Positions 1-64,000 of a stretch of DNA of 64,000 bases are shown one piece after another (position 1 is the first letter of the stretch; the number at the start of each line of letters is the position of its first letter). The translations under genes were made by a program, and so were the position numbers. Where the stretch lies: positions 551 through 64,550 of the forward strand of contig JAUSGT010000001.1 in assembly GCA_030648835.1 (NCBI GenBank). Reading direction: 5' to 3'. The DNA comes from Candidatus Moraniibacteriota bacterium (GTDB lineage: Bacteria > Patescibacteriota > Minisyncoccia > Moranbacterales > UBA1568). The notes beneath the pieces are model-generated. The model worked only from the letters and a program-made list of their open reading frames with translations. It was not told the DNA's origin and did no database searches.

Positions 1-330
<330 letters not shown>

Positions 331-533
331 TTTCTTTTTTCTAAGCTTGTTTTACTCTTGTAAGAGAGTAAGGTGAGTGACGGTTAGCAGTGAAGAGTGC
401 TTGCAATGACAGACATATACAATTATTACCAAACGAAGCGAGCGTAGTGAAAGTAAGCTTTCACTATCGAGCGCAGTGCTGGTAAAATCGGGTTAAGTAC
501 CCGTTATTATTAGACAGACAATTTGGAGGGGAG

Positions 534-649
534 TGTTTCCGGTGCCTCTAGCGATAGGGTCACACCTGATCCCATACCGAACTCAGCAGTTAAGCCTATC
601 AGCGCTGATGGTAGCCTTCAGTGGCAAGAGTAAGTCGGTGCCGGGAACA
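534..649 (+). rRNA. rrf: 5S rRNA
   Basis: About 116 nt containing 'cacctgatcccataccgaactcagcagttaagc', the hallmark of the 5S loop region. The 5' and 3' ends pair to form helix I. It lies about 200 nt downstream of the 23S end. Confidence 0.85.
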
Positions 650-668
650 ATCCTCTTCAAAACAATAC

Positions 669-707
669 AAAAACAACCTGCATAAGGCTGTTTTTTGTTT
701 GTGGTAT
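669..707 (+). terminator. Rho-independent terminator after the 5S rRNA
   Basis: Hairpin 'caaaaacaacc-tgcataa-ggctgtttt' followed by a T-run. It is immediately followed by a 'tggtataat' -10-like box for the next gene. Confidence 0.5.
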
Positions 708-742
708 AATGAAAACAATTACGAATTCATTCAGTATTTTCT

Positions 743-1588
743 ATGGCCTTGCCTCGCTTACCCAAACAGTTTGTCATTGCTTTTATTTATCTTTTTTTTG
801 TGGTGCTTTTGGGTGTGCTTGTGTACGTTACTTTTATCAAAGCGCCGGAAACCTGTTTTGATAGTCTAGAGAATCAGAATGAGACCGGTATCGACTGTGG
901 CGGTGTTTGCGCGGCCGTGTGCAAAGAAAACATTGTCGGAGAAGACTTGCAATTTACTGAAGTGGCTTTTGTTCCGGCGGGAGATGGGAAATATGATGTT
1001 TTGGCGAAAGTCTACAACTCCAATGATGTGGAAGGGGCTTCTTCATTCACATACACGGTGACGCTGAAAGACGGCACCGGGAAAGGGATCGCTACGCGCT
1101 CGGGGAAAAATTATATATTGCCACAGGAAAGCAAATACATCTTGGAGCTCAACTTGGAGGCAACCGCGCCAGCCGCGGTGGATTTCGTTGTAGACAGCGT
1201 AGCGTGGGCGCGTCTTTCCGGGTATCAGGAAAAGCCGGCTGTCAATGTCTATCAGAAAAGTTACAGCCAGATTTCTTCCGGCGCCGGTTTCAGTGAGGCC
1301 AAAGGATTGCTCTCCAATCAAAGTCCCTATGACTTCCGTTCGATTATCGTGAGAGTGATACTTCGCGATGCTGCAGGCTCGCCGCTGGCTTTCAACGCGA
1401 CAGAAATTCGTACGGTGCGCGCCAGCGAAGAACGTGATTTCCGTCTGGTGTGGCCCAGCGCTTTTCCCGGGACAGTGGAGAAGGTTGAGATGGAAGTGGA
1501 CGCCGATGTCTATCATTCGGACAACTTTATCCGCCAGTATCTGCCTGGCGGAAAATTTCAGGAATTTACTCCGCCAACAGCCTTTTAA
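743..1588 (+). CDS. Hypothetical N-terminally membrane-anchored protein
   Basis: 281 aa ORF with a single N-terminal hydrophobic helix (FVIAFIYLFFVVLLGVLVYV) followed by a soluble domain. No recognisable family. Confidence 0.5.
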   Translation: MALPRLPKQFVIAFIYLFFVVLLGVLVYVTFIKAPETCFDSLENQNETGIDCGGVCAAVCKENIVGEDLQFTEVAFVPAGDGKYDVLAKVYNSNDVEGASSFTYTVTLKDGTGKGIATRSGKNYILPQESKYILELNLEATAPAAVDFVVDSVAWARLSGYQEKPAVNVYQKSYSQISSGAGFSEAKGLLSNQSPYDFRSIIVRVILRDAAGSPLAFNATEIRTVRASEERDFRLVWPSAFPGTVEKVEMEVDADVYHSDNFIRQYLPGGKFQEFTPPTAF

Positions 1589-1694
1589 GAGAGAATCAAG
1601 AATGGTGAATCGTGAATAAAAGACTCAACAGACATAGCTTTCTTAATTTTCATGATTCTTGATTCCGGATTCGTGATTCTATTTTCTTACCCCC

Positions 1695-2813
1695 ATGTTG
1701 CGGACACTTCTCAAATTTGATTGGATGCTCATCGCGGTGACAGTCCTTCTTTTGGGAGTGAGTCTCCTCACACTTTCCAGTCTCTCCGCGGTAGGCAACG
1801 TGGATTATTTTCTCCGGCAGTCGGTTTTTTCCCTGCTTGGTCTGGGGGTGATGTTGTTTGTCGGTTTTTTGGATTATCGACATATAGAAAAACAGAGCAC
1901 AGCGCTGTATTTTATCACGGCGATTGCTCTTTTCGGTGTGCTTCTTTTTGGGACCACGGTGCGCGGTACGGCAGGCTGGCTTTCTTTTGGTGTGTTTCAA
2001 GTCCAACCGGTGGAAGTCGCCAAGGTGACGCTCATCATCTTTCTTGCCAGCTTCATTTCCAAGAAAAAATCGGAACTTGGCGAATGGACACGGGTTATCG
2101 CGTCGCTCGTCCTTTCTGCGGTACTCATTTTTTTGGTTTTACGGCAACCCGATCTTGGTTCCAGTCTTGTGTTGGCCATTATCTGGGGTGGGATGATATT
2201 CGCATCGGGACTGAGAGCAAAGCATCTTGTCACCTTGTTTCTTCTCGGGACACTGCTTGTTTCCAGCGGTTGGTTTGCCTTGGCGGATTATCAGAAGGAG
2301 CGTATCAATACCTTCATTCATCCGGAATCCGATCCGCGCGGCTCGGGATACAATGTACTTCAGGCGATCGTGGCTGTCGGTTCGGGGGGGATTTCCGGTA
2401 AAGGGATCGGACATGGTTCACAATCTCAACTCAACTTTCTTCCAGAAAAACATACCGATTTCATTTTTGCCGTGATTGCCGAGGAACTCGGGTTGACGGG
2501 AGCCTTCTTTGTCATTGGCCTCTATCTCGTGCTTTTGTATCGGATCAAACGTATTGGTGATACGGCCAGTGACAATTTCGGCTATCTGGTCGCGGTCGGG
2601 GTGTTGGTGATGTTTCTGGCCCATATTGTCATCAATATTGGGATGAACATTGGGTTGCTTCCGGTGACGGGATTGCCGGCGCCGCTCCTCTCCTATGGGG
2701 GAAGCTCGCTTTTCTCAATGCTCTTTTCTCTGGGACTCCTTTTGAGTATTTACCGAAAGAAAAAAGGCAATGAAGACCTGCGTATTTCACTGGAAAAGAC
2801 ATCTATTGACTAA
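1695..2813 (+). CDS. FtsW/RodA/SpoVE family peptidoglycan glycosyltransferase (SEDS protein)
   Basis: 372 aa polytopic membrane protein with the conserved SEDS core 'SGGISGKGIGHGSQSQLNFLPEKHTDFIFAVIAEELGLTGA'. Confidence 0.9.
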   Translation: MLRTLLKFDWMLIAVTVLLLGVSLLTLSSLSAVGNVDYFLRQSVFSLLGLGVMLFVGFLDYRHIEKQSTALYFITAIALFGVLLFGTTVRGTAGWLSFGVFQVQPVEVAKVTLIIFLASFISKKKSELGEWTRVIASLVLSAVLIFLVLRQPDLGSSLVLAIIWGGMIFASGLRAKHLVTLFLLGTLLVSSGWFALADYQKERINTFIHPESDPRGSGYNVLQAIVAVGSGGISGKGIGHGSQSQLNFLPEKHTDFIFAVIAEELGLTGAFFVIGLYLVLLYRIKRIGDTASDNFGYLVAVGVLVMFLAHIVINIGMNIGLLPVTGLPAPLLSYGGSSLFSMLFSLGLLLSIYRKKKGNEDLRISLEKTSID

Positions 2814-2847
2814 ATATGATGTATGTTGCATAGTACAATACGTTCGT

Positions 2848-2995
2848 TGATCCCGCACCTACTTTACCGTTTTCTTCAGTGCGACGCGCGGGCGAATAGC
2901 TCGGTCCTATTCGGACCGGCGTTGCCATTTCAAAGAAGCAAATAGTCTGTAAACATAAGACGTTATTAGTAGCGGTAAAATAGGTGCGGGATTGA
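2848..2995. repeat. Intergenic element bounded by a near-perfect 20 bp inverted repeat, upstream of secG
   Basis: Left arm 'atcccgcacctactttaccg' and right arm 'cggtaaaataggtgcgggat', with an inner hairpin 'cggtcctattcggaccg'. Either a structured RNA or a MITE-like element. Confidence 0.4.
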
Positions 2996-3060
2996 CGGGT
3001 GACACCTTTTTTGTTACACTGAAAAGGCTTTGAAAAAGCTTTTTTTGTTTATCATACCTT

Positions 3061-3285
3061 ATGCGAGCTCTCCTTATAGCGCAGGCAATTGTCGCAATAT
3101 TTCTTGCGGTGTCTATTCTGCTTCAGAATCGCGGGGCTGGGTTGGGGAGCGCTTTTGGGGGTGATTTTGGCGGATATTACACCAAACGTGGTTTGGAAAA
3201 GTTCCTTTTGTATGCATCAGTGGTTCTGGCTATTGTCTTTTTTGTTTTGGCTATTGCCAACGTACGGTTGGCGCTCATAGTGTAG
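3061..3285 (+). CDS. secG: Preprotein translocase subunit SecG
   Basis: 74 aa with two TM helices and the typical SecG signature 'LLQNRGAGLGSAFGGDFGGYYTKRGLEKFL'. Confidence 0.8.
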   Translation: MRALLIAQAIVAIFLAVSILLQNRGAGLGSAFGGDFGGYYTKRGLEKFLLYASVVLAIVFFVLAIANVRLALIV

Positions 3286-3356
3286 TGAGGGTGCTCCTCG
3301 GGAGAGGGGCTAATTCGTAAAGTACGCCTATTCGTATTTTTAACTCCATCACTATT

Positions 3357-5036
3357 TTGAAAGGGCTAAACTGGATCCGTTTATTCCAAGCGATGAGGAC
3401 GAGGGATAAGGTTCTGGTGGCTTTTTTTTCCGGACTTGGCGTTGTTGCGCTTTTATTCTGGCTTTCCGCCTTGTATCTGGTTTCGACTAAAACTGTTCCG
3501 AAAGCGGGAGGTGAATACATCGAGGGGATCGCCGCTCAGCCGCGCTATATCAATCCGGTTCTCTCACAGACAAGCGAGGCAGACGCGGATTTGACGCAGC
3601 TTATTTACAGCGGTCTTTTCGGTTATGACGCATCCGGCAATTTGGTGAAACGAATGGCAGCGGACTGGAGCGTTTCCGGAGATGGGAAGCTGTACACGGT
3701 GACGCTTAGGCCAGGCATCAAGTGGCATGATGGCGAAGAAGTGACCGCGGACGATGTCCTCTATACCACTCAGGTCATTTTGGACCCAAGCTACAAGAGT
3801 CCGCTCAGGGCCATTTGGCAGACGGTGGAGGTGATGACGGTGGATCGCTATACGGTAACCTTCGCGCTCAAGAAACCGTATTTCGGATTTTTGGAAAACC
3901 TGGTATTGGGGATCCTCCCCAAGCATATCTGGGAAAATATCGCTCCGGAGAATTTCCTTTTGGCTGATTACAATCTCGCGCCGATTGGATCGGGTCCGTA
4001 CAGCTTTTTCGATTCCGAGAAAGATTCCAGCGGCAATATGCTCTCCTATGAATTACGCGCTTGGAATGATTATTTCGACGGAGCGCCCTACATTTCAAAA
4101 ATCATCTTTCATTTCTACCCCGACGAGGCGACGCTCATCGATGCCTACAACAGAAAAGAAGTATTGGGCATCAATTCCGTGACGCCGGAAAATCTTTCCC
4201 GGTTGGAAGAACACAAAAGCACCCGTGTCTATGATATCAATGTCCCGCGCATTTTTGCCGTTTTTTTCAATACGACCAAGAATGTCGCGTTGGCTCATGA
4301 CGAAGTGCGTCAGGCCTTGAGTTATGCCACAGACCGAAGCGCGATTATAGAGGAAGTGCTTTCCGGAAAAGGTCAGAGCGCCTATAGCGCGTTTTTGCCT
4401 TTTATGACCGGGTATGCCGCTGATCTCGAAAAACCCACTTTCGATATTGGGAAAGCCAACGCGCTTCTTGAAGACAACGGCTGGAAGCGGGGCGAGGACG
4501 GAGTGCGTTCCAAAAATGGTGACTCTCTGTCTATCGAGTTGACGGTACCCGACTGGCCGGAACTTACTCGGACAGCGGACTTGCTCAAGACGCAGTGGGG
4601 AGAGGCGGGCGCGCGCATCAGCGTGAATGTCCTTGGCGCCGCGGATCTTCAGCAGAATGCCATTCGACCACGCGAATATGAGGCTTTGCTCTTCGGGGAA
4701 GCGGCGATGATTGATTCCGACCCATATTCTTTCTGGCATTCGAGCAATAAGCACGACCCGGGTCTCAATCTGGCCCTTTTTGACAACAAAGATGCCGATG
4801 ATATACTGGCCACGCTGCGCGAGGAATTGGATCCGGAGAAGCTTCGCGAGAAGTACCGTGCGTTTCAGGAGATTCTCTTTGCGGAAAATCCGGCTGTCTT
4901 TCTTTACTCACCGACGTATCTGTATGTCGTGAACAGCACCGTCAAAGGTATCGATGTGCAAAGTGTGGACGCCGCGCCATTTCGCTTGAGCAATGTGAAG
5001 GATTGGTATATCAGTACTCAGCGTGTTCGTAAGTAA
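3357..5036 (+). CDS. ABC transporter substrate-binding protein, family 5 (peptide/nickel type)
   Basis: 559 aa with an N-terminal signal/anchor. Its length and motifs ('GIKWHDGEEVTADDV', 'PYSFWHSSNK') are typical of SBP_bac_5. No permease or ATPase lies adjacent. Confidence 0.75.
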   Translation: MKGLNWIRLFQAMRTRDKVLVAFFSGLGVVALLFWLSALYLVSTKTVPKAGGEYIEGIAAQPRYINPVLSQTSEADADLTQLIYSGLFGYDASGNLVKRMAADWSVSGDGKLYTVTLRPGIKWHDGEEVTADDVLYTTQVILDPSYKSPLRAIWQTVEVMTVDRYTVTFALKKPYFGFLENLVLGILPKHIWENIAPENFLLADYNLAPIGSGPYSFFDSEKDSSGNMLSYELRAWNDYFDGAPYISKIIFHFYPDEATLIDAYNRKEVLGINSVTPENLSRLEEHKSTRVYDINVPRIFAVFFNTTKNVALAHDEVRQALSYATDRSAIIEEVLSGKGQSAYSAFLPFMTGYAADLEKPTFDIGKANALLEDNGWKRGEDGVRSKNGDSLSIELTVPDWPELTRTADLLKTQWGEAGARISVNVLGAADLQQNAIRPREYEALLFGEAAMIDSDPYSFWHSSNKHDPGLNLALFDNKDADDILATLREELDPEKLREKYRAFQEILFAENPAVFLYSPTYLYVVNSTVKGIDVQSVDAAPFRLSNVKDWYISTQRVRK

Positions 5037-5183
5037 TTTAGAATTCTCAGATTTGGCGTATTTCTTTGTTGCAACCTCCAGTGCTCGACGCTGTATCGGA
5101 ATACAGCTTACTCCGCGCTTCAGTTGCGTCGTGAACTACGCTCAAATCTGAAAACTCTAAAAAAATAAAACACTTTTAATCTT

Positions 5184-6212
5184 ATGTTGAATCCAATCGA
5201 CAAGTCCAATCTTCGGCAGATGATTCTCGACAGCCCGGATCAGTTTCGCGTCGGTTTTGAGATTGCCAAAGATATTCGTATTCCGGGCACGTTTCGGTCC
5301 ATTATGATTTCCGGTATGGGAGGGTCGGCGCTTCCGGGGAATCTTTTCCGGATATACCTCAATAATCTTTTCAGACAAGACCGACCGAGTGAACAGCCGC
5401 TCTCCGTGTATCAAAACCGCTCCTACAATCTTCCGCCGGAGAGTTTTCATGAGTGTCTGAATTTTATTTGCTCGTATTCCGGGAATACCGAAGAAACTGT
5501 CGCTTCGTTTGAGGAGGCGCTGAAAAATGATCTACCCTGTATCGCTCTTTCGTCCGGTGGCAAGATCGAAGAGATGGCGCTGGCTCACGGGGTGCCTCAT
5601 GTGAAACTGCCTATTCCGTACGAAAACTTCCAGCCGCGCGTCGGGACGGGCTATTTCTTTGGCACTCTGTTTCAGATACTCGTCAATCAGGGGATGGTGC
5701 CCGATACGACAGGGGATCTTTTGAAAGAAGCGGCGGCACTCAAGCAGCATATGGGGGTTTTGGAAGAACAGGGAAAAGAGCTGGCCCAAAAAATAGCCGG
5801 GAGAACGCCGGTCATCTATACGACAGCCAAATACAAATCGGTAGCCATGGTGTGGAAAATCAAATTCAACGAAAACGCCAAAACGCCGGCTTTTTGGAAT
5901 TTTTTTCCGGAGCTGAATCACAACGAGATGGTTGGCTTCACATTGCCGCAAGGGAAGTTTTTTGTGCTGATGTTTCGTGATGCGGACGCGCATCCACAGA
6001 GCTTCAAACGTTTTGAGATTACGGCAAAATTGTTGCGCGAGAAAGGCGTGGAGGTGGAGGTACTGGATATGCAAGGAGAGGGAGTCTTTGCCAAGATATT
6101 CCTTTGCATCGCGCTCGCCGACTTCACCTCGTATTATCTGGCGCTCCAGTACGGACAAGACCCGACGCCGGTTGATATGGTAGAAAAACTTAAAGGCCTT
6201 CTGGCCGAATGA
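5184..6212 (+). CDS. Bifunctional phosphoglucose/phosphomannose isomerase (SIS domain, PGI/PMI family)
   Basis: 342 aa. The N-terminus 'SPDQFRVGFEIAKDIRIPG...ISGMGGSALPGNL' is the SIS-type PGI/PMI signature. It is clustered with manC. Confidence 0.75.
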   Translation: MLNPIDKSNLRQMILDSPDQFRVGFEIAKDIRIPGTFRSIMISGMGGSALPGNLFRIYLNNLFRQDRPSEQPLSVYQNRSYNLPPESFHECLNFICSYSGNTEETVASFEEALKNDLPCIALSSGGKIEEMALAHGVPHVKLPIPYENFQPRVGTGYFFGTLFQILVNQGMVPDTTGDLLKEAAALKQHMGVLEEQGKELAQKIAGRTPVIYTTAKYKSVAMVWKIKFNENAKTPAFWNFFPELNHNEMVGFTLPQGKFFVLMFRDADAHPQSFKRFEITAKLLREKGVEVEVLDMQGEGVFAKIFLCIALADFTSYYLALQYGQDPTPVDMVEKLKGLLAE

Positions 6213-6218
6213 AGAAAT

Positions 6219-7250
6219 ATGTATAGCGTCATTCTTTGTGGTGGTTCCGGGACACGGCTGTGGCCAATGAGTCGGAAAAATCTTCCGAAGCAGTTTTTGA
6301 AATTGTACGGTGATCAGTCGCTTTTGCAGGAGACCTATGTGCGCGTGCGGGAATTGCTTCCGATTGAGCATGTTTTTTTTGTGACGAATAAAGAGAATGC
6401 GCAGCATGTTTTGGAGCAGATCCAGGAATCGGAGAAAGAATTTCCGGAGAACCAGGTAATAATCGAACCGGCAGCTCGCAATACCGCTCCCGCGATCGCT
6501 CTTGCGATGAAGTATCTTGTCGAAAAAGTACGGATAGACGAAGCGGAACCGGTTTTATTTCTCCCGTCGGATCATTACATCGGTGGAAAAAACGCCTATC
6601 TCGAAACCGTAAAGAAAGTTCTCGACATAGGAGAGGATTGCATCGGGACGATCGGCATTGTGCCGACGAAAGCGGAAACAGGGTACGGATATATCCGTAA
6701 GGGGGAGAAGCGCCCCGATGGTTCTTTTTCCATACTTGAGTTCAAGGAGAAGCCGGACAAGGCGACCGCGGAAAAATATATTGCGTCGGGGGAATATCTC
6801 TGGAACTCCGGTATGTATTTTTTCAATGCGCGCACGTTTTTTGCCGAGCTCTCACTCCACGCTCCGGAAATAGCCCATTTCTTTGAAGACGGTTTTGAGA
6901 TGCTTCTGACAAAGTATGTTTCCGTTCCGGCAGTGTCTATCGATTACGCCATATCGGAAAAATCGCAGCGTGGTGTTGTATTCGCGGGGGAATTCGGCTG
7001 GAGCGATATCGGATCTTTCGACAGTCTGGCTGACATTATCGGGAATAATCCCGCGGCCCGGCACATCGGCATCGATTCGAAAAATGTCTACACCTATAGT
7101 ACGGAGAATCGTCTGATCGCGACCATCGGTGTGGAAGATCTGATTGTTGTCGAAACCAAGGGGAGCATTCTCATCTGCAAGCGTGGACACGCGGAGGATG
7201 TGCGGAAAGTTGTCGAGAAGCTGAAAGAAAGCGAGCCGGGGGAACTGTAG
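6219..7250 (+). CDS. manC: Mannose-1-phosphate guanylyltransferase (GDP-mannose pyrophosphorylase)
   Basis: N-terminal nucleotidyltransferase motif 'ILCGGSGTRLWPMSRKNLPKQF'. 343 aa. Confidence 0.85.
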   Translation: MYSVILCGGSGTRLWPMSRKNLPKQFLKLYGDQSLLQETYVRVRELLPIEHVFFVTNKENAQHVLEQIQESEKEFPENQVIIEPAARNTAPAIALAMKYLVEKVRIDEAEPVLFLPSDHYIGGKNAYLETVKKVLDIGEDCIGTIGIVPTKAETGYGYIRKGEKRPDGSFSILEFKEKPDKATAEKYIASGEYLWNSGMYFFNARTFFAELSLHAPEIAHFFEDGFEMLLTKYVSVPAVSIDYAISEKSQRGVVFAGEFGWSDIGSFDSLADIIGNNPAARHIGIDSKNVYTYSTENRLIATIGVEDLIVVETKGSILICKRGHAEDVRKVVEKLKESEPGEL

Positions 7251-7255
7251 AGGGG

Positions 7256-7284
7256 TTGACAAGGTAATGATGGCGTGCTAGAAT
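7256..7284 (+). promoter_or_regulatory. Consensus sigma-70 promoter (TTGACA-N17-TAGAAT)
   Basis: Exact -35 TTGACA, 17 nt spacer, then -10 TAGAAT. It is followed by about 170 nt of non-coding sequence and then tRNA-Leu. Confidence 0.6.
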
Positions 7285-7460
7285 GGAGAATCTGAAAACT
7301 TGGACACATTGTTTGAGTTTCGCACCTCTTCTCAAATAGTCATCATGTACGTCGTTTTTTCGCGTACCATAGGGCTTTTTAGCTTTTTCAGATAGGGAAT
7401 CCTAGCACTAGAGCAGAGCTCAGTGCGGGGCAGTCGCGCTAGTTTAACAGTAGTAAATAG

Positions 7461-7544
7461 GCCTTGGTGGTGGAATTGGTAGACACACTAGCTTCAGGTG
7501 CTAGCGGTAGCAATACCATGGGAGTTCGAGTCTCCCCTAAGGCA
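7461..7544 (+). tRNA. tRNA-Leu (anticodon CAG)
   Basis: Cloverleaf with acceptor gccttgg/ctaaggc, anticodon loop tTCAGgt, a long variable arm and T-loop GTTCGAGTC. Confidence 0.8.
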
Positions 7545-7751
7545 CAACGTAGAATAATTTTTTGGGATTATCCCAGAAAGTTCATCTTTCGTCAGGAGCA
7601 GATCTTACAAATCGCTTCAATATAATTCATTTCTGTTGGCGGATAAAAACACCTCAACAGAAAAACTTAATTAATCTTGTAGACAGGTTTTTGCTCGTAG
7701 ACTTTTTGAAGTTTACTTCGGCACAAACAGTTCGAACAAGGAAGTAACAAT

Positions 7752-9938
7752 ATGCAAACGAGCAATTCGTTTCAGAGAAACCGTAGGCCTCAGTCGAGAC
7801 CGGTGGATTCTTTTGGTGGCCGCGCCAATCAAAATAATGCCGGTCAAAATATATCTCGCCAGGCGAAAGCCCCGGCGGGAAGTTCTATCGGTGCCTTCGA
7901 AGGTATCGTCGCACATGCACAGGCGCCCCGCGCAGCTTTCAAAAAATCGGGGGAAGGAAGTGTTCGCCCGGTACAAAAACCAGCCTCGCGTAGCGCAAGT
8001 CTAGGTGGGCCGGTGTCTTCTCAAACCCCGAGAACCGGATTTGGGGTGTCGGCTTCGAATAAACCAAGTCTCGGCGGGTCCGGCGCGTCTTCTCCTCTGG
8101 GGCAGTCAAGTCGTAACCAGCGGTCGGGAGGCTTCAAACGCCAGGGGCCAAAACCAGCAGGGAAAAAGGGCGGGCAGCGGAATCGTCGGTTTGTCCCGGT
8201 AGCCGCTTCGCGCTTCGAGGTCAAATCGAATGGCGAGGTAGTGCCTCCGATCGGAGAAAAAATTCTGCGTATCATTCCGCTCGGCGGGCAGGAAGAAGTG
8301 GGCCGCAATATGACTGTCTTCGAATATGGTAATGATATCGTCATCATCGATATGGGCATGCAGTTCCCCGAAGAAGATATGCCGGGCATCGATTACATCG
8401 TGCCGAATGTCAATTATCTCAAAGGCAAAGAGAAAAATATCCGCGGTGTGGTCTTCACACATGGACACCTCGATCATATCGGGGCGGCTCCGATTCTCCT
8501 CAAAAAATTGAATTACCCGACCATTGTGGGACGTGACTTTACGTTGGCGCTCATTCAGCGCAAGGCGGAAGATTATGACAAGGGTTCATCGAAGCAATTG
8601 AAAATAGTCCGCGTGAAATCGCTCGCCGACCGTATCAAGCTAGGGGTTTTTGAGGTGCGTTTCTTCGAAGTGGAGCATTCGATTATGGATGCCATGGGGG
8701 TCGCGCTCGTGACGCCCAACGGATCCATCATCCACTTGGGCGATTGGATGATCAGCAATGAACCGCTGGTCCCCAAAGACGAAGAAATCAAATACGATCA
8801 CTTGGGAGCTTTGCCACAACCGACCATTCTTATGTTGGAAAGTCTCGGCGCCATCAAGAAGGGCATGCCGCCTTCCGAGACGGAAGTCCACCGCAATTTG
8901 CAGAACTTGATCAAGAGCTCGCCGGGGCGCATTATCATCGGGACGTTCTCCTCACAGGTGCGGCGCATCGCGTATCTTATCGAATACGCGGAACAAGTCG
9001 GCAAGAAAGTGGCTATCGAAGGCTACAGCATGAAAATGAATATCGAAGTAGCCAAAGAACTCGGCTATCTGAAAGCCAAGAACGATACGTTCATCACGGT
9101 AGCGGATATCCACAAATATCCCGATAAGCAGGTCGTGGTGATCTGCACCGGAGCGCAGGGAGAGTCGAACGCGGCCTTGACGCGCATCGTGACGGACAAT
9201 CATCGCTTCATCAAATTGCAGAAGAACGATACCATCGTGTTTTCTTCTTCGGTCATTCCGGGGAACGAACGCACCATCCAGCGCTTGAAGGACAACCTGT
9301 ATCGCAAGTGCGACAATGTCATCCACAGCGAGATTATGGAAATCCATATCGGCGGGCACGGCACCATCTGGGAAATCGAAGAAATCATTCGCCAGGTCAA
9401 GCCGACCTATATCCTGCCGGTGTATGCCAACCACTTTTTCATCGTTGAGGCGGCCAGGATCGCCTATCGTCTGGGATATCCGGAGAAGAATGTTTTTGTG
9501 ATGGACAACGGGCATGTGCTCGAAGTGCCGGAAGAAGACAAAGGCTTGCCGTATCTCTTGAAGGAGAAAGCCGACGCCAGTTACGTCTTTGTCGACGGTC
9601 TCGGTATCGGGGATATCGGGCACGTGGTACTCCGTGATCGCCAGATGCTGGCGCAAGACGGTATGGTGGTCGTTACGGTCATCATCGATTCCAAAACCAA
9701 AAACATTATCGGCAATGTCCAGATCACGTCGCGTGGATTTATCCATGTGAAAGAGAATTTCGATTTGGTGAACGAGACCAAACGCAAAGTGGAAAAAGTG
9801 GTGAAGGACAATACGTCCAGAGGCTCTTCCATCGATTGGGATCAGATTCGCAATCAGATCCGCGAAGGCGTGGGGCAGTTCCTCTTTACCAAGACGGAAC
9901 GTCGGCCTATGGTGCTTCCTGTCGTCATAGAAGTGTAA
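7752..9938 (+). CDS. rnj: Ribonuclease J (metallo-beta-lactamase / beta-CASP RNase)
   Basis: 728 aa. The core has 'HGHLDH' and 'GDWMI' motifs. About 170 aa of S/G/P/R/Q-rich low-complexity N-terminal extension. The true start may be internal. Confidence 0.85.
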   Translation: MQTSNSFQRNRRPQSRPVDSFGGRANQNNAGQNISRQAKAPAGSSIGAFEGIVAHAQAPRAAFKKSGEGSVRPVQKPASRSASLGGPVSSQTPRTGFGVSASNKPSLGGSGASSPLGQSSRNQRSGGFKRQGPKPAGKKGGQRNRRFVPVAASRFEVKSNGEVVPPIGEKILRIIPLGGQEEVGRNMTVFEYGNDIVIIDMGMQFPEEDMPGIDYIVPNVNYLKGKEKNIRGVVFTHGHLDHIGAAPILLKKLNYPTIVGRDFTLALIQRKAEDYDKGSSKQLKIVRVKSLADRIKLGVFEVRFFEVEHSIMDAMGVALVTPNGSIIHLGDWMISNEPLVPKDEEIKYDHLGALPQPTILMLESLGAIKKGMPPSETEVHRNLQNLIKSSPGRIIIGTFSSQVRRIAYLIEYAEQVGKKVAIEGYSMKMNIEVAKELGYLKAKNDTFITVADIHKYPDKQVVVICTGAQGESNAALTRIVTDNHRFIKLQKNDTIVFSSSVIPGNERTIQRLKDNLYRKCDNVIHSEIMEIHIGGHGTIWEIEEIIRQVKPTYILPVYANHFFIVEAARIAYRLGYPEKNVFVMDNGHVLEVPEEDKGLPYLLKEKADASYVFVDGLGIGDIGHVVLRDRQMLAQDGMVVVTVIIDSKTKNIIGNVQITSRGFIHVKENFDLVNETKRKVEKVVKDNTSRGSSIDWDQIRNQIREGVGQFLFTKTERRPMVLPVVIEV

Positions 9939-9945
9939 AGGAAAC

Positions 9946-9975
9946 AAAAAAGCTCTCCGAAATGGGGAGCTTTTT
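9946..9975 (+). terminator. Rho-independent terminator after rnj
   Basis: Hairpin 'aaaaagctctcc-gaaatg-gggagctttttg' followed by T-run. Confidence 0.6.
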
Positions 9976-10060
9976 GTTGTGTTGTATGTACCTGATAGCC
10001 AACAACCTTTCAGAGAGACGTTCGTTCACCCAGCGGTTCTCTCACTTCTGAAATTTTTTC

Positions 10061-10122
10061 GATCCGCCGAAACGTCGGCACCATGCTCGAAAAAAGTTCA
10101 AGCCTCTCTGGAAAGATTTTGG
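10061..10122 (+). repeat. Repeated intergenic motif, copy 1 (hairpin followed by the conserved 'GGCACCATGCTCgAAAAAAgTTCAAGCCTC' block)
   Basis: About 85% identical to the motif at 13589..13656. It contains a conserved micro-ORF, MLEKSSSLSGKILAIGA. Confidence 0.5.
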
Positions 10123-10153
10123 CTATAGGCGCATAGTTACTAGGCTTGTACGT

Positions 10154-10939
10154 ATGTTACAATTGCACAGTATGAATATGCTCGAGAAAAAGACCATCAT
10201 CGTCGATAATCTGAGTATCCGGTACTACCAAAGCGCGGACTTTTGGGGTAGCGGAGTTTTGGTGTTTCTCCACGGGTGGGGGTCACAGGCGATGCATTTT
10301 TCGAAGACTTTGGAGAAATGTCACAATGTTGTCGCTCTTGACTTGCCGGGCTTCGGGGAGAGTGAGATGCCGGGGACAGCCTGGGCAATCAGAGACTACG
10401 CCGGATTTTTGCGGCACTTTTTGGAGAAACTGCATATTGAACGACCGATACTCACGGGGCATTCTTTTGGTGGCAATATCGCCATCAAATACTGCGCGGA
10501 ATATGGTGATGTAGAGAAACTGATTCTGATTGGAAGCGCCGGGATACGGAGGAAAACTTTGAAAAAATTATTGTATTTTATTCTGGCGAAAGTATTGAAA
10601 GTCATAGCGTATCTTCCGGGGCTCACCCAATTGCGCGAGCGTGTCAGGAAGTCGTTTTATACCGCCATTGGCTCCGAAGACTATATCCAGTCCGGAGCGC
10701 TCATGGAAACCTATCGCAAAAATATCGGCGAGGATCTGCGAAAAGATATGAAAAAAATCAAAGTACCCACGACCATTATTTGGGGAGAGAACGATGCTAT
10801 GGTACCAGTGGCCGATGGCAAATTGACCCAGGAACATATCAAAGGTTCGCAGATGTTCGTTATCCCTGGCGCCGGGCATTACGTATTTCTCGACAAAGAA
10901 AAAGAATTCGAGGAAATTTTTTTAAAAGCTCTCTCATGA
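10154..10939 (+). CDS. Alpha/beta hydrolase fold protein
   Basis: 261 aa with 'FLHGWGS' and the nucleophile elbow 'GHSFGG'. Its stop overlaps the murF start as ATGA. Confidence 0.7.
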   Translation: MLQLHSMNMLEKKTIIVDNLSIRYYQSADFWGSGVLVFLHGWGSQAMHFSKTLEKCHNVVALDLPGFGESEMPGTAWAIRDYAGFLRHFLEKLHIERPILTGHSFGGNIAIKYCAEYGDVEKLILIGSAGIRRKTLKKLLYFILAKVLKVIAYLPGLTQLRERVRKSFYTAIGSEDYIQSGALMETYRKNIGEDLRKDMKKIKVPTTIIWGENDAMVPVADGKLTQEHIKGSQMFVIPGAGHYVFLDKEKEFEEIFLKALS

Positions 10940-12303
10940 TACTCAAAAATCTCATCTATATTCTGCAGAGCGAGAATTACGATTTCTGGCGTTTTCTCTC
11001 TTTTTGTTACTCGCATCTTCTTTGGTGGCGGCTGGAACAGCGCCAAAGAATCGTCTGGACGATGAAAGCGCGCGCTCTGCAATGGGTGAGTGCGCTCTTG
11101 TTTCTGGGTGTGGCCACCGGAGCTATTTTTTGGCTCGGATGGAACAGAGGCTCTGTCGTTCTGGCCTTTTGTATCGTGACATTGCCTTTCTTCATCGGAG
11201 CAACGCTTCTCCTCCTTCTGCCACTGGATCACTATCTCAAATGGAAAAAGGTATCGCAAGCGAGAGCAATAGTAGAGAAGTCTGGGGTGCAAGTGATCGG
11301 CATCACGGGAAGCTATGGCAAGACGACCACCAAAGAAATTTTGGCCGCTATTTTGGAGAAGCGGTTTTCCGTGATAAAAACGCCGGACAATATCAATACG
11401 GACATTGGCATCGCTGATTTTATCATAGGCCACTCCGGAAAATTCACGAAGGAGAAAATTTTTATTGTCGAAATGGGAGCACACAAGCGAGGTGAGATAG
11501 AAAGCATTTGCCGGATGGTTTTACCCGAGTATTCGATCCTGACCGGTATCAATGAGGCGCATCTGGAGCGTTTCGGCAGTCTCCAAAACATTATTGAGAC
11601 GAAGTTCGAGTTGCCCGCGCATACCGAGAAGCTGACGATCCTCAATGGTGATGACGAAAATGTGAAAAAAAACTATTCTCGATTTGTTAAAATTAAAAAT
11701 ATTTGCGTAACGGGAGCTGACGCACAGGATGTTATCGCCAAAGAAAATTTTCAGGGCTGGCAGTTTGTTTGGCAGGGGACGAATTTTGAGATAGCTCTCC
11801 TCGCGAAACACAATATTACGCTTATCCTCTTGTGCGCGACACTAGCGCGAGAACTTGGACTCTCTCTCGAAATGATTCGGGAGGCTGTAAAGAATGTCCG
11901 ACCGATACCACACAGACTGGAGCCTCTTTACAACGCTGTAACTGGTATTATGGTGATTGATGACAGCTACAATGGCAATGTGGCCGGTATCAAAAGCGGT
12001 ATCGAGCTCTTTGGTTTGGCCAAGGGAAGAAAAGTGGTGTTGACACCGGGGTTGGTGGAGCTGGGCGAAGAATCGGAGCGGATCCATCGACAGATAGGAG
12101 AACTGTATGCGAAGAGCGCTGATCTGGTACTCCTCATCAAGAGTCCTATGACGCCGTTTGTAGAGGATGGTTTGAGGACTCATGCATATACGGCTTATAC
12201 CGTGTATACTACGACAGAGGAAGCCCACAGAGACCTTCCCAATGTACTTCGAAGAGGAGATACGATTATTTTTCAAAATGACCTCACTGATAACTATTTT
12301 TAG
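10936..12303 (+). CDS. murF: UDP-N-acetylmuramoyl-tripeptide--D-alanyl-D-alanine ligase (MurF) with an atypical N-terminal transmembrane region
   Basis: P-loop 'GITGSYGKTTT' and the Mur-ligase middle and C-terminal domains. The first about 120 aa contain two predicted TM helices instead of the usual soluble domain 1. The start is set at the ATG overlapping the upstream stop. Confidence 0.8.
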   Translation: MILKNLIYILQSENYDFWRFLSFCYSHLLWWRLEQRQRIVWTMKARALQWVSALLFLGVATGAIFWLGWNRGSVVLAFCIVTLPFFIGATLLLLLPLDHYLKWKKVSQARAIVEKSGVQVIGITGSYGKTTTKEILAAILEKRFSVIKTPDNINTDIGIADFIIGHSGKFTKEKIFIVEMGAHKRGEIESICRMVLPEYSILTGINEAHLERFGSLQNIIETKFELPAHTEKLTILNGDDENVKKNYSRFVKIKNICVTGADAQDVIAKENFQGWQFVWQGTNFEIALLAKHNITLILLCATLARELGLSLEMIREAVKNVRPIPHRLEPLYNAVTGIMVIDDSYNGNVAGIKSGIELFGLAKGRKVVLTPGLVELGEESERIHRQIGELYAKSADLVLLIKSPMTPFVEDGLRTHAYTAYTVYTTTEEAHRDLPNVLRRGDTIIFQNDLTDNYF

Positions 12304-12306
12304 AAT

Positions 12307-13494
12307 ATGGCTTCAGAAAAAAACAAGATAACTATCGGGGTATTCTTTGGCAGCCGCAGTCCGGAACACGAAGTGTCTATCATTACCGGGCAGTTGATCA
12401 TTGCGGAACTGAAGAAGCTCGGTTATACTGTCGCGCCGGTTTTTATAGATAAAAAAGGCCAGTGGTTTTCGGACGCTGTTTTGGGGAATCTGAAGTTTTT
12501 TACGGAAGGAAACCTAGAGGAGAAACTTGGCCGTTTGTCGAGGTATTGTGTCGATACGGGTTCCGAGAATCAAACACTCGTTTTGAAGACAGGAAAAATG
12601 TTTTCCAAAGACAGAGTCATTGATATGGCGTTTCCGGCCTTGCACGGTATGAACGGAGAAGACGGTACGATCCAGGGCATTTTCGAATTGGCGAATGTAC
12701 CGTATGTTGGATGTGGGGTGACCGCCTCAGCCGTCGCCATGGACAAAGTACTGACCAAACGATTGCTTCAGAGCGCGGGCATCGTGACAACGCCGTTTGT
12801 GTGTATCATGGCTGACGATTGGCGGAAAGATAAAGCAGCGGTCCTCGAGGCTGTTCGAAAATTACGCCGGCCGATTTTTGTGAAGCCCGCCCGGCTCGGT
12901 TCTTCTATCGGCATAACCAAAGTACGGACGGAAGAAGAATTGGAAAACGCCTGTGAAGTGGCGCTCCACTACGATACGAAGGTGATCGTGGAAGAGAGCG
13001 TGGAAAATCTGATGGATGTCACTTGCGCGGTGCTCGGAAATAGTAGTCCGATCCCTTCTCTCATCCAGGAATCCATTTTTGCGGGTGAGCATTTCAGTTA
13101 CAGCGACAAATATTTGGAAGAGGGGGGAGCGCAACTGGGGAATGCACAGAACAAGATAGTTATCCCGGCTCGTTTGTCTGCCGAACGGACCAAGGAAGTG
13201 CAAGCGCTCGCGGTGAAAATATTTGCACTGGCTGATTGCGTCGGTATCGCGCGCGTCGACTTTCTCTATGATAAAATTGCCGACAAGGTGTATGCCAACG
13301 AAATAAATACCATGCCCGGGACGCTCTATCATCATCTCTGGAAAGCGAGTGGCATAGAGATTGGAGCGCTCCTCGAAAAACTGCTGATGCTGGCTCTTGA
13401 ACAGCACGAGAAAAAAAATGAGACGACCATGATCTTCAAATCCGATCTTCTCAGTTTCGCCAATTCGGTGAAGCTGCAGATGAAGAAAGAGTAA
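12307..13494 (+). CDS. ddl: D-alanine--D-alanine ligase
   Basis: 'IGVFFGSRSPEHEVSIITG' N-terminus with an ATP-grasp core. 395 aa. Confidence 0.9.
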   Translation: MASEKNKITIGVFFGSRSPEHEVSIITGQLIIAELKKLGYTVAPVFIDKKGQWFSDAVLGNLKFFTEGNLEEKLGRLSRYCVDTGSENQTLVLKTGKMFSKDRVIDMAFPALHGMNGEDGTIQGIFELANVPYVGCGVTASAVAMDKVLTKRLLQSAGIVTTPFVCIMADDWRKDKAAVLEAVRKLRRPIFVKPARLGSSIGITKVRTEEELENACEVALHYDTKVIVEESVENLMDVTCAVLGNSSPIPSLIQESIFAGEHFSYSDKYLEEGGAQLGNAQNKIVIPARLSAERTKEVQALAVKIFALADCVGIARVDFLYDKIADKVYANEINTMPGTLYHHLWKASGIEIGALLEKLLMLALEQHEKKNETTMIFKSDLLSFANSVKLQMKKE

Positions 13495-13588
13495 CAGCTG
13501 ACTTTCCTCGACAGCCCTGTCACAAGCAATCTTTCTGGGTAGACACTCGTTTGCCCCAGCGGGCAAACTCATTGCGTGAACTTTTTTT

Positions 13589-13656
13589 GATCCGTCCCGC
13601 TGGAGCAGGACGGCACCATGCTCAAAAAAACTTCAAGCCTCCCAGAAAAATTCTTG
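13589..13656 (+). repeat. Repeated intergenic motif, copy 2
   Basis: Hairpin 'cgtcc...ggacg' followed by 'GGCACCATGCTCaAAAAAAcTTCAAGCCTCCCAGAAAAATTCTTG'. Micro-ORF MLKKTSSLPEKFL. Confidence 0.5.
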
Positions 13657-13745
13657 TGACGAGGGCTTCCTGTGTACACAAAACTTAAGCACCTTTTGCG
13701 GTATTGGTATAGAGACGGTATAATAGGGTTACTAACTGTTAGGAT

Positions 13746-14744
13746 GTGTTGTCTATGAAAAAAAGGCTTTTTTCGGGGGTCCAGCCGTCAGGGAATCTGC
13801 ACCTGGGGAATTACCTCGGGGCGATAAAGCAGTGGGTAGAGCTTCAGAAAGACAATGAAGCGATGTTTTGTATTGTCGATTTGCATGCCATTACCGTTCC
13901 CCAGGATCCGGCAGAATTGCGGAAGAAGACACTTGAGATTGCCAAAATTTATCTGGCGGCTGGCATAGACCCGGGCAAAGCGACACTTTTCGTCCAGTCG
14001 CATGTGAAGGAACATACCGAGCTGGCTTGGATTTTGAATACGCTCACCAAGATTGCTGAGTTGGAGAGGATGACACAGTTCAAAGATAAATCACAGAAAG
14101 ACGGTAAAGAGGGGATAGGGGCGGGGCTACTCACCTACCCGACTCTTATGGCGGCAGATATTCTTTTGTACGATACGGCGGTGGTGCCGGTAGGCAAGGA
14201 TCAGTCACAACATATCGAATTGACGCGGACTCTCGCCAAGCGGTTCAATGATCGTTTTGGGGAAATGTTTGTCATTCCGGAGGGGAAACTTTCCAAAGAA
14301 GGCGCGCTCATTATGGGGCTGGATGACCCGACGAAGAAAATGTCCAAGTCTGCAACGAGCGAATATAATTACATCGCTCTCACGGATGATGCCGAGACGG
14401 TAAAGAAGAAAATCAAGAAAGCCGTGACGGACAGCGGATCGGAGATTGTTTATGCCGACGAAAAACCCGCGTTGAAAAATCTTTTGAATATCTATGCGTT
14501 GCTATCCAATAAAAAACCGGAAGTGATAGCAGGGGAATATGTCGGGAAGGGATATAGCGACTTCAAAAATGGTTTGGCGGAAGTGATTGTCAATTTTCTC
14601 GCTCCGTTTCAAGCGCGCTTGAAAAACATTTCTGATGAAGAAGTGTTGGTGGTGCTCAAGGCGGGTGCCGAAAAAGCCGGATCTTTGGCGGAACAAAAAA
14701 TGCGACAGGTTCGCGAACGGGTAGGATTCCTCGCAAATTACTAG
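13746..14744 (+). CDS. trpS: Tryptophanyl-tRNA synthetase
   Basis: Class I aaRS motifs 'GNLHLGNYLG' (HIGH-type) and 'KMSKS'. About 330 aa, typical of TrpS. Confidence 0.9.
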   Translation: MLSMKKRLFSGVQPSGNLHLGNYLGAIKQWVELQKDNEAMFCIVDLHAITVPQDPAELRKKTLEIAKIYLAAGIDPGKATLFVQSHVKEHTELAWILNTLTKIAELERMTQFKDKSQKDGKEGIGAGLLTYPTLMAADILLYDTAVVPVGKDQSQHIELTRTLAKRFNDRFGEMFVIPEGKLSKEGALIMGLDDPTKKMSKSATSEYNYIALTDDAETVKKKIKKAVTDSGSEIVYADEKPALKNLLNIYALLSNKKPEVIAGEYVGKGYSDFKNGLAEVIVNFLAPFQARLKNISDEEVLVVLKAGAEKAGSLAEQKMRQVRERVGFLANY

Positions 14745-14751
14745 GGCGCGT

Positions 14752-15693
14752 ATGGAAAAATTTCCGTTCGTTTGGAAAAAAGGGGCAAGGCCGGAAGACC
14801 CACTTTTACAGAAACAAAGAGAAGAAAAAGCCGAAAAACAGCTTTCGTGGCGCCGGAATAGGGAAATTTCGGAGTGGTCGCATGAGTTACCGCTGACGCC
14901 GGAACGAAAAGAAATGATAGAGGCCGCTGCTCTCGTTTTCGAAAAACAATTTGAGGTGCTCGGTATCCCGTGGAAAGCGGAATTTTCGTTGAGACTGTTT
15001 CATTTTTTTGACCGGGAAGGATTTGACACGCAGTTTCCCGAATCGGTGGGGAACGATGGTTTCCACGGAAAGTATGATATAACCGCAGTCGTCGAAGAAA
15101 AAGAGAAAGGAAAAACTTTGCTCACTCTGTTTCACGAGATGGCCCATGTTGCTTCGGCGCAAAAATATATGCTGACCGAAGAGGAGGAGAAACTTCTCTT
15201 GTACCGGGTCGGGTATGCCGGAGTTGATGTGAATAGCCAAAACGGGGGAGTGGATGAAAAAAAGACGCACTTTGATGCTTTCAATGAGGGGGTGGTGGAA
15301 ATGTCGGCTTTGCGTATGATGATACGCTATAAGGAGACGCTTGCGAAGCAGTTGGACATCGATGAAGATTTGGAGGAACTGGCAAACAAGGGACATGCGT
15401 ATAAGAATTGTGTTGCGCTGGTCGGAATAGTTATTGAGAAATTGGCCAAGTTGGAAGGGTGCGAAGAGTTGAAGGTGTGGAAAAGAATAGAGAAAGGACA
15501 GTATACGGGGGAAATGATGTGGATGAGAGATATCGATACTTTGTTCGGCAGGGGGTCGCTGCGTGTCTTGGATGCGTTCGTAGCCGATCCGGGGAAAGAC
15601 GCGGAAGTTTTGGCAAGAAACGTAAAAATCTTTCGTTACTTTCAAACGGACGATCTCGCCGAACGAGAGCAACTGCAGACCGAAATACATTGA
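14752..15693 (+). CDS. Hypothetical cytoplasmic protein with an HExxH motif (putative zinc metallopeptidase-like)
   Basis: 313 aa, acidic, with 'LFHEMAHV'. No family recognised. Confidence 0.4.
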   Translation: MEKFPFVWKKGARPEDPLLQKQREEKAEKQLSWRRNREISEWSHELPLTPERKEMIEAAALVFEKQFEVLGIPWKAEFSLRLFHFFDREGFDTQFPESVGNDGFHGKYDITAVVEEKEKGKTLLTLFHEMAHVASAQKYMLTEEEEKLLLYRVGYAGVDVNSQNGGVDEKKTHFDAFNEGVVEMSALRMMIRYKETLAKQLDIDEDLEELANKGHAYKNCVALVGIVIEKLAKLEGCEELKVWKRIEKGQYTGEMMWMRDIDTLFGRGSLRVLDAFVADPGKDAEVLARNVKIFRYFQTDDLAEREQLQTEIH

Positions 15694-15793
15694 TCCAGCA
15701 CCTTCCAGAATACCCCGTGGTCTTGCTACGGGGATGAATAGAAATATAAATCCTTCCCGCAGGGTTTAATACCCTGTAGTGAAGGTGCTGGAT
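15693..15793. repeat. Structured element bounded by a 13 bp inverted repeat directly after the stop codon
   Basis: Arms 'atccagcaccttc' and 'gaaggtgctggat', with two internal hairpins (ccccgtgg..ctacgggg and cagggtttaataccctg). Confidence 0.4.
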
Positions 15794-16375
15794 TGATTGA
15801 AAGTTTTAAAAAAAAGAGAGCTTGCCGCGTTGGACAAGCTTTTTTGTTGGAGGAACAGCCTCTGGGGGGGGCTAGCCGAATCGGTAGCGCTGTTCTCTTT
15901 GTATGAGTCGTATTTCCTGCCGCCTCATTTCCGGATAGACTTTCCCTGCCAGACAGATTTCGCTGGCGTGGCATGGGAGATCGTGGTTGGCGAGATAATG
16001 CTCCCGTGTTTTCGGGCTGTCGCAGAGACGATCGTGGTCGCTCAGCTTGGGGAAGCGTTCTTTGTTGCTGGCGATTGGGCAGGCGGGCGGGGTGGGGGAA
16101 ACGGGGGCGATGGGGATGATCCTCCTCACATTATTTTGCATAAACACCTCTTTTGTTAACGAACCGGTTTATGGGGTATGAAAAAACCACCCGATTGGTG
16201 GTCTAGTGGGAAAAATGAAACCAGGAGAAAGTTCCCGGTATTCTCTTGTGAAGTGTTTCCCTTTTCATACGTTGCTATCAGTATACACTTTATTTCAAAA
16301 AGCTGTCAAATCTTGTTCTGAACCTTTGTCTGTGACTATCTTGCCTAACAAACAAAGGAATTATGCATTTCGTTA

Positions 16376-16462
16376 CTGTCATTCTGAGTGAAGCGAAGAA
16401 TCCCGTAAATAAAAGGTTCTTCTTTGCCTCAACGAGATCCTTCACTACGTTCAGGATGACAG
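16376..16462. repeat. MITE-like palindromic element, family copy A (termini CTGTCATyC...GGATGACAG)
   Basis: Homologous, in inverted orientation, to the element at 34715..34820. Terminal inverted repeats are present. Confidence 0.5.
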
Positions 16463-16511
16463 ATAATTTTTTGTTGAATTAAAATTTGGGTAGCTCACTT
16501 TAAGTCGAGGT

Positions 16512-17846
16512 TTACCCTCGAATCAGGGCAAGCAGCTCGGCTTTTTTTTCTTCCAGGAGTTTTTGCGTGTTGGCTTCGAGGTTGAGACGCAGGAGGGGTT
16601 CGGTATTGGATGGGCGGACGTTGAACCACCAGTCGGGGTAGTCGACTTTCAGTCCATCAAGTTCGTGTTGTTTGCCGTCGCTATATTTTTCTTTTAGTTT
16701 TGCCAATATGGCATCTTTATCTTTGACTTCGCTATTTATTTCACCGGAATGAAAGTAACGCTTCAGTTCCGAAACGAGTTGGGAAATAGTTTCCCCAGAT
16801 TCTGCCATGAGATTGAGGAGGAGGAGGGCGGCCAGCGTACTGGCTTCCGCGAAAGAATTTTCCTCGAAGTAGTAATGTCCCGACAGTTCGCCGGCGAAGA
16901 TGGCATTCTCTTCGCGCATCTGTTTTTTGATATTGGCGTGGCCTACTTTGCATTCGATAGCTATGCCACCATTTTCTTCGATCATTTCTTTGACGGCGCG
17001 CGAGGAACGGAGGTCATAGAGGATAGTGGCGCCGGGGTGTTTTTTGAGAATGATCTTTGCCAGAAGTCCCGTCACCAAATCCATGGGGATGATTTCGCCC
17101 TCTTCATCGACAAAGCCGACACGATCCGCGTCGCCATCGTACGCGATGCCGAGATCGGAGTGTGATTCTTTCACTTTTTCACAAAGTTCAGCGAGTGTTT
17201 CGGTCTTAAGCGGATTGGCTTCATGACACTCGAAAGCGTGTTCCATGTCGTTGTAGAGATTGACGATTGTGAGGTTGTCCGGGAATTGCTCGTAGATGGG
17301 GAGCTCCAAGACGCCCATAGCGTTCGCAGTGTCGATGACGATGGTGAAACGTTTGTCCTGAAAATCCGCGAATGAAGTGAAATAGCCATAGTAGGCCGGA
17401 CAGATATCTTCGGATGTCATCGTACCTTTGCTCTCTACTTCTTCCCACTCTGCTTTGAGGGCAAGGTCGCGGATTTCCTTGAGGCCGGAGTTTTCACCGA
17501 CCGGGATGGCTCCGCGCAAAGCGATTTTCATGCCGTTGTACTGGGGGGGATTGTGTGAAGCGGTGAGAGAAATGGCGGCATCGATATCGAGGCGGCCAGC
17601 GGCGAAATAGACCATGGGTGTGGTGATGATGCCGAGGTCGAGCACATCGACTCCGGCGTCCATCACGCCGCGCGTGAAACTCGCGAAAAGACTCGGGCTG
17701 GAACTTCTGATATCACGACCGATGCCGAGACGTTTGGGTTCGAGATGCGCGACCACCGCTCGGCCGATATTGTAGGCATCGTCTTCATTGATCTCATCCG
17801 GGTAGATGCCGCGGATATCATAGGCTTTGAAAATGCCGGGGTTCAT
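16512..17846 (-). CDS. manB: Phosphomannomutase/phosphoglucomutase
   Basis: 'FKAYDIRGIYPDEINED' N-terminus and the active-site 'TASHNPPQYNGMK'. 444 aa. Confidence 0.85.
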   Translation of the reverse strand: MNPGIFKAYDIRGIYPDEINEDDAYNIGRAVVAHLEPKRLGIGRDIRSSSPSLFASFTRGVMDAGVDVLDLGIITTPMVYFAAGRLDIDAAISLTASHNPPQYNGMKIALRGAIPVGENSGLKEIRDLALKAEWEEVESKGTMTSEDICPAYYGYFTSFADFQDKRFTIVIDTANAMGVLELPIYEQFPDNLTIVNLYNDMEHAFECHEANPLKTETLAELCEKVKESHSDLGIAYDGDADRVGFVDEEGEIIPMDLVTGLLAKIILKKHPGATILYDLRSSRAVKEMIEENGGIAIECKVGHANIKKQMREENAIFAGELSGHYYFEENSFAEASTLAALLLLNLMAESGETISQLVSELKRYFHSGEINSEVKDKDAILAKLKEKYSDGKQHELDGLKVDYPDWWFNVRPSNTEPLLRLNLEANTQKLLEEKKAELLALIRG

Positions 17847-17983
17847 ATGGTCGTAGTAAAATTACGATTTTATTATACCACAGAGAGTTTGACCGAAAGC
17901 CTTTTTCCTGCGAAGATAAGTAATACTTTTGATAGCGGAGTTTGGAAATCGAGTTTTGATTATTGGTGATTTACTTATAAATT

Positions 17984-19033
17984 ATGTCTCTCAAAGTCGG
18001 CATCGTCGGACTACCTAATGTAGGTAAATCAACACTTTTTAAGGCGCTGACGCGCAAAGCGGTGGATATCAGCAACTATCCTTTCTGCACCATCGAGCCC
18101 AATGTCGGTATCGTGGAAGTGCCCGATCTGCGTCTGGCGAAACTTGCCGCGCTATCTAAGAGCAAAAAAATTGTTCCGGCAGTGATCGAGTTTGTCGATA
18201 TCGCCGGTTTGGTGAAGGGGGCCAGTGAGGGGGAAGGTCTCGGCAACAAATTCCTTTCGCACATCCGGGAGGTGGATGCCATTGTGGAAGTGGTGCGGGT
18301 GTTCCCGAACGAAAAAATTATTCATGTTCACAATACGATTGACCCGTTGCATGACCAAGAAATTGTGGAGACGGAATTGATTCTTGCTGATTTGGATACC
18401 GTCACCAAGGTGCAGGCACGGTTGGAAAAGGAAGCCCGCGGTCAGAATAAAGAAGCGCTCGCCAAATTACCGGTACTGAAAAATATAGAGCAAGCGTTGG
18501 CTCTGGGGAAACTGGCTTCGCAGGCCGTGTTGACCCATGATGAAACGACCAAGGTGTTGATTCGTGAACTAACTCTACTCACGATGAAGCCTATTCTCTA
18601 TGTGTACAATGTGGCGGACGTGTCAAAACCATTGTCACCGGAACTCGAGAAGCGTCCTCACGTGAAGTTGGATGTCAAGATAGAAGAAGAGTTGATAGAA
18701 ATGTCGGCTGAAGAAATGAAAGAGATGGAACTGACATCGCATTTGGGGGATCTCATTGTTCAGGCGTACGCGCTTCTTGGGCTGATGACGTACTTTACCA
18801 CGGGGGAGGATGAGACACGGGCGTGGACTATTCGGCGGGGATCGACGGCGCCGCAAGCGGGAGCGGCTATTCATGGTGATTTTGAGGAAAAATTCATTCG
18901 GGCGGAAGTCATTCACTTTACCAAACTTTTGGAAGCCGGCTCCTGGAGCGCCGCTCGTGATAAAGGATCGCTTCGTCTGGAAGGCAAGGAGTATATCGTA
19001 GAGGACGGGGATGTTATCGTGTTCAAGATCTGA
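17984..19033 (+). CDS. ychF: Ribosome-binding ATPase YchF (Obg-family GTPase)
   Basis: '[19 protein letters not shown]' G1 motif and a C-terminal TGS domain. 349 aa. Confidence 0.9.
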
Positions 19034-19168
19034 TATGTTGATTAACAGTTAACTGTTGCCTGCTGACTGATGGGGGGTGTTGACATCTTTTTCGAAACAC
19101 TCTTTTATTTTGACAACTTTTGTCGTATACTAAACATATCTAATTAATAAACATACATCCCAGTTACC

Positions 19169-19597
19169 TTGAAAGAAGGTAACGGGATAAACAAAAATAT
19201 GTATGAAGAACAGCCTTCGTCTTCGCGACCGCTGAGAGTCGCTTTGTTGGTGTTATTTTTCGTTCTGCTCGCAGCGCTGGTTCTCGTTATCTTGACGCAG
19301 AAGGGTTTACTCGGTAAGAAAACCGGAACCACCATCCAGTCTCAAACAGGGACCACTACTCCAACAGGAAATCAAAGGCAGGCAACGTCTGGTGAGGCCG
19401 TTCCCGCCGCCACCTCGCAGCCTGTTTTTTCGGAAGAAGTTCAAAATCAATTTAAGGCAATACAGGATCAGGTCAATGCAGGCACAATCACTCCTGAAGA
19501 AGCTTCAAAACAGCTGAATTCACTCAACATTCCTCCTCCGCCGATTCCACCTGAAATCCAGAAGCAAATTGATGAAGCGACAAAAGCTCAACAGTAG
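19169..19597 (+). CDS. Small N-anchored hypothetical protein (paralog of the 28074 gene)
   Basis: 142 aa. The N-terminus 'SSRPLRVALLVLFFVLLAALVLVILTQKGLLGKKTGTT' is near-identical in pattern to that of the 28074..28646 product. T/Q/P-rich linker. Confidence 0.55.
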   Translation: MKEGNGINKNMYEEQPSSSRPLRVALLVLFFVLLAALVLVILTQKGLLGKKTGTTIQSQTGTTTPTGNQRQATSGEAVPAATSQPVFSEEVQNQFKAIQDQVNAGTITPEEASKQLNSLNIPPPPIPPEIQKQIDEATKAQQ

Positions 19598-19950
19598 TCA
19601 GATATACCAGCAGTGGCTGTGTTTCTTGGTTAGAGATGGATGTTTGTAGCTGAAAGGCTGTAAGATCAGCAGCTACGAGCAATATATTTTCTTGAAAAAA
19701 TTAAATGACACCTCTACATATGTGGTGGGTTTGTTGTTGCGATCCAGAGAATTTTCATATTCATATTTCACAGGGTTGACCTCGTTTACAAATAATACTG
19801 TTGTTTTGCTTTTCAAACGATGTAAGACGAAGTCACCTATCGGTTTGTATCAAGCGGATAATCGCCATCCCGTTTGGATTTGTAATGGGGTTGACAAATG
19901 ATTAAAAAAATCAGGGTTTTTGTGCTAGAATGAAACAGAAATGAGCTTGA

Positions 19951-22347
19951 ATGGAAAAAAATACAAAAACAGGCAAGAAAAAAAATTTATTTCGAATACT
20001 CTTCCCCTTTATGAAAGGTAGAACGGGAAAAATCCTTTCATTTTTCGCTTCGCGGAGGCGTGATTATTTTTTTGTGTTTCATTCTCTGATGCGGGGGAGG
20101 AAAAACATAAAAAAATACGCTTATTCCGGCGGACTGATTTTTCTTTTTGCTATCGTTCTCTCCTCGACCGTTTATTTTCAGGACCGGCGTTCTCATGAAT
20201 CTGCCTCGTCGGTGGAAGTTGGCTTTTTCTCTCTTTCTCCCAACGGTTCTCTCGGAGGTGAAATTCTCCCGGCTTCCTGCGAATCTGGTACTATTCATGA
20301 GATGTCTGGCTGTGACATGACCTTTTGGGCTGATAGCACATCACTGCCTTATGGCGGGAGTACCAGCTTACATTGGTACGTACCCACAGGGAATGTGAAT
20401 GCTTATGTCGGTGTTATGAATTCTCATCCCGGCTATCCCGATGGCTTGGAAATTGGTCATATTCAAAGCTGTGTTGCTTCGGGTGACTGGAGCGGTGATC
20501 AAAACGCCAGACCTTATCCTGAAACATACTCTTATTGGTCAACCATCGGTGGTGGTTATCATTTTTATGCTCGACAAAGTGACCCAGGCACAGGATCCTT
20601 AACTTCAACCAAGACGTATAATTTAACCTGCACCATCAACTATCCGGCTTCAGGGGGACAAGATGTGGTGACGAAAAGCGTGACGGTGAATGTTGCGCCG
20701 CATCCTCCCGCTGCCGCCATTTCTGCTGTGCCCAACACGATCCCGTGGAATAGCGCGTCTTTACTTATTTTGGACTCGCAATACTCTACGCGTTGTGGAC
20801 TGGGATATTATGACTATTCCGGAGTTTGGAACAATTCTTCGATAACTCCCAATACAACGATCTACCAATCCACGGGGCCGCTTACTGCCAATCGGACCTA
20901 TTATTTCACCTGTGACAATGGCACTCAAAGCAACCCTGGTGGTTGGCAGCCCGTTGCTATTACTGTTGATCCCGCGCCTACTTCATCCATTTCTGTCTCT
21001 CCTCCTAATCCCGTACCCAATGGCGCCAATCCTAGCTTCACGCTGAACACGAATGCCACAGCTTCTATCTGTTATGTCCGGCATATATTTCCGAATGGTG
21101 TGTGGGACTCGTGGGGTGTGGATAACGCCACCCCGGGTGCTCCGGGTGGAACGTACTATCCCGGACCACAAACCTATTCCGGTACTCATTATGCCGCTTC
21201 TTATTGCTACAATTCCCTTTGGAAGGGACCTACCGTCTGGACGTATACGGGCTTCACTGTTGATCCGGCGCCTACCGTCTCCGTCTCTATCTTACAGAAC
21301 CCTCCTGTACCTTACGGGAGCAACCCGGGTTTCAAACTGGAATCGCAAAATACCGCCGGAGGTACATGCTACATCCAAGTGGATGGTGCCTATCTCACTG
21401 ACGGAACTGATATCTATTTGCCCACATCTGGGACATTTTATCACGGTGCCTTTACCTCACCGGGAACGCATAATTACCGGGCCTTCTGTTACAATTCTGT
21501 AGGGTACGGTACTGGTTGGACGCCTCCAGCTCCGACGAATTATTATTATTTTACCGTCGACCCCGCTCCCACTGCCTCTATCTCTCCAAATGTGACCATA
21601 CCGTATGGGAGCAGTACCACACTCACTCTTTCCAATACCAACTCTTCAACGTGTTATCTGTACAGCACGGCCACTGGATGGGATTACACAAACCGTGCCG
21701 GTACCACCTCTTACAATACAAGCCCTCTGACCGCCACCACTTCCTATACATATCATTGTACGAATGGATATGTTTGGAGTGATAATTATCTTGGCGCTAA
21801 CAATCCAGGCTATCCATGGGCTACGGTTACTGTCGAACCGCCACTACAGCTGTGTCGTAATATAGGAGGAACCTATCAAAAAATTGCAACTCAGGGCGGC
21901 ACGGCTGGTTTTGAGTTGCTCGTTCATGGAGAAGAGTCTGCAATACTTAGGACATATCTCAATAATGCGAATAATTGTTCAGGAAGGGATATAACAGATC
22001 AAACAATTTTTGTCGAGAAAAATAATCCACAAGATGTTATCAGGGTAACTGGTTCGAATCCAAAAATTGTTGAAGCGACTTTGGATATATTACCTCCCAA
22101 AAAGCAGTCAGGAACAGAACGAATTGTTGTCTCCTATAACGGACAGGAGGTTAGTCGAGACATTAACGTTGATGTAGCTGTAGTAGAAAATTGTGTATGG
22201 GACTGTTCGCTAACAGAGAAAGACCATTGTTCAGTGGATGCCAATAATGAAAAGCTAAAGTACAAAGTAACTGACAGCTGCGACATCGAACAGTCTTGCG
22301 ACGGCAAAAGATACTGTGATTACAATTACAAGGAAGTGTCGCCGTAG
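19951..22347 (+). CDS. Large secreted/surface protein with tandem Ig-like repeats and the conserved Cys-rich C-terminal cassette (P1)
   Basis: 798 aa. Internal hydrophobic anchor, three tandem 'FTVDPAPT...' beta-sandwich-like repeats, and a C-terminus '...SCDGKRYCDYNYKEVSP'. The true start may be the internal MRGRKN. Confidence 0.6.
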   Translation: MEKNTKTGKKKNLFRILFPFMKGRTGKILSFFASRRRDYFFVFHSLMRGRKNIKKYAYSGGLIFLFAIVLSSTVYFQDRRSHESASSVEVGFFSLSPNGSLGGEILPASCESGTIHEMSGCDMTFWADSTSLPYGGSTSLHWYVPTGNVNAYVGVMNSHPGYPDGLEIGHIQSCVASGDWSGDQNARPYPETYSYWSTIGGGYHFYARQSDPGTGSLTSTKTYNLTCTINYPASGGQDVVTKSVTVNVAPHPPAAAISAVPNTIPWNSASLLILDSQYSTRCGLGYYDYSGVWNNSSITPNTTIYQSTGPLTANRTYYFTCDNGTQSNPGGWQPVAITVDPAPTSSISVSPPNPVPNGANPSFTLNTNATASICYVRHIFPNGVWDSWGVDNATPGAPGGTYYPGPQTYSGTHYAASYCYNSLWKGPTVWTYTGFTVDPAPTVSVSILQNPPVPYGSNPGFKLESQNTAGGTCYIQVDGAYLTDGTDIYLPTSGTFYHGAFTSPGTHNYRAFCYNSVGYGTGWTPPAPTNYYYFTVDPAPTASISPNVTIPYGSSTTLTLSNTNSSTCYLYSTATGWDYTNRAGTTSYNTSPLTATTSYTYHCTNGYVWSDNYLGANNPGYPWATVTVEPPLQLCRNIGGTYQKIATQGGTAGFELLVHGEESAILRTYLNNANNCSGRDITDQTIFVEKNNPQDVIRVTGSNPKIVEATLDILPPKKQSGTERIVVSYNGQEVSRDINVDVAVVENCVWDCSLTEKDHCSVDANNEKLKYKVTDSCDIEQSCDGKRYCDYNYKEVSP

Positions 22348-22450
22348 AGGGGGAGAGAGAATCGTGAGTTGAGAAAGATGTATCAAAAAAAAGGGGCACC
22401 ACTCGCCCCTTTTCGTGTTATAATGACAACAAACATATACACAAGTAATT

Positions 22451-24199
22451 ATGCGTATCGAACTTGATCAGCTCAAAAGTTTTTTGCTTGATTCTAATCT
22501 CATCCCCAAGGAAAAAGTGGAACAGGCAGCGGCAGAAGCCGAGAAGAATGAGAAAAATCTTGGGGTACTCCTTTTGGAGAAAAAACTCATTCAAGAAGTG
22601 GAGTTGCAGAAAGTGTACGCCTATATTCTGGGTATTCCGTTCGTGGATCTTTCCAAGGAAACCATACCGATCGAGATACTGCAGATTGTTCCGGAGCTCA
22701 TTGCCAAAAAATACAATATTGTTTCTTTCGAAAAAACCGGAGTCAATCTGAAGGTGGCCATGCTCAATCCCGAGGATCTCCAGACGATCGATTTCATCAA
22801 GAAAAAAACCGGCTTGAAAATTGTGCCGTGTCTCACCACTCAGGAGAGCATCCAGGCGATACTTCGTCAGTATGAGAAGAGTCTCAAAGCGGAGTTTGGC
22901 GACATTTTGACAGGGGAGATCAAACCGGACGGCGAGAGTCAGGACGATGAGGATCTCGAGCAAGTGGCTGCGGGTCTGCCCATCATCCGTATCGTGGATA
23001 CGCTTTTGAAACACGCCATTCTCGAATCGGCAAGCGATATCCATATCGAACCGGAAGAAAAAGAAGTGCATGTCCGTTATCGGATCGACGGCGTTTTGCA
23101 TGACGCGATGACTTTGCCCAAAGACGTGGCGGCCGGCATTGTGGCACGCATCAAAGTGCTCTCCAATTTGAAACTGGATGAACATCGTCTTCCACAGGAC
23201 GGGCGATTCAAGATCCAGAGTGACGAGTACAAGATCTCTTTCCGGGTCAGTATGTTGCCGGTGTTTGACGGGGAGAAAATTGTGATGCGTCTTCTGGACG
23301 AGACCTCCAAAGGGTTGACGCTCGAGAAAATGGGGCTGAATGGCCAGGCACTGGAAGCGGTACACCGGGAAATCAGCAAACCGAACGGTATGATCCTCGT
23401 CACCGGTCCGACCGGTTCCGGAAAAACAACGACGCTCTATACCGTGATGGATATTTTGAATACCCCGGAAGTGAATATCTCGACCGTCGAGGATCCGGTA
23501 GAATATCGGATGCCGCGCGTGAATCAGACACAGATCAATCCGAAAGTCGGGATGACGTTTGCCGCGGCGCTGCGCTCCCTTTTGCGTCAGGATCCGGACA
23601 TCATCATGGTGGGGGAAATTCGCGACCAAGAAACCCTGGAAATCGCCATGCACGCGGCGATGACGGGGCATCTGGTGCTTTCTACTCTCCATACCAACAA
23701 CGCGTCCGCGACATTGCCTCGGATGCTCGATATGGGAGCGGAACCGTTTCTCATCGCCTCAACGGTGAATGTCATTATCGCTCAGCGTCTCATCAGGCGC
23801 CTGTGTGTCGAATGCCGCAAGGCCTATCAGCTCGACAAAAAAGAAATCGAATCACTTCAAAAATTCTATACTATCGACGATATTTTCACCTATCTCAAAA
23901 ACGATCCTGCCAGTAAGAAATATGTCGAGAAGGCAAAGAGTTGGGAAGAAATTACCATGTACAAGCCGGTCGGCTGCGATAAGTGCGGAGGTGAAGGCTA
24001 TCATGGTCGCAACGGTATCTATGAGGTTCTGCCGATGACCGACGGTATCCGCAAGCTGGTGACGCAGTCGGCGTCGACCGAGATGATCGAGACCGAAGCC
24101 AAGAAGAGCGGGATGGCGACGATGGTGGAGGATGGTTTTTCAAAAATCGTGCAGGGGATGACCTCGCTCGAAGAAGTGATGCGCGCGACGAAGGAGTAG
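22451..24199 (+). CDS. pilB: Type II secretion / type IV pilus assembly ATPase (GspE/PilB family)
   Basis: 582 aa. N-terminal GSPII_E N-domain, Walker A 'GPTGSGKTTTLY', and the tetracysteine motif (CVEC...CDKCGGEG). Confidence 0.9.
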   Translation: MRIELDQLKSFLLDSNLIPKEKVEQAAAEAEKNEKNLGVLLLEKKLIQEVELQKVYAYILGIPFVDLSKETIPIEILQIVPELIAKKYNIVSFEKTGVNLKVAMLNPEDLQTIDFIKKKTGLKIVPCLTTQESIQAILRQYEKSLKAEFGDILTGEIKPDGESQDDEDLEQVAAGLPIIRIVDTLLKHAILESASDIHIEPEEKEVHVRYRIDGVLHDAMTLPKDVAAGIVARIKVLSNLKLDEHRLPQDGRFKIQSDEYKISFRVSMLPVFDGEKIVMRLLDETSKGLTLEKMGLNGQALEAVHREISKPNGMILVTGPTGSGKTTTLYTVMDILNTPEVNISTVEDPVEYRMPRVNQTQINPKVGMTFAAALRSLLRQDPDIIMVGEIRDQETLEIAMHAAMTGHLVLSTLHTNNASATLPRMLDMGAEPFLIASTVNVIIAQRLIRRLCVECRKAYQLDKKEIESLQKFYTIDDIFTYLKNDPASKKYVEKAKSWEEITMYKPVGCDKCGGEGYHGRNGIYEVLPMTDGIRKLVTQSASTEMIETEAKKSGMATMVEDGFSKIVQGMTSLEEVMRATKE

Positions 24200-24258
24200 C
24201 CAATTGCTTGATTACTTTCAAATTTTATTAATTTTTAAGCAGAGGGAATATAGGTAAG

Positions 24259-25713
24259 ATGAAATCAAAAAAGCAAAAATACAATTTGTTATTTTTGAAA
24301 ACTCTAGTGGCGGCAGTTTTTGTTTTCGTTCTGCCACTTTTTGTTTTTGCGCAGACATCCAATGAACCTACATCATTACCTGCACAAAATGTGGAAGTCA
24401 GTCCCTTGACGACATCGCCTCCGCCATCTTTCATTTCTCCAAACGCATTTCAAGGGCAGCCAACCGGACTCAGCTCCTGCTTTGACTATTACCGCTTCGG
24501 TTCCATACAGGTGAGTGTCTCGCCATCGCTCTCTCAAGTGATGCAGGGATCCGCTATCGCCTTCTCCGGTACCGTCACCAACCAAAATCACTATCCCATC
24601 ATTGATGCGACCGTCTACATCAAGATTTTTCATGATCGCACGGGCGGCGCAAAAAATATAAACGGTCCCGACGTGGTTGATTGGTTCCCCGCGGCTGAGC
24701 ACATCACGCTCAAAGCCGATGAATCGAAACCGCTCTCATTCGTCTGGCAGGTGCCGTATGACGCTGACCCGGGTGCGTATAAAGCGGCGATGTATGTGAC
24801 GGCATCCGACCGTTTCGAGCTCTCCGGCCTTGTCTTTACTGACGATGTCACGGGGTCTATGGAATCGTTCGATGTGGTTGGCAGCGCTTCTGGCGATACG
24901 CGCTTCGACAAAGCTAGAGTAACGATAAACGACATCCCCTTCTATTTTGCTGCGTTCCCTCCCACTATTGCGGCATCAACAAAGACCGTCACGGTGTCTG
25001 TCCCCGTAATGAATTCGTCCGCTCGATCTTACGCCGGAACGCTCTCTTGGAAACTCTATTACTGGGATCAGCTTCAGACAAATCATCTTATCGCGCAGTC
25101 GAGTGTCGCCATCAATCTTAATCCCGAAAGCGCCACGACGGTTTCGTATGTCGTGAATGATACTGCTCATGCAGTTTATTATCTCGTCGGCTCTCTCGAG
25201 AACTCGATGAGCGGTGCGAAGTCAATTATCGGCGTACGCTTCGTACGCGAAGGAGTTGCCGAACCGCGCATCAATGCGATGGGGGTAAGTGCCTATCCAC
25301 CCACGCAGGGTGCAACAGCTTTTGTCTGTGTGCACTCGACGAGCAATGATCTGTCCCAGAACGCGCGGGTGGAGTTGTCGGTAACGCCTGTTGGTTTTCT
25401 TGCCGGTCTTTTGGGGCCGCGTGCGCATACCGCCTATACAGGAATTATTCCGGGCGATATCTATGCACTCACCGCACCGATTGCGGGCAGAGCATCCTCT
25501 TTTGACCTCACCGCCTTCCTTTACGACGGACAGGGCGCTTTGGTTGATAGTGTGACGATACCGTATCGCTGTAGCGATCTCGGCGCAAAGTGCAATGATA
25601 TGACTTTGCCGATAATTCTTGGCACTCTTGCTATCGTCGTTATTATTGGCGCAATCATTATCGTCCGACGTCGGCATGCATATGCCCGACAACAGAATCA
25701 ATCAAACGTATGA
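24259..25713 (+). CDS. Cell-surface protein with a signal peptide and a C-terminal TM anchor plus basic tail
   Basis: 484 aa. Signal peptide 'VAAVFVFVLPLFVFAQT'. C-terminus 'LPIILGTLAIVVIIGAIIIVRRRHAYARQ'. Its stop overlaps the next start (ATGA). Confidence 0.6.
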   Translation: MKSKKQKYNLLFLKTLVAAVFVFVLPLFVFAQTSNEPTSLPAQNVEVSPLTTSPPPSFISPNAFQGQPTGLSSCFDYYRFGSIQVSVSPSLSQVMQGSAIAFSGTVTNQNHYPIIDATVYIKIFHDRTGGAKNINGPDVVDWFPAAEHITLKADESKPLSFVWQVPYDADPGAYKAAMYVTASDRFELSGLVFTDDVTGSMESFDVVGSASGDTRFDKARVTINDIPFYFAAFPPTIAASTKTVTVSVPVMNSSARSYAGTLSWKLYYWDQLQTNHLIAQSSVAINLNPESATTVSYVVNDTAHAVYYLVGSLENSMSGAKSIIGVRFVREGVAEPRINAMGVSAYPPTQGATAFVCVHSTSNDLSQNARVELSVTPVGFLAGLLGPRAHTAYTGIIPGDIYALTAPIAGRASSFDLTAFLYDGQGALVDSVTIPYRCSDLGAKCNDMTLPIILGTLAIVVIIGAIIIVRRRHAYARQQNQSNV

Positions 25714-27983
25714 GAAGTTATCGCGCGAATCAAAGCCGAACCATCTATTTTGTTTTTGCATTCGTGCTTACCGTGCTTTTGACGCCGGTGCGGAGCGAAG
25801 CAGCTTCGGCGACATGGAGCAAAACAATGTCAGACACATACCTTGCGTATGCCTGGAATAATGGCGGGTGTTCCGGAACAGGTGGTTATACGTTGGGGCT
25901 TGCGAATCCAAGCTTCGGTGTCACTTATAACGCTCAAGTTCTCTCATCGTCTGGGGTTCCTATAGCTTCTTCCGGTACAGTGACGAGCGGTCAGTCGGTC
26001 ATTCTCAAATTTCAACCTCACCAATCATCCGATATCTCGTGGTTTGGAACGGGGTATTCAACGGACACTCCTTTCGGCGAATGGGGGACTTCCGCTCCGG
26101 CGTTGACATGTGACAGCAAGGATCAGGTGACTACTTGGAGTATGTATGGAATACGGGCATACATCCCTCTGGTAATAGCTCCTCCGACACAGACGCTTTC
26201 AAATCTTTCCGGGCTCTCGTGCGGTGTTTTGACTCACAATAGTGATGGAAGCGACCAGACGACTTGCACCGTTACGGCAACGAGCGGCACTCTTTCTCCG
26301 ACTTTCGACTTTGCGGCGACTACGGGAACGCTTTATTACCGGTATGACAAGTATCCGTATAGTTGTACTCCAAATGCGTGTGTGGCAAATAATACTCCTA
26401 TGGCGCTTATGAATGCCGGTTCCGGGGCTACTATCGCAAACTGGTACCAAAAAGGAGGAACCATAGGAATAGGAGCTCTTTGGAATGCTTCTACCACTCC
26501 TTTTCAACTTTCCGTTACTGACCAAAGCATCTCATACAGTCTGACTGTTTCTCCGCCTGCCGCATCGCCAAATACACCAACAGTTACCTGTCCTGCTACT
26601 GCTACCGTCGGACAGAACGCCTTTTTCACCGTTACCGGGACAGACCCGAACGGTTTGACGATACGTTATGGTATGGACTGGACCGGTTCAAGTTCTACAC
26701 CTAATGAATGGACTCCTGTAAGCGGGTATGTGCTTTCCGGTACGCAAATGATGTTGATGCATACCTGGGCTTCTGCTGGTATCTACGGGGTTCGTGCACT
26801 TACGGAAAATTCACAGGGTGGACAATCCGGCTGGTCAACGGGTTGTACAGTGACCGTCACTCTTCCGCCGCCGCCAACTATACTTTTTGTCGTATCTCCG
26901 ACATCGGTTATAACATACGCGAGTTCGCTTACGGCTTCTATCGGAAGTGAAACTGCCGTGTTGTCATGGTATTCCATAGGCGCTACTTCGTGCACGGCTT
27001 CAGATTCGTGGTCCGGATCAAAAGATATCGGATTTATGCCAATAACGTGGGCGTCTTGGCAAGAAACAGTCGGGCCATATGCGACTGCAGGGAGCTACCT
27101 ATATACGCTTTCTTGTACTGGTTTAGGTGGTACTGTGTCGAAGACGGTGACAGTCACTGTCAACGACACTTTTCCCGTCACTACCTTCACCGGTACGTAT
27201 GCCGGACTACCAGCCCAAACGAATCTGACCACTCTCAACCTCCCAGTTGGCGGAGGCAGTGTCAATCTCAATTGGTCTGTCACGAATGCTGCTTCAGGAA
27301 TCTGTACCGGATACTCAACCACAGGAGTAACTGATTGGGCAACGACTGGAACTGACGGCAAACCAGTGACTGGCACAAATGTCTCAGTCACTGTCTCTGG
27401 TACAACGACATTTGATCTCGATTGTTGGAATACCTCTACAACCCCATGGGTAGCAGCCACTCGGCAGTCTGTCGTGGTGAATGTGGCTGTTCCCCCCTCC
27501 ACTCTCAAGATCTGCCAGGACTCTTGCCAAAACTCTTACCGTACTCCTCGTGGCCAAGGCGGCGCCACGACAAGCTTCAGCCTTGTCAAAGGCACTTCCC
27601 AAGACCTGGTTGCCTGCTACAATACTGTCTCTGACTGTTCTGATTCTTCAGGCGATGTTACAGCATCACCCGGTACTGTTTGGGCAGAAGATGCTTCTAA
27701 CAATATTATTTCCCTTTCTTCGGTTCTGGGCAAAGAACGTGTCACCGGCGACGCTCCTGGCACGGAAAACTTCACTGCCCAGTACAGCGGAGCAACCGCT
27801 ACGATGGCTGTTTCTGTCACCTGCGTTGAAACGGTGACATGCACCTCCGAACAAAACAAAGTCTGCTCCGGCAAAACAGTACCCGCCGGAACAACCCTTA
27901 CCGGAATTTGTGGGCCAGTCTACTGCGAAGGCAAGTCCGGCAAGAGATATTGCGACTTCAACTGGAAAGAAGTGGCTCCGTGA
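25710..27983 (+). CDS. Large secreted protein with Ig-like repeats, a Big_2-like domain and the conserved Cys-rich C-terminal cassette (P2)
   Basis: 757 aa with a signal peptide. Ig-like repeats fit the pattern 'S..L.W......C.....W.G....TYTL.C.G.GG..S.TVTV'. The C-terminus is 'CEGKSGKRYCDFNWKEVAP'. Confidence 0.65.
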   Translation: MRSYRANQSRTIYFVFAFVLTVLLTPVRSEAASATWSKTMSDTYLAYAWNNGGCSGTGGYTLGLANPSFGVTYNAQVLSSSGVPIASSGTVTSGQSVILKFQPHQSSDISWFGTGYSTDTPFGEWGTSAPALTCDSKDQVTTWSMYGIRAYIPLVIAPPTQTLSNLSGLSCGVLTHNSDGSDQTTCTVTATSGTLSPTFDFAATTGTLYYRYDKYPYSCTPNACVANNTPMALMNAGSGATIANWYQKGGTIGIGALWNASTTPFQLSVTDQSISYSLTVSPPAASPNTPTVTCPATATVGQNAFFTVTGTDPNGLTIRYGMDWTGSSSTPNEWTPVSGYVLSGTQMMLMHTWASAGIYGVRALTENSQGGQSGWSTGCTVTVTLPPPPTILFVVSPTSVITYASSLTASIGSETAVLSWYSIGATSCTASDSWSGSKDIGFMPITWASWQETVGPYATAGSYLYTLSCTGLGGTVSKTVTVTVNDTFPVTTFTGTYAGLPAQTNLTTLNLPVGGGSVNLNWSVTNAASGICTGYSTTGVTDWATTGTDGKPVTGTNVSVTVSGTTTFDLDCWNTSTTPWVAATRQSVVVNVAVPPSTLKICQDSCQNSYRTPRGQGGATTSFSLVKGTSQDLVACYNTVSDCSDSSGDVTASPGTVWAEDASNNIISLSSVLGKERVTGDAPGTENFTAQYSGATATMAVSVTCVETVTCTSEQNKVCSGKTVPAGTTLTGICGPVYCEGKSGKRYCDFNWKEVAP

Positions 27984-28073
27984 GGGGACTGGCGGTTTTC
28001 TATTCTTGGTGATTCTTCTGGATGGAGTATACTGAAAACAGTTACGTTTTATAAATGAAACATACACAAGAAT

Positions 28074-28646
28074 ATGCTTGAACAGTCTTCACGACCGTTG
28101 AAAGTTGCTCTATCAGTATTATGTGTCGTCATGCTTGCGGTGCTTGTTCTTGTTATTTTGGGAGAGAATGGGGTGCTCGGAAAGAAAACAGTAATTACCC
28201 AGCCCGCCGTTACTACGAGCCAGTCTCAACCACAAACTGTACAGCCGGTACCGCCGACAGAAGTGCGCAGAGTACTCGGTACGGTAGAAAAAGTTTCCGG
28301 TCAAGAGATCATGCTTAAGGATTTTAGGAAAATATCGAGTATTGTTACCGCTGTATCCGATCAATCGGAGCGTATGTTTGTCACCGTCGATCAGTCGACG
28401 ATTATTGAACGCTTTACGTATAAAGACGCAACAACCATAGCGAAAGAGCAGGATGCTTTTGTTAAAAATATTCAAGAAATACAACGACAAAACCCGTCTG
28501 TCCCTCCGACACCGCCGGAACCTTTTACGTTTGAAAAAATTACATTGAGTGATATCAAAATTGGTGACAAAGTTATGGCGTCTTTTGGGGAGGATATATC
28601 AAACCTTGCGACTTTCACAGCGACAAAAATAGAAGTACGAAATTAA
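28074..28646 (+). CDS. Small N-anchored hypothetical protein (paralog of the 19169 gene)
   Basis: 190 aa. N-terminus 'SSRPLKVALSVLCVVMLAVLVLVILGENGVLGKKTVIT'. Confidence 0.55.
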   Translation: MLEQSSRPLKVALSVLCVVMLAVLVLVILGENGVLGKKTVITQPAVTTSQSQPQTVQPVPPTEVRRVLGTVEKVSGQEIMLKDFRKISSIVTAVSDQSERMFVTVDQSTIIERFTYKDATTIAKEQDAFVKNIQEIQRQNPSVPPTPPEPFTFEKITLSDIKIGDKVMASFGEDISNLATFTATKIEVRN

Positions 28647-28650
28647 ATTT

Positions 28651-30411
28651 ATGAGATCAAACCATTTTCATCTAAAATTTATTGCAGTAGCGACATTGTT
28701 TTTGTTTGTTGGGATTTTCCCGATTCGACAGACTCATGCTGCTGCTGACGGCACCCTTTTTGGTTGGGGGATGAATTTCTACGGCAATCTCGGCTTAGGT
28801 TGGGCCAGCCACGGTTATAGCAATGCCCTAGGTTTTTCCCGTGACTATGTCCTTTCTCCGACCCAAGTCGGGATGGCAACAAATTGGGCCAGCATCTCGG
28901 CGGGAAACTTTTTTGTTATGGCCACAAAGGCCGACGGCACCCTGTGGGGTTGGGGGAATAATTCCTCCGGTCAGCTCGGTTTAGGCTACATTTCTAACCC
29001 GCCTTACTCTTGGGATTCTGGGTATTCTACCGGTATTTGGTCCCCGACCCAAGTCGGATCGGGAACAAATTGGGCCAATGTCGCGGCAGGGGACAGTTTC
29101 GTTTTAGCCGTAAAAACCGACGGCACCTTGTGGGCTTGGGGAGGTAATCCTGATGGACAACTTGGTTTAGGTGATACAATTAGTCGTTCGGTACCAACTC
29201 GGGTCGGGACAGATACAAATTGGTCTGGTGCTGTGGGGAAGATTTCCGGAGGATATGCAAATTCTGCGGCTGTAAAAACAGACGGTACTATTTGGGTTTG
29301 GGGAAGTGATGTATTTGGCGAGCTCGGTCAAGGCAACACCAATGGTGCCATCAGTCGCTATTATCCGACCCAAGTCGGAACGGCGACGAATTGGGACAAA
29401 GTTTCGGCGATGGGTCAATTTACCGTTTTAGCCACCAAGACCGACGGCACCCTTTGGGCTTGGGGAGATAATATGTATGGCCAGGTTGGTCCCGGGTATG
29501 TCGACTACTCTGGTAATGGTCAACATTCTGTACCGGCTCAAGTTGGGACGGGGACAAATTGGAGTAGTATTGGTCAGGGAGATACATACTCTATGGCTTT
29601 AAAGAGGGATGGCACTATGTGGGTCTGGGGTAGGGTTTCTATCCCGTTCGCCGTCAATTGTGATGTGTCGGGCTGCTATGGGATGACAGGTTCTCCGACC
29701 CAAGTTGGGACGGCAACGGATTGGCGTAGTTTTGGAGCATATCCCTATCCCACCAGCGTGGCTGCTATAAAGACAGACGGTACCCTGTGGGATTGGGGGA
29801 ATAATTGGTATGGTAATCTCGGCTTAGGTGATACCGTCACTCGCAATTCCCAGACCCAGGTCGGAACGGGAACAAATTGGGACAGCGTTACGTCGGGCAT
29901 ATATGGAACTATGGCAATAACAGGCACACCTCCTCCTCCAACCACCCTCAAAGCATGCGTGAGCTCCTGTACTACGACGGGAGCCAGTGCCATCACGAAT
30001 TTGACTATGGCTTACAATAGTACGAGTACTATCGCAGCTTGTTACAACACCGCCGCAGCCTGTGATGCGCCCGATAACACTGGGAATGTTACTCTTTCTT
30101 CTGCATGGGCAGAGTCCGGGACAGACGTTGTTTCTCTCTCGGATCAAAGCAATAGTACGAAGAAATTCCAATCAGGAACAGCATATGGCACGGAAACAAT
30201 CACTATCACATATCTGACACAATCAGTAACACTGAATGTGACCGTACCTTGCATCGAAACGATGACATGCGCTGCTGAACAGACAAAAGTCTGTTCCGAT
30301 AAAACAGTGCCCACTGGAAAAACTCTTTCCGGAATCTGTGGAACAGTCGACTGCGGCGGCAAGCCTGGCAAGAGGTATTGTGATTTCAACTGGAAAGAAG
30401 TGGCGCCGTAG
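28651..30411 (+). CDS. Secreted RCC1-repeat (beta-propeller) protein with Big_2-like domain and the conserved Cys-rich C-terminal cassette (P3)
   Basis: 586 aa with a signal peptide. At least seven 'DGT[LI]W[AGV]WG.N..GQLGLG' RCC1 repeats. The C-terminus 'CGGKPGKRYCDFNWKEVAP' is about 70% identical to the P2 tail. Confidence 0.7.
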   Translation: MRSNHFHLKFIAVATLFLFVGIFPIRQTHAAADGTLFGWGMNFYGNLGLGWASHGYSNALGFSRDYVLSPTQVGMATNWASISAGNFFVMATKADGTLWGWGNNSSGQLGLGYISNPPYSWDSGYSTGIWSPTQVGSGTNWANVAAGDSFVLAVKTDGTLWAWGGNPDGQLGLGDTISRSVPTRVGTDTNWSGAVGKISGGYANSAAVKTDGTIWVWGSDVFGELGQGNTNGAISRYYPTQVGTATNWDKVSAMGQFTVLATKTDGTLWAWGDNMYGQVGPGYVDYSGNGQHSVPAQVGTGTNWSSIGQGDTYSMALKRDGTMWVWGRVSIPFAVNCDVSGCYGMTGSPTQVGTATDWRSFGAYPYPTSVAAIKTDGTLWDWGNNWYGNLGLGDTVTRNSQTQVGTGTNWDSVTSGIYGTMAITGTPPPPTTLKACVSSCTTTGASAITNLTMAYNSTSTIAACYNTAAACDAPDNTGNVTLSSAWAESGTDVVSLSDQSNSTKKFQSGTAYGTETITITYLTQSVTLNVTVPCIETMTCAAEQTKVCSDKTVPTGKTLSGICGTVDCGGKPGKRYCDFNWKEVAP

Positions 30412-30425
30412 GAAAAGTATTTCAG

Positions 30426-33002
30426 TTGTTGTATATTACAATCAAAATGCAAACAGAAAAACAATTACAAAACCTAATATTTTTAAGCATTGGTATAGTG
30501 GCAGCATTTGTTTTTGCTGTTCCGTTTTTTGTTCTTGCGCAGGAAACAGAGGGACCTGTTTTTGGTGACACAGTCCAGAGTAAAGCCGTGCTTTTGGCAA
30601 CAGTGAATATTTATAATGCTACTTTCATACAAACCGGAAACAATTTCTCCCTTTCCTTTGATTTAACGAATAAGGTTGGTGTTCAGCCGGGGATCAAATA
30701 CAGCGCCGTTCTCATAAAAGAAACAAAAGAGGGGCAGGTTGTTGTGGATGAACATGTCTATGACGAAGTTGTGGCTCTCGGTGAGAATAGCTCTGTGCAT
30801 AAAATAGTCGACTATACAGCCCCAGCCAATTTGGAAGGCGAATATACTCTTCTTATTTCAAGTAAAAATACGAGTGATTTTCCTTTTGGGCAAATCTTGC
30901 TCGGTACAGTAAACCTTCAAAAGAGCGCCACTGATGCGAATCCAATTGCTATAGACACACAGAGTTGCTACCTGACAGTAGAAGGGGAAGAAGGCCAGCC
31001 GCACCACGTCCCTTCTCAGGGCGTTGTTATTTCTTCTGCCGAAAATTTACAAAGTAATTGTTTGGTAGAGAATACTTCGAGTTCTCCAGTCGTTACCACA
31101 CCTTTATTTACCACTCGCGCGCGTTCAAATTTTGGCGGTACAGTAGACGCGCAAGGTGGTGATATCGGCTCCATCACACTGGCTCCGTACGAAAAGAGAA
31201 TGGTTGTCACCGCGCTCCCGAAACCGTTACTGTCTCAATCCTACTCTGTGAATCTGCAATATGGATCAACAAGCAATAGAATCTCCTATTATTACGTTAT
31301 TTCGGGTGGTGGCGCGACGATTCAAAGCATCCTTTTTGATAAAGACAATTATACAAAAGGAGAAACAGCGGATATTTCGTTTATGTGGTCACCATCCGTC
31401 GATACTCTTCGTAGCTTTTCTCAGGGAACAACCCCAAAACCAACTACATTTTCTGTCACTATTTTACTGGTTGACGAAAACGGAAATTCTTGTGCCAATC
31501 CTTTCAATCAATCCGTTACCAGCCAAGAAATGCGGTTGGAGCTTACGATACCTATGACTGCTTCTTGTCTTCACCCGAAAGCGGATGTGACACTCATGGA
31601 CGCACAGTCAAACACGTCATCCCACGTCTCATTTGAGACAGGGGTGGCATCTCCATCTTTGCAAAAAGGACCCAATGTAAAAATTGTCGCTCTTTCCGTG
31701 TTTGTGATCCTCTTATTCATCATAGGCGCCTTTGTCTTTTACAGAAAAAGAATTCGTATTTCTCTGCCGCCGACCTTGCTCTTCTTTATTGTCGTTATGG
31801 GGAGTATGTTTCTTGGCCCAGGCAGCGCGAAAGCGGATACATTTGCTATGGGTTACGGAGTTTACACAGTGTCAATCAATAAAGCCTCATATGCACCTGG
31901 TGAACCAATGACAATTTATGGTTCGGTGCGAAACCTCGTACCTTCTCTTACTTTTGAATTTCGTCTTTTCTATGCTATCGATACAAGTATTTATAATTCA
32001 TGTCCAAGTTGTCGCAATGTTTTTGATGTAGGTGTCGGGGGATCTCCTTATTCAACTTCTGTCAGCGCTTTTGCCCCATCTGGTGTAGGGGGGCATAGTG
32101 TTACTTTTCTTGCCGCTGATGCTGTGTTTGCGGGGGTTCATACGTTAGCGGGTGGTTTTACTGTTACATCGGCGTGCGCCCCAGATCAAGGTACTGCGTG
32201 TCCTTCAACAACTGCCAACGTTTGCGGTCAGACTCAGTCCGACGGCGCTATTCAATGCGATGGTTCTTGTTCATCAACTACGCCACCGATAACTACTCCC
32301 AATGGTACTACCTATCGTGCTTCCTGTGTCTCTTCCACCAACGCCTGTGATCAGACTCAGTCCGATGGCACTATTCAATGTGATGGTTCTTGCTCATCGA
32401 CTCCTCCACCGAATTCAAATTGTCCGCTTCCTACTCTCGATTTTTCTGCCAACCCGACCACAGTTACGTCTGGTGATTCATCAACCATCACCTGGACGAC
32501 AACTAATGCTACCTGGTGTTGGGCATGGTCGGATAATACGATGAACGATGGGAACTGGACAATTTTTGATGATGGCACCCCGGGTGATAATTGGAAAATT
32601 AGTACTGATGGAACTCATACTCAAACTGTCTTTCCGACTGCTTCCACTACGTATAGTATGGAATGCGGAAACAGTATCGATGCTTCTTCCGGAGCAAAGC
32701 AAGCCACGGTGACGGTGCCTGCGAGAATAAATGGTGGATGGTCTCTTTGGTCAAACTGTTCTTCTACAACTTGTGGAACGGATGGGACACAAACGAGAAC
32801 GTGTACCAACCCCGCTCCTTCGGGCGGCGGTGCGGATTGTGTTGGACCTCTCACTCAGAGTTGCACCAATCTGCCTTGCTGTATTCCGGATTGCAGCGCG
32901 GCTGTCAATTACTGTAGTGGCACTAGCTTCGATGACAGTTGTGGGGGATCATGCACCGGTACTCGCTTTTGCAATTTCAATTGGAAAGAAGTGGCGCCGT
33001 AG
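30426..33002 (+). CDS. Fusion-like surface protein: an N-terminal paralog of the 24259 anchor protein, an internal TM and signal-like segment, a thrombospondin type-1 repeat and the conserved Cys-rich C-terminus (P4)
   Basis: 858 aa. The signal peptide 'VAAFVFAVPFFVLAQETEGP' resembles that of the 24259 product. An internal stretch 'VALSVFVILLFIIGAFVFYRKRIRISLPPTLLFFIVVMGSMFLGPGSAKA' has TM, basic and signal-peptide-like character. The TSP1-like stretch is 'WSLWSNCSSTTCGTDGTQTRTC'. The protein ends 'FCNFNWKEVAP'. Confidence 0.6.
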   Translation: MLYITIKMQTEKQLQNLIFLSIGIVAAFVFAVPFFVLAQETEGPVFGDTVQSKAVLLATVNIYNATFIQTGNNFSLSFDLTNKVGVQPGIKYSAVLIKETKEGQVVVDEHVYDEVVALGENSSVHKIVDYTAPANLEGEYTLLISSKNTSDFPFGQILLGTVNLQKSATDANPIAIDTQSCYLTVEGEEGQPHHVPSQGVVISSAENLQSNCLVENTSSSPVVTTPLFTTRARSNFGGTVDAQGGDIGSITLAPYEKRMVVTALPKPLLSQSYSVNLQYGSTSNRISYYYVISGGGATIQSILFDKDNYTKGETADISFMWSPSVDTLRSFSQGTTPKPTTFSVTILLVDENGNSCANPFNQSVTSQEMRLELTIPMTASCLHPKADVTLMDAQSNTSSHVSFETGVASPSLQKGPNVKIVALSVFVILLFIIGAFVFYRKRIRISLPPTLLFFIVVMGSMFLGPGSAKADTFAMGYGVYTVSINKASYAPGEPMTIYGSVRNLVPSLTFEFRLFYAIDTSIYNSCPSCRNVFDVGVGGSPYSTSVSAFAPSGVGGHSVTFLAADAVFAGVHTLAGGFTVTSACAPDQGTACPSTTANVCGQTQSDGAIQCDGSCSSTTPPITTPNGTTYRASCVSSTNACDQTQSDGTIQCDGSCSSTPPPNSNCPLPTLDFSANPTTVTSGDSSTITWTTTNATWCWAWSDNTMNDGNWTIFDDGTPGDNWKISTDGTHTQTVFPTASTTYSMECGNSIDASSGAKQATVTVPARINGGWSLWSNCSSTTCGTDGTQTRTCTNPAPSGGGADCVGPLTQSCTNLPCCIPDCSAAVNYCSGTSFDDSCGGSCTGTRFCNFNWKEVAP

Positions 33003-33023
33003 AGAGAGTCAATGAAAACAAAA

Positions 33024-33056
33024 AAACACCCTTCGATAAGCTCAGGGTGTTTTTTC
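33024..33056. terminator. Bidirectional terminator between convergent P4 and relA
   Basis: Hairpin 'acaccct-tcgataagctc-agggtgt' flanked by A-run on one side and T-run on the other. Confidence 0.55.
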
Positions 33057-34590
33057 ATTCCGCGATATTCTTGAATTCGTTGTGGCGCAGTTCGTGGTGA
33101 ATATGTGATTTGGCGGTGGATGTTTTGACGAAGTCCAGCCAATCGCGGCTCGGTTTCTTTTTTTCTTTGACGGTGAGAATCTCGATCACTTGGCCGTTTT
33201 GGATGTGATAATCGAGCGGCACCATCTTGCGATCGGCTTTGGCGCCGACGGTGCGATTGCCGACTTCGCTATGGATAGCGTAGGCGAAATCGATCGGGGT
33301 GGCTTCCTCGGGCAACTCGATGATGTCGCCCTTGGGAGTAAAGGCAAAAATATGGTTTTTGAAAAATTCTATTTTCAGTCCTTCCATGAATTCTTTGTCG
33401 TCCCGGCCGATTTCTTTCTGCCACTCTTTCAGTTGTCTGACCCATGTGAGTTCCTTGGGTGGGACAGCGGAACTTTCTTTTCTGCGGAAGAAGAGATTGC
33501 GCCAGCTGGGACGCGCTTTTTCCGTGTACATCCAGTGGGCGGCGATGCCATACTCTGATTCGTCATGCATTTTTTGGGTGCGGATCTGGATTTCCAGAAT
33601 ACGACCATCGGGTCCGAAAATCGTGGTATGCAAGGATTGATACCCGTTGGGTTTAGGGAGCGAAATATAATCTTTGATGCGGCCGACCATCGGTCGGTAT
33701 TCGCGATGAATGATGCCGAGAGCTTCATAGCAATCGGCGATTTCCGGAACGACGATGCGGATGGCGATGAGATCATAGATGCGACTGACATCCATATCAT
33801 GACGCTTCAATTTTTGGTACAGGCGGTAGAGATGTTTGGTCCGCCCGGTGATATCGATGAGTTTGATTTTTTCTTTTTCCAAGACGCCATGGAAAAGTTT
33901 CACAATACGATTCATATATTCCTCGCCCTCATGCATGTAGGTTTCCTCGATTTTTTTCGTTTCCGCGTAGTGTTCGGGTTCGATGTATTTGAAACAGAGG
34001 TCTTCCAGTTCAACCTTGATTTCACCGATGCCGAGGCGGTTGGCGATGGGCGTGTAGATTTCCATTGTTTCTCGGGCGATGCGGAGCTGTTTTTCGGGGG
34101 GGAGATATTCCAGTGTGCGCATATTGTGCAACCGGTCGGCGAGTTTGATAATCACGACGCGGATATCCTGCGCCATAGCCAGGAACATCTTGCGGAGATT
34201 TTCGAGGTAGTATTCTTCTTTGGTGCCGCGCAACTTGATTTTTCCCAGTTTGGTGATGCCATCGATGAGGTAGGCCACTTCGGCGCCAAATTTTTTCTCA
34301 ATTTCGGCAAGCGTGACTTCCGTATCCTCCGGTACGTCATGGAGGATGGAAGCTACGATTGTTTTGGCATCCATGCCGATTTCGGTCAATGTTTTGGCTA
34401 CATGGAGACAGTGAGAAATATACTCAAGTCCGGATTTTCGTTTCTGGCCGTGGTGGGCACTGTCCGCGAAACGATAGGCTTCCGTGATGAGTTTCTGTTC
34501 ATCACTTGAGAAAGGGCGTCCTGTGGCGCTTATGATATCGCTGAGAGTAATCGGAGTGGGCATAGGCAAAAGAAAAAAACGTACATTCAT
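33055..34590 (-). CDS. Bifunctional (p)ppGpp synthetase/hydrolase (RelA/SpoT homolog)
   Basis: HD domain 'HGQKRKSGLEYISHCLHVAKTL...ILHDVPEDT', RelA/SpoT synthetase domain and a TGS domain. 511 aa, with no ACT-domain region. Confidence 0.9.
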   Translation of the reverse strand: MNVRFFLLPMPTPITLSDIISATGRPFSSDEQKLITEAYRFADSAHHGQKRKSGLEYISHCLHVAKTLTEIGMDAKTIVASILHDVPEDTEVTLAEIEKKFGAEVAYLIDGITKLGKIKLRGTKEEYYLENLRKMFLAMAQDIRVVIIKLADRLHNMRTLEYLPPEKQLRIARETMEIYTPIANRLGIGEIKVELEDLCFKYIEPEHYAETKKIEETYMHEGEEYMNRIVKLFHGVLEKEKIKLIDITGRTKHLYRLYQKLKRHDMDVSRIYDLIAIRIVVPEIADCYEALGIIHREYRPMVGRIKDYISLPKPNGYQSLHTTIFGPDGRILEIQIRTQKMHDESEYGIAAHWMYTEKARPSWRNLFFRRKESSAVPPKELTWVRQLKEWQKEIGRDDKEFMEGLKIEFFKNHIFAFTPKGDIIELPEEATPIDFAYAIHSEVGNRTVGAKADRKMVPLDYHIQNGQVIEILTVKEKKKPSRDWLDFVKTSTAKSHIHHELRHNEFKNIAE

Positions 34591-34714
34591 AGTATAGGTG
34601 ACCTTCGAGTAAAAAGAAAGTTAGGGCGCATCTTTCGGTAGAAGTTATAATTAACTAGTCTCAAGTAAACTCTATTTATCCCTCTCTTGAAGGAAGTAAT
34701 AAGTAAAACTTTGT

Positions 34715-34820
34715 TGTCATCCTGAACGGAGTTGAAGCCTGCCTGCCGGCGGGCAGGGATCTCGAAAAGAAGGAACTGTGCTTTCTATAACGGGATTCTT
34801 CGCTTTGCTCAGAAAGACAG
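34715..34820. repeat. MITE-like palindromic element, family copy B
   Basis: Termini 'tgtcatcctgaacg...acgggattcttcgctttgctcagaaagacag' match copy A in inverted orientation. Internal hairpin 'cctgccggcgggcagg'. Confidence 0.5.
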
Positions 34821-34890
34821 AGGATTCTACTTGAGATGGGGTCAATGATTCTTCTTGACAAACGCAACTCAGTTGCGTTAGAGTAAGTAT

Positions 34891-35316
34891 ATGGGATACG
34901 AAGAAGAAATTTTTACCGTATTGAAAACACACCATCTCCGCCTTACAAAGACACGCAAGGCTTTGATAGAGGTTTTTTTTCGGTATGAGGTTCCTCTTTC
35001 CGCACAGGATATTTCACGCGAGCTGTCAAAAATACAGAGAGCCGTCAACAAAACAACAGTGTATCGAGAACTGGAGCGGTTACGGGAAATAGGTATTATT
35101 GGAGCTGTTCAATTGGGAGATCGGAAACAATATTATGAGTTGGCTCTGCGTAGGCACCATCACCATCTCATCTGTTTACGTTGTGCGGTGGTAGAGGATA
35201 TTGATATGGATGAGCGAGCGCTTCTAGGTCAGGAGAAGCGAATACAAGGGGAAAAACACTTTACTATTCTCCGCCATTCGCTTGAATTTTTCGGGTTGTG
35301 TAAAATGTGTAGCTGA
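34891..35316 (+). CDS. Fur-family transcriptional regulator (probably Zur, given the adjacent ZIP transporter)
   Basis: 141 aa. Winged-helix N-terminus 'LRLTKTRKALIEVF...DISREL', a His-rich motif 'HHHHLICLRCAVV' and C-terminal 'CKMC'. Confidence 0.75.
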   Translation: MGYEEEIFTVLKTHHLRLTKTRKALIEVFFRYEVPLSAQDISRELSKIQRAVNKTTVYRELERLREIGIIGAVQLGDRKQYYELALRRHHHHLICLRCAVVEDIDMDERALLGQEKRIQGEKHFTILRHSLEFFGLCKMCS

Positions 35317-35324
35317 AAAATACT

Positions 35325-36074
35325 ATGATAACGGTCTATGTGTATACTTTTGTCGGGGTACTCGTGGTGAGTGTGATTTCTTTGGTGGGAGTATTTATTT
35401 TTTCCTCTCGAGAAGATATCTTGCGAAAATATATTTTTATATGTATCAGTCTGGCAGTGGGGGCGCTCCTCGGTGACGCGTTTATTCATCTGATACCCGA
35501 GGCGCTCGAAAAATCTTCGGACACCACCGCTACCGGTGTCTTCATCATTCTGGGTATCCTCTCGTTTTTTACTTTGGAAAAAGTTCTTCATTGGCACCAT
35601 CATGGCGAAGACGCGAAAGAAAATCATATTCATCCGGTAGGCAGACTGATACTTTTTTCGGATGGTGTCCATAACTTTTTGGACGGTACCATCATTGCGG
35701 CAAGTTTTATGGTGAGTGTTCCGGTAGGTGTCGCTACGACTCTCGCCGTTATCCTCCACGAGATACCCCAAGAGGTGGGAGATTTTGCCATATTGCTTCA
35801 CTCCGGGTACTCGAGGAGACGAGCTCTTGTGCTCAATTTTCTATCCGCTCTTACGGCGTTTGTGGGAGCTGTGGCTTTTTTCGCGTTTGGTGAACTTTCG
35901 AAATCTTTGGTGGATTATTTTATTCCTCTTGCCGCAGGAGGTTTTATTTATATTGCCGCTTCCGATCTTATCCCCGAACTCCACAAAACAAAGCAGGCGA
36001 GACACTCTCTCTACCAACTGGTGGCGGTGCTCTTGGGGGTTCTCGCCATGGTTGCTCTCGCCTTTTTAAACTAG
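35325..36074 (+). CDS. ZIP-family zinc transporter (ZupT-like)
   Basis: 249 aa with eight TM segments and the conserved 'HEIPQEVGDFAILL' metal-binding motif. Confidence 0.8.
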   Translation: MITVYVYTFVGVLVVSVISLVGVFIFSSREDILRKYIFICISLAVGALLGDAFIHLIPEALEKSSDTTATGVFIILGILSFFTLEKVLHWHHHGEDAKENHIHPVGRLILFSDGVHNFLDGTIIAASFMVSVPVGVATTLAVILHEIPQEVGDFAILLHSGYSRRRALVLNFLSALTAFVGAVAFFAFGELSKSLVDYFIPLAAGGFIYIAASDLIPELHKTKQARHSLYQLVAVLLGVLAMVALAFLN

Positions 36075-36111
36075 GATGGTTCTGTCCTGTGAATTACGAA
36101 ACTCCCATTTT

Positions 36112-36190
36112 CTGTCATCCCCGCGAAGGCGGGGATCCAGAATATGGCTTATTTACGAGAACCTAGATTCCCACCTTCGCGGGGATGACA
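36112..36190. repeat. MITE-like palindromic element, related family copy C (about 22 bp terminal inverted repeats, TGTCATCCCCGCGAAGGCGGGGA)
   Basis: It shares the terminal 'CTGTCATCC...GGATGACA' with copies A and B. Its interior is different. Confidence 0.45.
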
Positions 36191-36198
36191 ACTGGGAT

Positions 36199-36227
36199 TT
36201 GACACCTCTTTTTTGGCAGTCTATAAT
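36199..36227 (+). promoter_or_regulatory. Consensus sigma-70 promoter for groEL (TTGACA-N17-TATAAT)
   Basis: Exact hexamers with a 17 nt spacer, about 40 nt upstream of the groEL ATG. Confidence 0.65.
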
Positions 36228-36239
36228 TGAGAGTGCTAA
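36213..36239 (+). promoter_or_regulatory. CIRCE-like HrcA operator (TTGGCAGTC-N9-GAGTGCTAA) overlapping the groEL promoter
   Basis: The left half matches TTAGCACTC in 7 of 9 positions. The right half is the exact consensus GAGTGCTAA. The spacer is 9 nt. Confidence 0.55.
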
Positions 36240-36242
36240 TAG

Positions 36243-37910
<1,668 letters not shown>

Positions 37911-37946
37911 AAATGGAATCTAGAATTTTGAATTTAGAATCTTGGT

Positions 37947-37973
37947 AAAAGAGGCTTGAAAAGCCTCTTTTTG
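37947..37973 (+). terminator. Rho-independent terminator after groEL
   Basis: Hairpin 'aaaagaggcttgaaaagcctcttttt' followed by T-run. Confidence 0.65.
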
Positions 37974-38073
37974 TTTCTTTTATTTTAAAGTTTGGAAACG
38001 AGGGTTGAAAATGTGATACAATTGGAGCAAGGAGTGCCATTTTTTAAAACATTCAAAAAATTGGTTTTGTAAT

Positions 38074-38532
38074 ATGTTTATGTTGAAAGCTAACAAAGGG
38101 TCTGCCCTTGTTTTCTCACTAATCATTCTCGGATTTCTTTTGGTATCGGCTCTTTCCGTGGCGACTATCGCGGTGGCCGACAAAAAATCCGCTCTCTCTA
38201 CCGAGAAGTCCGGCATTTCTTTTCAGACTGCCGACAGTGGGATAGAGAGAGTTTTGCAAACAATTTATAAGAAGGCACCTACAGGCTTGGAAAGTTTGGC
38301 AACTAAATTGGGAGGCGGAGCTTCTTGCAGGAGTGGAGTGGTTTCTTTCTCTGTCGCTCAAGGAAACGTGAAAGTTTTCTTTTATGAAGGTGTAGAAGGT
38401 AAAACTCTTTATACAAGATGTAATAATGATGCTACTTGGCGGAGTACTATCAATAAAATTAAATCCGTAGGGACGTATGCCAATACGACGCGAGTGGTGG
38501 AAGTGAGCATAAATCCCCCTTCTCCTCCTTGA
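38074..38532 (+). CDS. Putative type IV pilus minor pilin / pseudopilin (PilX N-terminal-like)
   Basis: 152 aa. N-terminus 'KANKGSALVFSLIILGFLLVSALSVATIA' resembles the PilX_N hydrophobic segment. There is no canonical G-F-T-L-I-E prepilin cleavage motif. Confidence 0.4.
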   Translation: MFMLKANKGSALVFSLIILGFLLVSALSVATIAVADKKSALSTEKSGISFQTADSGIERVLQTIYKKAPTGLESLATKLGGGASCRSGVVSFSVAQGNVKVFFYEGVEGKTLYTRCNNDATWRSTINKIKSVGTYANTTRVVEVSINPPSPP

Positions 38533-38635
38533 AAATTTTCCAATCAAAAAACGCCTTTGCCAGGCGTTTTTTGATTTGGAGAAGCGTTAATGGGCGGGTA
38601 AACATTTCTTATCACTTCTTTTCTGCCACATCTAT

Positions 38636-38692
38636 TTTATGAGGGTTGTGGTTTGTACAAGTTTTATTGCTGCATCTTTCCGGGATTGTTTT
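38636..38692. repeat. 57 bp direct repeat, copy 1 (duplicate of the topA 3' end)
   Basis: Identical to 38838..38894. On the minus strand it encodes '...ERCSNKTCTNHNPHK', matching the TopA C-terminus. Confidence 0.7.
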
Positions 38693-38826
38693 TGGTCGCA
38701 GATAATATCCTCGCCGTCGCTCAGATATTTCCGCGACCCCGGCTCGCGGTTTCGTCTGCTGACGAAACATCGCTCCGCCCCACGAAAACAATAGTACACG
38801 CAAAGCAGTTTGCGTGTACCTCCTGT

Positions 38827-40986
38827 TCACTTCTTTAATTTATGAGGGTTGTGGTTTGTACAAGTTTTATTGCTGCATCTTTCCGGGATTGTTTTCGTGC
38901 CTTCCATCATGAGTGAACCACAGAGTTTACAGAGGGCGCCGGTCGGTTTGGCCTTGATGGCGTTTTTACAATCGGGATAGAGGGAACAGCTGTAAAAAAT
39001 TCCGAAACGACCGCGGCGTTCGGTCATCTTACCTTTGCCGCAGGTAGGACAGGTAATGTCAGTCGAGGGAGTGGCATTCTCGTCTTTCTTGATGAATTTA
39101 CATTTCGGGAAATTGGAACAAGCAATGAATTTTCCGAATTTGCCATCCCGTTCGATGAGCTTGCCGTCTTTGCATTGTGGACAGGCCTCGCCGGTTTCTC
39201 TGGGTGGGGCGACTACTTTTCCCTCATCGGTGAGCGCTCCGTCGCACTCCGGAAAGCGTGAACAGCTGAAGAATTTTCCGGCGCGGGAAAGTTTGATGAC
39301 CATCGTCGCCCCACACTTGGGACATTCGGTCCCTTCCGGGGCGTCACCGATGTTCGTCACTTTTTCCACTTTGTCCTTGCTTTTCACTTCTCTGGCAAAA
39401 GGCGTATAGAAGTCTCGCAATGTTTTTTCGTATTCACGCTCTCCATTGGCAATGTCATCGAGCTTATTTTCCATATCGGCCGTGAATGTTTCGGAGACGA
39501 TATCTTCGAAGTGTTTGAAGAGAAAGTCATCCACGACGATGCCGACATCGGTAGCTTGGAGAGCTCTGCCTTCTTTTGTGACATAGCCGCGGTCCTGAAT
39601 GGTTTTGACAATCGCTGCGTACGTTGATGGTCGCCCGATGCCGCGTTTTTCTAATTCTTTGACAAGACCGGCTTCGGTGTAGCGCTTGGGTGGCTCTGTC
39701 TGTTTTTCTTCGGCTTCTATTTTTTCCAAAGTGAGCGGGTCGTTTTTTACCACTTTCGGTACTTCGATATCATCGCCACGAGCGGCGGTATCGAGAGCCA
39801 GCCAACCGTCGAAGAGGAGATGGGAGCCGTTCGTCGAAAAATCCGGCAGTGTCTTGTCGGTTGTATTGGCGATGATCTTGGTGCGGAGAATCTTGGCTTC
39901 AGTCATCTGACTTGCCAGTGTGCGGATACGGATGAGCGTGTAGAGTTTCTTTTCATCATCAGTGAGGCCGGCAGATTTTTTGAACGGATCAGTCGGGCGG
40001 ATAGCTTCGTGAGCTTCTTGCGCGTTCTTGCTTTTGGTTTTGTAGCGACGGACAGTGAGATATTTTTCACCGAATTCTTTTTTTACTGCCGCGATGATTT
40101 CCGGGAGAACGGTTTCGGAGAGAGAGATACTGTCCGTGCGCATGTAGGTGATGTGGCCTTTCTCGTAGAGTTTCTGGGCGGCGCGCATCGTCCGAGAGGG
40201 AGACATTCCGAGACGCGAACTGCCGGCTTGCTGGAGGGTAGAAGTCGTGAAGGGTGCGTATGGACGGCGTGTCGCTTCGGTGGCGGTAACATCGACAATT
40301 TCCCAAGATTTTTTTCTCGCAATCATGAGAATTTCATCGACACGTTTTTTTTCGGCAGGTTGTTCGGAGCAGGTAAAAAGAATACGCTCCTGTTTCTTTG
40401 TGAAACACTCGGCCACAATGACATGATATGTTTCGGGAATGAAGGCGCGGATTTCTTTTTCCCGCTCCACGAGGATATGAAGGGCAGGAGATTGGACTCG
40501 GCCGGCCGAGAGACCGTAGCGGACTTTTTTCCAGATGAGACCGGAGAGATCATAGCCGACGAGACGATCGAGGACGCGCCGGGCTTCCTGGGCTTTACGC
40601 AGGTTTATATCGAGTTCGCGCGGATGCTCTACCGCCTCCCTCACAGCCTTCTCGGTAATTTCATAAAAGAGGACACGTTTGGGGTTTTTGATGCCGCAGG
40701 TTTCGGCCACATGCCAAGAAATCGCCTCACCTTCTCGGTCAGGGTCGGTAGCCAGGAGGACAACGCTGCTTTTTTTGGCGAGTGTTTTGATTTCGTTTAC
40801 GACAGATTCTTTGCCGGGAGAAATGACGTAGCGGGGGATGAAACCGCCCTCAATGTCGATAGCATCTTTGTTGGATTTTGGCAGGTCGCGGATGTGCCCG
40901 ATGGAGGCGACGACCCGGTATTCATTGTTGAGATACTTTTCTATGGTCTTGGCTTTGGATGGTGATTCGACAATGAGAAGCTTCAT
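38827..40986 (-). CDS. topA: DNA topoisomerase I with C-terminal zinc-ribbon repeats
   Basis: 719 aa. TOPRIM N-terminus 'LLIVESPSKAKTIEKYL', the active-site Tyr region, and four C4 zinc ribbons. Confidence 0.9.
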   Translation of the reverse strand: MKLLIVESPSKAKTIEKYLNNEYRVVASIGHIRDLPKSNKDAIDIEGGFIPRYVISPGKESVVNEIKTLAKKSSVVLLATDPDREGEAISWHVAETCGIKNPKRVLFYEITEKAVREAVEHPRELDINLRKAQEARRVLDRLVGYDLSGLIWKKVRYGLSAGRVQSPALHILVEREKEIRAFIPETYHVIVAECFTKKQERILFTCSEQPAEKKRVDEILMIARKKSWEIVDVTATEATRRPYAPFTTSTLQQAGSSRLGMSPSRTMRAAQKLYEKGHITYMRTDSISLSETVLPEIIAAVKKEFGEKYLTVRRYKTKSKNAQEAHEAIRPTDPFKKSAGLTDDEKKLYTLIRIRTLASQMTEAKILRTKIIANTTDKTLPDFSTNGSHLLFDGWLALDTAARGDDIEVPKVVKNDPLTLEKIEAEEKQTEPPKRYTEAGLVKELEKRGIGRPSTYAAIVKTIQDRGYVTKEGRALQATDVGIVVDDFLFKHFEDIVSETFTADMENKLDDIANGEREYEKTLRDFYTPFAREVKSKDKVEKVTNIGDAPEGTECPKCGATMVIKLSRAGKFFSCSRFPECDGALTDEGKVVAPPRETGEACPQCKDGKLIERDGKFGKFIACSNFPKCKFIKKDENATPSTDITCPTCGKGKMTERRGRFGIFYSCSLYPDCKNAIKAKPTGALCKLCGSLMMEGTKTIPERCSNKTCTNHNPHKLKK

Positions 40987-41079
40987 AATTCAATCAACAG
41001 ATAACAATTAACAGTAAACGAAGAATGTTCAGAAGTAAGCAGACAACAAAATTATGTTTTTTGTTAACTGTTAACTGCC

Positions 41080-42180
41080 TTATGTTCGGATATAGTGCAT
41101 GTTGCCGACATTGTGTATCAATCCTTTTATTTCGAGGAGTGTGAGGATGGAATTTGCGGACGATGTTTCCAGTCTAGCTTCTTTAATAATCTTGTCAACG
41201 TGGAGGGGTTCGTGCGAGAGGAGTTTGAAAATTTTTTCCTCTTCAGGAGAGAGATTGGGGCGAACGGACAAATCTGTTTCCCCTAACTTATTTTTTAGTG
41301 GGTGAGTTTGAGGAAGCTCTTCGAGAATATCCTGTACCGATGTGATTATTTTGGCGCCGGCTTTGATGAGGCGATGGGTGCCAAGCGAAGCTTCCGAAAA
41401 AATGGATCCCGGTACTGCAAAGACTTCCCGATTGTAGTCAATGGCCAGCCGGGCAGTGATGAGCGCTCCGCTTTTTTCCGGAGCCTCGATGACGACTGTG
41501 CCGAGTGTCATACCGGCGATGATGCGGTCGCGAGCCGGGAAGGTTCCTTCGGTAGCTTTGACGCCGGGGGCATACTCGGAAATGAGCGCGCCGGCATTCA
41601 CCACGGCACGGGCTAAAGGAAGATGCGATTGGGGGGAGATAGACGCTTCGTCGACTCCGCTTCCCAGGATGGAAAGTGTTTCACAACCGGCCTCAAGGGC
41701 GGCCTTGTGAGCGATGGAATCGATGCCAAAGGCGAGGCCGGAGACTATCACATACCCGGCATGCGCGAGATCGGTCGCGAGACGTTTGGCTACTTGTTCA
41801 CCGTAACCGGTAAGTTTGCGCGTGCCGACTATGGCAATGAGCGGTTTTTCCTTCCAATCATAATTACCGCGCACGAAAAGAATCATCGGCGCGTCAGGGA
41901 TCTCTTTCAAGAGGCGCGGATACGCTTCATCGGTGAAAGCCAAAATATGTACTCCTTGGTCTTCGATATGTTGCCACTCCTTGTTAGGCTGGAGGGAATT
42001 TCTTCCGGCAGTAATAGCGGCGACGGTGATGGGGCCGAGACCGTTTACGGCGAGGAGGGATTTTTCATCCGCTTCCCAAATGGCCTCGGCCGAACCGAAA
42101 TGGACAATGAGATCGCGGAGCGTCTTGTTTCCGATTCCTGGGATGAGACTGAGAGCGTAGAGGATGGCAGTCGGGCGCAT
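41080..42180 (-). CDS. dprA: DNA processing protein DprA (Smf)
   Basis: 366 aa with the Rossmann-like DprA core 'GIDSIAHKAALEAG...'. It lies upstream of topA in the conserved smf-topA arrangement. Confidence 0.85.
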   Translation of the reverse strand: MRPTAILYALSLIPGIGNKTLRDLIVHFGSAEAIWEADEKSLLAVNGLGPITVAAITAGRNSLQPNKEWQHIEDQGVHILAFTDEAYPRLLKEIPDAPMILFVRGNYDWKEKPLIAIVGTRKLTGYGEQVAKRLATDLAHAGYVIVSGLAFGIDSIAHKAALEAGCETLSILGSGVDEASISPQSHLPLARAVVNAGALISEYAPGVKATEGTFPARDRIIAGMTLGTVVIEAPEKSGALITARLAIDYNREVFAVPGSIFSEASLGTHRLIKAGAKIITSVQDILEELPQTHPLKNKLGETDLSVRPNLSPEEEKIFKLLSHEPLHVDKIIKEARLETSSANSILTLLEIKGLIHNVGNMHYIRT

Positions 42181-42303
42181 AAATTATGAGCAGAGAAAAT
42201 TGTTTTTTTGTTTGATGTCATTCATTGTAACGATGTTTCGTTTCATTCGCAACATATCCTCGACAAAAGAGTCCTTCTTCGTTACAATGGTCATATTTGT
42301 AAT

Positions 42304-42376
42304 GGGCCGTTAGCTCATCTGGTAGAGCACCGCATTTGCAATGCGGGGGTGGCAGGTTCGAGTCCTGTACGGTCCA
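42304..42376 (+). tRNA. tRNA-Ala (anticodon TGC)
   Basis: Acceptor gggccgt/acggtcc with a G3:U70 pair. Anticodon loop tTTGCAa. T-loop TTCGAGT. Confidence 0.8.
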
Positions 42377-42460
42377 CAAGATTCTTTCTCTTGAATCTTT
42401 TTCACATTTGTGTTAGCATTTGGATTGCTGTTTTAAATAAGGAGTGGTGGATATCCAAGG

Positions 42461-42534
42461 GGGTGATTAGCTCAGTTGGTTAGAGCGCTACACTGATAAT
42501 GTAGAGGTCCCAAGTTCGAATCTTGGATCACCCA
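42461..42534 (+). tRNA. tRNA-Ile (anticodon GAT)
   Basis: Acceptor gggtgat/atcaccc, anticodon loop cTGATAa, T-loop TTCGAAT. Confidence 0.8.
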
Positions 42535-42563
42535 CATAAAAGGTATACAATAGAAAATACACA

Positions 42564-42640
42564 GCGGGATAGCGCAGGTTTGGTAAGTCAGCTCGTCTGG
42601 GCTCATAACTCAGAGGAGGAGTGCAAGTAAAGCAAGAAGC
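42564..42640 (+). pseudogene. Degenerate tRNA-Met-like copy (decayed duplicate of the adjacent tRNA-Met)
   Basis: It shares 'cagctcgtctgggctcataac' (anticodon arm, CAT) with the downstream tRNA-Met. It has no canonical D-stem or T-arm (no GTTCGAATC). Confidence 0.3.
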
Positions 42641-42647
42641 CTATACA

Positions 42648-42721
42648 GCGGGGTAGAGCAGTCTGGCAGCTCGTCTGGCTCATAACCAGAAGGTCGGTGG
42701 TTCGAATCCACCCCCCGCAAC
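42648..42721 (+). tRNA. tRNA-Met (anticodon CAT)
   Basis: Anticodon loop cTCATAa, T-arm 'ggtggttcgaatccacc', acceptor gcggggt. Confidence 0.7.
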
Positions 42722-42818
42722 ACATGAAGCAAAATGAAAAGCTCATAATTGGCGGCAGAAAACGGTGACAGGGTTGGATGTTGTTGATTGTGAGTTCTTT
42801 GTTTTTTGGCCAGGGTAG

Positions 42819-42882
42819 CTCAGTTGGTTAGAGCATAGCCTTCATAAGGCTGGGGTCGCGAGTTCGAATCTCGCCCCTGGTA
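42819..42882 (+). tRNA. tRNA with CAT anticodon (tRNA-Ile2/lysidine-type or a second Met isoacceptor)
   Basis: Acceptor gccaggg/ccctggt, anticodon loop tTCATAa, T-arm 'cgcgagttcgaatctcgc'. The anticodon stem lacks the three consecutive G-C pairs of an initiator tRNA. Confidence 0.65.
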
Positions 42883-42897
42883 CAAAAAAATAATATT

Positions 42898-42974
42898 GGA
42901 CCGGTAGCTCAGCTGGTTAGAGCGCTTCCCTGTCACGGAAGAGGTCGCGGGTTCGAATCCCGTCCGGTCCGCCA
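42898..42974 (+). tRNA. tRNA-Asp (anticodon GTC), with CCA encoded
   Basis: Acceptor ggaccgg/ccggtcc, anticodon loop cTGTCAc, T-loop GTTCGAATC, 3' gCCA. Confidence 0.8.
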
Positions 42975-43125
42975 AGTCAAGATTTCAGTCCCAAGAGGGG
43001 CTGTTTTTTTCTTTAGGTAAACATTTGTCTTTTTGCCCGAGGGGTGTATGCTGAGGAAGTAAAGGGAGGGATTACATTTTATATGTGGTCCTTTTACAAT
43101 TTCCGAAACGAAAGAGAGGCAATCA

Positions 43126-44580
43126 ATGAAACACGGAGCGAAGTCAGGTAGGCCGACCCCCGAAAGGACCGAAATCAAGCTGTTTGTCGTGGATACGAAC
43201 GTGCTGATGCACGATCCTAACAGCTTGTTCCATTTTGAGGAACATGACATTTTCCTCCCGATGATGACACTTGAAGAGCTCGATCACCACAAGCAAGGTA
43301 TGACGGAAGTGGCGCGCAATGTCCGTCAGACGAGCCGTTATCTCGACGAAATCGTAAATGCGGCTACAGGCGATATCGATCAGGGCATCGAGCTTCGTCT
43401 GCACAATGGCGGCAATGCGACCGGGAGGTTGTTTCTTCAAACACAGGCGATTAACGCCGAATTGCCGGCGAATCTTGCGAATGGCAAAGCCGACAATCAA
43501 ATCATCGGTGTCGTCAAACATTTGCAGGCAACCTATTCCAAGCGCCAGGTGATTCTGGTCAGCAAAGATATCAATATGCGCATCAAGGCGCGCGCGTTGG
43601 GATTGGCTGCAGAGGATTACTTTAACGACAAGGTGCTCGAAGACACCGATCTGCTTTACACCGGTACGTATGAGCTACCTGCTGATTTTTGGGACAAGCA
43701 TGGCAAAGGGATGGAGTCATGGCAAGACAAGGATCGTTCATACTATCGCGTGCACGGCCCACTCTGTTCGAAGCTGCTTGTCGGCCAATTTGTGTATCAG
43801 GATGGCGATCGGCCGCTCTACGCTCAGGTTAAGGAGATCACTGGCAAGACCGCTGTTTTGCGGACGATCAAGGACTACGCGCACCAGCGCCATAACGTGT
43901 GGGGCATTATGGCGCGTAATCGCGAGCAGAATTTTGCTTTGAATGCGCTGATGAATCCCAATATCGATTTTGTCACGCTGCTTGGTCAGGCCGGTACCGG
44001 TAAGACCTTGCTGACGTTGGCGGCCGGTCTCATGCAGACTTTGGAACACAAGACTTACACGGAAATCATTATGACGCGGGTTACCGTGCCGGTCGGTGAG
44101 GACATCGGTTTTTTGCCCGGTACCGAGGAAGAGAAGATGAATCCGTGGATGGGCGCGCTCGAAGACAACCTTGATGTGCTCAATGGTGGAGGGGATCATG
44201 GTTCACACAAGGATGGAGAAGCCTCTCAGAGTTCTGAATGGGGACGGGCGGCGACACGCGATCTGATCCGCTCGCGTATCAAGGTTAAATCGCTCAACTT
44301 CATGCGTGGTCGCACGTTCATCAACAAGTACCTGATCATCGACGAGGGGCAGAATCTGACACCCAAACAAATGAAGACGCTCATTACACGCGCCGGCCCC
44401 GGTACCAAAGTGGTGGTGCTCGGCAATATCGCACAGATCGACACGCCGTACTTGACTGAAGGCAGTTCGGGGCTGACGTATGTCGTTGACCGTTTCAAGG
44501 GTTGGGAGCATGGTGGGCATGTGACGCTTTTGCGGGGGGAGCGTTCACGACTGGCTGATTATGCCGCCGAGGTGCTCTAA
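43126..44580 (+). CDS. PhoH2/YlaK-type protein (N-terminal PIN domain fused to a PhoH-like ATPase)
   Basis: 484 aa. PIN 'LFVVDTNVLMHD', Walker A 'GQAGTGKTLL' and Walker B 'LIIDEGQN'. Confidence 0.85.
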   Translation: MKHGAKSGRPTPERTEIKLFVVDTNVLMHDPNSLFHFEEHDIFLPMMTLEELDHHKQGMTEVARNVRQTSRYLDEIVNAATGDIDQGIELRLHNGGNATGRLFLQTQAINAELPANLANGKADNQIIGVVKHLQATYSKRQVILVSKDINMRIKARALGLAAEDYFNDKVLEDTDLLYTGTYELPADFWDKHGKGMESWQDKDRSYYRVHGPLCSKLLVGQFVYQDGDRPLYAQVKEITGKTAVLRTIKDYAHQRHNVWGIMARNREQNFALNALMNPNIDFVTLLGQAGTGKTLLTLAAGLMQTLEHKTYTEIIMTRVTVPVGEDIGFLPGTEEEKMNPWMGALEDNLDVLNGGGDHGSHKDGEASQSSEWGRAATRDLIRSRIKVKSLNFMRGRTFINKYLIIDEGQNLTPKQMKTLITRAGPGTKVVVLGNIAQIDTPYLTEGSSGLTYVVDRFKGWEHGGHVTLLRGERSRLADYAAEVL

Positions 44581-44594
44581 AGTAAGGGCAAAAA

Positions 44595-44632
44595 CGTGTG
44601 GGAGAGAAGCATTTCTCCCACACGGTTTTTTT
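44595..44632 (+). terminator. Rho-independent terminator after the PhoH2 gene
   Basis: Hairpin 'cgtgtgggagagaagcatttctcccacacg' followed by a T7 run. Confidence 0.7.
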
Positions 44633-44820
44633 ATTCAGGAGAAATGCTGTAAGATGAAGACAAGAGTCTATCATTTTTTAATACACACGTATGAGGTTGG
44701 TAGGAAAAAAGGAGGGGAAAAACGATGCCAAGCGGGGCAAACAGGATATGAGTATGCTTTCGCATAAAAAGAATATCGGGTCTATGTACGAAGCCCACCG
44801 ACTCGAGGGGAAAGTGAAGA

Positions 44821-45144
44821 ATGTGGGCATCAAGAATGTCGGTCATCAGAAAAAGAAATCTGTCGGAAATTGAACTTGCAATAGAAAATATGAGTTCGTT
44901 TACGGAAAAAGTTTTGGCCATTGTAAAGAAGATCCCGCGCGGGAAGATGATGACGTATGCGACTGTGGCCAAGCGCGCCGGAAGTCCGCAAGCGTTTCGC
45001 ACGGTGGGTTCGATTTTGAAGAAAAATTTTAACCCAGCGATTCCCTGCCATCGTGTGATCCGCAGTGATGGCTCTCTCGGAGAATACAATCGTGGAATAA
45101 GAGAGAAGATTCGAAAACTTCGTAGAGAAGGAGCAATTTTTTAA
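44821..45144 (+). CDS. O6-alkylguanine-DNA alkyltransferase-like protein (MGMT C-terminal domain only)
   Basis: 107 aa with the active-site 'IPCHRVIRSDGSLGEY' (PCHR motif). The start may be an internal ATG. Confidence 0.7.
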   Translation: MWASRMSVIRKRNLSEIELAIENMSSFTEKVLAIVKKIPRGKMMTYATVAKRAGSPQAFRTVGSILKKNFNPAIPCHRVIRSDGSLGEYNRGIREKIRKLRREGAIF

Positions 45145-45155
45145 CGTCTACTACT

Positions 45156-45617
45156 ATGCGTATCGAGAGTCCCGCCTTTGAAGAAAATGGTTTCCTCCCT
45201 GTTGCCTATACTTGTGATGGAGTAGGTGTCAATCCGCCACTTATATTTGCAGACGTGCCGACTGAAGCCCGGAGTTTGGCGCTCATTGTGGATGATCCTG
45301 ACGTGCCGAAGGATCGTCATCCGGATGGATTGTTTGTGCATTGGGTACTGTGGAATATTGATCCCGCGATTACAGGTATCGAAGAGAACAGCGTGCCACA
45401 AGGCGCGGTGGAAGGAGCTACGACCAGGGGAGTACCGGGGTTTGTCCGGGCTTGCCCGCCCGACCGTGAACATCGCTACTTTTTCAAGCTCTACGCGCTC
45501 GATACGCCTCTCAATCTTCCCGCGACGGCCGGAAAGGATGAATTGGAAAAGGCGCTGGAGGGTCATACTCTCGCTTCTGCTACTCTCATGGCGCGCTACG
45601 ATCGTCCTGTTAAATAG
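45156..45617 (+). CDS. YbhB/YbcL-family phosphatidylethanolamine-binding protein (PEBP)
   Basis: 153 aa with 'DPDVP...HWVLWNI...HRYFFKLYALD', characteristic of bacterial PEBP. Confidence 0.8.
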   Translation: MRIESPAFEENGFLPVAYTCDGVGVNPPLIFADVPTEARSLALIVDDPDVPKDRHPDGLFVHWVLWNIDPAITGIEENSVPQGAVEGATTRGVPGFVRACPPDREHRYFFKLYALDTPLNLPATAGKDELEKALEGHTLASATLMARYDRPVK

Positions 45618-45650
45618 ATTTGTCAGAGAACAAATCCTGTTGATTTTTTT

Positions 45651-46892
45651 ATGGGCATTATCGAATGGTTCCAACATAATACGTTTTCCTCACTGGCGAT
45701 ACGAAATTATCGTTTGTTTTTCATCGGGCAAGTAGTTTCTCTTTCCGGGACGTGGATGCAGACGGTAGTGCTCGGATGGCTTGTCATAGAGTTGACTGGT
45801 TCCGGTACTCAGCTCGGTCTCGTCGTTGCGTTGCAATTTTTGCCGTTGCTTTTTTTGGGTCCGTGGGGCGGCGTTATCGTGGATCGTTTCAAAAAGCGCT
45901 CTATTCTTACCGCCACAAGTTCGCTATATGGACTACTCGTCTCAGGAATGGCTCTCCTGATTTTTATCGGCGCCATCAAGTTGTGGATGCTGTATGTTTT
46001 CGCATTTTTGCTCGGCATGCTCAGGATTTTTGAAAATACGGCGCAGCAGACATTCGTAGCGGAGATGGTCCCTGAGGATGAGTTGAAAAATGCGGTGAGT
46101 CTGAATTCTCTGGCAGTCAATCTGGCTCGCGTCGTAGGCCCGACACTCGGCGGCGCGCTGATTGCCGGTTTTGGTATAGCATTCTGTTTTCTTTTCAACG
46201 CGCTGACGTATGTGGTTGTTTTGATCATACTCTTTATGATGCGCGAAAATGAAATCAATATGGCCATACCGAATGGGAAGAAATCGGGGCAATTGAGAGA
46301 AGGCTTGCGTTATATGCTTGCGGACCCACTCATCAAACACATATTACTTATGATGGCGGTCATCGGAACATTTGCCTATGAATTTCAGGTGAGTCTGCCA
46401 CTTTTGGCCGATCAGACATTTCATGGAGGTGTGGCGAGCTACGCGATGCTTCTCTCCGCGATGGGGGTCGGTTCTGTTGCTGGTGGATTGTATGCCGCTG
46501 GCCAGAGAAAAGTCGCTCCGCAATTTCTCATTACCTTTGCTCTTTTGTTCGGTCTGAGTATTGTCGTGACGGCGCTTCTACCGACGCTCGATGCGGCCAT
46601 AGCAGGAATGTTGTTCGTGGGATTTTTTTCTATCAATGTACTCACGCTTGGCAATACGATGCTCCAGTTGGAATGCGTGCCGGAGATGCGGGGGCGCGTG
46701 ATGGCGCTGTGGGGGGTGGCGCTGGTCGGGTCGACGGCTATTGGTGGCCCGATTATCGGTTTTATCGGCGAGTATGCCGGGGCGCGCTGGGGGTTGGCGT
46801 TTGGAGGGCTGATAACGGTGCTGGCAGCGGTAGTTGCGGCAGGAAATCTTCTCAAGAAAGACAAATTGAAAACTACTCTATCTGTTACATAA
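45651..46892 (+). CDS. MFS transporter
   Basis: 413 aa with about 12 TM segments and the MFS motif 'GPWGGVIVDRFKKR' between TM2 and TM3. Confidence 0.8.
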   Translation: MGIIEWFQHNTFSSLAIRNYRLFFIGQVVSLSGTWMQTVVLGWLVIELTGSGTQLGLVVALQFLPLLFLGPWGGVIVDRFKKRSILTATSSLYGLLVSGMALLIFIGAIKLWMLYVFAFLLGMLRIFENTAQQTFVAEMVPEDELKNAVSLNSLAVNLARVVGPTLGGALIAGFGIAFCFLFNALTYVVVLIILFMMRENEINMAIPNGKKSGQLREGLRYMLADPLIKHILLMMAVIGTFAYEFQVSLPLLADQTFHGGVASYAMLLSAMGVGSVAGGLYAAGQRKVAPQFLITFALLFGLSIVVTALLPTLDAAIAGMLFVGFFSINVLTLGNTMLQLECVPEMRGRVMALWGVALVGSTAIGGPIIGFIGEYAGARWGLAFGGLITVLAAVVAAGNLLKKDKLKTTLSVT

Positions 46893-46896
46893 AAAT

Positions 46897-47148
46897 ATGT
46901 CCTTTCTCATCGATGTGCGAACCCAAGAGGAATTTAAAGAGCGTCACGCACCGGGTGCTTTGAATATTCCTGTGGATGAAATATGCGCCGGGAAACTCGG
47001 TATATTGGAAGGGATACAAAAAAGTACTCCTCTTAAACTCTATTGCCGTTCGGGTAAGCGTTCCGAAACGGCCAAGGAAGTACTCGGTCTTCTCGGTTTT
47101 ACCGATGTTACCAATCTTGGCGGGCTGGATGATATAAAGAATGCTTAA
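46897..47148 (+). CDS. Rhodanese-domain protein (single-domain sulfurtransferase)
   Basis: 83 aa: 'IDVRTQEEFKERHAPGALNIP...YCRSGKRS' with the catalytic Cys in the CRSG loop. Confidence 0.8.
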   Translation: MSFLIDVRTQEEFKERHAPGALNIPVDEICAGKLGILEGIQKSTPLKLYCRSGKRSETAKEVLGLLGFTDVTNLGGLDDIKNA

Positions 47149-47346
47149 ATAAGGCATTATTTGAGATTTTTTGCCAAGACAGATAGTCCAGGTTTGACAA
47201 ATGAGAATAGACAAGCTATAATAGGACGGTGTAAGAGCCTGTTCAGAATCTCTCTTTGGTGGCATATGGAGGTTTCGAACAGGCTCTAAGAGACACAGAA
47301 AACAGAGTCGAGTTTTCCCGGTATTAAGCAATCGTAAAAGTATCAT

Positions 47347-47544
47347 ATGAACGGAATTATCAAAACTCTTACGGATAGAGGATTCGGATTCATCTCTCGC
47401 GATGGCGAAGAGAAGGATTTGTTTTTTCACTCCAAAGAATTGGTAGGTGTTACCTATGACGAATTGAAGGTCGGCGATGCCGTTACCTTTGAAGTCGTGC
47501 AAGGTGAGAAGGGCCCGGCTGCCACAGGTGTGTCACGTGCCTAA
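47347..47544 (+). CDS. Cold-shock protein (CspA family)
   Basis: 65 aa with the RNP1-like 'RGFGFI' and 'FFH' motifs. Confidence 0.9.
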   Translation: MNGIIKTLTDRGFGFISRDGEEKDLFFHSKELVGVTYDELKVGDAVTFEVVQGEKGPAATGVSRA

Positions 47545-47562
47545 AGACTACCGAGCTTTACA

Positions 47563-47594
47563 GAAAGCGCTCTCATTACGAGAGCGCTTTTTGA
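47563..47594 (+). terminator. Rho-independent terminator after csp
   Basis: Hairpin 'agaaagcgctctcattacgagagcgcttt' followed by a T-run. Confidence 0.7.
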
Positions 47595-47787
47595 TTTGTA
47601 GGTATTTTTATGGTTCGATGCTATACTGGAAGTGAAAAGCCTTCAGAAAGGACTGCGCTAAATTGAAACCCACCTGGATTTCAGGGAAAAATATATTTTT
47701 TCCGTTAATCTTTTTCAAGGGATTCAGTCGCTCTCCCGCATTGAGGGCTTTTTATATATATGATAAGATAGCTATAGGCTTGAAATT

Positions 47788-48192
47788 ATGAAATCACTGA
47801 AAAAATTCATTACTGGAGGCCTCATTGTGGCGCTCGCATCATTGGCGGGAAGTTTTTGTTTACATCCGATGTCAGTGCAAGCGGAGGGCGGAGACTCCAT
47901 AGATATGTCCGCTATGCACATGAATGAGCAGGGAGTGGTAGATAGCACGCATAGTATGCAGAGTAGTGATGCTTCAGCAGCTTCCATGAGCACATGCACT
48001 TTCGATTGTATCAGCACGATGCCGCAGGTTACAGTGACCAAAAAAACCAGTGCGAGCAGCATCCTTGCGCTTGCGGCTGTTTCTCCGGTAGAACAACCAC
48101 GACTGCTTGAGTTTTCTTCTGGTCCAACGGATCTCACGGGGACGCAGCCTCTGCCTCCGGACATCCTTTTTTCCGTAGTTAAAAGAGAATAG
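47788..48192 (+). CDS. Hypothetical secreted protein (Met/His/Ser-rich, possibly metal-binding)
   Basis: 134 aa with a signal peptide. No recognised family. It sits upstream of the copper island. Confidence 0.35.
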   Translation: MKSLKKFITGGLIVALASLAGSFCLHPMSVQAEGGDSIDMSAMHMNEQGVVDSTHSMQSSDASAASMSTCTFDCISTMPQVTVTKKTSASSILALAAVSPVEQPRLLEFSSGPTDLTGTQPLPPDILFSVVKRE

Positions 48193-48306
48193 ATTTATTC
48201 TGGCGCTTTCGAGATGAAAGAGTGGGTCTTTTTCATCTCTGCGCCACTCTGCCATTTCTTCGTTTAAGGAGTGGTTTTTGTTTCTTTACTATGTAACAAT
48301 GAACAC

Positions 48307-49647
48307 ATGAACAAAATTATCATCGATATTGCCGGCATGCACTGCCGTTCCTGCGAACTGGTAACAGAAGACGAGCTTTTGTCGGTGCCGGGCGTGAAGA
48401 AAGTGAAAACTCATTTCCGTTCGGGCGTGGCGGAAGTATTTTATGAAGAGACGCGGCCGGACGTGAAAGCGCTCGAGAGAGCGATACGCAATGCCGGGTA
48501 CGAAGTAGGCAAAGGGGAGAGACCATGGGTGACACACGATGTGGCGGCCTGGGTGGAGATGCTTTTCGCTCTGGGTATCGTCTTTGTGCTTTATGTGATT
48601 GCCAAATCGTTCGGATTGTTCGATATTTCTCTCGGTTCATCCGCGAAGCTCTCCAGTCTTCCATTTGTGCTTCTCTTGGGTTTGGTAGCGGGACTTTCGA
48701 CTTGTATGGCGATGGTGGGCGGATTGGTATTGGCGGTAATGGCGCGTTACAGCGAGATGCACCCGACAGCCGGTGTACGGCAGAAATTCATCCCCAATGT
48801 GTATTTTAACGCGGGACGTGTTTTGGGATTCGCATTTTTTGGTGGGTTGCTGGGGCTTTTTGGTTCGACATTTCAGTTATCGGCGCTTTCCGTCGGGACA
48901 CTGACACTTATCATCGGAGGCGTTATGCTTTTGGTCGGATTCCAACTGTTGGAACTATTTCCACGTCTTTCGGCCTGGAAGCTGACATTGCCGAAAAGCA
49001 TTGCCAAGTTGTTTGGAGTGCAAGCGCATGCCAAAAAAGAATATAGTCACAGTCGAGCGATGTTGCTCGGCGCATTGACGTTTTTCTTGCCGTGCGGATT
49101 CACGCAATTGACGCAACTCTTCGTCGTGACGACTGCTAATCCGTTTGTCGGCGCGCTGACGATGGGAGTGTTCGCTCTGGGGACGGCTCCGGGACTCTTG
49201 GGAATCGGAGGAGTAGCGGCAGCAGCGCAGGGGACATTCAAAAGGTTTTTCTTCAAAACGGCAGGGGTGATCGTCATCGCGCTCGGTATTTTCAATTTCC
49301 AGAACGGATCCGTGTTGGTAAGGCTGGGTTCGGCATCGTCTCAAGGAGTGAGAGAGACGATAATTGGAGCTCCGGCTAAAAATGTGCAGACTATCCGTAT
49401 CACACAGAAGGCGAATGGTTATTTCCCGAAGACACTCACGGTAAAAAAGGGACAGCCGGTGAAGTTGATTGTGGATTCACAGGATTCTTATACATGCGCG
49501 ACGAGTTTTATGATGCCGAAGGCGGGCATCAGGAAGGCGCTTCAGCCGGGAGAAAATGTATTTGAATTCACACCGGATGAATCGGGAGCTATCCCATTCT
49601 CCTGCTCGATGGGGATGTATCGGGGGGTTATCAATGTGGTTGATTAA
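48307..49647 (+). CDS. Heavy-metal-associated (HMA) domain membrane protein with a C-terminal cupredoxin-like domain
   Basis: N-terminal HMA domain 'GMHCRSCE', about 6 TM helices with intramembrane Cys ('STCMAMV', 'FFLPCGF'), and a soluble C-terminal beta-sandwich ('CSMGMYRG'). The start is set at the internal MNKIII. Confidence 0.55.
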
Positions 49648-49658
49648 TACATAATTAT

Positions 49659-52070
49659 ATGAACACAACACAATCAGTAGGTACGGAAAAAAGAATAGAC
49701 CTTTCTCTCACGGGGATGCACTGCGCTTCCTGCGCCAATATCATCGAGCGAACTCTGAAAAAAGTGGAAGGCGTGAAGCAAGCACATGTCAATTACGGTA
49801 CGGAAAAAGCCACTATCGTGTTTGACACCGGCCAAGTCAGCGTTTCCGCTTTGCAGGCAGCCGTGAAAGGAGTCGGTTACACGGCGGAAGAAATCAATCC
49901 TAAGGATACCGAATTTGAAAAAAAGAAACGGGAGCGGGTGGAAGGCGAATATCGGCAGAAATTCATTTGGGGGCTGGCGTTTTCTTTGCCGATGTTCTAC
50001 TTTATGTTGTTTGATTTCTTCGGTCTTTGGGGCAAAGAAACATTGTCGCCATATATCGGTGTCATATCGCTTCTTTTGACATTGCCGGTGCAGTTTTGGA
50101 TCGGGGCGGGATTTTATCGTGGCGCGTGGTCATCGCTCAAGATGAAGATGTTCAATATGGATAGCCTCATCGCCATCGGCACGACGACGGCCTTCGCTTA
50201 TAGCACGGTGAACTATTTCCTGTATGTATGGAACAATAATTCTTGGGTCGGACTCTCCGGAGCAAAAATTCCGGAATTGTATTTCGAGACGGCTGCCTTT
50301 CTTATCACATTCGTCACTCTCGGAAAATGGTTGGAAGCACGAACCAAGGGGAAAACATCGGATGCTATCCGCAAATTGATGGGACTGCAAGCCAAGACGG
50401 CGCGCGTAGTACGAAACGGTGCGACGATAGATATACCGGTGGAAGAAGTGGCCCATGGTGATATTGTCGTGGTACGTCCCGGAGAACGGATTCCTGTCGA
50501 CGGAAAACTTACACAGGGGCATTCTGCGATTGATGAATCGATGATTACCGGGGAGAGCATTCCGGTAGAAAAAAATGTTGGTGATACCGTGATTGGCGGA
50601 ACCGTCAATAAGGTAGGGAGTTTTGAATTTGAAGCGACGCGCGTGGGGAGCGAAACGACACTGGCGAATATCGTGCGACTGGTTGAAGAAGCACAAGGGT
50701 CGAAAGCACCCATTCAGGATTTTGCTGACCGAATATCGATGTGGTTTGTACCGGCGGTTATCATTGTTGCGATACTGACCTTTGTCGTCTGGTATGTGCT
50801 GCTCGGATCGACACTCTCATTCGCGCTTATGGCATTCACGGCGGTGATCGTTATTGCTTGTCCGTGCGCATTGGGATTGGCAACACCGACGGCCCTTATG
50901 GTGGGGACGGGCAAAGGAGCGGAGAACGGCATTCTTATCAAAGGGGGCATTCCGCTTGAGGCGACGAGAAATATTACGGCTATCATTTTCGATAAGACAG
51001 GAACGATTACCGAAGGGAAGCCGGTAGTGACAGAAATTCTTTCTTTTGGCGCGTTTGAGAAAAATAAAATTCTTGAATCAGCCGCGGCGCTGGAGAGGCA
51101 ATCCGAGCATCCTTTGGCGGAAGCGATCTACACCTACGCGGAAGGGCAAAAACTGATTCTTCCGCATGTGAGTGATTTTCAGGCTATGCCGGGCAAAGGT
51201 GTGCGTGGCAGAGTGGCGGATACGGAATACTTTTTCGGGAACAAAAAACTGGTAAAGGACAGTGGGATCGTTCTCTCGGAAGAAGTGGAGCAAAAAATTT
51301 CTTTGCTTGAAACGCGGGGGAATACCGTTATGTATCTTATGTCCAAGACAGAGGTCCTCGGGGCTATCGCCGTGGCGGATACGGTGAAAGAAACATCGAA
51401 AGTTGCGGTCGAGCAACTGAAAAAAATTGGCCTGGAAGTATGGATGATCACCGGCGATAATGAGCGGACGGCGCGGGCTATTGCGAGTGAGGTCGGCATT
51501 GAAAACGTGATGGCAGGGGTGCTTCCGGAAGAGAAGTCCGCCAAAGTGAAAGAACTGCAAGCGCAGGGAAAGAAGGTAGCGATGGTTGGTGATGGTATCA
51601 ATGATGCCCCAGCGTTGGCACAAGCGGACCTCGGTATCGCGATGGGAGCGGGAACGGACGTGGCGATGGAAACCGGTGGTATCGTGCTTATGAAAAACGA
51701 TTTGCGTGACGTAGTGACGGCCTTCGAACTGTCAAAAGAGACCATGGATAAGATCAAACAGAATCTTTTCTTCGCGTTGTTTTACAACGTGATGGGGATT
51801 CCGATTGCCGCGCGCGTGTTCATCGGGCTTGGTTTGGTCTTGAAGCCGGAGCTGGCGGGTTTGGCTATGGCGTTTTCGTCGGTATCGGTGGTGGGCAATT
51901 CACTCCTTCTCAGATTTTTTCGTCCCGGCAAGAAAAACTGGGTGTCCTTTGTCGCACCTCTTGTGATGATTTCCCTCTTCTCTTTCTTATTTTTTCAATT
52001 CGCTCGTTTGAGTAGCGCCCAGGATATGAATGGAGGAAAAACAATCGAAGTCAGAGCGAATAATGAGTAA
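49659..52070 (+). CDS. copA: Copper-translocating P1B-type ATPase
   Basis: 803 aa. N-terminal HMA 'GMHCASCA', TM6 'CPC', phosphorylation site 'DKTGTIT', hinge '[10 protein letters not shown]'. Confidence 0.9.
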
Positions 52071-52079
52071 AATATTCAT

Positions 52080-52622
52080 ATGGTTCAGAAAAAAATTCTC
52101 TTGTACACAGGTGTAGTAGTTGTCGTGTTGGCAATTGCCGGAGGAATGGCATTCTCCCGTTCTACAGGGGGGCCCGGAGGAAAAGACACAATCGGTATTT
52201 CTCAACCAACTGTGTCAGATACGTCCGAACAAGCTATCCCGGCAGTGATAGAACGCCAGGCAACGGTTTATAAGGAGGCGACGTGCGGATGTTGTCTGGG
52301 CTATGTTGCCGAGCTAAAAAAACAAGGATTCACAGTGGATGTGAAATCTCTGGGAGATGAAGATATGACCGCCGTAAAAGAACGGTATGGTATTTCGGAA
52401 GACAAGCAAAGCTGCCATACGACGATCATCGGAGATTATTTCATCGAAGGGCATGTACCGATAGAGGCGGTAGAGAAATTGTTGATCGAAAAACCGAAGA
52501 TCGCCGGTATCGGGTTGCCCGGGATGCCGCTCGGAACACCGGGGATGCCCGGCGTGAAACAAGTCCCCTATGAGATATATGAAAAAGCGGGAGACACATT
52601 CTCGGAATTTATGAAGCTGTAA
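52080..52622 (+). CDS. DUF411-like secreted metal-binding protein
   Basis: 180 aa with an anchor and 'TCGCCLGY...HVPIEAVEKLL'. It resembles DUF411 proteins, which are often linked to copper loci. Confidence 0.45.
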   Translation: MVQKKILLYTGVVVVVLAIAGGMAFSRSTGGPGGKDTIGISQPTVSDTSEQAIPAVIERQATVYKEATCGCCLGYVAELKKQGFTVDVKSLGDEDMTAVKERYGISEDKQSCHTTIIGDYFIEGHVPIEAVEKLLIEKPKIAGIGLPGMPLGTPGMPGVKQVPYEIYEKAGDTFSEFMKL

Positions 52623-52628
52623 CAATCA

Positions 52629-53207
52629 ATGAAAAAATTGATTATCATTCTTCTCATACTGGGCCTTATGGAAGGGATCGTCTGGTGGGTGTATCGCAGC
52701 TTTACTTCTGAAGATGCCGCTCCTGATACGCAAAAAACAGTTGAGCAGAGCCAGGACAAATCTTCGGTTGAATCAAGTCAAAACAGGACAGAAGGAATTT
52801 CTCAACAGGAAGAAAAGCCTGATCCTGAAGAAAAAATTGTCCCGATCGAGGATGCCCCGCCCACAGTGGTACCGGGAAAAGACTGGAATGCAGGAAATTT
52901 CCCTCCGCCGAGCACGGAGGTAGTCAATGGAGTAACGGAACGGACTATTCATATAGGCGTGCGACAGTGGGCGTGGGATCCGCCGACAATCGTAGCAAAG
53001 AAAAGCGAACTGGTGCGGTTTGTTATTCACAATGCCGATGTAAAGCACGGATTGGTTATTCCCGATCTCGGGGTGAATCAGGATATTCCCGAAGATGGCG
53101 CCGTGGTAGAATTTATTGCGAGCAAGGTGGGGACATTTGAATTTTTCTGTTCGGTTTGGTGCGGTGAAGGTCACATGGAAATGCGGGGGAAGATTGTCGT
53201 TGAGTGA
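52629..53207 (+). CDS. Cupredoxin-domain protein with a CuA-type binuclear-site motif (COX2-like fold, stand-alone)
   Basis: 192 aa with an anchor. 'HGLVIPD...CSVWCGEGHMEM' matches the CuA ligand pattern H...C-x3-C-x3-H-x2-M. Confidence 0.55.
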   Translation: MKKLIIILLILGLMEGIVWWVYRSFTSEDAAPDTQKTVEQSQDKSSVESSQNRTEGISQQEEKPDPEEKIVPIEDAPPTVVPGKDWNAGNFPPPSTEVVNGVTERTIHIGVRQWAWDPPTIVAKKSELVRFVIHNADVKHGLVIPDLGVNQDIPEDGAVVEFIASKVGTFEFFCSVWCGEGHMEMRGKIVVE

Positions 53208-53272
53208 GAGTATACGAGCCTATTAAAAAGTGATATACTGTAGAATACCGTTAAATAACTGATGATAATCTT

Positions 53273-53860
53273 ATGAACAAGCTGTATCGTTACGCGTTTT
53301 TATTTGTTGTTTTGGCGGTTGGGTTACCGGTACATGCACAGGTGGCAGACAATACTGCGGCGAAGACTGGTGTGAGTGAAATAATGCAGGAAGAAGCGGA
53401 AGGAAAAGCAATTTGGGACAAGCTACAGAACAAACAGATAAATTGCAAAGATGTTGAAGATGATGGTTTCGATGTTCTTGGAGAATTTTTTTTCGGCAAT
53501 ATGATGGGAATCAGCCACGATACTATGAATAAAATGATGGAACAGCGGTTGGGGAAAGAGGGAGAGAAGCAAATGCATATAGCAATGGGCAAAAGACTGA
53601 GCGGATGCGAGACGGCAGCTGCCTTTCCTCAAGGCGCGAGCTATTTCGCGCCTATGATGGGATTTGGGAATATGATGGGAAATAACGTAGGAAATGTTTC
53701 ATCGGGGACGAGAGGCACTTGGGCAGGGGGTATGATGGGATATGGATATGGGAACAATCTGTCGGGTGGCTTTGGTTTTCTTTGTTTATTGACGTGGGGC
53801 GCGTTGCTCACATTTCTTGCGCTTGGGAGCGCTTTCTTTTGGAAAGGACTTAAGAAATAA
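53273..53860 (+). CDS. Secreted Met/Gly-rich protein with a C-terminal TM anchor (putative Cu(I)-binding)
   Basis: 195 aa with a signal peptide. Repeated 'MMG.GNMMGN' motifs like Met-rich copper-binding proteins. C-terminal hydrophobic helix. Confidence 0.4.
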   Translation: MNKLYRYAFLFVVLAVGLPVHAQVADNTAAKTGVSEIMQEEAEGKAIWDKLQNKQINCKDVEDDGFDVLGEFFFGNMMGISHDTMNKMMEQRLGKEGEKQMHIAMGKRLSGCETAAAFPQGASYFAPMMGFGNMMGNNVGNVSSGTRGTWAGGMMGYGYGNNLSGGFGFLCLLTWGALLTFLALGSAFFWKGLKK

Positions 53861-53871
53861 TCCTTAGCAGT

Positions 53872-54267
53872 ATGGACACGACAAACTATGGATTTAGCCG
53901 TGTCGTGACGCTCTCGTTTACGGAGGCAGTTACGGCAGTGAAAGCTGCCCTCGCCAAGGAGGGGTTTGGTCAGTTGACCGAGATCGATGTGCAGGCTAAA
54001 TTGAAAGAGAAAGTGGGAGCAGATATGGAACCGTATGTGATTCTGGGGATGTGTAAACCTCAGTTGGCACATCAAGCACTTCTTATAGAAACTGAGATCG
54101 GTTTGCTTTTGCCGTGCAATGTTATCGTGTATGAGAAAGGCGGTAGCGTACATGTCGCGGCCCAGAAGCCGAGTCTTATGTCGCAAGTCGTAGGGAAAGA
54201 AGCATTGAAGGCAGTGGCCGATGAAGCAGAGAAGCATATTCTCGCGGCGTTGGATTCTATTACGTAG
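53872..54267 (+). CDS. DUF302 domain protein
   Basis: 131 aa with 'LTEIDVQAKLKEKVG...YVILGMCKP', the typical DUF302 pattern. Confidence 0.55.
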   Translation: MDTTNYGFSRVVTLSFTEAVTAVKAALAKEGFGQLTEIDVQAKLKEKVGADMEPYVILGMCKPQLAHQALLIETEIGLLLPCNVIVYEKGGSVHVAAQKPSLMSQVVGKEALKAVADEAEKHILAALDSIT

Positions 54268-54291
54268 TAAATAATTATTAAATACAAGAGT

Positions 54292-54540
54292 ATGATGGGA
54301 AGCTATTTTGGAGGCGGGTATGGGTTTGGAGGATTTGGGTTTATTTTTATGATTCTTTTTTGGGGATTGATTGTCTGGGCTATTATCGCGGGCGTGAGAA
54401 TGGTGTCCGGTAAGGAGGGGCATTCATGCTGTGGCGGGACAAAAGGGGACGAGGCTCAAAAGGTGCTCCGCGCGCGCTATGCTAAAGGGGAAATCACCAA
54501 GGAACAGTTTGACCAGATGAGAAAAGATCTGGGCGCGTAG
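54292..54540 (+). CDS. SHOCT-domain membrane protein
   Basis: 82 aa. Gly-rich N-terminus, one TM helix, and a C-terminal 'LRARYAKGEITKEQFDQMRKDL' SHOCT motif. Confidence 0.55.
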   Translation: MMGSYFGGGYGFGGFGFIFMILFWGLIVWAIIAGVRMVSGKEGHSCCGGTKGDEAQKVLRARYAKGEITKEQFDQMRKDLGA

Positions 54541-54585
54541 ATTGCACGGTAGAATCGAACGGGGTAGAATAGGGGGGGGTGCGTA

Positions 54586-55164
54586 ATGGATTACGCGTTT
54601 TTCTTTGTGTTTTTTGCAGTCACTATGGGAGATAAAGCGTCCGAACAAATTTTCTTTTCACTCTATGAGAGCCAATCGGATGCTCTCTTTCGTTTCGTTT
54701 TTTTCCGAGTGAGTGACCGTGAAGCGGCCAAAGATATCGTTCAAGAAGCCTTTCTCAAAATGTGGGAGACGCTTTCTTCGGGCCGAGACATAAAAAACAA
54801 TCGAGCGTTTCTTTTTCGGATTGCTTCCAATCTTGTGATTGACCGCTATCGGAAAGCCAAAGAATATTCTCTGGATAGTCTGGCCGAACAAGGTTTTGAT
54901 GCTCCGGATGATCCCGGGATACCGATTGAGGCCAAGATCGATACCGATCAAGCACTGGAAATCCTTCAGAGTCTCCCGGACAAGTTTCACGAGGCGGTCT
55001 GGCTCAGAATGGTGGAAGAATGGTCGGTGCAGGATATTGCAGCGCTCTTGGACGAGACACAGAACGCGGTATCCGTCCGTATCCATCGCGGGCTCAAGCT
55101 TTGGCGCAAGCGCCTGAGCGAAGCCACCGGTAAGAAACCCGGTCTTGAAACGTCATCAGATTGA
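54586..55164 (+). CDS. ECF-type RNA polymerase sigma-70 factor
   Basis: Region 2 'RVSDREAAKDIVQEAFLKMWE' and region 4 'QDIAALLDETQNAVSVRIHRGLKLWR'. The start is possibly at the internal MGDKAS. Confidence 0.8.
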   Translation: MDYAFFFVFFAVTMGDKASEQIFFSLYESQSDALFRFVFFRVSDREAAKDIVQEAFLKMWETLSSGRDIKNNRAFLFRIASNLVIDRYRKAKEYSLDSLAEQGFDAPDDPGIPIEAKIDTDQALEILQSLPDKFHEAVWLRMVEEWSVQDIAALLDETQNAVSVRIHRGLKLWRKRLSEATGKKPGLETSSD

Positions 55165-56072
55165 AGTATTATATGTATAAAAACAGTCAAAACATGAGTA
55201 TCGGAGAGGGTGAGCGCGAAGCGTTTGTTTTGCTTCGTTCGCAGAGACTCTCGGTTGAGGAAAAAAGTGTGATGAGAAAAGCGCTCCAAACGTCGATGAA
55301 CCAGGTAAAAACAGTTGTTTCGCAGCCGGAGCGTCGAACAATTGGTTTCTTCTCGTTTTTTCTGGGACGCTCATTTGCGGTATCGGCGCTCTCTCTCATA
55401 CTTATTGTTGGGAGCAGTTTTGGCGTTGCGAGAGCCGCGGAGCGGGCGCTTCCGGGCGAGACTCTTTATCCGGTGAAGATCAAGGTGAACGAGCCATTCA
55501 TGGCGAGTTTCAAATATTCCGATACGGCGCGCAGAGAGTGGGAACACGAGCGGGTGGAGCGGAGAATGGCGGAGGCTGAAGCGCTTGCAGAGGAGGGGCG
55601 GCTCGGCGAGGACGAGAAAAACGAAATTGAACAGCAACTCTCCGAACGGCGAAAAACACTCGAAGAGATTGAGGGGCGTGATCTTGATGATGATGAATTC
55701 ATCCCGCAGCAGGCCGGAGACAAGACCAAGAAAACCCGAGTGCGTTTCGAACGTCAAGAAAATGAAGTTCGCGCTCATATTGAGGAACAAGACAGCGATG
55801 ATGAGAGTGACGAAAATGAAGAAGCTCGTTCATCATCCGAAAAACGCACTGACGGAGAAATGGAACAAAAAAGAGGGAATGAAGAAAGTAAATCGAATTC
55901 GAAAGTGGCAACGGACAGACAAAAAACTTCAGATCAGAAAAGAGGGGAAGAGAGCAATAGTAAGAGTTCTTCTTCCAGTCAAAATAGCTCATCTGATGAT
56001 CAAGAATCCGGACAAGATAGTACTGAGCAGGATGGTGGAGGGGATGGTAGTGACGTCGAGGAAAACCAATAG
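55161..56072 (+). CDS. Putative anti-sigma factor (single-pass membrane protein with a highly charged periplasmic tail)
   Basis: Overlaps the sigma gene's stop. Cytoplasmic N-terminus, one TM helix 'FFSFFLGRSFAVSALSLILIVG', then an E/R-rich coiled region and an S/D/E-rich tail. The call rests on position and topology. Confidence 0.4.
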   Translation: MKYYMYKNSQNMSIGEGEREAFVLLRSQRLSVEEKSVMRKALQTSMNQVKTVVSQPERRTIGFFSFFLGRSFAVSALSLILIVGSSFGVARAAERALPGETLYPVKIKVNEPFMASFKYSDTARREWEHERVERRMAEAEALAEEGRLGEDEKNEIEQQLSERRKTLEEIEGRDLDDDEFIPQQAGDKTKKTRVRFERQENEVRAHIEEQDSDDESDENEEARSSSEKRTDGEMEQKRGNEESKSNSKVATDRQKTSDQKRGEESNSKSSSSSQNSSSDDQESGQDSTEQDGGGDGSDVEENQ

Positions 56073-56141
56073 GGATGAATGTTGTGTAAGATTCTCTACC
56101 GAGTGGCGTCTCAGGTAGTGTAATCAGTAACACATAAAGAT

Positions 56142-56564
56142 ATGCAGGTAAATAAAAACATTGTCGGATTGGCAGTGGCGGTAGTGGGGCTGACACTTGC
56201 GGCGCAAGTTCCGGGAGTTTTGGCTCAAGGCGGAGAGAACAACCGGTCGGAACAGAGTCCAATTTCCGAGGCGGCCGTAGCCATCAGTGAAGCGCGGGCT
56301 ATTGAGATTGCCCAAGGAGAGCTTCCTGGTACTGTGAGGAAAGCTCATCTTGATATGGAGCGAGGCACAGCCACTTGGAAGGTTCGTATTATTTCGGCTG
56401 ATGGTTTCCAACGGGGTAGTTTCCGGATTGATGCCAACACTGGCGCTCTCCTGAAGTCCATAATCAAACCGATTGGGATCAAACATGCTGATCGAGGAGA
56501 CAAATTTGAAAAGAAGGGACGACATCTTGGAGAAAGAAATCGCTGGTTTGAGTCGAGACGCTAA
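56142..56564 (+). CDS. PepSY-domain secreted protein
   Basis: 140 aa with a signal peptide and 'ISEARAIEIAQGELPGTVRKAHLDMERGTATWKVRI', the PepSY signature. Confidence 0.55.
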   Translation: MQVNKNIVGLAVAVVGLTLAAQVPGVLAQGGENNRSEQSPISEAAVAISEARAIEIAQGELPGTVRKAHLDMERGTATWKVRIISADGFQRGSFRIDANTGALLKSIIKPIGIKHADRGDKFEKKGRHLGERNRWFESRR

Positions 56565-56641
56565 CGTAGGGGGCAGAAAAATTGAATAACGAGAAAAATC
56601 CCCGGAAATTCTCCGGGGTTTTTGTTTTGTCTTTACTCATG

Positions 56642-57148
56642 TTATTTCTTTTTATCTTCGAGTTCGCGAATTTCTTGCAAGAGCTCCCTCAGGATATTTT
56701 CAATATGGTAAATTTTTTCTTGGTCATGCTGATGTTTGAGGGCTGATTCCTCATCCCCTTTTTCCAATTCTTCACCGAGGTCATCCACATCCTCACTGAT
56801 TTCTTCCACGTCTTCTTGGATGACATCAATATCTTTGGAAATTTCTTCCACATCTTCGGAAATGTCCTCCACATCCTGGCTGACCTCGGTCAGTTTGTGG
56901 GCCTGGCGGTTGACGGTCATCTGGATGAAGATCGAGAGATAGATAGCTTCGAGTGAGACGACGGTGGTGAGAATGAGCATAATTTGGTCGAAGCTGAATC
57001 CGAGCCATTGTAGCGAAAAAATTCCCACAAAAAAAACGGTATGTAAGACCAAGGAAGTGAGCGACCCTATATGCTGCGTTGTGGTAAGCGCGAGGTGCTC
57101 AAGCCGCAAAGAGGGTTTTCGTAGATTGTTTCTTGGTGGATGATCCAT
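56642..57148 (-). CDS. DUF1003-like membrane protein with an acidic repeat tail
   Basis: 168 aa. Two TM helices and the 'QMTVNRQAHKL' motif, then a repeated 'EDVEEISEDV' acidic tail. Confidence 0.5.
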   Translation of the reverse strand: MDHPPRNNLRKPSLRLEHLALTTTQHIGSLTSLVLHTVFFVGIFSLQWLGFSFDQIMLILTTVVSLEAIYLSIFIQMTVNRQAHKLTEVSQDVEDISEDVEEISKDIDVIQEDVEEISEDVDDLGEELEKGDEESALKHQHDQEKIYHIENILRELLQEIRELEDKKK

Positions 57149-57266
57149 TATATTTTCAGTATAATTGCTTTTCTTTTTTTTGGAAAGAAAATTACCCCTG
57201 TTTGCCCGGTGTGTGGGGGTATAGTCCGAGGGTGTATAATAAAAAAGAGATATATAACCTATTTTT

Positions 57267-57551
57267 ATGAAAAATATATTTGAAAGTAACGCTGTTAAAG
57301 TTGAAGACGCAGGAAATCAGTTGACCCAATTCAGCTACTTTACAGATATTGATCAGATAAGAAAATTGATAGAGGAAACCAATTTTAGTACGCTTGAAGA
57401 GTATCTTGGTAAGTCAACAGCTGAACTGGACTCCGTGAAACCCGGAATCTGTGCCAAATACAATAGTCTTATCGTAGAGTTAAAGAACCCCGATCTCTCT
57501 TTTGAGAATTTTCAAGCGATTATGAAGAAAACATTTGAGTTGGTGCGGTAG
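57267..57551 (+). CDS. Hypothetical small protein
   Basis: 94 aa ORF, not recognised. It is placed between regulatory genes. Confidence 0.3.
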   Translation: MKNIFESNAVKVEDAGNQLTQFSYFTDIDQIRKLIEETNFSTLEEYLGKSTAELDSVKPGICAKYNSLIVELKNPDLSFENFQAIMKKTFELVR

Positions 57552-57609
57552 AGGGTGTGCCTTCTTGTGCCTCTATGAGTAGGGTTTTTGCAACCCGGTT
57601 TTCTCGTGT

Positions 57610-58746
57610 ATGATAGGGATACAACTAAGTAATATTTGGACGTTTCACGTCCAAATGGTAGGTGGTATGTCTTTTATGGAAACGGCCGATACGCTGAACA
57701 AGGCACTAAATAGCTCTCTTGGAGTGTTTCTTATCTCGGATCCGAGTGGGACGGCTCTGTATGCCAACTTGGCTACCGAGAAACGCACAGGGTTTTCCGT
57801 GGGGGAGATCATCGGCAAGGCGCCGGGGAAACTCTGGGGTGGTCAGATGCCTCGGGCCTTCTACAACAAATTGTGGGCGACGATCGGGGAGAAGCAGATA
57901 CCATTCGTGGCGACGGTGACGAACGTGCGCAAGGACAAGGCACGCTATCCGGAACTTATGGCTATCGCGCCAATCATCGGAAAGGGGAAAAAGACACCGG
58001 ACTATTTTATCGCTTTTGAAATGAGCCATTTGGAAGGCAAAGCGCCTCGGGAACGCTTCGAGCGTGAGTTTCAAAAGGTTTTTTCCAAAAAGGGGGCTCT
58101 GAACGATGAAGATCGATTGCGTTATATATTACAGACGCTTGGTTCCAAGCATGCGGCGCCGAGAATGGAAGGGAAATCACTGCCGGAAATTTTTCGGGAA
58201 ACGTTGGTAGGGCCATTCGAAGAGCGTTTTCGGGCCCGGAAAGTCGATCATGAGCTCATTTTGGCCGCCCAGACGGATCCGAAGCAGTTTCAAGCGTTGT
58301 ACAACAAATATCGGCATACGATTTTTGTTTATTTCATGCGGCACGCCGAGGGCAATATCGAGATTGCCGAGGATTTGGCCCAGGACACGTTCTATCGGGC
58401 GCTTCGGTACTTGGAGAACTTCCGCCTCACCAACGCGTCGTACGGCACCTATTTGCTGCGTGTGGCGCACAACGTGCTCATCAATTATTTCCGTAAGAAG
58501 CAGTTTCTCTCCATCATTGATGAAACCATCCTGGACAAGGTTACGCCGGAAGTTTGTCAGCTTTCTGAAGACACACTCTGGCAATCGCCGAGTCTCCTCA
58601 CAACCGAGCGCAAGGTGCTCTCAATGAAGTATCAAGAGGGCTTTTCGATTCATGAAATAGCCACTATGTTGGGGAAGAGCGAGAATGCCGTAAAGCTCCA
58701 TTTGAGCCGGGCTCGGAAGAAACTCCGCAATACTCTTATAGGGTAA
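57610..58746 (+). CDS. PAS-domain protein fused to a sigma-70-like region 2/region 4 module
   Basis: 378 aa. The N-terminal about 130 aa look PAS-like ('FLISDPSGTALYANLATEKRTGFSVGEIIGKAP'). The C-terminus has region 2 'YNKYRHTIFVYFMRHAEG...AEDLAQDTFYRA' and region 4 'FSIHEIATMLGKSENAVKLHLSRARKKLR'. Confidence 0.55.
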   Translation: MIGIQLSNIWTFHVQMVGGMSFMETADTLNKALNSSLGVFLISDPSGTALYANLATEKRTGFSVGEIIGKAPGKLWGGQMPRAFYNKLWATIGEKQIPFVATVTNVRKDKARYPELMAIAPIIGKGKKTPDYFIAFEMSHLEGKAPRERFEREFQKVFSKKGALNDEDRLRYILQTLGSKHAAPRMEGKSLPEIFRETLVGPFEERFRARKVDHELILAAQTDPKQFQALYNKYRHTIFVYFMRHAEGNIEIAEDLAQDTFYRALRYLENFRLTNASYGTYLLRVAHNVLINYFRKKQFLSIIDETILDKVTPEVCQLSEDTLWQSPSLLTTERKVLSMKYQEGFSIHEIATMLGKSENAVKLHLSRARKKLRNTLIG

Positions 58747-58925
58747 GTGAGAGAAAGCCGTTTTCTCCGATAAAAAGTGAAAATCTACCAGATATTGTGG
58801 TTTTGGGTGTCGCGATGACACCTTTTCTGTTTTCAGGTGTTTAACTCTATGCAAGAGAAAAACGCTTCGGGGGAAGTCGTTTTTTCTTCTCTCAATAACC
58901 GATAATTAAAACAAAAAACGCGCTT

Positions 58926-61043
58926 ATGCCGATATACAAGGTGCAGAAACGGAGCGGGGGAATCGTCGACTTCAATCTCTCAAAGATCGAGCAGGCTATC
59001 GAGAAGGCGGCCGAAGCAGTGGAAGAGAAGGACACTATCACGGCGCAGGTGTTGGCTGAGGACGTCTATCACCAGCTGGAAGAGCAGTTCGAGGATGGGA
59101 TACCGACCGTGGAAGAAGTGCAGGACATTGTCGAGAGCGTGCTGATTCAGTATGGCTATGCCGAAATCGCCAAGGCGTATATTTTGTATCGTGAGAAGCG
59201 TCGCGAGATGCGCGAGCAAAAGAATGTCGTTGTTCAGGTGGAGAAGGCGGTCAAAGAATATCTGGAAAAGCTCGACTGGAGGGTCAATGCCAATTCCAAC
59301 CAGGGCTACTCTCTGGGCGGGATGATTTTGAATACGGCCGGCAGCGTCATTGCGAACTACTGGTTGTCGCATATCTATCCGAAGAATGTCGGTGACGCGC
59401 ATCGGAATGCCGATATTCACATTCATGATCTGGATATGTTTTCCGGATATTGCGCCGGATGGAGTCTCCGGGCCCTTCTCGAAGAAGGTTTCAACGGGGT
59501 TCCAAACAAGATAGAATCCGCACCGCCGAAACATCTGGTCTCCGCCGTTTCGCAAATGGTAAATTTCCTTGGCACATTGCAAAATGAATGGGCGGGTGCG
59601 CAAGCGTTTTCCAGCTTCGATACGTACATGGCGCCGTTTGTGAAGAAGTACGAGATGGAACTCCGGGTCGATATCAAGAAATACGGTATGAAGTTCACGT
59701 CGAAAAAAGCCAAGGAGAAGTATGTGAAAGAAAAGACCTACGCGTATGTCTATCAGAACATCCAATCATTCGTATTCAACTTGAACATCCCTTCGCGTTG
59801 GGGGACGCAGACGCCGTTCACCAATATCACGCTCGACTGGGATTGCCCGGAAGATATGAAAGAGAAACGTCTCTTGCTCGGGGGCAAGCCGTTCGAATAT
59901 ACGTTCGGTGAGCTCCAACCGGAGATGGATATCGTCAATCGGGCGTTTATCGAAGTGATGTCGAAGGGTGATGCCAGAGGGAGAACTTTTACTTTTCCGA
60001 TCCCGACGTACAACGTGACCAAAGACTTTGATTGGGAGGACCCAAAAAATCTGGCGCTTTTCGAGATGACCGCCAAGTATGGGACGCCGTATTTCCAGAA
60101 CTTTATGAATTCCGATCTCAATCCGAGCGATGTGCGTTCGATGTGTTGCCGATTGCAGTTGGATTTGCGCGAATTGCGCAAGCGCGGTGGAGGACTCTTC
60201 GGTTCGGCGGAAATGACCGGATCCATCGGCGTGGTGACGATAAACGCGGCGCGTATCGGCTATTTGGCGAAGGGCGACAAAGAAAAATTCTTCAAGCGTA
60301 TTGAGCATCTTATGGAATTAGCCAAGACCTCGCTCGAGATCAAACGCAAAGAAGTCCAAAAATGGATCGATCGTGGACTTTTTCCCTATACCAAGCGCTA
60401 TCTCGGCTATTTGAAGAACCATTTTTCGACGATCGGTATCAATGGTATCAATGAGGCCATTCGCAATTTCACGAACGACGAGGAAAATATCACCACAGAG
60501 AAAGGACATAAATTTGCCGAGGAATTGCTCGATTTTATGCGTGAACGCATCAAAGATTTTCAGGAAGAGACGGGCAGTTTCTACAATCTGGAAGCCACAC
60601 CGGCCGAAGGGACGACGTATCGTTTTGCCAAAGAAGACAGAAACCGTTTCCCGGAAATTCTCCAGGCCGGTACCGTGGAGGCCCCGTACTATACAAACTC
60701 TTCGCAGGTCCCGGTCGGTTACACGGACGATGTGTTCGAAGTGTTGGAATTGCAAGACAGCCTGCAAACCAAATATACCGGTGGGACGGTTCTTCACTGT
60801 TATATGAACGAGAGAGTCAGTTCCGGACAAGCCTGCCGTAATTTGGTGCGGAGCATTCTTTCCAATTTCCGTTTGCCCTATATCACCATCACGCCAACTT
60901 TCTCGATTTGTCCGAAGCATGGATATCTTGAAGGAGAGTACGATTATTGTCCAAAGTGTGATCAGGAACTTGGTATTGAAGGCGGTACCCGGTTTGATAA
61001 GGAAGCGCGTAAGAAGTATCAGAGTGCCAGTGCCGAGAGATGA
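58926..61043 (+). CDS. nrdD: Anaerobic ribonucleoside-triphosphate reductase NrdD (ATP-cone, catalytic barrel and zinc ribbon), lacking the glycyl-radical loop
   Basis: 705 aa. N-terminal ATP-cone 'VQKRSGGIVDFNLSKIEQAI', class III RNR core, and C-terminal Cys4 ribbon 'CPKHG...CPKC'. There is no RVxGY motif before the stop. Confidence 0.8.
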   Translation: MPIYKVQKRSGGIVDFNLSKIEQAIEKAAEAVEEKDTITAQVLAEDVYHQLEEQFEDGIPTVEEVQDIVESVLIQYGYAEIAKAYILYREKRREMREQKNVVVQVEKAVKEYLEKLDWRVNANSNQGYSLGGMILNTAGSVIANYWLSHIYPKNVGDAHRNADIHIHDLDMFSGYCAGWSLRALLEEGFNGVPNKIESAPPKHLVSAVSQMVNFLGTLQNEWAGAQAFSSFDTYMAPFVKKYEMELRVDIKKYGMKFTSKKAKEKYVKEKTYAYVYQNIQSFVFNLNIPSRWGTQTPFTNITLDWDCPEDMKEKRLLLGGKPFEYTFGELQPEMDIVNRAFIEVMSKGDARGRTFTFPIPTYNVTKDFDWEDPKNLALFEMTAKYGTPYFQNFMNSDLNPSDVRSMCCRLQLDLRELRKRGGGLFGSAEMTGSIGVVTINAARIGYLAKGDKEKFFKRIEHLMELAKTSLEIKRKEVQKWIDRGLFPYTKRYLGYLKNHFSTIGINGINEAIRNFTNDEENITTEKGHKFAEELLDFMRERIKDFQEETGSFYNLEATPAEGTTYRFAKEDRNRFPEILQAGTVEAPYYTNSSQVPVGYTDDVFEVLELQDSLQTKYTGGTVLHCYMNERVSSGQACRNLVRSILSNFRLPYITITPTFSICPKHGYLEGEYDYCPKCDQELGIEGGTRFDKEARKKYQSASAER

Positions 61044-61077
61044 AAACAAAAATAATTAATCATATAAAAGTAACATT

Positions 61078-61290
61078 ATGACCAAAGGTAAGAAGGGCCG
61101 GACAGCAGAGATAGAATCACAACGCACACACTGTGAAGTATGGACGCGCGTGATGGGGTATCATCGTCCGGTTTCTCATTTTAATATCGGTAAAAAGTCT
61201 GAGCACTATTCGCGCAAGCACTTTCAGGAGACGGTGGCTGCCAATCACGAATTTTGCGAGAAGTATCAGCTTCAGTCGCAAGCTTGTTAG
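61078..61290 (+). CDS. Stand-alone NrdD glycyl-radical domain (C-terminal fragment of class III RNR)
   Basis: 70 aa: 'HCEVWTRVMGYHRPVSHFNIGKKSEHYSRKHF' is the NrdD glycyl-radical signature RVxGY...N.GK..E. It is in a different frame from the upstream nrdD. No single indel can join the two ORFs. Confidence 0.55.
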   Translation: MTKGKKGRTAEIESQRTHCEVWTRVMGYHRPVSHFNIGKKSEHYSRKHFQETVAANHEFCEKYQLQSQAC

Positions 61291-61460
61291 CCATGGTACA
61301 GAGAAAATCTTTCGCCGCAAGAATCTTCCCGGGAGAGTTGAAGTTTTTTTGAGCATGGTGCTGCCGTTTCGGCAGATCAAAAAAAGTTCATAAGTGGAGT
61401 TCGTCGCTGGATGAACGGAACGGCTCCCGAGGAGGTTGCTTGCGGTCGGAAGATGAATAG

Positions 61461-62204
61461 ATGGAAGAGGGAGAAGAGTTTCTTGTTTTGAAAGATATGA
61501 TTTTGAGCGGCATCCAAAAATTCACTCTGATTGATTTTCCCGGCAAAATAGCCTGTGTGCTCTTCACCGGTGGTTGCAATTACCGGTGTGGTTTCTGCCA
61601 CAATCCGGAGTTTGTTCTGCCGGAAGAATTGGCCAAGCTCTCCAAAAGTTTCATTCCGGAAGTGGCGGCGCTCAATTTTCTGAAGAGACGGAGGGGGATG
61701 CTTGAGGGAGTGGTGATCTCCGGTGGTGAGCCGACCATTATGCCCGACCTGGAAAGCTTCATCGTGAAAGTGCGGGATCTGGGATTTGCCGTGAAGCTTG
61801 ATTCCAACGGTAATCGTCCGGAAGTGCTGCGCTCACTGATTGAAAAAAAGTTGGTGGACTATATCGCGATGGATTTCAAAACGAGTCTGCCGGAATATCA
61901 ATCGCTTGTTGGCAAATGGGCGGATGAGAAGAAGTTGCAAGAGAGCATCAACCTTCTGAAACAAGGGGATGTCGATTATGAATTCCGTACGACGCTCGTC
62001 CGTGAAGTGCATACGCCGGAGATTCTCGAGGCTATGAGCAAAACGTTGGTGGGATCCAAACGTCTTTATTTGCAAACCTTTCGGCCTGGCATCGTGCTTG
62101 ATCCTACTTTCAAGGATTATCATGCTTTTTCTTCGGAAGAGATGCAAGACATCGCAAAACTTTTTTCTGCCAGCGTGGAAGAAGTATCTCTTCGTGAGGA
62201 ATGA
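61461..62204 (+). CDS. nrdG: Anaerobic ribonucleotide reductase activating protein (radical SAM)
   Basis: 'FTGGCNYRCGFCHNPE' CxxxCxxC radical-SAM motif. 247 aa. Located adjacent to nrdD. Confidence 0.85.
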   Translation: MEEGEEFLVLKDMILSGIQKFTLIDFPGKIACVLFTGGCNYRCGFCHNPEFVLPEELAKLSKSFIPEVAALNFLKRRRGMLEGVVISGGEPTIMPDLESFIVKVRDLGFAVKLDSNGNRPEVLRSLIEKKLVDYIAMDFKTSLPEYQSLVGKWADEKKLQESINLLKQGDVDYEFRTTLVREVHTPEILEAMSKTLVGSKRLYLQTFRPGIVLDPTFKDYHAFSSEEMQDIAKLFSASVEEVSLREE

Positions 62205-62221
62205 TATGCTAGAGTAGGGAC

Positions 62222-63025
62222 ATGGGGCGGAAACTTTTACTCATTCTTTTTGTGATAGTTGTCGTCTCGGGTGTGGCGATCCGCCGTTTTCCGACTGTTT
62301 TTTTGCACGGCGGAGAGGAAAAGCCTGTAAAATCCGGAGATATTGCCTCTCAAGAACCGAACACTCAACCGACAATTGTTTCTGAAAAAGAAGTATCAGC
62401 AGATCTGAAGGAGTCCGCCCAAGGCGGATCCGCCTTGGGCGGAAGCAGTCTGATAGAGAATGTGCCTTTTACGGTGCAGGCACCGTTTGGCGAGTGGGAT
62501 GTTGTGACATTTCAAGACGGTTGTGAGGAAGCAGCGCTGGTTATGGTCGCTCACTGGCTTTCCGGAAAACCATTGACCAGAGAAATAGCCAAGAAAGAAA
62601 TCATGGACCTTGCCGGCTTTGAAGACAAAAAATACGGACAATCGATCGATACTTCGGCGGAAGATACGCAAAAACTTTTGATGGAGTATTATGGTGTGAC
62701 TACTTCGGAACTGCGTACGGACATTTTAATGACCGATATACAAGAGACCTTGGCAATTGGCGCTATCGTAATTGTTCCGGCAGACGGGAGAAAACTTATG
62801 AACCCAAATTATAAGCAGCCTGGACCGACCACACATATGCTGGTGGTGATTGGGTATGACGCGGGGAAAAAAGAATTCATCGCCAATGACTCCGGAACGA
62901 GGAAAGGGCAGGGGTACCGGTATAAAGAAGATATCCTTTATGAAGCGATCCGCAATTATCCGACAGGTGACCATTTACCGATTCGAGGAATACATAAAGA
63001 TATGATTGTGGTCAGCAAGCCGTGA
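62222..63025 (+). CDS. Secreted papain-like (peptidase C39-like) domain protein
   Basis: 267 aa with an anchor. 'FQDGCEEAALVMV' (candidate catalytic Cys) and a distal His/Asp, as in the C39_2 family. Confidence 0.45.
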   Translation: MGRKLLLILFVIVVVSGVAIRRFPTVFLHGGEEKPVKSGDIASQEPNTQPTIVSEKEVSADLKESAQGGSALGGSSLIENVPFTVQAPFGEWDVVTFQDGCEEAALVMVAHWLSGKPLTREIAKKEIMDLAGFEDKKYGQSIDTSAEDTQKLLMEYYGVTTSELRTDILMTDIQETLAIGAIVIVPADGRKLMNPNYKQPGPTTHMLVVIGYDAGKKEFIANDSGTRKGQGYRYKEDILYEAIRNYPTGDHLPIRGIHKDMIVVSKP

Positions 63026-63075
63026 TACGCCGCACCTTATGATATAATAAACAGATAACGAGTAACGCTATTTAT

Positions 63076-63429
63076 ATGGGGCTATTTTCCTCAATGGCAA
63101 AAAAGCCAGCAGCGGCATCGATGAAGCCGATAGTCTCTCATCCGGAGCCACCCACTTTGAGCCATCAGGACAGACGGGCATCAAGCCAGCACGGCCATGG
63201 GCTAATTACCGAGCACGAACTTGGGGGAATAGCATACAAACTTCAGCATAAATTGGGAGAAAAAAGAGGGGGCGAGATAAAGGAGTTATTGGAAGAGAAT
63301 ATGCACGGAGGCGTTTTGAGGGAAATAAAAGTAGACAAAGTAATGCATGAATTGAAAAGAAATCACCACGATGACATTCGGCAGCGCGATATCGATAAAT
63401 TGGAAGACATAATTGATTCAAAATTGTAA
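63076..63429 (+). CDS. Hypothetical small protein
   Basis: 117 aa ORF, hydrophilic and His-rich. Not recognised. Confidence 0.3.
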   Translation: MGLFSSMAKKPAAASMKPIVSHPEPPTLSHQDRRASSQHGHGLITEHELGGIAYKLQHKLGEKRGGEIKELLEENMHGGVLREIKVDKVMHELKRNHHDDIRQRDIDKLEDIIDSKL

Positions 63430-63521
63430 CTTTTGTGATGTGGCTACCGTATCTGTCCCGTAGCTGAGTTTATGGAGTTATGGGAGAGAAAATCAATCTT
63501 GAACAAGGAATCGTCTGTACA

Positions 63522-64000
63522 ATGAAGAAGAGTCGGCGCGCGCGACGCGTACGCCTGGCGCTCTACCGTGACAGGAGGGTCGTACTGACACTTCCGTTTT
63601 TTGTTTCTTATAAGCGAGGGCAACAATTTTTGAAAAGCAAAGAAGAATGGATTCGTAGAACACTTCGAAAACTTACCTCGCGTCCGGAAAATATTTTGCG
63701 TCGAGGCAGCCGGAAGGAGTATCGGGATTCCCGAGAGCTAGCACGACAGCTTATAGAGGAAAGGCTGGCATATTTTCAGAAATTTTATGCCGTCATCTGG
63801 AAACGAGTGAGTATCCGCAACCAAAAAACGCGCTGGGGCAGCTGTTCACGAGCGGGGAGCCTTTCTTTCAATTATCGGCTTCTCTTATTGCCTCCGCATC
63901 TGCGGGATTATATTATTGTTCACGAATTGTGTCATCTCAAAGAGTTGAATCACTCACGGCGCTTCTGGGCGCTGGTCGTCCAGACTTTTCCTGATTACCT
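63522..64000 (+). CDS. YgjP-like (DUF45) metal-dependent hydrolase, 3' end truncated by the window
   Basis: 'YIIVHELCHLKELNHSRRFW' HExxH motif and the DUF45 pattern 'WGSCS..G.L.FN..L'. The ORF runs to the window end. Confidence 0.6.
   Translation, partial: MKKSRRARRVRLALYRDRRVVLTLPFFVSYKRGQQFLKSKEEWIRRTLRKLTSRPENILRRGSRKEYRDSRELARQLIEERLAYFQKFYAVIWKRVSIRNQKTRWGSCSRAGSLSFNYRLLLLPPHLRDYIIVHELCHLKELNHSRRFWALVVQTFPDY

Follow-up and report, generated by a model that had tools for sequence, protein, structure and literature searches.

The three short intergenic palindromes in the window (the whole 64,000-nt stretch of DNA that was analysed) are best explained, with a probability of about 0.7, as gene-less head-to-head pairs of CGTC/TGTC-tagged REPs that amount to a non-autonomous version of an Ssn cassette. 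Since their termini are shared with Ssn gene cassettes found elsewhere, the window elements correspond to gene-less, REPIN-like head-to-head dimers, and since the same termini face outward around ssn-like genes elsewhere, the window copies are taken to be the form of the cassette that lacks its nuclease gene. They are a new example of a known and very widespread repeat, not a new kind of element.

The three copies, A (positions 16376–16462, 87 nt), B (34715–34820, 106 nt) and C (36112–36190, 79 nt), had been listed in a first-pass annotation as a MITE-like repeat family, and all three are present and intergenic. They do form a true family, with conserved inverted ends, a variable interior and no gene. 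The terminal motif proposed at that time (CTGTCATyC...GrATGACAG) holds as far as the ends are conserved and inverted, but the left terminus of A reads TGTCATTC, the right terminus of B is the degenerate TGTCTTTC, and the conserved block begins at TGTC. Each terminus is a directional module consisting of a TGTC tag, a hairpin with a stem that starts A-T, T-A, and then ATC. All six arms start with TGTC and have GTC on the 5′ side of the palindrome and C on the 3′ side, and the tags face outward in A, B and C.

Element A is a head-to-head pair of TGTC-tagged hairpin modules in which both arms are intact. The left arm, A_L (16377–16405, + strand, TGTCATTCTGAGTGAAGCGAAGAATCCCG), carries the T7-A23 and G12-C18 pairs and is separated by a 27-nt spacer (16406–16432) from the right arm, A_R (16433–16461, − strand, TGTCATCCTGAACGTAGTGAAGGATCTCG), which carries C7-G23 and A12-T18. 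The arms thus differ by two compensated stem pairs (7-23 and 12-18), which suggests that the arm fold has been maintained. Positions 5–12 pair with 18–25 around a 5-nt loop, an assignment backed by covariation, and the stems of A and B include an invariant tandem G/A opposite G/A. Element B is the same element in the opposite orientation and decayed, and the inverted homology of A and B recorded earlier was borne out: A(+) and B(−) can be aligned end to end, including their homologous spacers (26 nt in B), with 74 of 79 ungapped columns identical in a gap-lenient global alignment, the best local BLAST piece being 31 nt at 90 % identity. Alignment with A and the predicted folds place a 20-nt GC-rich hairpin, CCTGCCTGCCGGCGGGCAGG (34738–34757, + strand), in arm B_L (34715–34764, + strand), within the 3′ half of its stem. 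In B_R (34791–34819, − strand, TGTCTTTCTGAGCAAAGCGAAGAATCCCG), the change of A5 to T disrupts the first stem pair.

Element C is a head-to-head pair of NTS-like modules. Its left arm, C_L (36113–36140, + strand, TGTCATCCCCGCGAAGGCGGGGATCCAG), has an 8-bp stem (ATCCCCGC/GCGGGGAT), the 4-nt loop GAAG and a CCA-type tail (ATC-CAG, which includes CCA), where the arms of A and B instead have CCC or CTC. The 22-nt spacer (36141–36162) bears no relation to the spacer shared by A and B. The right arm, C_R (36163–36190, − strand, TGTCATCCCCGCGAAGGTGGGAATCTAG), has stem mutations and a predicted hairpin of only −2.9 kcal/mol. The near-perfect TIRs attributed to C are indeed there, as arms of 28 nt whose complementarity is 89 % overall and perfect over a 17-nt core, and the interior does differ from that of A and B. 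Only A keeps both arms intact; B and C appear to be older insertions in decay.

Though the terminal motif shared between C and A/B is short, the likelihood that the similarity of the three loci is fortuitous is negligible, given the motif counts, the SRM match, the spread of the 29-mer and the covariation (all described below), the covariance-model ranks and the A/B alignment. The motif TGTCATYC occurs 11 times in the window, against 4.55 ± 2.08 in shuffled sequences, with the extra matches lying in coding DNA. When a covariance model trained on arms from other genomes was run over the 64 kb, five of the six window arms were the top five matches (A_R at 48.6 bits, E 1e-9; A_L at 45.1 bits, E 7e-9; B_R, with one non-standard pair, at 33.7 bits, E 5e-6; and then matches of 14.8 and 13.1 bits, the last being C_R). 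The insertion-disrupted B_L reached only 8.8 bits (E 6.3), below several chance-level matches, and this search returned no significant match beyond the window arms. The window has no further copy.

Comparison with the targets of the Ssn nucleases identified the class to which the modules belong. The search pattern published for the SRM, HGTCWYN(0-2)YYVSBRHN(0-5)WNVSBRGN(0-2)RNCYNB (Chenal et al., Nat Commun 2025, PMC11893778), has two matches in the window against 0.26 in shuffled sequences. C_L fits it exactly and is essentially one compensated stem pair away from the Neisseria NTS CGTCATTCCCGCGMAVGCGGGAATCYRG, and C can be aligned with gonococcal NTS pairs beyond the core. The other five window arms (including C_R, in which the stem mutations abolish the match) and all 130 A-type arms examined from other genomes do not match the pattern. 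Judged by their sequence, the arms of A and B are a variant lying outside it. The Neisseria nuclease SsnA, a single GIY-YIG domain of 94 aa, binds modules of this class solely as ssDNA and cuts a few nt 5′ of the tag; the conserved bases 5′ of the palindrome and the C 3′ of it are critical for cleavage and binding, and DNA bearing an NTS shows reduced transformation (PMC11893778). The NTS/SRM and all window arms have in common the GTC tag and the C that follows the palindrome; the gene-less head-to-head pair is not described as a unit by Chenal et al. (PMC11893778).

The fold within each arm is supported by covariation across 71 distinct arms, in which 98.4 % of cells are paired and double changes occur at all six Watson–Crick pairs, a result reached by none of 500 shuffles. 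In the 130 A-type arms from other genomes, positions 7-23 are T-A in 81, C-G in 47 and something else in 2, and positions 12-18 are G-C in 105, A-T in 21 and something else in 4; control pairs of positions are independent. The C_L hairpin is stable as DNA (−9.7 kcal/mol, z −4.1), but nearest-neighbour DNA folding of A-type arms gives just −0.8 to −1.6 kcal/mol (z about 0), and for these thermodynamics alone favour one long arm-to-arm hairpin over the per-arm hairpins. Whole-element DNA folds have z values of −2.8 (A) and −7.0 (C). Folded as RNA, as the first-pass annotation had suggested, whole A and C are far more stable than shuffled sequences (z −5.3 and −8.9, respectively), with energies of −32.6/−36.7 kcal/mol for A and −47.9/−53.9 kcal/mol for C (z −5 to −9).

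A lies 50 nt past the stop codon of a phosphoglucosamine/PGM-type gene (16512–17846, − strand). B is found between the divergent genes relA/spoT (33055–34590, − strand) and fur (34891–35316, + strand), ending 34 nt before a conserved fur promoter. C lies between a ZIP transporter gene (35325–36074) and the groEL promoter. Of the adjacency to promoters or terminators that had been pointed out earlier, that to promoters is real for both B and C, the latter ending 8 nt before the −35 element of a perfect groEL promoter, but no T run or terminator flag accompanies the elements. An intrinsic terminator reading was rejected, as terminator scans flagged none of A, B and C. A broader role at the RNA level, of the kind suggested for REPs, ERIC and Correia elements, would have long transcribed hairpins act as terminators, insulators or stabilisers of neighbouring mRNAs. 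Such a role would fit the strong whole-unit RNA folds of A and C, the location of A just past a gene end and of C after zip and ahead of the groEL promoter, the frequent position of modules beside structural genes in viral contigs, and the preference for positions downstream of ORFs reported by Di Nocera et al. (PMC3733652). We nevertheless regard it as improbable. The units are not followed by a T run or flagged as terminators, B has divergent promoters on either side, Rfam gave no match (no element reached a family threshold, and the best matches were at chance level, E 0.36–0.93), and SsnA is inactive on RNA (PMC11893778). Furthermore, a 29-mer that stays nearly identical in about 15 phyla, together with covariation that is within and not between arms, points to recognition by a protein.

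B and C are absent from the relA–fur and zip-downstream intergenic regions of two relatives (L122 and L128), and the contigs of the relatives (775 kb) contain essentially none of these elements, though this absence may be overstated because metagenome assemblies break at repeats. As the relatives that lack copies at the same sites share 85–91 % protein identity, the copies are not ancient at these sites. The position of groEL, and with it the order of genes around C, also varies among the relatives, and this is the only hint that relates to the effects on expression or recombination proposed earlier. These comparisons are relevant to the possibility that the elements are inert relics, namely old insertions of REP dimers that decay by mutation in a lineage with no cognate nuclease. 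Damage affects three of the six arms (B_L has its insertion, B_R the A5-to-T change and C_R the stem mutations), no ssn or GIY-YIG ORF was found in the 64-kb window, and Di Nocera et al. (PMC3733652) propose that CGTC families may be heading to extinction. However, A has two intact arms with two compensated pairs, the copies are missing at the same sites in close relatives, and three copies in 64 kb is dense for relics. Hence, we consider this explanation unlikely, though the disabling changes in B_L, B_R and C_R remain a caveat on the reading as Ssn-related REP pairs.

That reading draws on the distribution of the modules in other genomes. Matches to the A-type 29-mer pattern turned up in at least 120 genome stretches, which span about 15 phylum-level groups, and IMG/VR contigs contributed at least 120 stretches for each of the two motif types. 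An inverted partner lies 59–350 nt away, with tags facing outward, for 55 of 130 matches. In the viral contigs, modules often adjoin structural genes. At some loci a gene is enclosed. Cassettes with TGTCAT...ATGACA termini surround a GIY-YIG ORF at L038 and L069 (Pfam PF01541 at 2e-16 and 3e-14, respectively), a GIY-YIG ORF at L057 overlaps a module and is cut by the end of the 8-kb block, and A-type units surround WP_083616022.1, a gene on a Planktothrix plasmid. The bracketed GIY-YIG genes encode proteins of 93–110 aa. Membership of the Ssn family was judged by Pfam PF01541 and homology to gonococcal SsnA, in place of cd10448, and the Ssn-like proteins share 37–45 % identity with the gonococcal SsnA orthologue over the full length, with Y6, Y17 and E64 invariant, and cluster according to motif type. 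A GIY-YIG gene is embedded in, or lies 0–24 nt from, a module at eight loci (L038, L057, L069, L206, L331, L368, L396 and L433), and all seven Ssn-like ORFs in about 3.1 Mb of retrieved DNA are within 0–24 nt of a module. Of 120 genome loci, however, just 3 carry the gene, and of 240 viral loci just 4.

Unbiased clustering of the module-proximal ORFs from these 360 module-bearing loci uncovered no recurring transposase family. The first-pass annotation had suggested looking for a cognate IS200/IS605-type or other transposase, but the gene found between identical termini elsewhere encodes an Ssn-family GIY-YIG nuclease. It had also suggested defining target-site duplications, and A, B and C have no flanking direct repeats. 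Of the MITE-like interpretation, the inverted ends and the lack of a gene stand, but the ends are self-folding, directional CGTC/TGTC REP (NTS/SRM) hairpins and not the simple TIRs of a DDE-type MITE. Inverted ends, a variable interior, an intergenic location and multiple copies would suit classical MITEs derived from a DDE IS, or elements moved by an IS200/IS605-type Y1 transposase or a RAYT, and CGTC REPs are generally laid out like GTAG REPs (PMC3733652). Such an origin is very improbable: the tag is TGTC/CGTC and not GTAG, the enclosed gene is of the GIY-YIG type, no transposase recurs near the modules, Di Nocera et al. (PMC3733652) report none flanked by such repeats, and no target-site duplication is seen at the window elements or at the insertion in L380, which with L425 forms the one clean filled/empty pair.

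The likely partner of the window elements, judging from these shared termini, is an Ssn nuclease. Each arm presents an unpaired (T/C)GTC tag, a hairpin with a stem starting A-T, T-A, and TC with a short tail, and would be recognised in trans by an Ssn nuclease encoded outside the window. With both tags pointing outward, cutting is predicted at one site on each strand, so that the sites flank the unit. In this cell, the units may serve mainly as ssDNA cut sites during uptake or replication, with any effects on neighbouring transcripts being secondary. The same nuclease would also spread the units. More generally, head-to-head pairs may be mobile elements that Ssn GIY-YIG nucleases excise or copy at ssDNA hairpins, much as in the REPIN/RAYT system, and that have spread horizontally across >15 phyla; this proposal, made by analogy, is tentative and we would put the odds somewhat against it. 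An IS-like analogy for Ssn is as far as Chenal et al. (PMC11893778) go on movement. If correct, it would answer the question, dating from 2013, of what mobilises CGTC-tagged REPs and would add a second REPIN-like system with an unrelated enzyme. The three palindromes can in any case be explained and need no longer be listed as candidate regulatory RNAs or as unknown transposons, and two literatures that do not cite each other, on CGTC-REP dimers (2013) and on Ssn/NTS (2025), are linked. The link is based on a variant that the SRM pattern misses and that is very widespread, on the Ssn clade of its own that goes with it, and on the outward termini common to gene-bearing and gene-less units. Pairs of A-type arms and their proteins would be candidates for new ssDNA-nuclease specificities.

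Among known systems, the closest are the CGTC REPs (Di Nocera, De Gregorio & Rocco, BMC Genomics 2013, PMC3733652). They form four families and consist of a short palindrome that bears at one end an unpaired CGTC tag (often TGTC or CCTC), with 8–9-bp stems starting AT, 4–5-nt loops and mostly a CCA tail, and they occur mostly as head-to-head dimers with 20–100-bp spacers, heterodimers being frequent; they include Neisseria dRS3 and Rickettsia RPE-4 and RPE-6, and no RAYT or other transposase was noted as flanked by them. The window elements resemble them in the outer unpaired tag, the 8-bp stem starting A-T/T-A, the loop of 4 nt (C) or 5 nt (A/B), the outward tags, the spacers of 22–27 nt, the heterodimeric arms and the intergenic location. 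C_L and the arms of A have stems and loops of the type described, and B_R and C_R are degenerate versions. The survey spans five phyla, whereas the A-type variant is found here in about 15 further phylum-level groups, and the lineage of the window, apparently from groundwater, lies outside that sampling. The REPINs and RAYTs of Bertels & Rainey, based on GTAG REPs, are alike in that the non-autonomous unit is built from two inverted REPs and a spacer, the same REPs also lie on either side of the partner gene, and hairpins are recognised in ssDNA; they differ in that the tag here is CGTC/TGTC and not GTAG, the enzyme is a GIY-YIG nuclease and not an HUH/Y1 transposase, and mobilisation is only inferred. 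Finally, in the intergenic mosaic elements of Neisseria (dRS3-flanked RS units), the gonococcal NTS pairs next to ssnA are about 106–111 nt long and share the layout of C, but the Neisseria pairs form large arrays of hundreds of copies, whereas the units in the window are isolated and single.

The three palindromic elements that a first-pass annotation had placed in intergenic DNA at 16376–16462 (A), 34715–34820 (B) and 36112–36190 (C) of the window were all found there, and they belong to a known class of repeats, the CGTC-tagged REPs or NTS/SRM motifs. Their description as MITE-like holds, but the partner of this class is a GIY-YIG nuclease and not a transposase. A and B had been called homologous in opposite orientation, and A(+) does align with B(−) over the full length, interior included, the main difference being a 20-nt GC-rich hairpin (34738–34757) inserted into one arm of B. 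The arms of C are 28 nt long and 89 % complementary, and the 22-nt spacer between them is unrelated to A/B. Folding had been proposed as a check, and the whole-unit folds of A and C are far stabler than those of shuffled sequence. No T run follows A, B or C, and none of the three has a match in Rfam at gathering or E-value thresholds.

Each terminus is a self-standing module, more than simply one half of a long palindrome. It is made up of the tag TGTC, a hairpin with A-T and T-A as its first stem pairs, the dinucleotide TC and a short tail. For C, the stem reads ATCCCCGC/GCGGGGAT and the loop GAAG, while in the arms of A and B positions 5–9 pair with 21–25 and position 12 with 18 around a 5 nt loop, and invariant G10 A11 lie opposite G19 A20. 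Pairing was examined in arms from other genomes, positions 7, 12, 18 and 23 being unconstrained in the search pattern. Among 130 such arms, pair 7–23 was T-A in 81, C-G in 47 and otherwise in 2, and pair 12–18 was G-C in 105, A-T in 21 and otherwise in 4; control position pairs were independent. Across 71 distinct arms, 98.4 % of cells were paired and double-sided changes were seen at all six Watson–Crick pairs (6/6), a pairing score of which shuffles and slid registers all fell far short. The left and right arms of A differ by exactly two compensated pairs (7–23 and 12–18), hence the fold of each arm is kept while pairing between the arms is weakened. Nearest-neighbour DNA energies for lone A-type arms (those of the A/B kind) are −0.8 to −1.6 kcal/mol, which does not support a stable hairpin and counts against the fold. 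The evidence for the arm fold is thus covariation and not stability, and the fold presumably relies on a protein.

Only A has both arms intact. The left arm of B is damaged by the insertion, its right arm lacks the first stem pair, and the right arm of C carries stem mutations. When an arm covariance model was run without filters over the 64 kb, five of the six arms were the top matches, the left arm of B scored 8.8 bits, among matches at chance level, and there were no other significant matches. The model was used in place of a generic finder (GTCWY, any hairpin, ATC), which was too permissive and gave many matches in coding regions. TGTCATYC is over-represented in the window (11 matches against 4.55 ± 2.08 in shuffles), and the matches beyond A, B and C are all in coding DNA. 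These extra copies and weak matches to the covariance model or SRM (2510, 2772, 14068, 14270 and 42216) were set aside as chance, being in coding DNA or missing the module.

An exact match to the degenerate A-type 29-mer TGTCATYCTGARYGNAGYGAAGRATCYCG was found at least 120 times among species-representative genomes, against a chance expectation far below one; the source genome of the window is not among the 120 matches listed. Judged from record titles, the matches listed span approximately 15 phylum-level groups, among them Chloroflexota, Acidobacteriota, Patescibacteria/Saccharibacteria, Planctomycetota, Nitrospirota, Bacteroidota, Bacillota, Verrucomicrobiota, Desulfobacterota, Pseudomonadota, Bdellovibrionota and Armatimonadota. 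Of the 130 arms, 55 have an inverted partner at a distance of 59–350 nt; the tags of these pairs point outward and their spacer is not conserved, an arrangement also seen in A, B and C. The A-type core was also found in at least 120 IMG/VR contig stretches, and the NTS-type core, as in C, likewise in at least 120.

The window contains no GIY-YIG ORF and, as had been noted before, no transposase-like ORF. At three of the 120 genome loci listed, a small GIY-YIG ORF lies 0–21 nt from a module. In two of these, a Patescibacteria MAG (L038) and Chthoniobacter (L069), the order is TGTCAT-arm, gene, arm-ATGACA; the termini are those of the window elements and a gene of 93–110 aa stands where the spacer would be, so gene-bearing and gene-less units have their termini in common. 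The L038 cassette protein matches Pfam GIY-YIG at 2e-16; the sole PDB match was 1zg2 (UPF0213, E 0.001), and NCBIfam gave none. A Planktothrix plasmid gene (WP_083616022.1), 59–61 % identical to the L038 protein, lies within arrays of A-type units, and the same place in a sister plasmid holds three units without the gene. These plasmids are p1 of P. agardhii No.66 and p1 of PCC7805, only one of which has the GIY-YIG gene. The arrays lie between an MmeI/PglX-type gene and DISARM drmA, units are also present beneath the annotated MmeI CDS, and 12–14-nt arm ends are duplicated in tandem with 11–18 nt of flank.

Two gonococcal chromosomes in PLSDB contain the SsnA orthologue, a 94-aa ORF between NTS copies and NTS pairs, Ssn being a small GIY-YIG ssDNA nuclease; the records (NZ_CP119140.1 and NZ_CP119142.1, ~2.17 Mb each) are filed as plasmids. 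This orthologue has Y6, Y17 and E64, which the Ssn study (PMC11893778) had mutated. The A-type partners share 37–45 % identity with it, and all three residues are invariant. Viral loci added four Ssn-like ORFs, every one 0–24 nt from an NTS-type module; relatives of the A-type GIY-YIG proteins were also sought in viral contigs, with one weak locus as the result. The partner proteins cluster by motif type, with identities of 54–77 % among NTS-type, 47–59 % among A-type and 37–51 % between the groups. Unbiased clustering of 1150 module-proximal ORFs yielded phage structural proteins and an Ssn cluster, and no transposase family.

The nearest relatives found, from groundwater metagenomes (775 kb of contigs; ZIP protein 45–83 % identical to that of the window), are essentially without these elements. 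In two of them, L122 and L128, B and C are absent from the orthologous relA–fur and zip-downstream intergenic regions, where the fur promoter and operator block is kept; the alignments are too dissimilar to place the empty sites exactly, and show absence only. When joined flanks were compared by BLAST over all fetched loci, most matches were array noise and one clean insertion was recovered (L380 filled, L425 empty), located after a stop codon and ahead of the following ribosome-binding site, with no target duplication.

The proximity to promoters reported earlier was borne out. A lies 50 nt beyond the stop of a phosphoglucosamine-mutase-type gene, with a promoter-like site 67 nt away on the minus strand. 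B is between divergent relA/spoT and fur, with the conserved fur −35 lying 34 nt downstream of it. C is 37 nt downstream of a ZIP transporter gene and ends 8 nt ahead of the groEL promoter, which is of sigma-70 type. That promoter (region 36199–36239, perfect TTGACA-17-TATAAT) overlaps a CIRCE-like operator, TTGGCAGTC-N9-GAGTGCTAA (36213–36239), and groEL (36267–37910) has no groES upstream in the window. The zip–groEL adjacency is found in the window only: in L122 the gene directly after zip is pilX-like, and groEL of L128 comes after ychF. Hence, C stands at one border of a rearranged segment, though a causal role for it is speculation. Look-ups of exact proteins gave matches only in short Logan contigs of run SRR13727527. 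Logan contigs of this run, 100 % identical to the window (34811–36116, 36114–38665 and 23055–34681), break at B and precisely at the GTC tag of C, which could reflect hairpin-related coverage loss, population heterogeneity or another cause.

Other features of the window were recorded. A strongly structured stretch of ~165 nt (2840–3000, plus strand; 25-nt arms 2845–2869 and 2973–2997; RNA MFE −72.7 kcal/mol) just past an FtsW/RodA-like ORF is a candidate non-coding RNA, with no Rfam match at E≤1 and none in the fetched loci. Four neighbouring large ORFs (19951–22347, 25710–27983, 28651–30411 and 30426–33002) with signal-peptide-like N-termini adjoin a PilB-like ATPase (22451–24199) and have in common the C-terminal peptide KRYC(D/N)(F/Y)NWKEV(A/S)P-stop, which may be a sorting or anchoring tag. 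Tandem repeats of 150–186 nt (28744–29891) in the third encode RCC1/WD40_RLD-type protein repeats. A 60-nt direct repeat (38633–38692 and 38836–38895; 98 % identical, 203 nt apart) lies on the 3′ side of the topoisomerase I gene region, and one Logan contig (36114–38665) ends within it. A segment of 50–71 nt with the core GCACCATGCTC(A/G)AAAAA..TTCAAGCCTC occurs three times (10043–10113, 13611–13662 and 61312–61396; 83–86 % identity), one copy being inverted.

We put the probability that A, B and C are Ssn-class motifs at about 0.85. According to the literature, Ssn binds ssDNA and cuts 5′ of the tag. Because the tags face outward, the two predicted nicks, one per strand, would bracket the unit. 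As this geometry equals that of the cassettes, a gene-less pair could behave as a non-autonomous form dependent on Ssn supplied in trans. That Ssn actually mobilises the units is a tentative proposal, which we hold to be somewhat less probable than its converse.

Chenal et al. (2025; PMC11893778) defined NTS and the wider SRM pattern. In their work, SsnA bound NTS as ssDNA only and its cut fell a few nucleotides upstream; the bases preceding the palindrome were important, as was the C that follows it. DNA carrying NTS was less efficient in transformation, and NTS-ssnA-NTS was likened to an IS (PMC11893778). The left arm of C matches the SRM pattern exactly; the A/B arms fail it, as do all A-type arms elsewhere (0/130). 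That paper cites neither Di Nocera et al. (2013; PMC3733652) nor REPINs. CGTC-tagged REPs, the tag often being TGTC, had already been described by Di Nocera et al. as having 8–9-bp stems starting AT, 4–5-nt loops and a CCA tail, and as arranged chiefly in HH dimers whose tags lie outside, with 20–100-bp spacers and frequent heterodimers, while "apparently lacking a dedicated transposase"; Neisseria dRS3 and Rickettsia RPE-4/6 were equated with them (PMC3733652). What is modestly new here is the link between the CGTC-REP and Ssn/NTS literatures, together with a widespread motif variant that lies outside the published search pattern and has its own clade of Ssn homologues.

Follow-up and report, generated by a model that had tools for sequence, protein, structure and literature searches.

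Four proteins at one locus end in the same six-cysteine domain

Four secreted proteins (P1–P4) encoded in the genome of an uncultured member of the Moranbacteria (CPR) share one terminal six-cysteine domain, hereafter the tail. They lie in the window, by which we mean the whole 64 kb stretch of DNA that was analyzed, in a gene cluster with the following features.

19169..19597, + strand: small protein of 142 aa with one N-terminal membrane segment (hydrophobic aa 17–50), upstream of P1
19951..22347, + strand: P1, ORF for a secreted protein with three tandem repeats of ~98 aa, a sandwich and the tail (tail HMM 51 bits, match ending at the last residue)
22192..22344, + strand: six-cysteine tail of P1, C748...P798
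22451..24199, + strand: PilB/GspE-type assembly ATPase with an MshEN N-domain (Pfam)
24259..25713, + strand: 24259-family protein with a signal peptide, an ectodomain of ~400 aa, a C-terminal TM helix and a basic tail
25710..27983, + strand: P2, ORF for a secreted protein with a sandwich and the tail at its end
27498..27821, + strand: Big_2-like sandwich of P2, immediately 5' of the tail, 47% identical to its P3 counterpart
27822..27980, + strand: six-cysteine tail of P2, C705...P757
28074..28646, + strand: small N-anchored protein (190 aa) whose ORF stops 4 nt upstream of the start of P3
28651..30411, + strand: P3, with a signal peptide, RCC1 propeller, Big_2-like sandwich and tail
30250..30408, + strand: six-cysteine tail of P3, C534...P586
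30426..33002, + strand: P4, a fusion of a 24259-type domain, membrane hairpin, passenger, TSP1 and tail
31677..31835, + strand: P4 TM helix, followed by a basic loop (YRKRIRIS) and another hydrophobic segment, which ends GSAKA|D; an embedded signal-peptide-like element with a probable signal peptidase site
32736..32879, + strand: thrombospondin type 1 domain of P4 (aa 771–818; Pfam TSP_1), directly before the tail
32880..32999, + strand: six-cysteine tail of P4, C819...P858

All four proteins have N-terminal hydrophobic segments; the true start of P4 is probably the ATG at 30447. The repeats of P1 are encoded in units of 294–297 nt, and the annotated version of this protein (P0011) has 778 aa. 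The P3 propeller matches Pfam WD40_RLD (E 1e-56) and RCC1 (E 5e-41), and the TSP_1 match of P4 (E 2.5e-5) reaches 24.8 bits against a cut-off of 21.6. The initial annotation had called the passenger domains of the four proteins unrelated. This holds for the repeats of P1, the RCC1 propeller of P3 and the TSP_1 domain of P4, with the qualification that P4 also contains a 24259-type domain.

The four ORFs exist and terminate as the initial annotation had proposed, in a common ending. It reads C-x-[FY]-N-[WY]-K-E-V-[AS]-P-stop, and six spaced cysteines come before it. P1 ends CDYNYKEVSP, P2 and P3 end CDFNWKEVAP and P4 ends CNFNWKEVAP; a six-frame scan found no further copy of this ending in the 64 kb window. 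The tails of P2 and P3 are 73% identical, close to the 70% first claimed, and their last 163 aa are 47% identical (E 3e-35). The alignment of P1 with P2 is weak yet reaches the C-terminal end, and an HMM built from 149 tails scores the tails of P1–P4 at 48–60 bits, with the P3 match (59.6 bits) ending at the last residue. The P1 tail departs from the general pattern in its 16-residue third loop, also found in two scanned tails, and in having Y for W. As claimed, the tails lack a hydrophobic segment, none being found in the last 60 aa of any of the four. The 45-nt 3' ends of the four genes share 73–89% DNA identity and differ at synonymous sites, and the conservation is therefore at the protein level.

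The tail is a C-terminal module specific to Moranbacteria

We searched 1.84 billion representatives with a profile of the four window tails (E <= 1e-3, clusters at 50% identity), which matched 177 protein clusters. Of the 151 tails examined, 150 gave a match ending 0–3 residues before the stop, and all 57 HMM hits from 47 genome loci plus the window (693 kb) ended 0–2 aa before it. Among the 151 tails there were no internal or repeated copies, and no protein carried two. Calling export from N-terminal hydrophobic segments, we found a clear segment in 103 of the 151 carriers; most of the others look 5'-truncated. The proposed strict C-terminal location on secreted proteins was thus upheld across the family. 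Most loci with tail genes are labeled Moranbacteria or Moraniibacteriota, and the domain, which takes up the C-terminal ~45–55 aa, is specific to Moranbacteria. The passenger domains of its carriers are diverse and adhesin-like; they include Big_2, TSP_1, RCC1, PKD, CARDB, LCCL, Sushi, fn3 and InlB-repeat. The tail itself has no Pfam or NCBIfam match of any kind. It is an undescribed, lineage-wide module found at the C-terminus of signal-peptide proteins with unrelated passengers.

The tail signature is C-x3-5-C-x6-12-C-x8-14-C-x3-6-C-x-G-[TS]-R-x-C-[DN]-[FYM]-N-W-[KR]-E-[VI]-[AST]-P followed by 0–3 residues and the stop, with a last cysteine spacing of 5(-8). Conservation among 184 unique tails (G 99%, R 90%, D 88%, N 98%, W 94%, K 84%, V 88%, P 93%) peaks in the terminal non-cysteine residues and not in the scaffold, and the last ~14 residues are nearly invariant across species and paralogues. 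An AlphaFold model of the P2 tail has a pLDDT of 89.9, falling to ~67 over the last six residues.

Iterative detection placed a Big_2-like sandwich directly before the tail in 116 of the 142 representatives of the family (~82%). Big_2 (PF02368) is the commonest Pfam match, found in 8 of 86 family members (best E 1.9e-9); at threshold none of the window proteins matches it, and P3 matches only Big_3 (E 0.034). The sandwiches all fall into one iteratively detected family; the Big_2 label given in the initial annotation reflects sub-threshold or family-level Pfam matches.

Six conserved cysteines at the far C-terminus of extracellular proteins could mean that the tail is a structural cap or oligomerization module, akin to the C-terminal cystine knot and with no dedicated receptor. 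In CCN proteins the C-terminal knot directly follows TSP1, as the tail does in P4-type members. Like the tail, the CTCK domain of CCN proteins, mucins and von Willebrand factor lies at the cysteine-rich far C-terminus of extracellular multidomain proteins, but it has ~90 aa and 10–11 cysteines as against ~45 aa and six here, and the tail is bacterial and belongs to one lineage. We compared the tail with described cysteine-rich domains (cystine-knot/CTCK, knottin and carbohydrate-binding mini-domains) and obtained no sequence or fold match. Because conservation peaks outside the cysteines, and because a cap would leave the linkage to the 24259 family described below unexplained, we regard this explanation as improbable.

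A membrane protein family is adjacent and fused to tail proteins

The 24259 product has two hydrophobic segments (aa 7–35 and 445–474) and 97 homologues across Paceibacteria; the family contains no convincing Pfam domain. Its stop overlaps the start of P2 in the sequence ATGA, and the order of a 24259-type gene followed by a tail gene is kept at three other loci (L010, L028 and L036). At five more (L021, L026, L030, L033 and L039), a 24259-type domain and a tail protein are fused. P4 has the same construction. Its first ~440 aa form a 24259-type domain (hhalign probability for the P4-type N-domain 99%, E 4e-18), two hydrophobic segments follow, and the signal peptides of P4 and the 24259 product share 46% identity. 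An internal TM hairpin of this P4-like kind occurs in 31 of 151 tail representatives (~20%), whose N-domains match the 24259 HMM or align with the family by hhalign (99%, E 4e-18), and all 31 fused representatives share the layout of TM1, a basic loop and TM2 ending A-x-A.

The start/stop overlap, the adjacency, the fusions and the presence of the pair in other Paceibacteria give comparative support to the initial proposal of the 24259 type as a candidate partner, and this membrane protein family is the leading partner candidate for the tail. Most tail genes have no 24259-type neighbor. With ~80% of tail proteins unfused and most lacking such a neighbor, a 24259 receptor must therefore act in trans. 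The pairing and fusion of 24259 and P2 show that the two families work jointly, and the contact could be made by the two membrane segments, as a split hairpin, and not by the tail. The hairpin-anchored fusions would need no retention handle unless cleaved, and cleavage is inferred from the A-x-A motif alone.

The attachment of hairpin-bearing members to the membrane fits a second explanation, in which the knot would serve as a ligand-binding tip. The protein would be held by its N-terminal signal anchor or hairpin, and its distal end, the sandwich together with the knot, would bind a glycan or some other ligand of host or environmental origin. In intimin and invasin a C-terminal lectin-like domain binds the ligand, and the order of Ig-like repeats, Big_2-like domain and small disulfide domain in the tail proteins resembles that arrangement; the invariant F/Y, N and W are typical of sugar-binding sites. 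However, the passengers are themselves diverse binding modules, the usual picture of variable function with a constant handle, and near-invariance over paralogues and species is unusual for a host-facing tip. In addition, most signal peptides (e.g., those of P2, P3 and P4) have A-x-A-type sites, so many carriers are probably freed from the membrane. A ligand-binding tip is thus an unlikely reading of the tail.

The other neighbors had also been put forward as parts of a display system. The membrane-segment regions of the 19169 and 28074 proteins are 59% identical, and relatives of 19169 adjoin tail genes upstream at L004 and L020 and downstream at L037. Their suggested role as partners was not supported; the small proteins recurring upstream of tail genes belong to several unrelated families.

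The ATPase matches PF00437 (T2SSE; E 4e-137) and PF05157 (E 4e-15) and scores 593 bits with TIGR02538, below the equivalog cut-off of 675.65. In principle, tails could be recognized for export or display by machinery of the type IV pilus or type II secretion kind, powered by PilB, which lies in the cluster and has orthologues (73–88% identity) near tail genes at 7 of 47 loci, five of them adjoining the 24259/P2 unit. This adjacency is confined to one Moranbacteria-type syntenic locus (YchF, PilB, 24259/P2, RelA), and PilB is absent beside 24259 homologues at nine loci from other lineages, leaving the suggested servicing role unsupported. Given also that the carriers have ordinary Sec signal peptides and that no PilC, PilM or prepilin peptidase gene was found among the window products scanned, with only a PilX_N protein 5 kb away, we consider PilB-driven export very improbable.

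P2 orthologues in other Paceibacteria end in a shorter peptide

The nine loci from other lineages were picked solely by 24259 homology; two of them, L048 and L050, have the homologue at the edge of the contig. At all seven loci with visible flanks and C-termini, the product of an adjacent gene is secreted and finishes in P-x-[FWV]-x-E-[FILR]-stop or TWKEISPFQ-stop. Most of these neighbors are P2 orthologues, aligning with aa ~10–480 of P2 at 24–37% identity (E 1e-19 to 1e-56), and their typical ending outside Moranbacteria is P-x-[FW]-x-E-[FIL]-stop. In a set of 2,256 ORFs with a minimum length of 80 aa, 11 matched the short ending: eight were these 24259 neighbors and three were RNase J. The correspondence of WKEV with FQEF between lineages spans four residues and could be a coincidence.

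A short, near-invariant and strictly C-terminal motif, with a shorter counterpart in related lineages, might also be expected of a signal for a processing or attachment enzyme. In this sortase-like scheme, which would dispense with a membrane helix, a protease or transpeptidase would remove the terminal peptide and could form a covalent bond between the protein and the wall or another protein. The lower model confidence over the last six residues is compatible with an exposed peptide. Against this, known systems need a TM helix after the motif, which the tail does not have, and a folded three-disulfide domain exceeds the needs of a cleavage signal. We found no sorting enzyme near tail genes and no candidate enzyme conserved beside them, and the 38 window products scanned against Pfam include no sortase-, exosortase- or S41-type gene. 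An enzyme signal therefore seems quite unlikely.

Comparison with known display systems

A close parallel is found in the WxL clusters of enterococci and lactobacilli, in which a neighboring protein with Ig-like domains and a C-terminal TM helix binds the WxL domain; these WxL/WxLIP (DUF916-DUF3324) clusters also hold small anchored proteins (PMC10599100; PMC1534035). The grouping of tail proteins with the 24259 family and with the small anchored proteins 19169 and 28074 is parallel, and both partner proteins combine Ig-like domains with a C-terminal helix. The differences are a six-cysteine knot of ~50 aa in place of a WxL domain of ~160 aa, the occurrence of fused, polyprotein-like forms and a CPR rather than a Firmicutes host. 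Neither the four window proteins nor the Pfam families listed for 86 members of the tail family include a WxL match. Of nine members of the 24259 family, one gave a sub-threshold match to PF06030 (WxLIP_PGBD; E 0.003) and none matched at the curated threshold. The tail/24259 arrangement resembles the WxL/WxLIP clusters, yet no sequence relationship was found and the two are not homologous.

Dockerins are also small conserved end modules on unrelated secreted proteins, with an anchored scaffold receptor on the cohesin side. They are, however, calcium-binding duplicated helical (EF-hand-like) repeats without cysteines, and the receptor here is a candidate. There was no dockerin or cohesin Pfam match in the window proteins, the families listed for 86 members or the 24259 family. 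The tail shares with LPXTG/sortase, PEP-CTERM/exosortase, PGF-CTERM and T9SS C-terminal signals a strictly C-terminal position, diverse secreted carriers and lineage specificity. It is not of the LPXTG, PEP-CTERM or PGF-CTERM type, having no TM helix or basic tail after the motif and no NCBIfam match, nor is it a T9SS C-terminal domain by Pfam or NCBIfam. T9SS requires an outer membrane, which CPR cells are thought to lack (10.1101/335083).

A candidate handle for surface retention

We propose that the tail is a surface-retention or docking handle for varied secreted proteins, with the 24259 family as its most likely receptor, and put the probability of this reading at roughly 45%. The six cysteines would form three disulfides, giving a mini-domain that presents the invariant terminal peptide; CPR genomes carry MdbA/VKOR-type disulfide-forming enzymes for secreted proteins (10.1101/335083). 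As a common non-covalent handle, the tail would retain soluble secreted proteins on the surface of a bacterium without an outer membrane. Its predicted receptor is a type I membrane protein of the 24259 family with Ig-like ectodomains, encoded beside, coupled to or fused with tail proteins; a cell-wall polymer could be bound instead. For the P4-like fusions, cutting by signal peptidase at the embedded A-x-A segment would give one anchored receptor for every tagged cargo (1:1). The knot appears to be an elaboration of the shorter P-x-[FW]-x-E-[FIL]-COOH peptide of P2 orthologues paired with 24259 homologues elsewhere in Paceibacteria.

Taken together with the other lineages, these features suggest a broader scheme, which we offer tentatively and hold to be doubtful. 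Paceibacteria (Parcubacteria) may have a hitherto unrecognized two-part display system in which a terminal peptide tag on Sec-exported cargo docks on a 24259-family receptor, perhaps by strand addition to an Ig-like domain, with a precursor that is often split by signal peptidase. The tag would be P-x-[FW]-x-E-[FIL]-COOH in most lineages and a disulfide knot ending NWKEVAP in Moranbacteria. There it would have spread to many cargo families (the 177 clusters), marking the host-interaction surface proteome of these uncultured episymbionts.

Most CPR bacteria have not been cultured, and their interactions with hosts presumably depend on surface proteins, nearly all of which are annotated as hypothetical. 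One HMM and one positional rule would give a simple listing of the displayed proteome of Moranbacteria, and the short P-x-[FW]-x-E-[FIL] ending may likewise list displayed proteins in other Paceibacteria. Adjacency, coupling and fusion to the 24259 family point to a testable pairwise interaction for the retention of adhesins in wall-poor CPR cells without an outer membrane. The tail may itself represent a new small disulfide fold and could be used as a display tag in engineering, and the embedded signal-peptide fusions would represent an unusual bacterial polyprotein split by signal peptidase.

Four secreted proteins share a six-cysteine C-terminal tail

The initial annotation described a common cysteine-rich ending on four large secreted proteins, P1 to P4. 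In the source Candidatus Moranbacteria MAG, their cluster has locus tags Q7S04_00105 to Q7S04_00120.

19951-22347, + strand: P1, ORF of 798 aa
25710-27983, + strand: P2, ORF of 757 aa
28651-30411, + strand: P3, ORF of 586 aa
30426-33002, + strand: P4, ORF of 858 aa

We confirmed this ending in 4/4 ORFs and then found it well beyond the window. Each of the four closes with C-x-[FY]-N-[WY]-K-E-V-[AS]-P and a stop codon, a combination found nowhere else in the 64 kb window when all six frames were scanned. Every tail has six spaced cysteines, and none of the four contains a hydrophobic segment. The tails of P2 and P3, previously put at about 70% identity, are 73% identical, and the last 163 residues of these proteins are 47% identical (E 3e-35); the alignment of P1 to P2 is weak, yet reaches the last residue. 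The 3' ends of the four genes are copies of a 45-nt repeat, 73-89% identical to one another as DNA. Because the copies differ at synonymous positions, the likeness of the tails has been kept by protein-level selection rather than recent copying, and recent gene conversion is ruled out as its source.

The passenger domains are as first described: an RCC1 propeller in P3, a TSP_1 domain in P4 (aa 771-818) and three tandem repeats of ~98 aa each in P1. P4 also contains two tandem cysteine-rich units of ~41 aa each (…C.QTQSDG.IQCDGSCSST.PP…; window 32215-32289 and 32338-32412), which share 85% DNA identity and have no Pfam match.

The tail is a new family confined to the ends of exported proteins

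No match to any of the P1-P4 tails was found in Pfam or NCBIfam at E ≤ 0.1, and a tail profile had no match in PDB sequences at E ≤ 10, in line with the earlier view of the tail as an unrecognised module. A full-text search of the literature on cysteine-rich, C-terminal or surface proteins of Moranbacteria and CPR bacteria found no description of it. Given its absence from Pfam, NCBIfam and the PDB, the family is new; shared C-terminal handles as such are already known. An AlphaFold2 model of the P2 tail, built from a 108-sequence alignment, has a mean pLDDT of 89.9 and consists of a short helix plus two or three short strands, with lower confidence (pLDDT ~67) in the last six residues; prediction of the P3 sandwich (the Big_2-like domain before the tail) and tail from a single sequence reached a pLDDT of only 41. 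Such a cysteine-rich knot might instead serve as a cap or for oligomerisation, which we think improbable.

We searched 1.84 billion representatives exhaustively by HMMER with the four window tails as query, which returned 177 proteins at E ≤ 1e-3, 12 of them at E ≤ 1e-10. We examined 151 tails, comprising the 150 proteins listed among these matches and P3. In 150 of the 151, the motif ends 0-3 residues from the end of the protein, followed by nothing (95), G-x (~40), one residue (9), or TGN or TAN (6), and no protein among the 151 has a second copy. A scan for CD[FY]NWKE across one genome per GTDB species, with a 24-tail alignment as query, yielded 47 confirmed loci, of which ~19 are labelled Moranbacteria or Moraniibacteriota, ~22 'uncultured Bdellovibrionales' and a few are unclassified. 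When an HMM built from 149 tails was run on all ORFs in the window plus these loci (together 693 kb), the 57 matches all ended 0-2 residues before the stop codon. The tail thus holds the extreme C-terminus, as had been proposed, and a signal that is cleaved off during processing, which could also be placed there, is a rather unlikely reading.

Across 184 unique tails the signature is C-x3-5-C-x6-12-C-x8-14-C-x3-6-C-x-G-[TS]-R-x-C-[DN]-[FYM]-N-W-[KR]-E-[VI]-[AST]-P, with conservation strongest towards the end (G 99%, R 90%, N 98%, W 94%, P 93%).

Several loci merit separate comment. The 'uncultured Bdellovibrionales' TPA MAG contigs (L010, L017, L021, L033, L036, L039 and others) encode a PilB assembly ATPase 73-83% identical to that of the window, and by gene lengths and families two of them (L021 and L039) have the window's gene order (YchF, PilB, 24259/P2, RelA, Fur, ZIP); the taxon label of these records is probably wrong. 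A 1.9 kb contig labelled Nanoarchaeota (L013) bears a tail gene and is probably mis-binned. A 1,717-aa tail gene in locus L030 has, 1,320 nt downstream and past the next gene, a 112-nt duplicate of its tail-coding 3' end (10057-10168 versus 11377-11488, 94% identity). This duplicate, which forms an ORF of 60 aa, may be left over from recombination or may indicate that the tail is mobile as a cassette.

Of the 151 representatives (listed matches plus P3), 103 have a clear hydrophobic segment at the N-terminus, and the remainder are mostly fragments. The Sec signal peptides and many cysteines of the carriers rule out a T1SS-type C-terminal secretion signal. Among 86 full-length members, Pfam identified Big_2, TSP_1, RCC1, PKD, CARDB, LCCL, Sushi, fn3 and InlB-type repeats; these passenger modules are adhesin-like and extracellular. 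On such proteins the tail could also be a distal ligand-binding tip, an unlikely reading in our judgement. A Big_2-like sandwich of the type in P1-P3 precedes the knot in 116 of 142 representatives, so the usual constant unit is ~150 aa, the size first suggested; in P4-type members, TSP1 replaces the sandwich.

A membrane-anchored family is linked to the tail proteins by adjacency and fusion

Directly before P2 lies a gene, here called 24259; the stop codon of 24259 and the start of P2 overlap in the sequence ATGA. The 24259 product has a signal peptide and a ~400-aa ectodomain, followed by a transmembrane helix and a basic tail at the C-terminus. P4 combines both parts in one chain: its signal peptide and that of the 24259 product share 46% identity, and after ~400 aa a transmembrane helix is followed by a basic loop and another hydrophobic segment, which ends GSAKA|D.

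31677-31835 (P4 aa 418-470): transmembrane helix, basic loop and signal-peptide-like segment, linking the 24259-type domain to the tail protein

A similar internal hairpin occurs in 31 of the 151 representative tail proteins (listed matches plus P3), and in 31/31 an A-x-A-type motif ends the second hydrophobic segment. Eleven fused representatives match a 24259-family HMM at E < 1e-10 and four more do so weakly; by hhalign, 16 P4-type N-domains, including those four, align to the 24259 family over 415 columns (probability 99%, E 4e-18). This layout suggests a precursor in which signal peptidase would cut at an embedded signal peptide, so that the 24259-type protein would stay anchored and the tail protein go free. 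In L010, L028 and L036 the two are split, a 24259-type gene preceding a P2-type tail gene; the fused form is found in L021, L026, L030, L033 and L039. The 24259-family profile had no meaningful match among PDB sequences, and Pfam gave only sub-threshold Ig-like matches (MG2, WxLIP_PGBD, PilY2).

The 24259/P2 pair is old

We found at least 97 homologues of the 24259 family, none with a convincing Pfam domain; the labels of some read Kaiserbacteria, Staskawiczbacteria, Minisyncoccota or Paceibacterota. We took nine loci of other lineages solely because they encode a 24259 homologue. Two of these (L048 and L050) are cut by the contig end beside it. In 7/7 of the remainder a secreted protein is adjacent, often with a 4-nt overlap. 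Most of these neighbours are P2 orthologues, to which P2 aa ~10-480 align with 24-37% identity (E 1e-19 to 1e-56); the pair is therefore old.

The adjacent proteins end in an Ig-like domain, then P-x-[FWV]-x-E-[FILR] and the stop codon. Endings seen are VPDVVEF, IPEFTEF, VPGVTEF, LPVWKER, RPDWKEI, VPVFQEI, IPQFQEI, LPRWEEF, LPKFKEF, IPDFQEF, VPDFQEF and VPSFQEL; the neighbour in L049 ends TPTWKEISPFQ. Examples from locus set L049, L051-L058 lie at 2434-5925 and 7509-11141 in L057 and at 9422-11428 and 12511-13905 in L053. The short ending matched 11 of 2,256 ORFs (≥ 80 aa), eight of them 24259 neighbours and three RNase J.

PilB and the small proteins are inconstant neighbours

The gene at 22451-24199 encodes a canonical assembly ATPase (PilB), which the initial annotation had suggested might service display. 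This was not borne out: PilB orthologues (73-88% identity) lie close to tail genes in 7 of 47 loci and are absent beside the 24259/P2 pairs of the nine other-lineage loci. In five loci (L010, L021, L033, L036, L039) PilB directly adjoins the 24259/P2 unit, within a common frame of YchF, PilB, 24259/P2, RelA, Fur and ZIP, and we treat it as a syntenic neighbour. Among the window products scanned, PilX_N, 5 kb away, is the only other pilus-type gene, and with DprA these are the sole pilus- or competence-type genes. That the tail is a signal for a pilus machine is accordingly very improbable.

38074-38532 and 41080-42180, - strand: PilX_N protein resembling a minor pilin, and DprA; both a few kb downstream from the cluster

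Small N-anchored proteins such as the 19169 and 28074 products had also been put forward as partners. They are indeed often directly upstream of tail genes (the 28074 ORF ends 4 nt ahead of P3, with similar cases in L004, L006, L014, L036 and L047), but belong to several unrelated small families, which rules out a universal partner of this kind. None of the genes that recur near tail genes is a candidate sorting enzyme, and a promoter/terminator scan of the cluster gave background-level results, uninformative on operons.

A second membrane-anchored family also recurs beside tail genes: ~305 aa long and with a C-terminal transmembrane helix, it lies directly downstream of them in six loci (for instance L002 10148-11062, L030 10223-11140 and L046 10090-11004). 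In eight loci, including L016 (3542-5476), L019, L022, L040, L042, L043 and L046, the tail gene directly follows a member of a 500-750-aa family whose signal is of the lipoprotein type (…LSACGGGG…).

Copper-handling and RNA genes of the window

1-646: 3' end of 23S rRNA and 5S rRNA, at the window start
7461-7544: tRNA gene, one of six in all
42304-42971: five clustered tRNA genes
48271-54267: copper-handling cluster, which includes DUF411, cupredoxin/COX2-like and DUF302 proteins
48271-49647: fusion of HMA, DsbD_2/CcdA-like membrane domain and cupredoxin
49659-52070: P-type ATPase with HMA

The CcdA-like thiol-transfer domain may be of importance where, as here, many disulfide-rich proteins are exported. 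Enzymes of the MdbA/VKOR type, which are encoded in CPR genomes (10.1101/335083), could make the disulfides of the tail.

A possible docking handle

A docking handle is favoured by a constant unit on variable modules, strict terminal position, near-invariant last residues and Sec export. Surface-retention and docking modules with such traits include WxL, dockerin, SLH and choline-binding repeats. The large WxL proteins of Firmicutes have a C-terminal WxL domain and are held by a neighbour with Ig-like domains and a C-terminal helix (PMC10599100). This WxL/WxLIP cluster is the closest analogue in layout to the tail proteins and the 24259 family, although the two systems have no sequence relationship. 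We put at roughly 45% the probability that the tail is a docking handle for which the 24259 family is the best receptor candidate. The docking or sorting role first proposed is partly supported, by the C-terminal constant unit on Sec-exported proteins and by the 24259 linkage; most tail genes lack a 24259-type neighbour, which counts against it. A further weakness is that the 24259-tail fusion could reflect the pairing of two membrane segments instead of tail docking.

In the 24259/P2 pair, a conserved terminal peptide is always present on the cargo partner. The knot of Moranbacteria, which ends (F-N-)W-K-E-V, appears to be an elaborated form of this short peptide that would then have spread to many unrelated cargoes; here we hypothesize, on the basis of four residues, that WKEV is equivalent to FQEF. 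The P-x-[FWV]-x-E-[FILR] ending may be a broader, simpler C-terminal tag, with the Moranbacteria knot its derivative.

Follow-up and report, generated by a model that had tools for sequence, protein, structure and literature searches.

The window, by which we mean the whole 64,000-nucleotide stretch of Candidatus Moraniibacteriota DNA that was analysed, comes from a tiny uncultured bacterium of the Candidate Phyla Radiation (CPR), also called Patescibacteria. Between positions 24259 and 33002 it carries an anchor gene (A1), an overlapping passenger gene (P2), a gene for an RCC1-repeat protein, and a long gene (P4) in which an anchor-type part runs into a passenger. The features are as follows.

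24259-25713, plus strand: A1 anchor gene, an open reading frame of 484 aa
24259..24351, plus strand: A1 N-terminal signal peptide, aa 1-31 (hydrophobic aa 11-29), with a cut predicted at VFA|QT by the -3/-1 rule; aligns with the P4 signal peptide
24352..25602, plus strand: A1 ectodomain, three tandem beta-sandwich (Ig/CARDB-like) domains
25603..25713, plus strand: A1 transmembrane (TM) helix, basic cytoplasmic tail RRRHAYARQQNQSNV and stop; hydrophobic core aa 450-469 (25606-25665), AlphaFold helix 449-479
25710..25713, plus strand: ATGA overlap of the P2 start codon (ATG 25710-25712) and the A1 stop codon (TGA 25711-25713)
25710..25802, plus strand: P2 signal peptide, aa 1-31, predicted cut SEA|AS; counterpart of the second hydrophobic segment of fused relatives
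25803..26948, plus strand: P2 membrane-proximal region (aa 32-413), conserved, with a PKD/Ig-type domain at about aa 283-380
26949..27983, plus strand: P2 variable distal part, ending in a cassette of about 160 aa (from about 27501) and the tail ...GKRYCDFNWKEVAP
28651-30411: RCC1-repeat protein, whose C-terminus resembles the P2 cassette
30447..30539, plus strand: P4 signal peptide, aa 1-31, predicted cut VLA|QE; alternative TTG start at 30426
30540..31682, plus strand: anchor-type ectodomain of P4 with three beta-sandwich domains, remotely homologous to that of A1 (hhalign and AlphaFold)
31683..31739, plus strand: P4 TM1, aa 413-431, predicted stop-transfer helix (hydropathy 3.15; AlphaFold helix 411-435)
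31740..31772, plus strand: P4 cytoplasmic basic loop YRKRIRISLPP, aa 432-442
31773..31835, plus strand: P4 internal signal-peptide-like segment, aa 443-463, with h-region TLLFFIVVMGSMFL, c-region GPGSAKA and predicted cut after A463
31836..33002, plus strand: P4 passenger, with a conserved beta-sandwich at aa 464-573 ('NKxSYAPGE'), Cys-rich repeats, a thrombospondin type 1 domain and the tail ...GTRFCNFNWKEVAP

The signal peptide, C-terminal TM helix and RRR tail that the initial annotation ascribed to A1 were all present, as was the overlap of its stop with the start of P2. The AlphaFold model of A1 showed three confident beta-sandwich domains followed by the TM helix, and a TM segment followed by a basic patch was kept across the A1-family members inspected. 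A hidden Markov model (HMM) of the 330 aa that follow TM1 in 35 fused A1-family proteins matched P2 over aa 7-413 (E 7.6e-92), a match that begins within, and so takes in, the P2 signal peptide. Positions 271-370 of the same profile matched the 99-residue PDB chain 4xed_A (E 1e-17). In the junction alignment, the signal peptide of P2 lined up with the second hydrophobic segment that fused forms carry, and the N-termini of split partners with the segment after TM1 in fused proteins, around xEA|KSxxW.

P4 forms a single reading frame (30426/30447-33002) that stays free of stops through IVALSVFVILLFIIGAFVF-YRKRIRISLPP-TLLFFIVVMGSMFLGPGSAKA|DTF; the read-through from TM1 across the basic loop into a second signal-peptide-like segment was thus seen in frame, as first described. 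ATG 30447 is more likely to be the start than TTG 30426, because its Met aligns with that of A1. The AlphaFold model of P4 (pTM 0.69, with an inter-domain arrangement that is not usable) contained three beta-sandwich domains and a TM helix, the same anchor architecture as in A1 and as previously noted; the ectodomain strands spanned aa 48-397, mostly at pLDDT > 85. The internal segment was modelled as a short helix (443-453, about 11 residues) with disorder at 455-461. The anchor-type part was conserved across 36 homologs. In the passenger, a Pfam TSP_1 match at about 32736-32879 lay above the cut-off (E 2.5e-5), and an internal repeat was found (32215-32289 and 32338-32412). Searches for a curated family gave no match for A1 or P4.

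The N-termini of A1 and P4 had been called near-identical, which overstates their likeness: BLASTP matched only residues 1-37, of which 17/37 were identical (46%, E 9e-8), and found nothing significant between the bodies of about 400 aa. Comparison of the two families by hhalign gave a probability of 96.2% (E 2.2e-9) over 299 collinear columns at 17% identity, against 0.2% for a negative control of A1 with the P2 N-region; a local run gave 95.5%, and 83.8% with the signal peptide and TM segment removed. To call the N-terminal part of P4 a paralog of A1 is an overstatement: the ectodomains show remote, collinear homology at profile level, with no similarity visible to BLASTP beyond residue 37. 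Between P2 and the C-terminal part of P4, homology was undetected by hhalign (4.9%) except in the last 30 or so aa. The picture of a simple duplicated two-gene module has to be given up, since the passenger halves share only this C-terminal tail; nor is a recent duplication supported, the anchors being about 17% identical and belonging to separate widespread families. By profile comparison, the A1 type and the P4 type are best described as two old sister families, both restricted to Patescibacteria in the sample examined.

The A1-type family was surveyed at 80 GTDB loci (80-82 anchors) in species-representative Patescibacteria genomes. Fusion to a P2-like passenger was found for 35/82 anchors, and 46 were stand-alone. 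About 33 of the latter had a neighbouring P2-like gene, downstream in about 24 cases and upstream in at least 9, while about 14 had no partner detected nearby, most of them lying at contig edges or having partners missed by the filter. The fused-passenger HMM matched not only P2 of the window but also some 24-33 downstream partners and, at no fewer than 9 loci, partners directly upstream of the anchor. The 4-nt overlap seen in the window was the commonest arrangement in the split loci of other genomes. Among representatives of the best 150 of 1,271 matching clusters, 99 were fused and 51 stand-alone, and the same choice between the two states recurred in hundreds of related genomes. A neighbour-joining tree of the family required at least 11 changes between fused and split; when it was midpoint-rooted, the deepest branches were fused, and A1 of the window fell within an all-split clade. 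Passengers are swapped on constant anchors: the two tandem copies at locus L057 are 92% identical up to about aa 533 and unrelated beyond it.

In the P4-type family, 70/76 complete members from metagenome contigs were fused and 6/76 were split, the next gene overlapping in five split loci and starting 36 nt downstream in one. In at least 3/6 of these loci the product of the next gene starts ...KA|DTF/DTY/ATF. All 36 database homologs of P4 were fused. Comparison with related loci therefore found both states in both anchor families, the pattern on which a Rosetta-stone argument relies: families that are separate in some genomes and one gene in others. The module of anchor and secreted partner suggested by the initial annotation is accordingly real, its parts being evolutionarily coupled (fused or adjacent in the 80 A1-type loci, and likewise for the P4 type). 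A fusion peculiar to the second copy in this genome is not supported, since fusion is the common state of the P4 family and, on the midpoint-rooted tree, the state of the deepest A1-type branches. A1-type anchors pair with 'KSxxW' passenger bases and P4-type anchors with 'DTF...NKxSYxPGE' bases, between which profile comparison detected no relationship; judged by these pairings, each anchor type keeps its own passenger base.

The fused junction carries, as far as residue patterns can tell, the full profile of a cleavable signal peptide with a conserved signal-peptidase-I-type site. Lys and Arg are enriched from -25 to -22 and a hydrophobic run extends from -21 to -8. Median values for the loops of the family are 7-8 aa in length and +4 in net charge, a charge that provides a positive n-region (YRKRIR in P4). 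Helix-breaking Pro or Gly occupies -6 in 74% of A1-type and 48% of P4-type junctions. Position -3 is A/V/T/S and -1 is Ala, so both residues are small and uncharged; Ala stands at -3 in 33/42 P4-type junctions, and A/T/V/S in 18/19 of the A1 type. A candidate signal-peptidase site was present in 33/34 and 65/65 junctions. In the P4 family the A-x-A|DTF motif is conserved, with A463 invariant in 33 relatives of P4, although part of the A-x-A conservation could come from a structural role of the residues that follow (DTF, KSxxW). The median hydrophobic core was 20 aa for TM1 and 15-16 aa (up to 22-24 aa) for the second segment, the latter at the upper limit of the short h-region (about 7-15 aa) of signal peptides. 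Shorter h-regions are described as setting cleaved signal peptides apart from signal anchors (PMC2120157), and the length contrast is as would be expected for a stop-transfer helix followed by a signal peptide. Proteolytic separation of P4 at the junction is plausible on these grounds.

A1 with P2, and P4, are in our judgement probably two versions of one Patescibacteria-specific two-part cell-surface device. The first part, the anchor, would consist of a Sec signal peptide, three external beta-sandwich domains, a single TM helix and, in the cytoplasm, a short basic stretch. The second, the passenger, would begin with a cleavable-type signal peptide of its own, followed by a conserved membrane-proximal domain specific to the family and then by distal modules that vary (PKD/Ig-like domains, Cys-rich repeats, TSP1, a C-terminal cassette). 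During export of P4, the anchor ectodomain would pass outside, transfer would be halted by TM1, and the basic loop would remain inside and double as the n-region of the second signal peptide; the second hydrophobic segment would re-start export, so that both large parts would lie outside. Signal peptidase I would then cut after the conserved A-x-A (GSAKA|DTF in P4), yielding anchor and free passenger in a 1:1 ratio, and the conserved base of the passenger would bind the anchor ectodomain non-covalently, keeping the passenger on the cell. In the split form, A1 and P2 would give the same products from two genes translationally coupled through ATGA. The device is likely to serve an episymbiotic cell by displaying adhesin-like modules that vary, the two grounds for this being the domain types of the passengers and the lifestyle of cultivated Patescibacteria.

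The same device could operate with its second segment uncut, as a single chain with a two-helix membrane hairpin and both large parts outside; the split partner would then be tethered by an uncleaved signal anchor, binding of anchor to passenger would be unnecessary, and fission or fusion would be nearly neutral. Such a hairpin is possible because the second-segment core lies at the long end for h-regions, and AlphaFold places this segment as a helix beside TM1. Frequent switching between the two states would also come easily if they were equivalent and a protease were not needed. However, small residues at -3 and -1 and Pro/Gly at -6 are strongly conserved although a plain TM helix needs neither, the P4 helix is only about 11 residues long before the disordered stretch begins, and separate tethers would give little reason for strict pairing of anchor and base or for adjacency in both gene orders. 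We regard an uncut segment as rather unlikely, and prefer cleavage with non-covalent retention of the passenger.

For that arrangement a close parallel lies in viral glycoproteins. In the accounts of alphavirus PE2-6K-E1 and phlebovirus Gn/Gc precursors, internal signal peptides are cut by host signal peptidase (PMC2110293, PMC4974537). As described there, these precursors resemble the fused form in that one chain carries a stop-transfer TM segment, then a brief loop in the cytoplasm, an internal signal containing a small-x-small site and the following ectodomain, and their cleavage yields two membrane-associated partners, 1:1, that stay together, as is proposed here. They differ in belonging to eukaryotic viruses, in being processed in the ER and in having proven cleavage, whereas the genes described here are bacterial and chromosomal and their cleavage is predicted from the junction; they also have no sequence relationship to the module, which in addition exists as two genes. 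It is a tentative but serious proposal that this family of more than 1,000 clusters consists of natural polyproteins cut internally by signal peptidase I, each holding a variable adhesin-like passenger non-covalently on a co-translated anchor, with a gene boundary repeatedly replacing the peptide bond at the same point. Such a system would be a bacterial equivalent of the processing of viral glycoprotein precursors, and many Patescibacteria might use it as their main device for host contact.

The archaeal SlaA/SlaB pair of Sulfolobus is lattice-forming and single-copy, and has a membrane-anchored beta-sandwich stalk with a C-terminal TM segment. As is proposed for the module, a C-terminal-TM stalk protein holds a large secreted partner encoded beside the stalk gene; we know of no fused SlaAB form with an internal signal peptide. 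This layout, the well conserved anchor (mean column identity 36%) and the wide spread of the family in the phylum (1,271 clusters) would suit an S-layer or envelope scaffold of two components, a stalk in the membrane and a canopy outside it, in place of adhesin display. We think this improbable: the passengers of the module are multi-copy and differ greatly, ranging from about 150 to 1,500 aa with shuffled distal domains, which does not resemble one lattice-forming protein. Several different copies occur per genome, three loci (L015, L044, L053) in one Paceibacterota MAG and two in the window, besides tandem copies at L042, L057 and L116. Pfam, NCBIfam and profile and structure searches found no sequence or fold-specific similarity of the module to S-layer proteins. 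Least probable of all, an artefactual P4 fusion (a missed stop or frameshift) or a passenger made from an internal start near 31797, both raised by the initial annotation, is effectively refuted already: the exact P4 sequence is on one contig only, but the frame is continuous over the junction in 36/36 database homologs, 70 metagenome contigs and 35 A1-type fused genes, NCBI annotates the same protein (P0001, 834 aa), P2 itself, with its signal peptide, matches the fused-passenger profile (E 8e-92), so that the fusion does not stem from an assembly error, and the Met near 31797 has no purine-rich ribosome-binding site upstream, is not conserved among homologs and would start a product without a working signal peptide, the n-region and half of the h-region being lost.

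Two further systems offer partial parallels to the module. The SlpA precursor of Clostridioides difficile is cleaved to give a low- and a high-molecular-weight subunit, which form a complex, and like the proposed P4 it gives two associated surface proteins from one precursor in a single-membrane bacterium. It differs in its dedicated cysteine protease, Cwp84, which acts at a non-signal site, in wall anchoring through CWB2 domains, and in having neither a TM hairpin nor an internal signal peptide. In type V secretion, an autotransporter combines passenger and translocator in one chain, and two-partner secretion uses two genes (TpsA/TpsB), so that, as in the module, a surface passenger and its membrane partner are fused or adjacent in different lineages. 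The type V partner is an outer-membrane beta-barrel of diderms, whereas in the module the partner sits in the cytoplasmic membrane by a single helix and has an Ig-like ectodomain. Type V secretion was rejected: the anchor models consist of three beta-sandwiches and one TM helix, and Pfam and NCBIfam gave no autotransporter or TPS match. Sortase anchoring (LPXTG) was likewise set aside, as the passengers end in soluble tails (NWKEVAP, LPxFxEF) with no TM segment and no NCBIfam sorting-domain match. For a type IV pilus component, the sole match was PilY2 at 19.6 bits, below the cut-off of 25. A PilB gene lies just upstream of the module in the window; PilB was within 10 kb in 7/80 loci, which falls short of conserved pilus-gene linkage.

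A large part of bacterial diversity belongs to the Patescibacteria, whose cultivated members live attached to other microbes. The module is conserved across the phylum and often multi-copy, and its combination of a constant anchor and exchangeable outer parts is as one would expect of a device for host recognition, which makes it a concrete candidate for host attachment. For the study of protein export, it offers hundreds of natural pairs in which the same ectodomains occur as one chain with an internal signal or as two chains, a series from which the conditions under which an internal hydrophobic segment is cleaved or remains a helix could be learned. For annotation, at least three unnamed families are defined (A1-type anchor, P4-type anchor and P2-type passenger base), and splitting or merging such genes as supposed errors is cautioned against. 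Within the window, a C-terminal tail ...C(D/N)(F/Y)N(W/Y)KEV(A/S)P is common to four genes. The P2 cassette and the C-terminus of the RCC1-repeat protein share 47% identity, and the last 173 nt of the two genes 79%.

The window derives from a metagenome-assembled genome of Candidatus Moranbacteria (Patescibacteria/CPR), and the NCBI entries Q7S04_00105 and Q7S04_00125 are 100% identical to its membrane-anchor protein A1 and its fused protein P4, respectively. Both are encoded, together with P2, the secreted passenger next to A1, in a plus-strand cluster at 19951-33002 with housekeeping genes around it.

Genes of the cluster
19951-22347, plus strand, 798-aa secreted protein
22451-24199, plus strand, PilB/GspE-type ATPase (Pfam/NCBIfam)
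24259-25713, plus strand, A1
25710-27983, plus strand, P2
28074-28646, plus strand, 190-aa protein with N-terminal TM segment
28651-30411, plus strand, RCC1-repeat protein
30447-33002, plus strand, P4

A1 (484 aa) has the layout described in the initial annotation, with an N-terminal hydrophobic segment, a C-terminal TM segment at aa 450-469 and the tail RRRHAYARQQNQSNV, and its stop codon does overlap the start of P2 (ATGA). P4 was likewise correctly read as an uninterrupted frame, running ...IVALSVFVILLFIIGAFVF-YRKRIRISLPP-TLLFFIVVMGSMFLGPGSAKA-DTF... through the junction of anchor and passenger. When Pfam and NCBIfam models were run on all seven genes, neither A1 nor P2 was matched, and TSP_1 was the sole match in P4, a weak PilY2 match falling under its cut-off. 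A scan for promoters and terminators was uninformative, the counts being at the level of shuffled sequence.

The rosetta-stone reading, by which anchor and passenger function together, draws much stronger support from other genomes than the window by itself could give it: fused proteins (anchor and passenger on one chain) and split pairs (neighbouring genes) recur. The nearest 101 homologs of A1 were all stand-alone, at about 280-530 aa (mostly ~450-500), and almost all of the 40 C-termini inspected carry a TM segment and basic patch. A GTDB scan (one genome per species) gave 80 A1-type loci. Their record titles name nearly exclusively Patescibacteria lineages or are generic ('bacterium', 'uncultured bacterium'); pipeline labels outside the main set, taken as given, were Bdellovibrionales in five and Peregrinibacteria in one. 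Anchors were identified in these loci among in-house ORF calls with a family HMM (E 1e-130 to 1e-180); they were stand-alone in 46 cases and in 35 formed the N-terminal part of 860-1,965-aa proteins, which run from the anchor's TM helix (TM1) through a K/R loop, a second hydrophobic segment and a conserved xEA|KS(V/A)xW motif into a long passenger. A passenger HMM built only from the 330 residues past TM1 of these 35 proteins matched P2 (E 7.6e-92, residues 7-413, signal peptide included) and 33 downstream partners in split loci, and when the junctions were aligned, the split partners' N-terminal Met and signal peptide fell opposite the loop and second hydrophobic segment seen in fused proteins. 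At least nine further loci have the partner gene next to the anchor on its 5' side, so that adjacency is kept despite reversed gene order. The upstream-partner loci belong to one A1-family clade (L013, L024, L026, L032, L040, L044, L056, L064 and L072), and L044 has a P2-like partner on both sides of the anchor. When 1.84 billion cluster representatives were searched exhaustively with a profile, 1,271 matched (879 at E <= 1e-30), and the best 150 of these comprised 99 of fused length and 51 stand-alone. A neighbour-joining tree of the anchor domain required at least 11 switches between fused and unfused states (shuffled labels: mean 26.6, minimum 17) and placed the window's A1 in an all-split clade.

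The PilB/GspE-type ATPase gene is immediately 5' of A1, and the same adjacency was seen in the Moraniibacteriota loci L008 and L057. A functional tie between the two was rejected and the adjacency looks like lineage-specific synteny, since PilB was found within 10 kb in only 7 of the 80 loci.

The fusion in P4 is real and not a peculiarity of the window genome. In each of its 36 database homologs a TM segment lies at about aa 400-440 and another 150-750 aa follow; most of them have the second hydrophobic segment, and conservation is unbroken across the junction as far as about aa 500. Metagenome contigs, scanned with a 14-sequence alignment of the P4 family as query, yielded 70 fused genes, 6 stand-alone and 10 truncated at contig ends. 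Each of the six stand-alone P4-type anchors is followed by a gene for a signal-peptide protein (overlapping by 4 to 26 nt in five, separated by 36 nt in one), and the mature end of at least three of these partners opens with the same motif as that found after fused junctions, for example VVKA|DTFTW...NIDKSSYNPGE in locus L085. A further arrangement was seen in the database protein P0276 (898 aa), which consists of a P4-type anchor (aa 11-425, E 1e-95) and, after it, a complete A1-type anchor (aa 429-887) that has a TM helix and an RRRRR tail of its own. The two meet at the usual TM helix, basic loop and signal-peptide segment; the junction can thus also link two anchors.

The claim that the first ~420 aa of P4 are a paralog of A1 did not stand at the level of BLASTP, by which only residues 1-37 align (17/37 identical, E 9e-8), and held as a remote, collinear homology of the ectodomains. 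Profile-profile comparison gave 96.2% probability (E 2.2e-9, 299 columns, 17% identity); in a local run the value was 95.5%, and 83.8% once the signal peptide and TM helix were removed, while the A1 profile against the P2 N-region, as negative control, gave 0.2%. For A1 (pLDDT 87, pTM 0.78) and for P4 residues 1-662 (pLDDT 73) alike, the AlphaFold model has three beta-sandwich domains and then a TM helix. Between the passenger halves of P2 and P4, BLASTP and profile comparison detected no kinship except in the C-terminal tail (last ~30 aa). Simple paralogy was therefore rejected, and a recent duplication of the module is not supported: the homology is confined to the anchors, and the narrow BLASTP match, the remote profile homology and the agreement of the models together identify these as ancient relatives rather than recent duplicates.

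In order to characterise the junction, fused proteins were anchored on the conserved motif and composition was tabulated per position; as only -1 and the following residues are fixed by this anchoring, the positions before -1 count as independent evidence. K/R is enriched at -25 to -22, a hydrophobic run spans -21 to -8, and Pro/Gly peaks at -7/-6 (at -6, 74% in the A1 type and 43-48% in the P4 type). At -3, 33/42 P4-type junctions have Ala and 18/19 A1-type junctions have A/T/V/S; position -1 is Ala, the corresponding A463 of P4 being invariant in a 33-sequence alignment. The loop has 7-8 residues and a net charge of +4. TM1 has a median core of 20 residues, against 15-16 for the second segment, length being a criterion for telling cleavable signal peptides from signal anchors (PMC2120157). 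AlphaFold models the second segment of P4 as a short helix (443-453), with disorder after it at 455-461. This profile is characteristic of a cleavable Sec signal peptide and not of a signal anchor. The main alternative is an uncleaved two-helix hairpin in the fused forms, with a signal anchor in the split forms; the rather long second segment agrees with it, but the conserved -3/-1/-6 pattern does not.

With a cleavable junction, the most likely mechanism, proposed for every step beyond the architecture itself, is as follows. Both ectodomains would be exported, with TM1 as stop-transfer, and the basic loop would remain cytoplasmic, where it would also provide the n-region for the signal peptide that follows. 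The second hydrophobic segment would restart translocation, and signal peptidase I would cut after A-x-A, releasing anchor and free passenger in equal amounts. The passenger base, the conserved part after the junction, may then bind the anchor ectodomain, which would explain why each anchor type keeps its own type of base, why the genes stay adjacent in either order, and why the anchor is better conserved than the passenger. Split A1 and P2 would give the same products via translational coupling.

In working principle, the closest likeness is to viral glycoprotein precursors whose internal signal peptides are cut by signal peptidase, as described in PMC2110293 and PMC4974537. Autotransporters versus two-partner secretion come closest for the occurrence as a fused or split pair, and SlaB/SlaA and the C. 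difficile SlpA precursor for an anchor with its partner. The A1/P2/P4 module falls outside all of these systems. The literature searched, with incomplete coverage, contained no description of the family and no natural bacterial polyprotein cut at internal signal peptides; the precedents there were all viral or eukaryotic. The module is read as a two-part surface display module with fusion and fission, whose mode of processing is possibly new for bacteria.

The distal modules of the passengers are variable and shuffled (PKD-type domains, TSP1, Cys-rich repeats), which suggests a display of binding modules on an episymbiotic cell. Tandem fused copies point the same way. In L057 (5842-9114 and 9956-12016) the two copies share 92% identity across anchor, hairpin and the first ~50 passenger residues and are unrelated beyond that point; in L116 (5977-8907 and 8970-11828) they are 100% identical over the first 884 aa and diverge only at the C-terminal end. 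Both cases look as if passengers or cassettes had been exchanged while the anchor stayed constant. A stalk and canopy of S-layer type is an unlikely alternative, which the multi-copy, size-variable passengers fit poorly. An assembly error or an internal start in P4 is effectively excluded, the frame being read through in homologs and the candidate start at 31797 having neither a ribosome-binding site nor a conserved Met.

A ~160-aa C-terminal cassette, consisting of an Ig-like domain, a Cys-rich knot and a tail, is common to P2 (27501-27983) and the RCC1-repeat protein (29920-30411), at 47% protein identity and 79% over the last 173 nt. On visual inspection, a more diverged copy seems to be present in the 798-aa protein (21850-22347; 73% identical over the last 45 nt, the part compared), and P4 has only the Cys-rich tail. 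NWKEVAP-type endings occur on four window genes (22301-22345, 27937-27981, 30365-30409 and 32956-33000). Such a short soluble tail ends most passengers, in the window and in loci L001-L160, as well as several other proteins with a signal peptide; its core reads aromatic/hydrophobic-x-Glu-hydrophobic, in many cases with x-Pro after it, with the variants LPxFxEF, LPNWQEQ and NPDFREL in other lineages. No TM segment lies past the tail, no Pfam or NCBIfam model matches it, and no C-terminal signal of Patescibacteria was described in the literature searched (coverage incomplete); it appears to be a previously undescribed C-terminal signal, or a binding strand, of this group.

The P4 passenger contains a thrombospondin type 1 repeat, a domain known mainly from animal proteins, at ~32736-32879 (Pfam TSP_1, E 2.5e-5, above cut-off), also present in two P4 homologs. 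A 75-nt direct repeat (32215-32289 and 32338-32412; 85% identical, 123 nt apart) encodes two Cys-rich units, ...C(G/D)QTQSDG(A/T)IQCDGSCSST(T/P)PP, in a stretch disordered in the AlphaFold model. The 190-aa protein and the secreted, cassette-bearing RCC1-repeat protein are encoded as a tight pair, 4 nt apart, and may combine anchor and passenger in another way, unrelated to the A1/P2 kind. Additionally, the signal peptides of A1 (24259-24369) and P4 (30447-30557), which share VAA-VF---P-FV-AQ, are closer to each other than to those of their own closest orthologs, a hint of within-genome convergence or gene conversion at the 5' ends.
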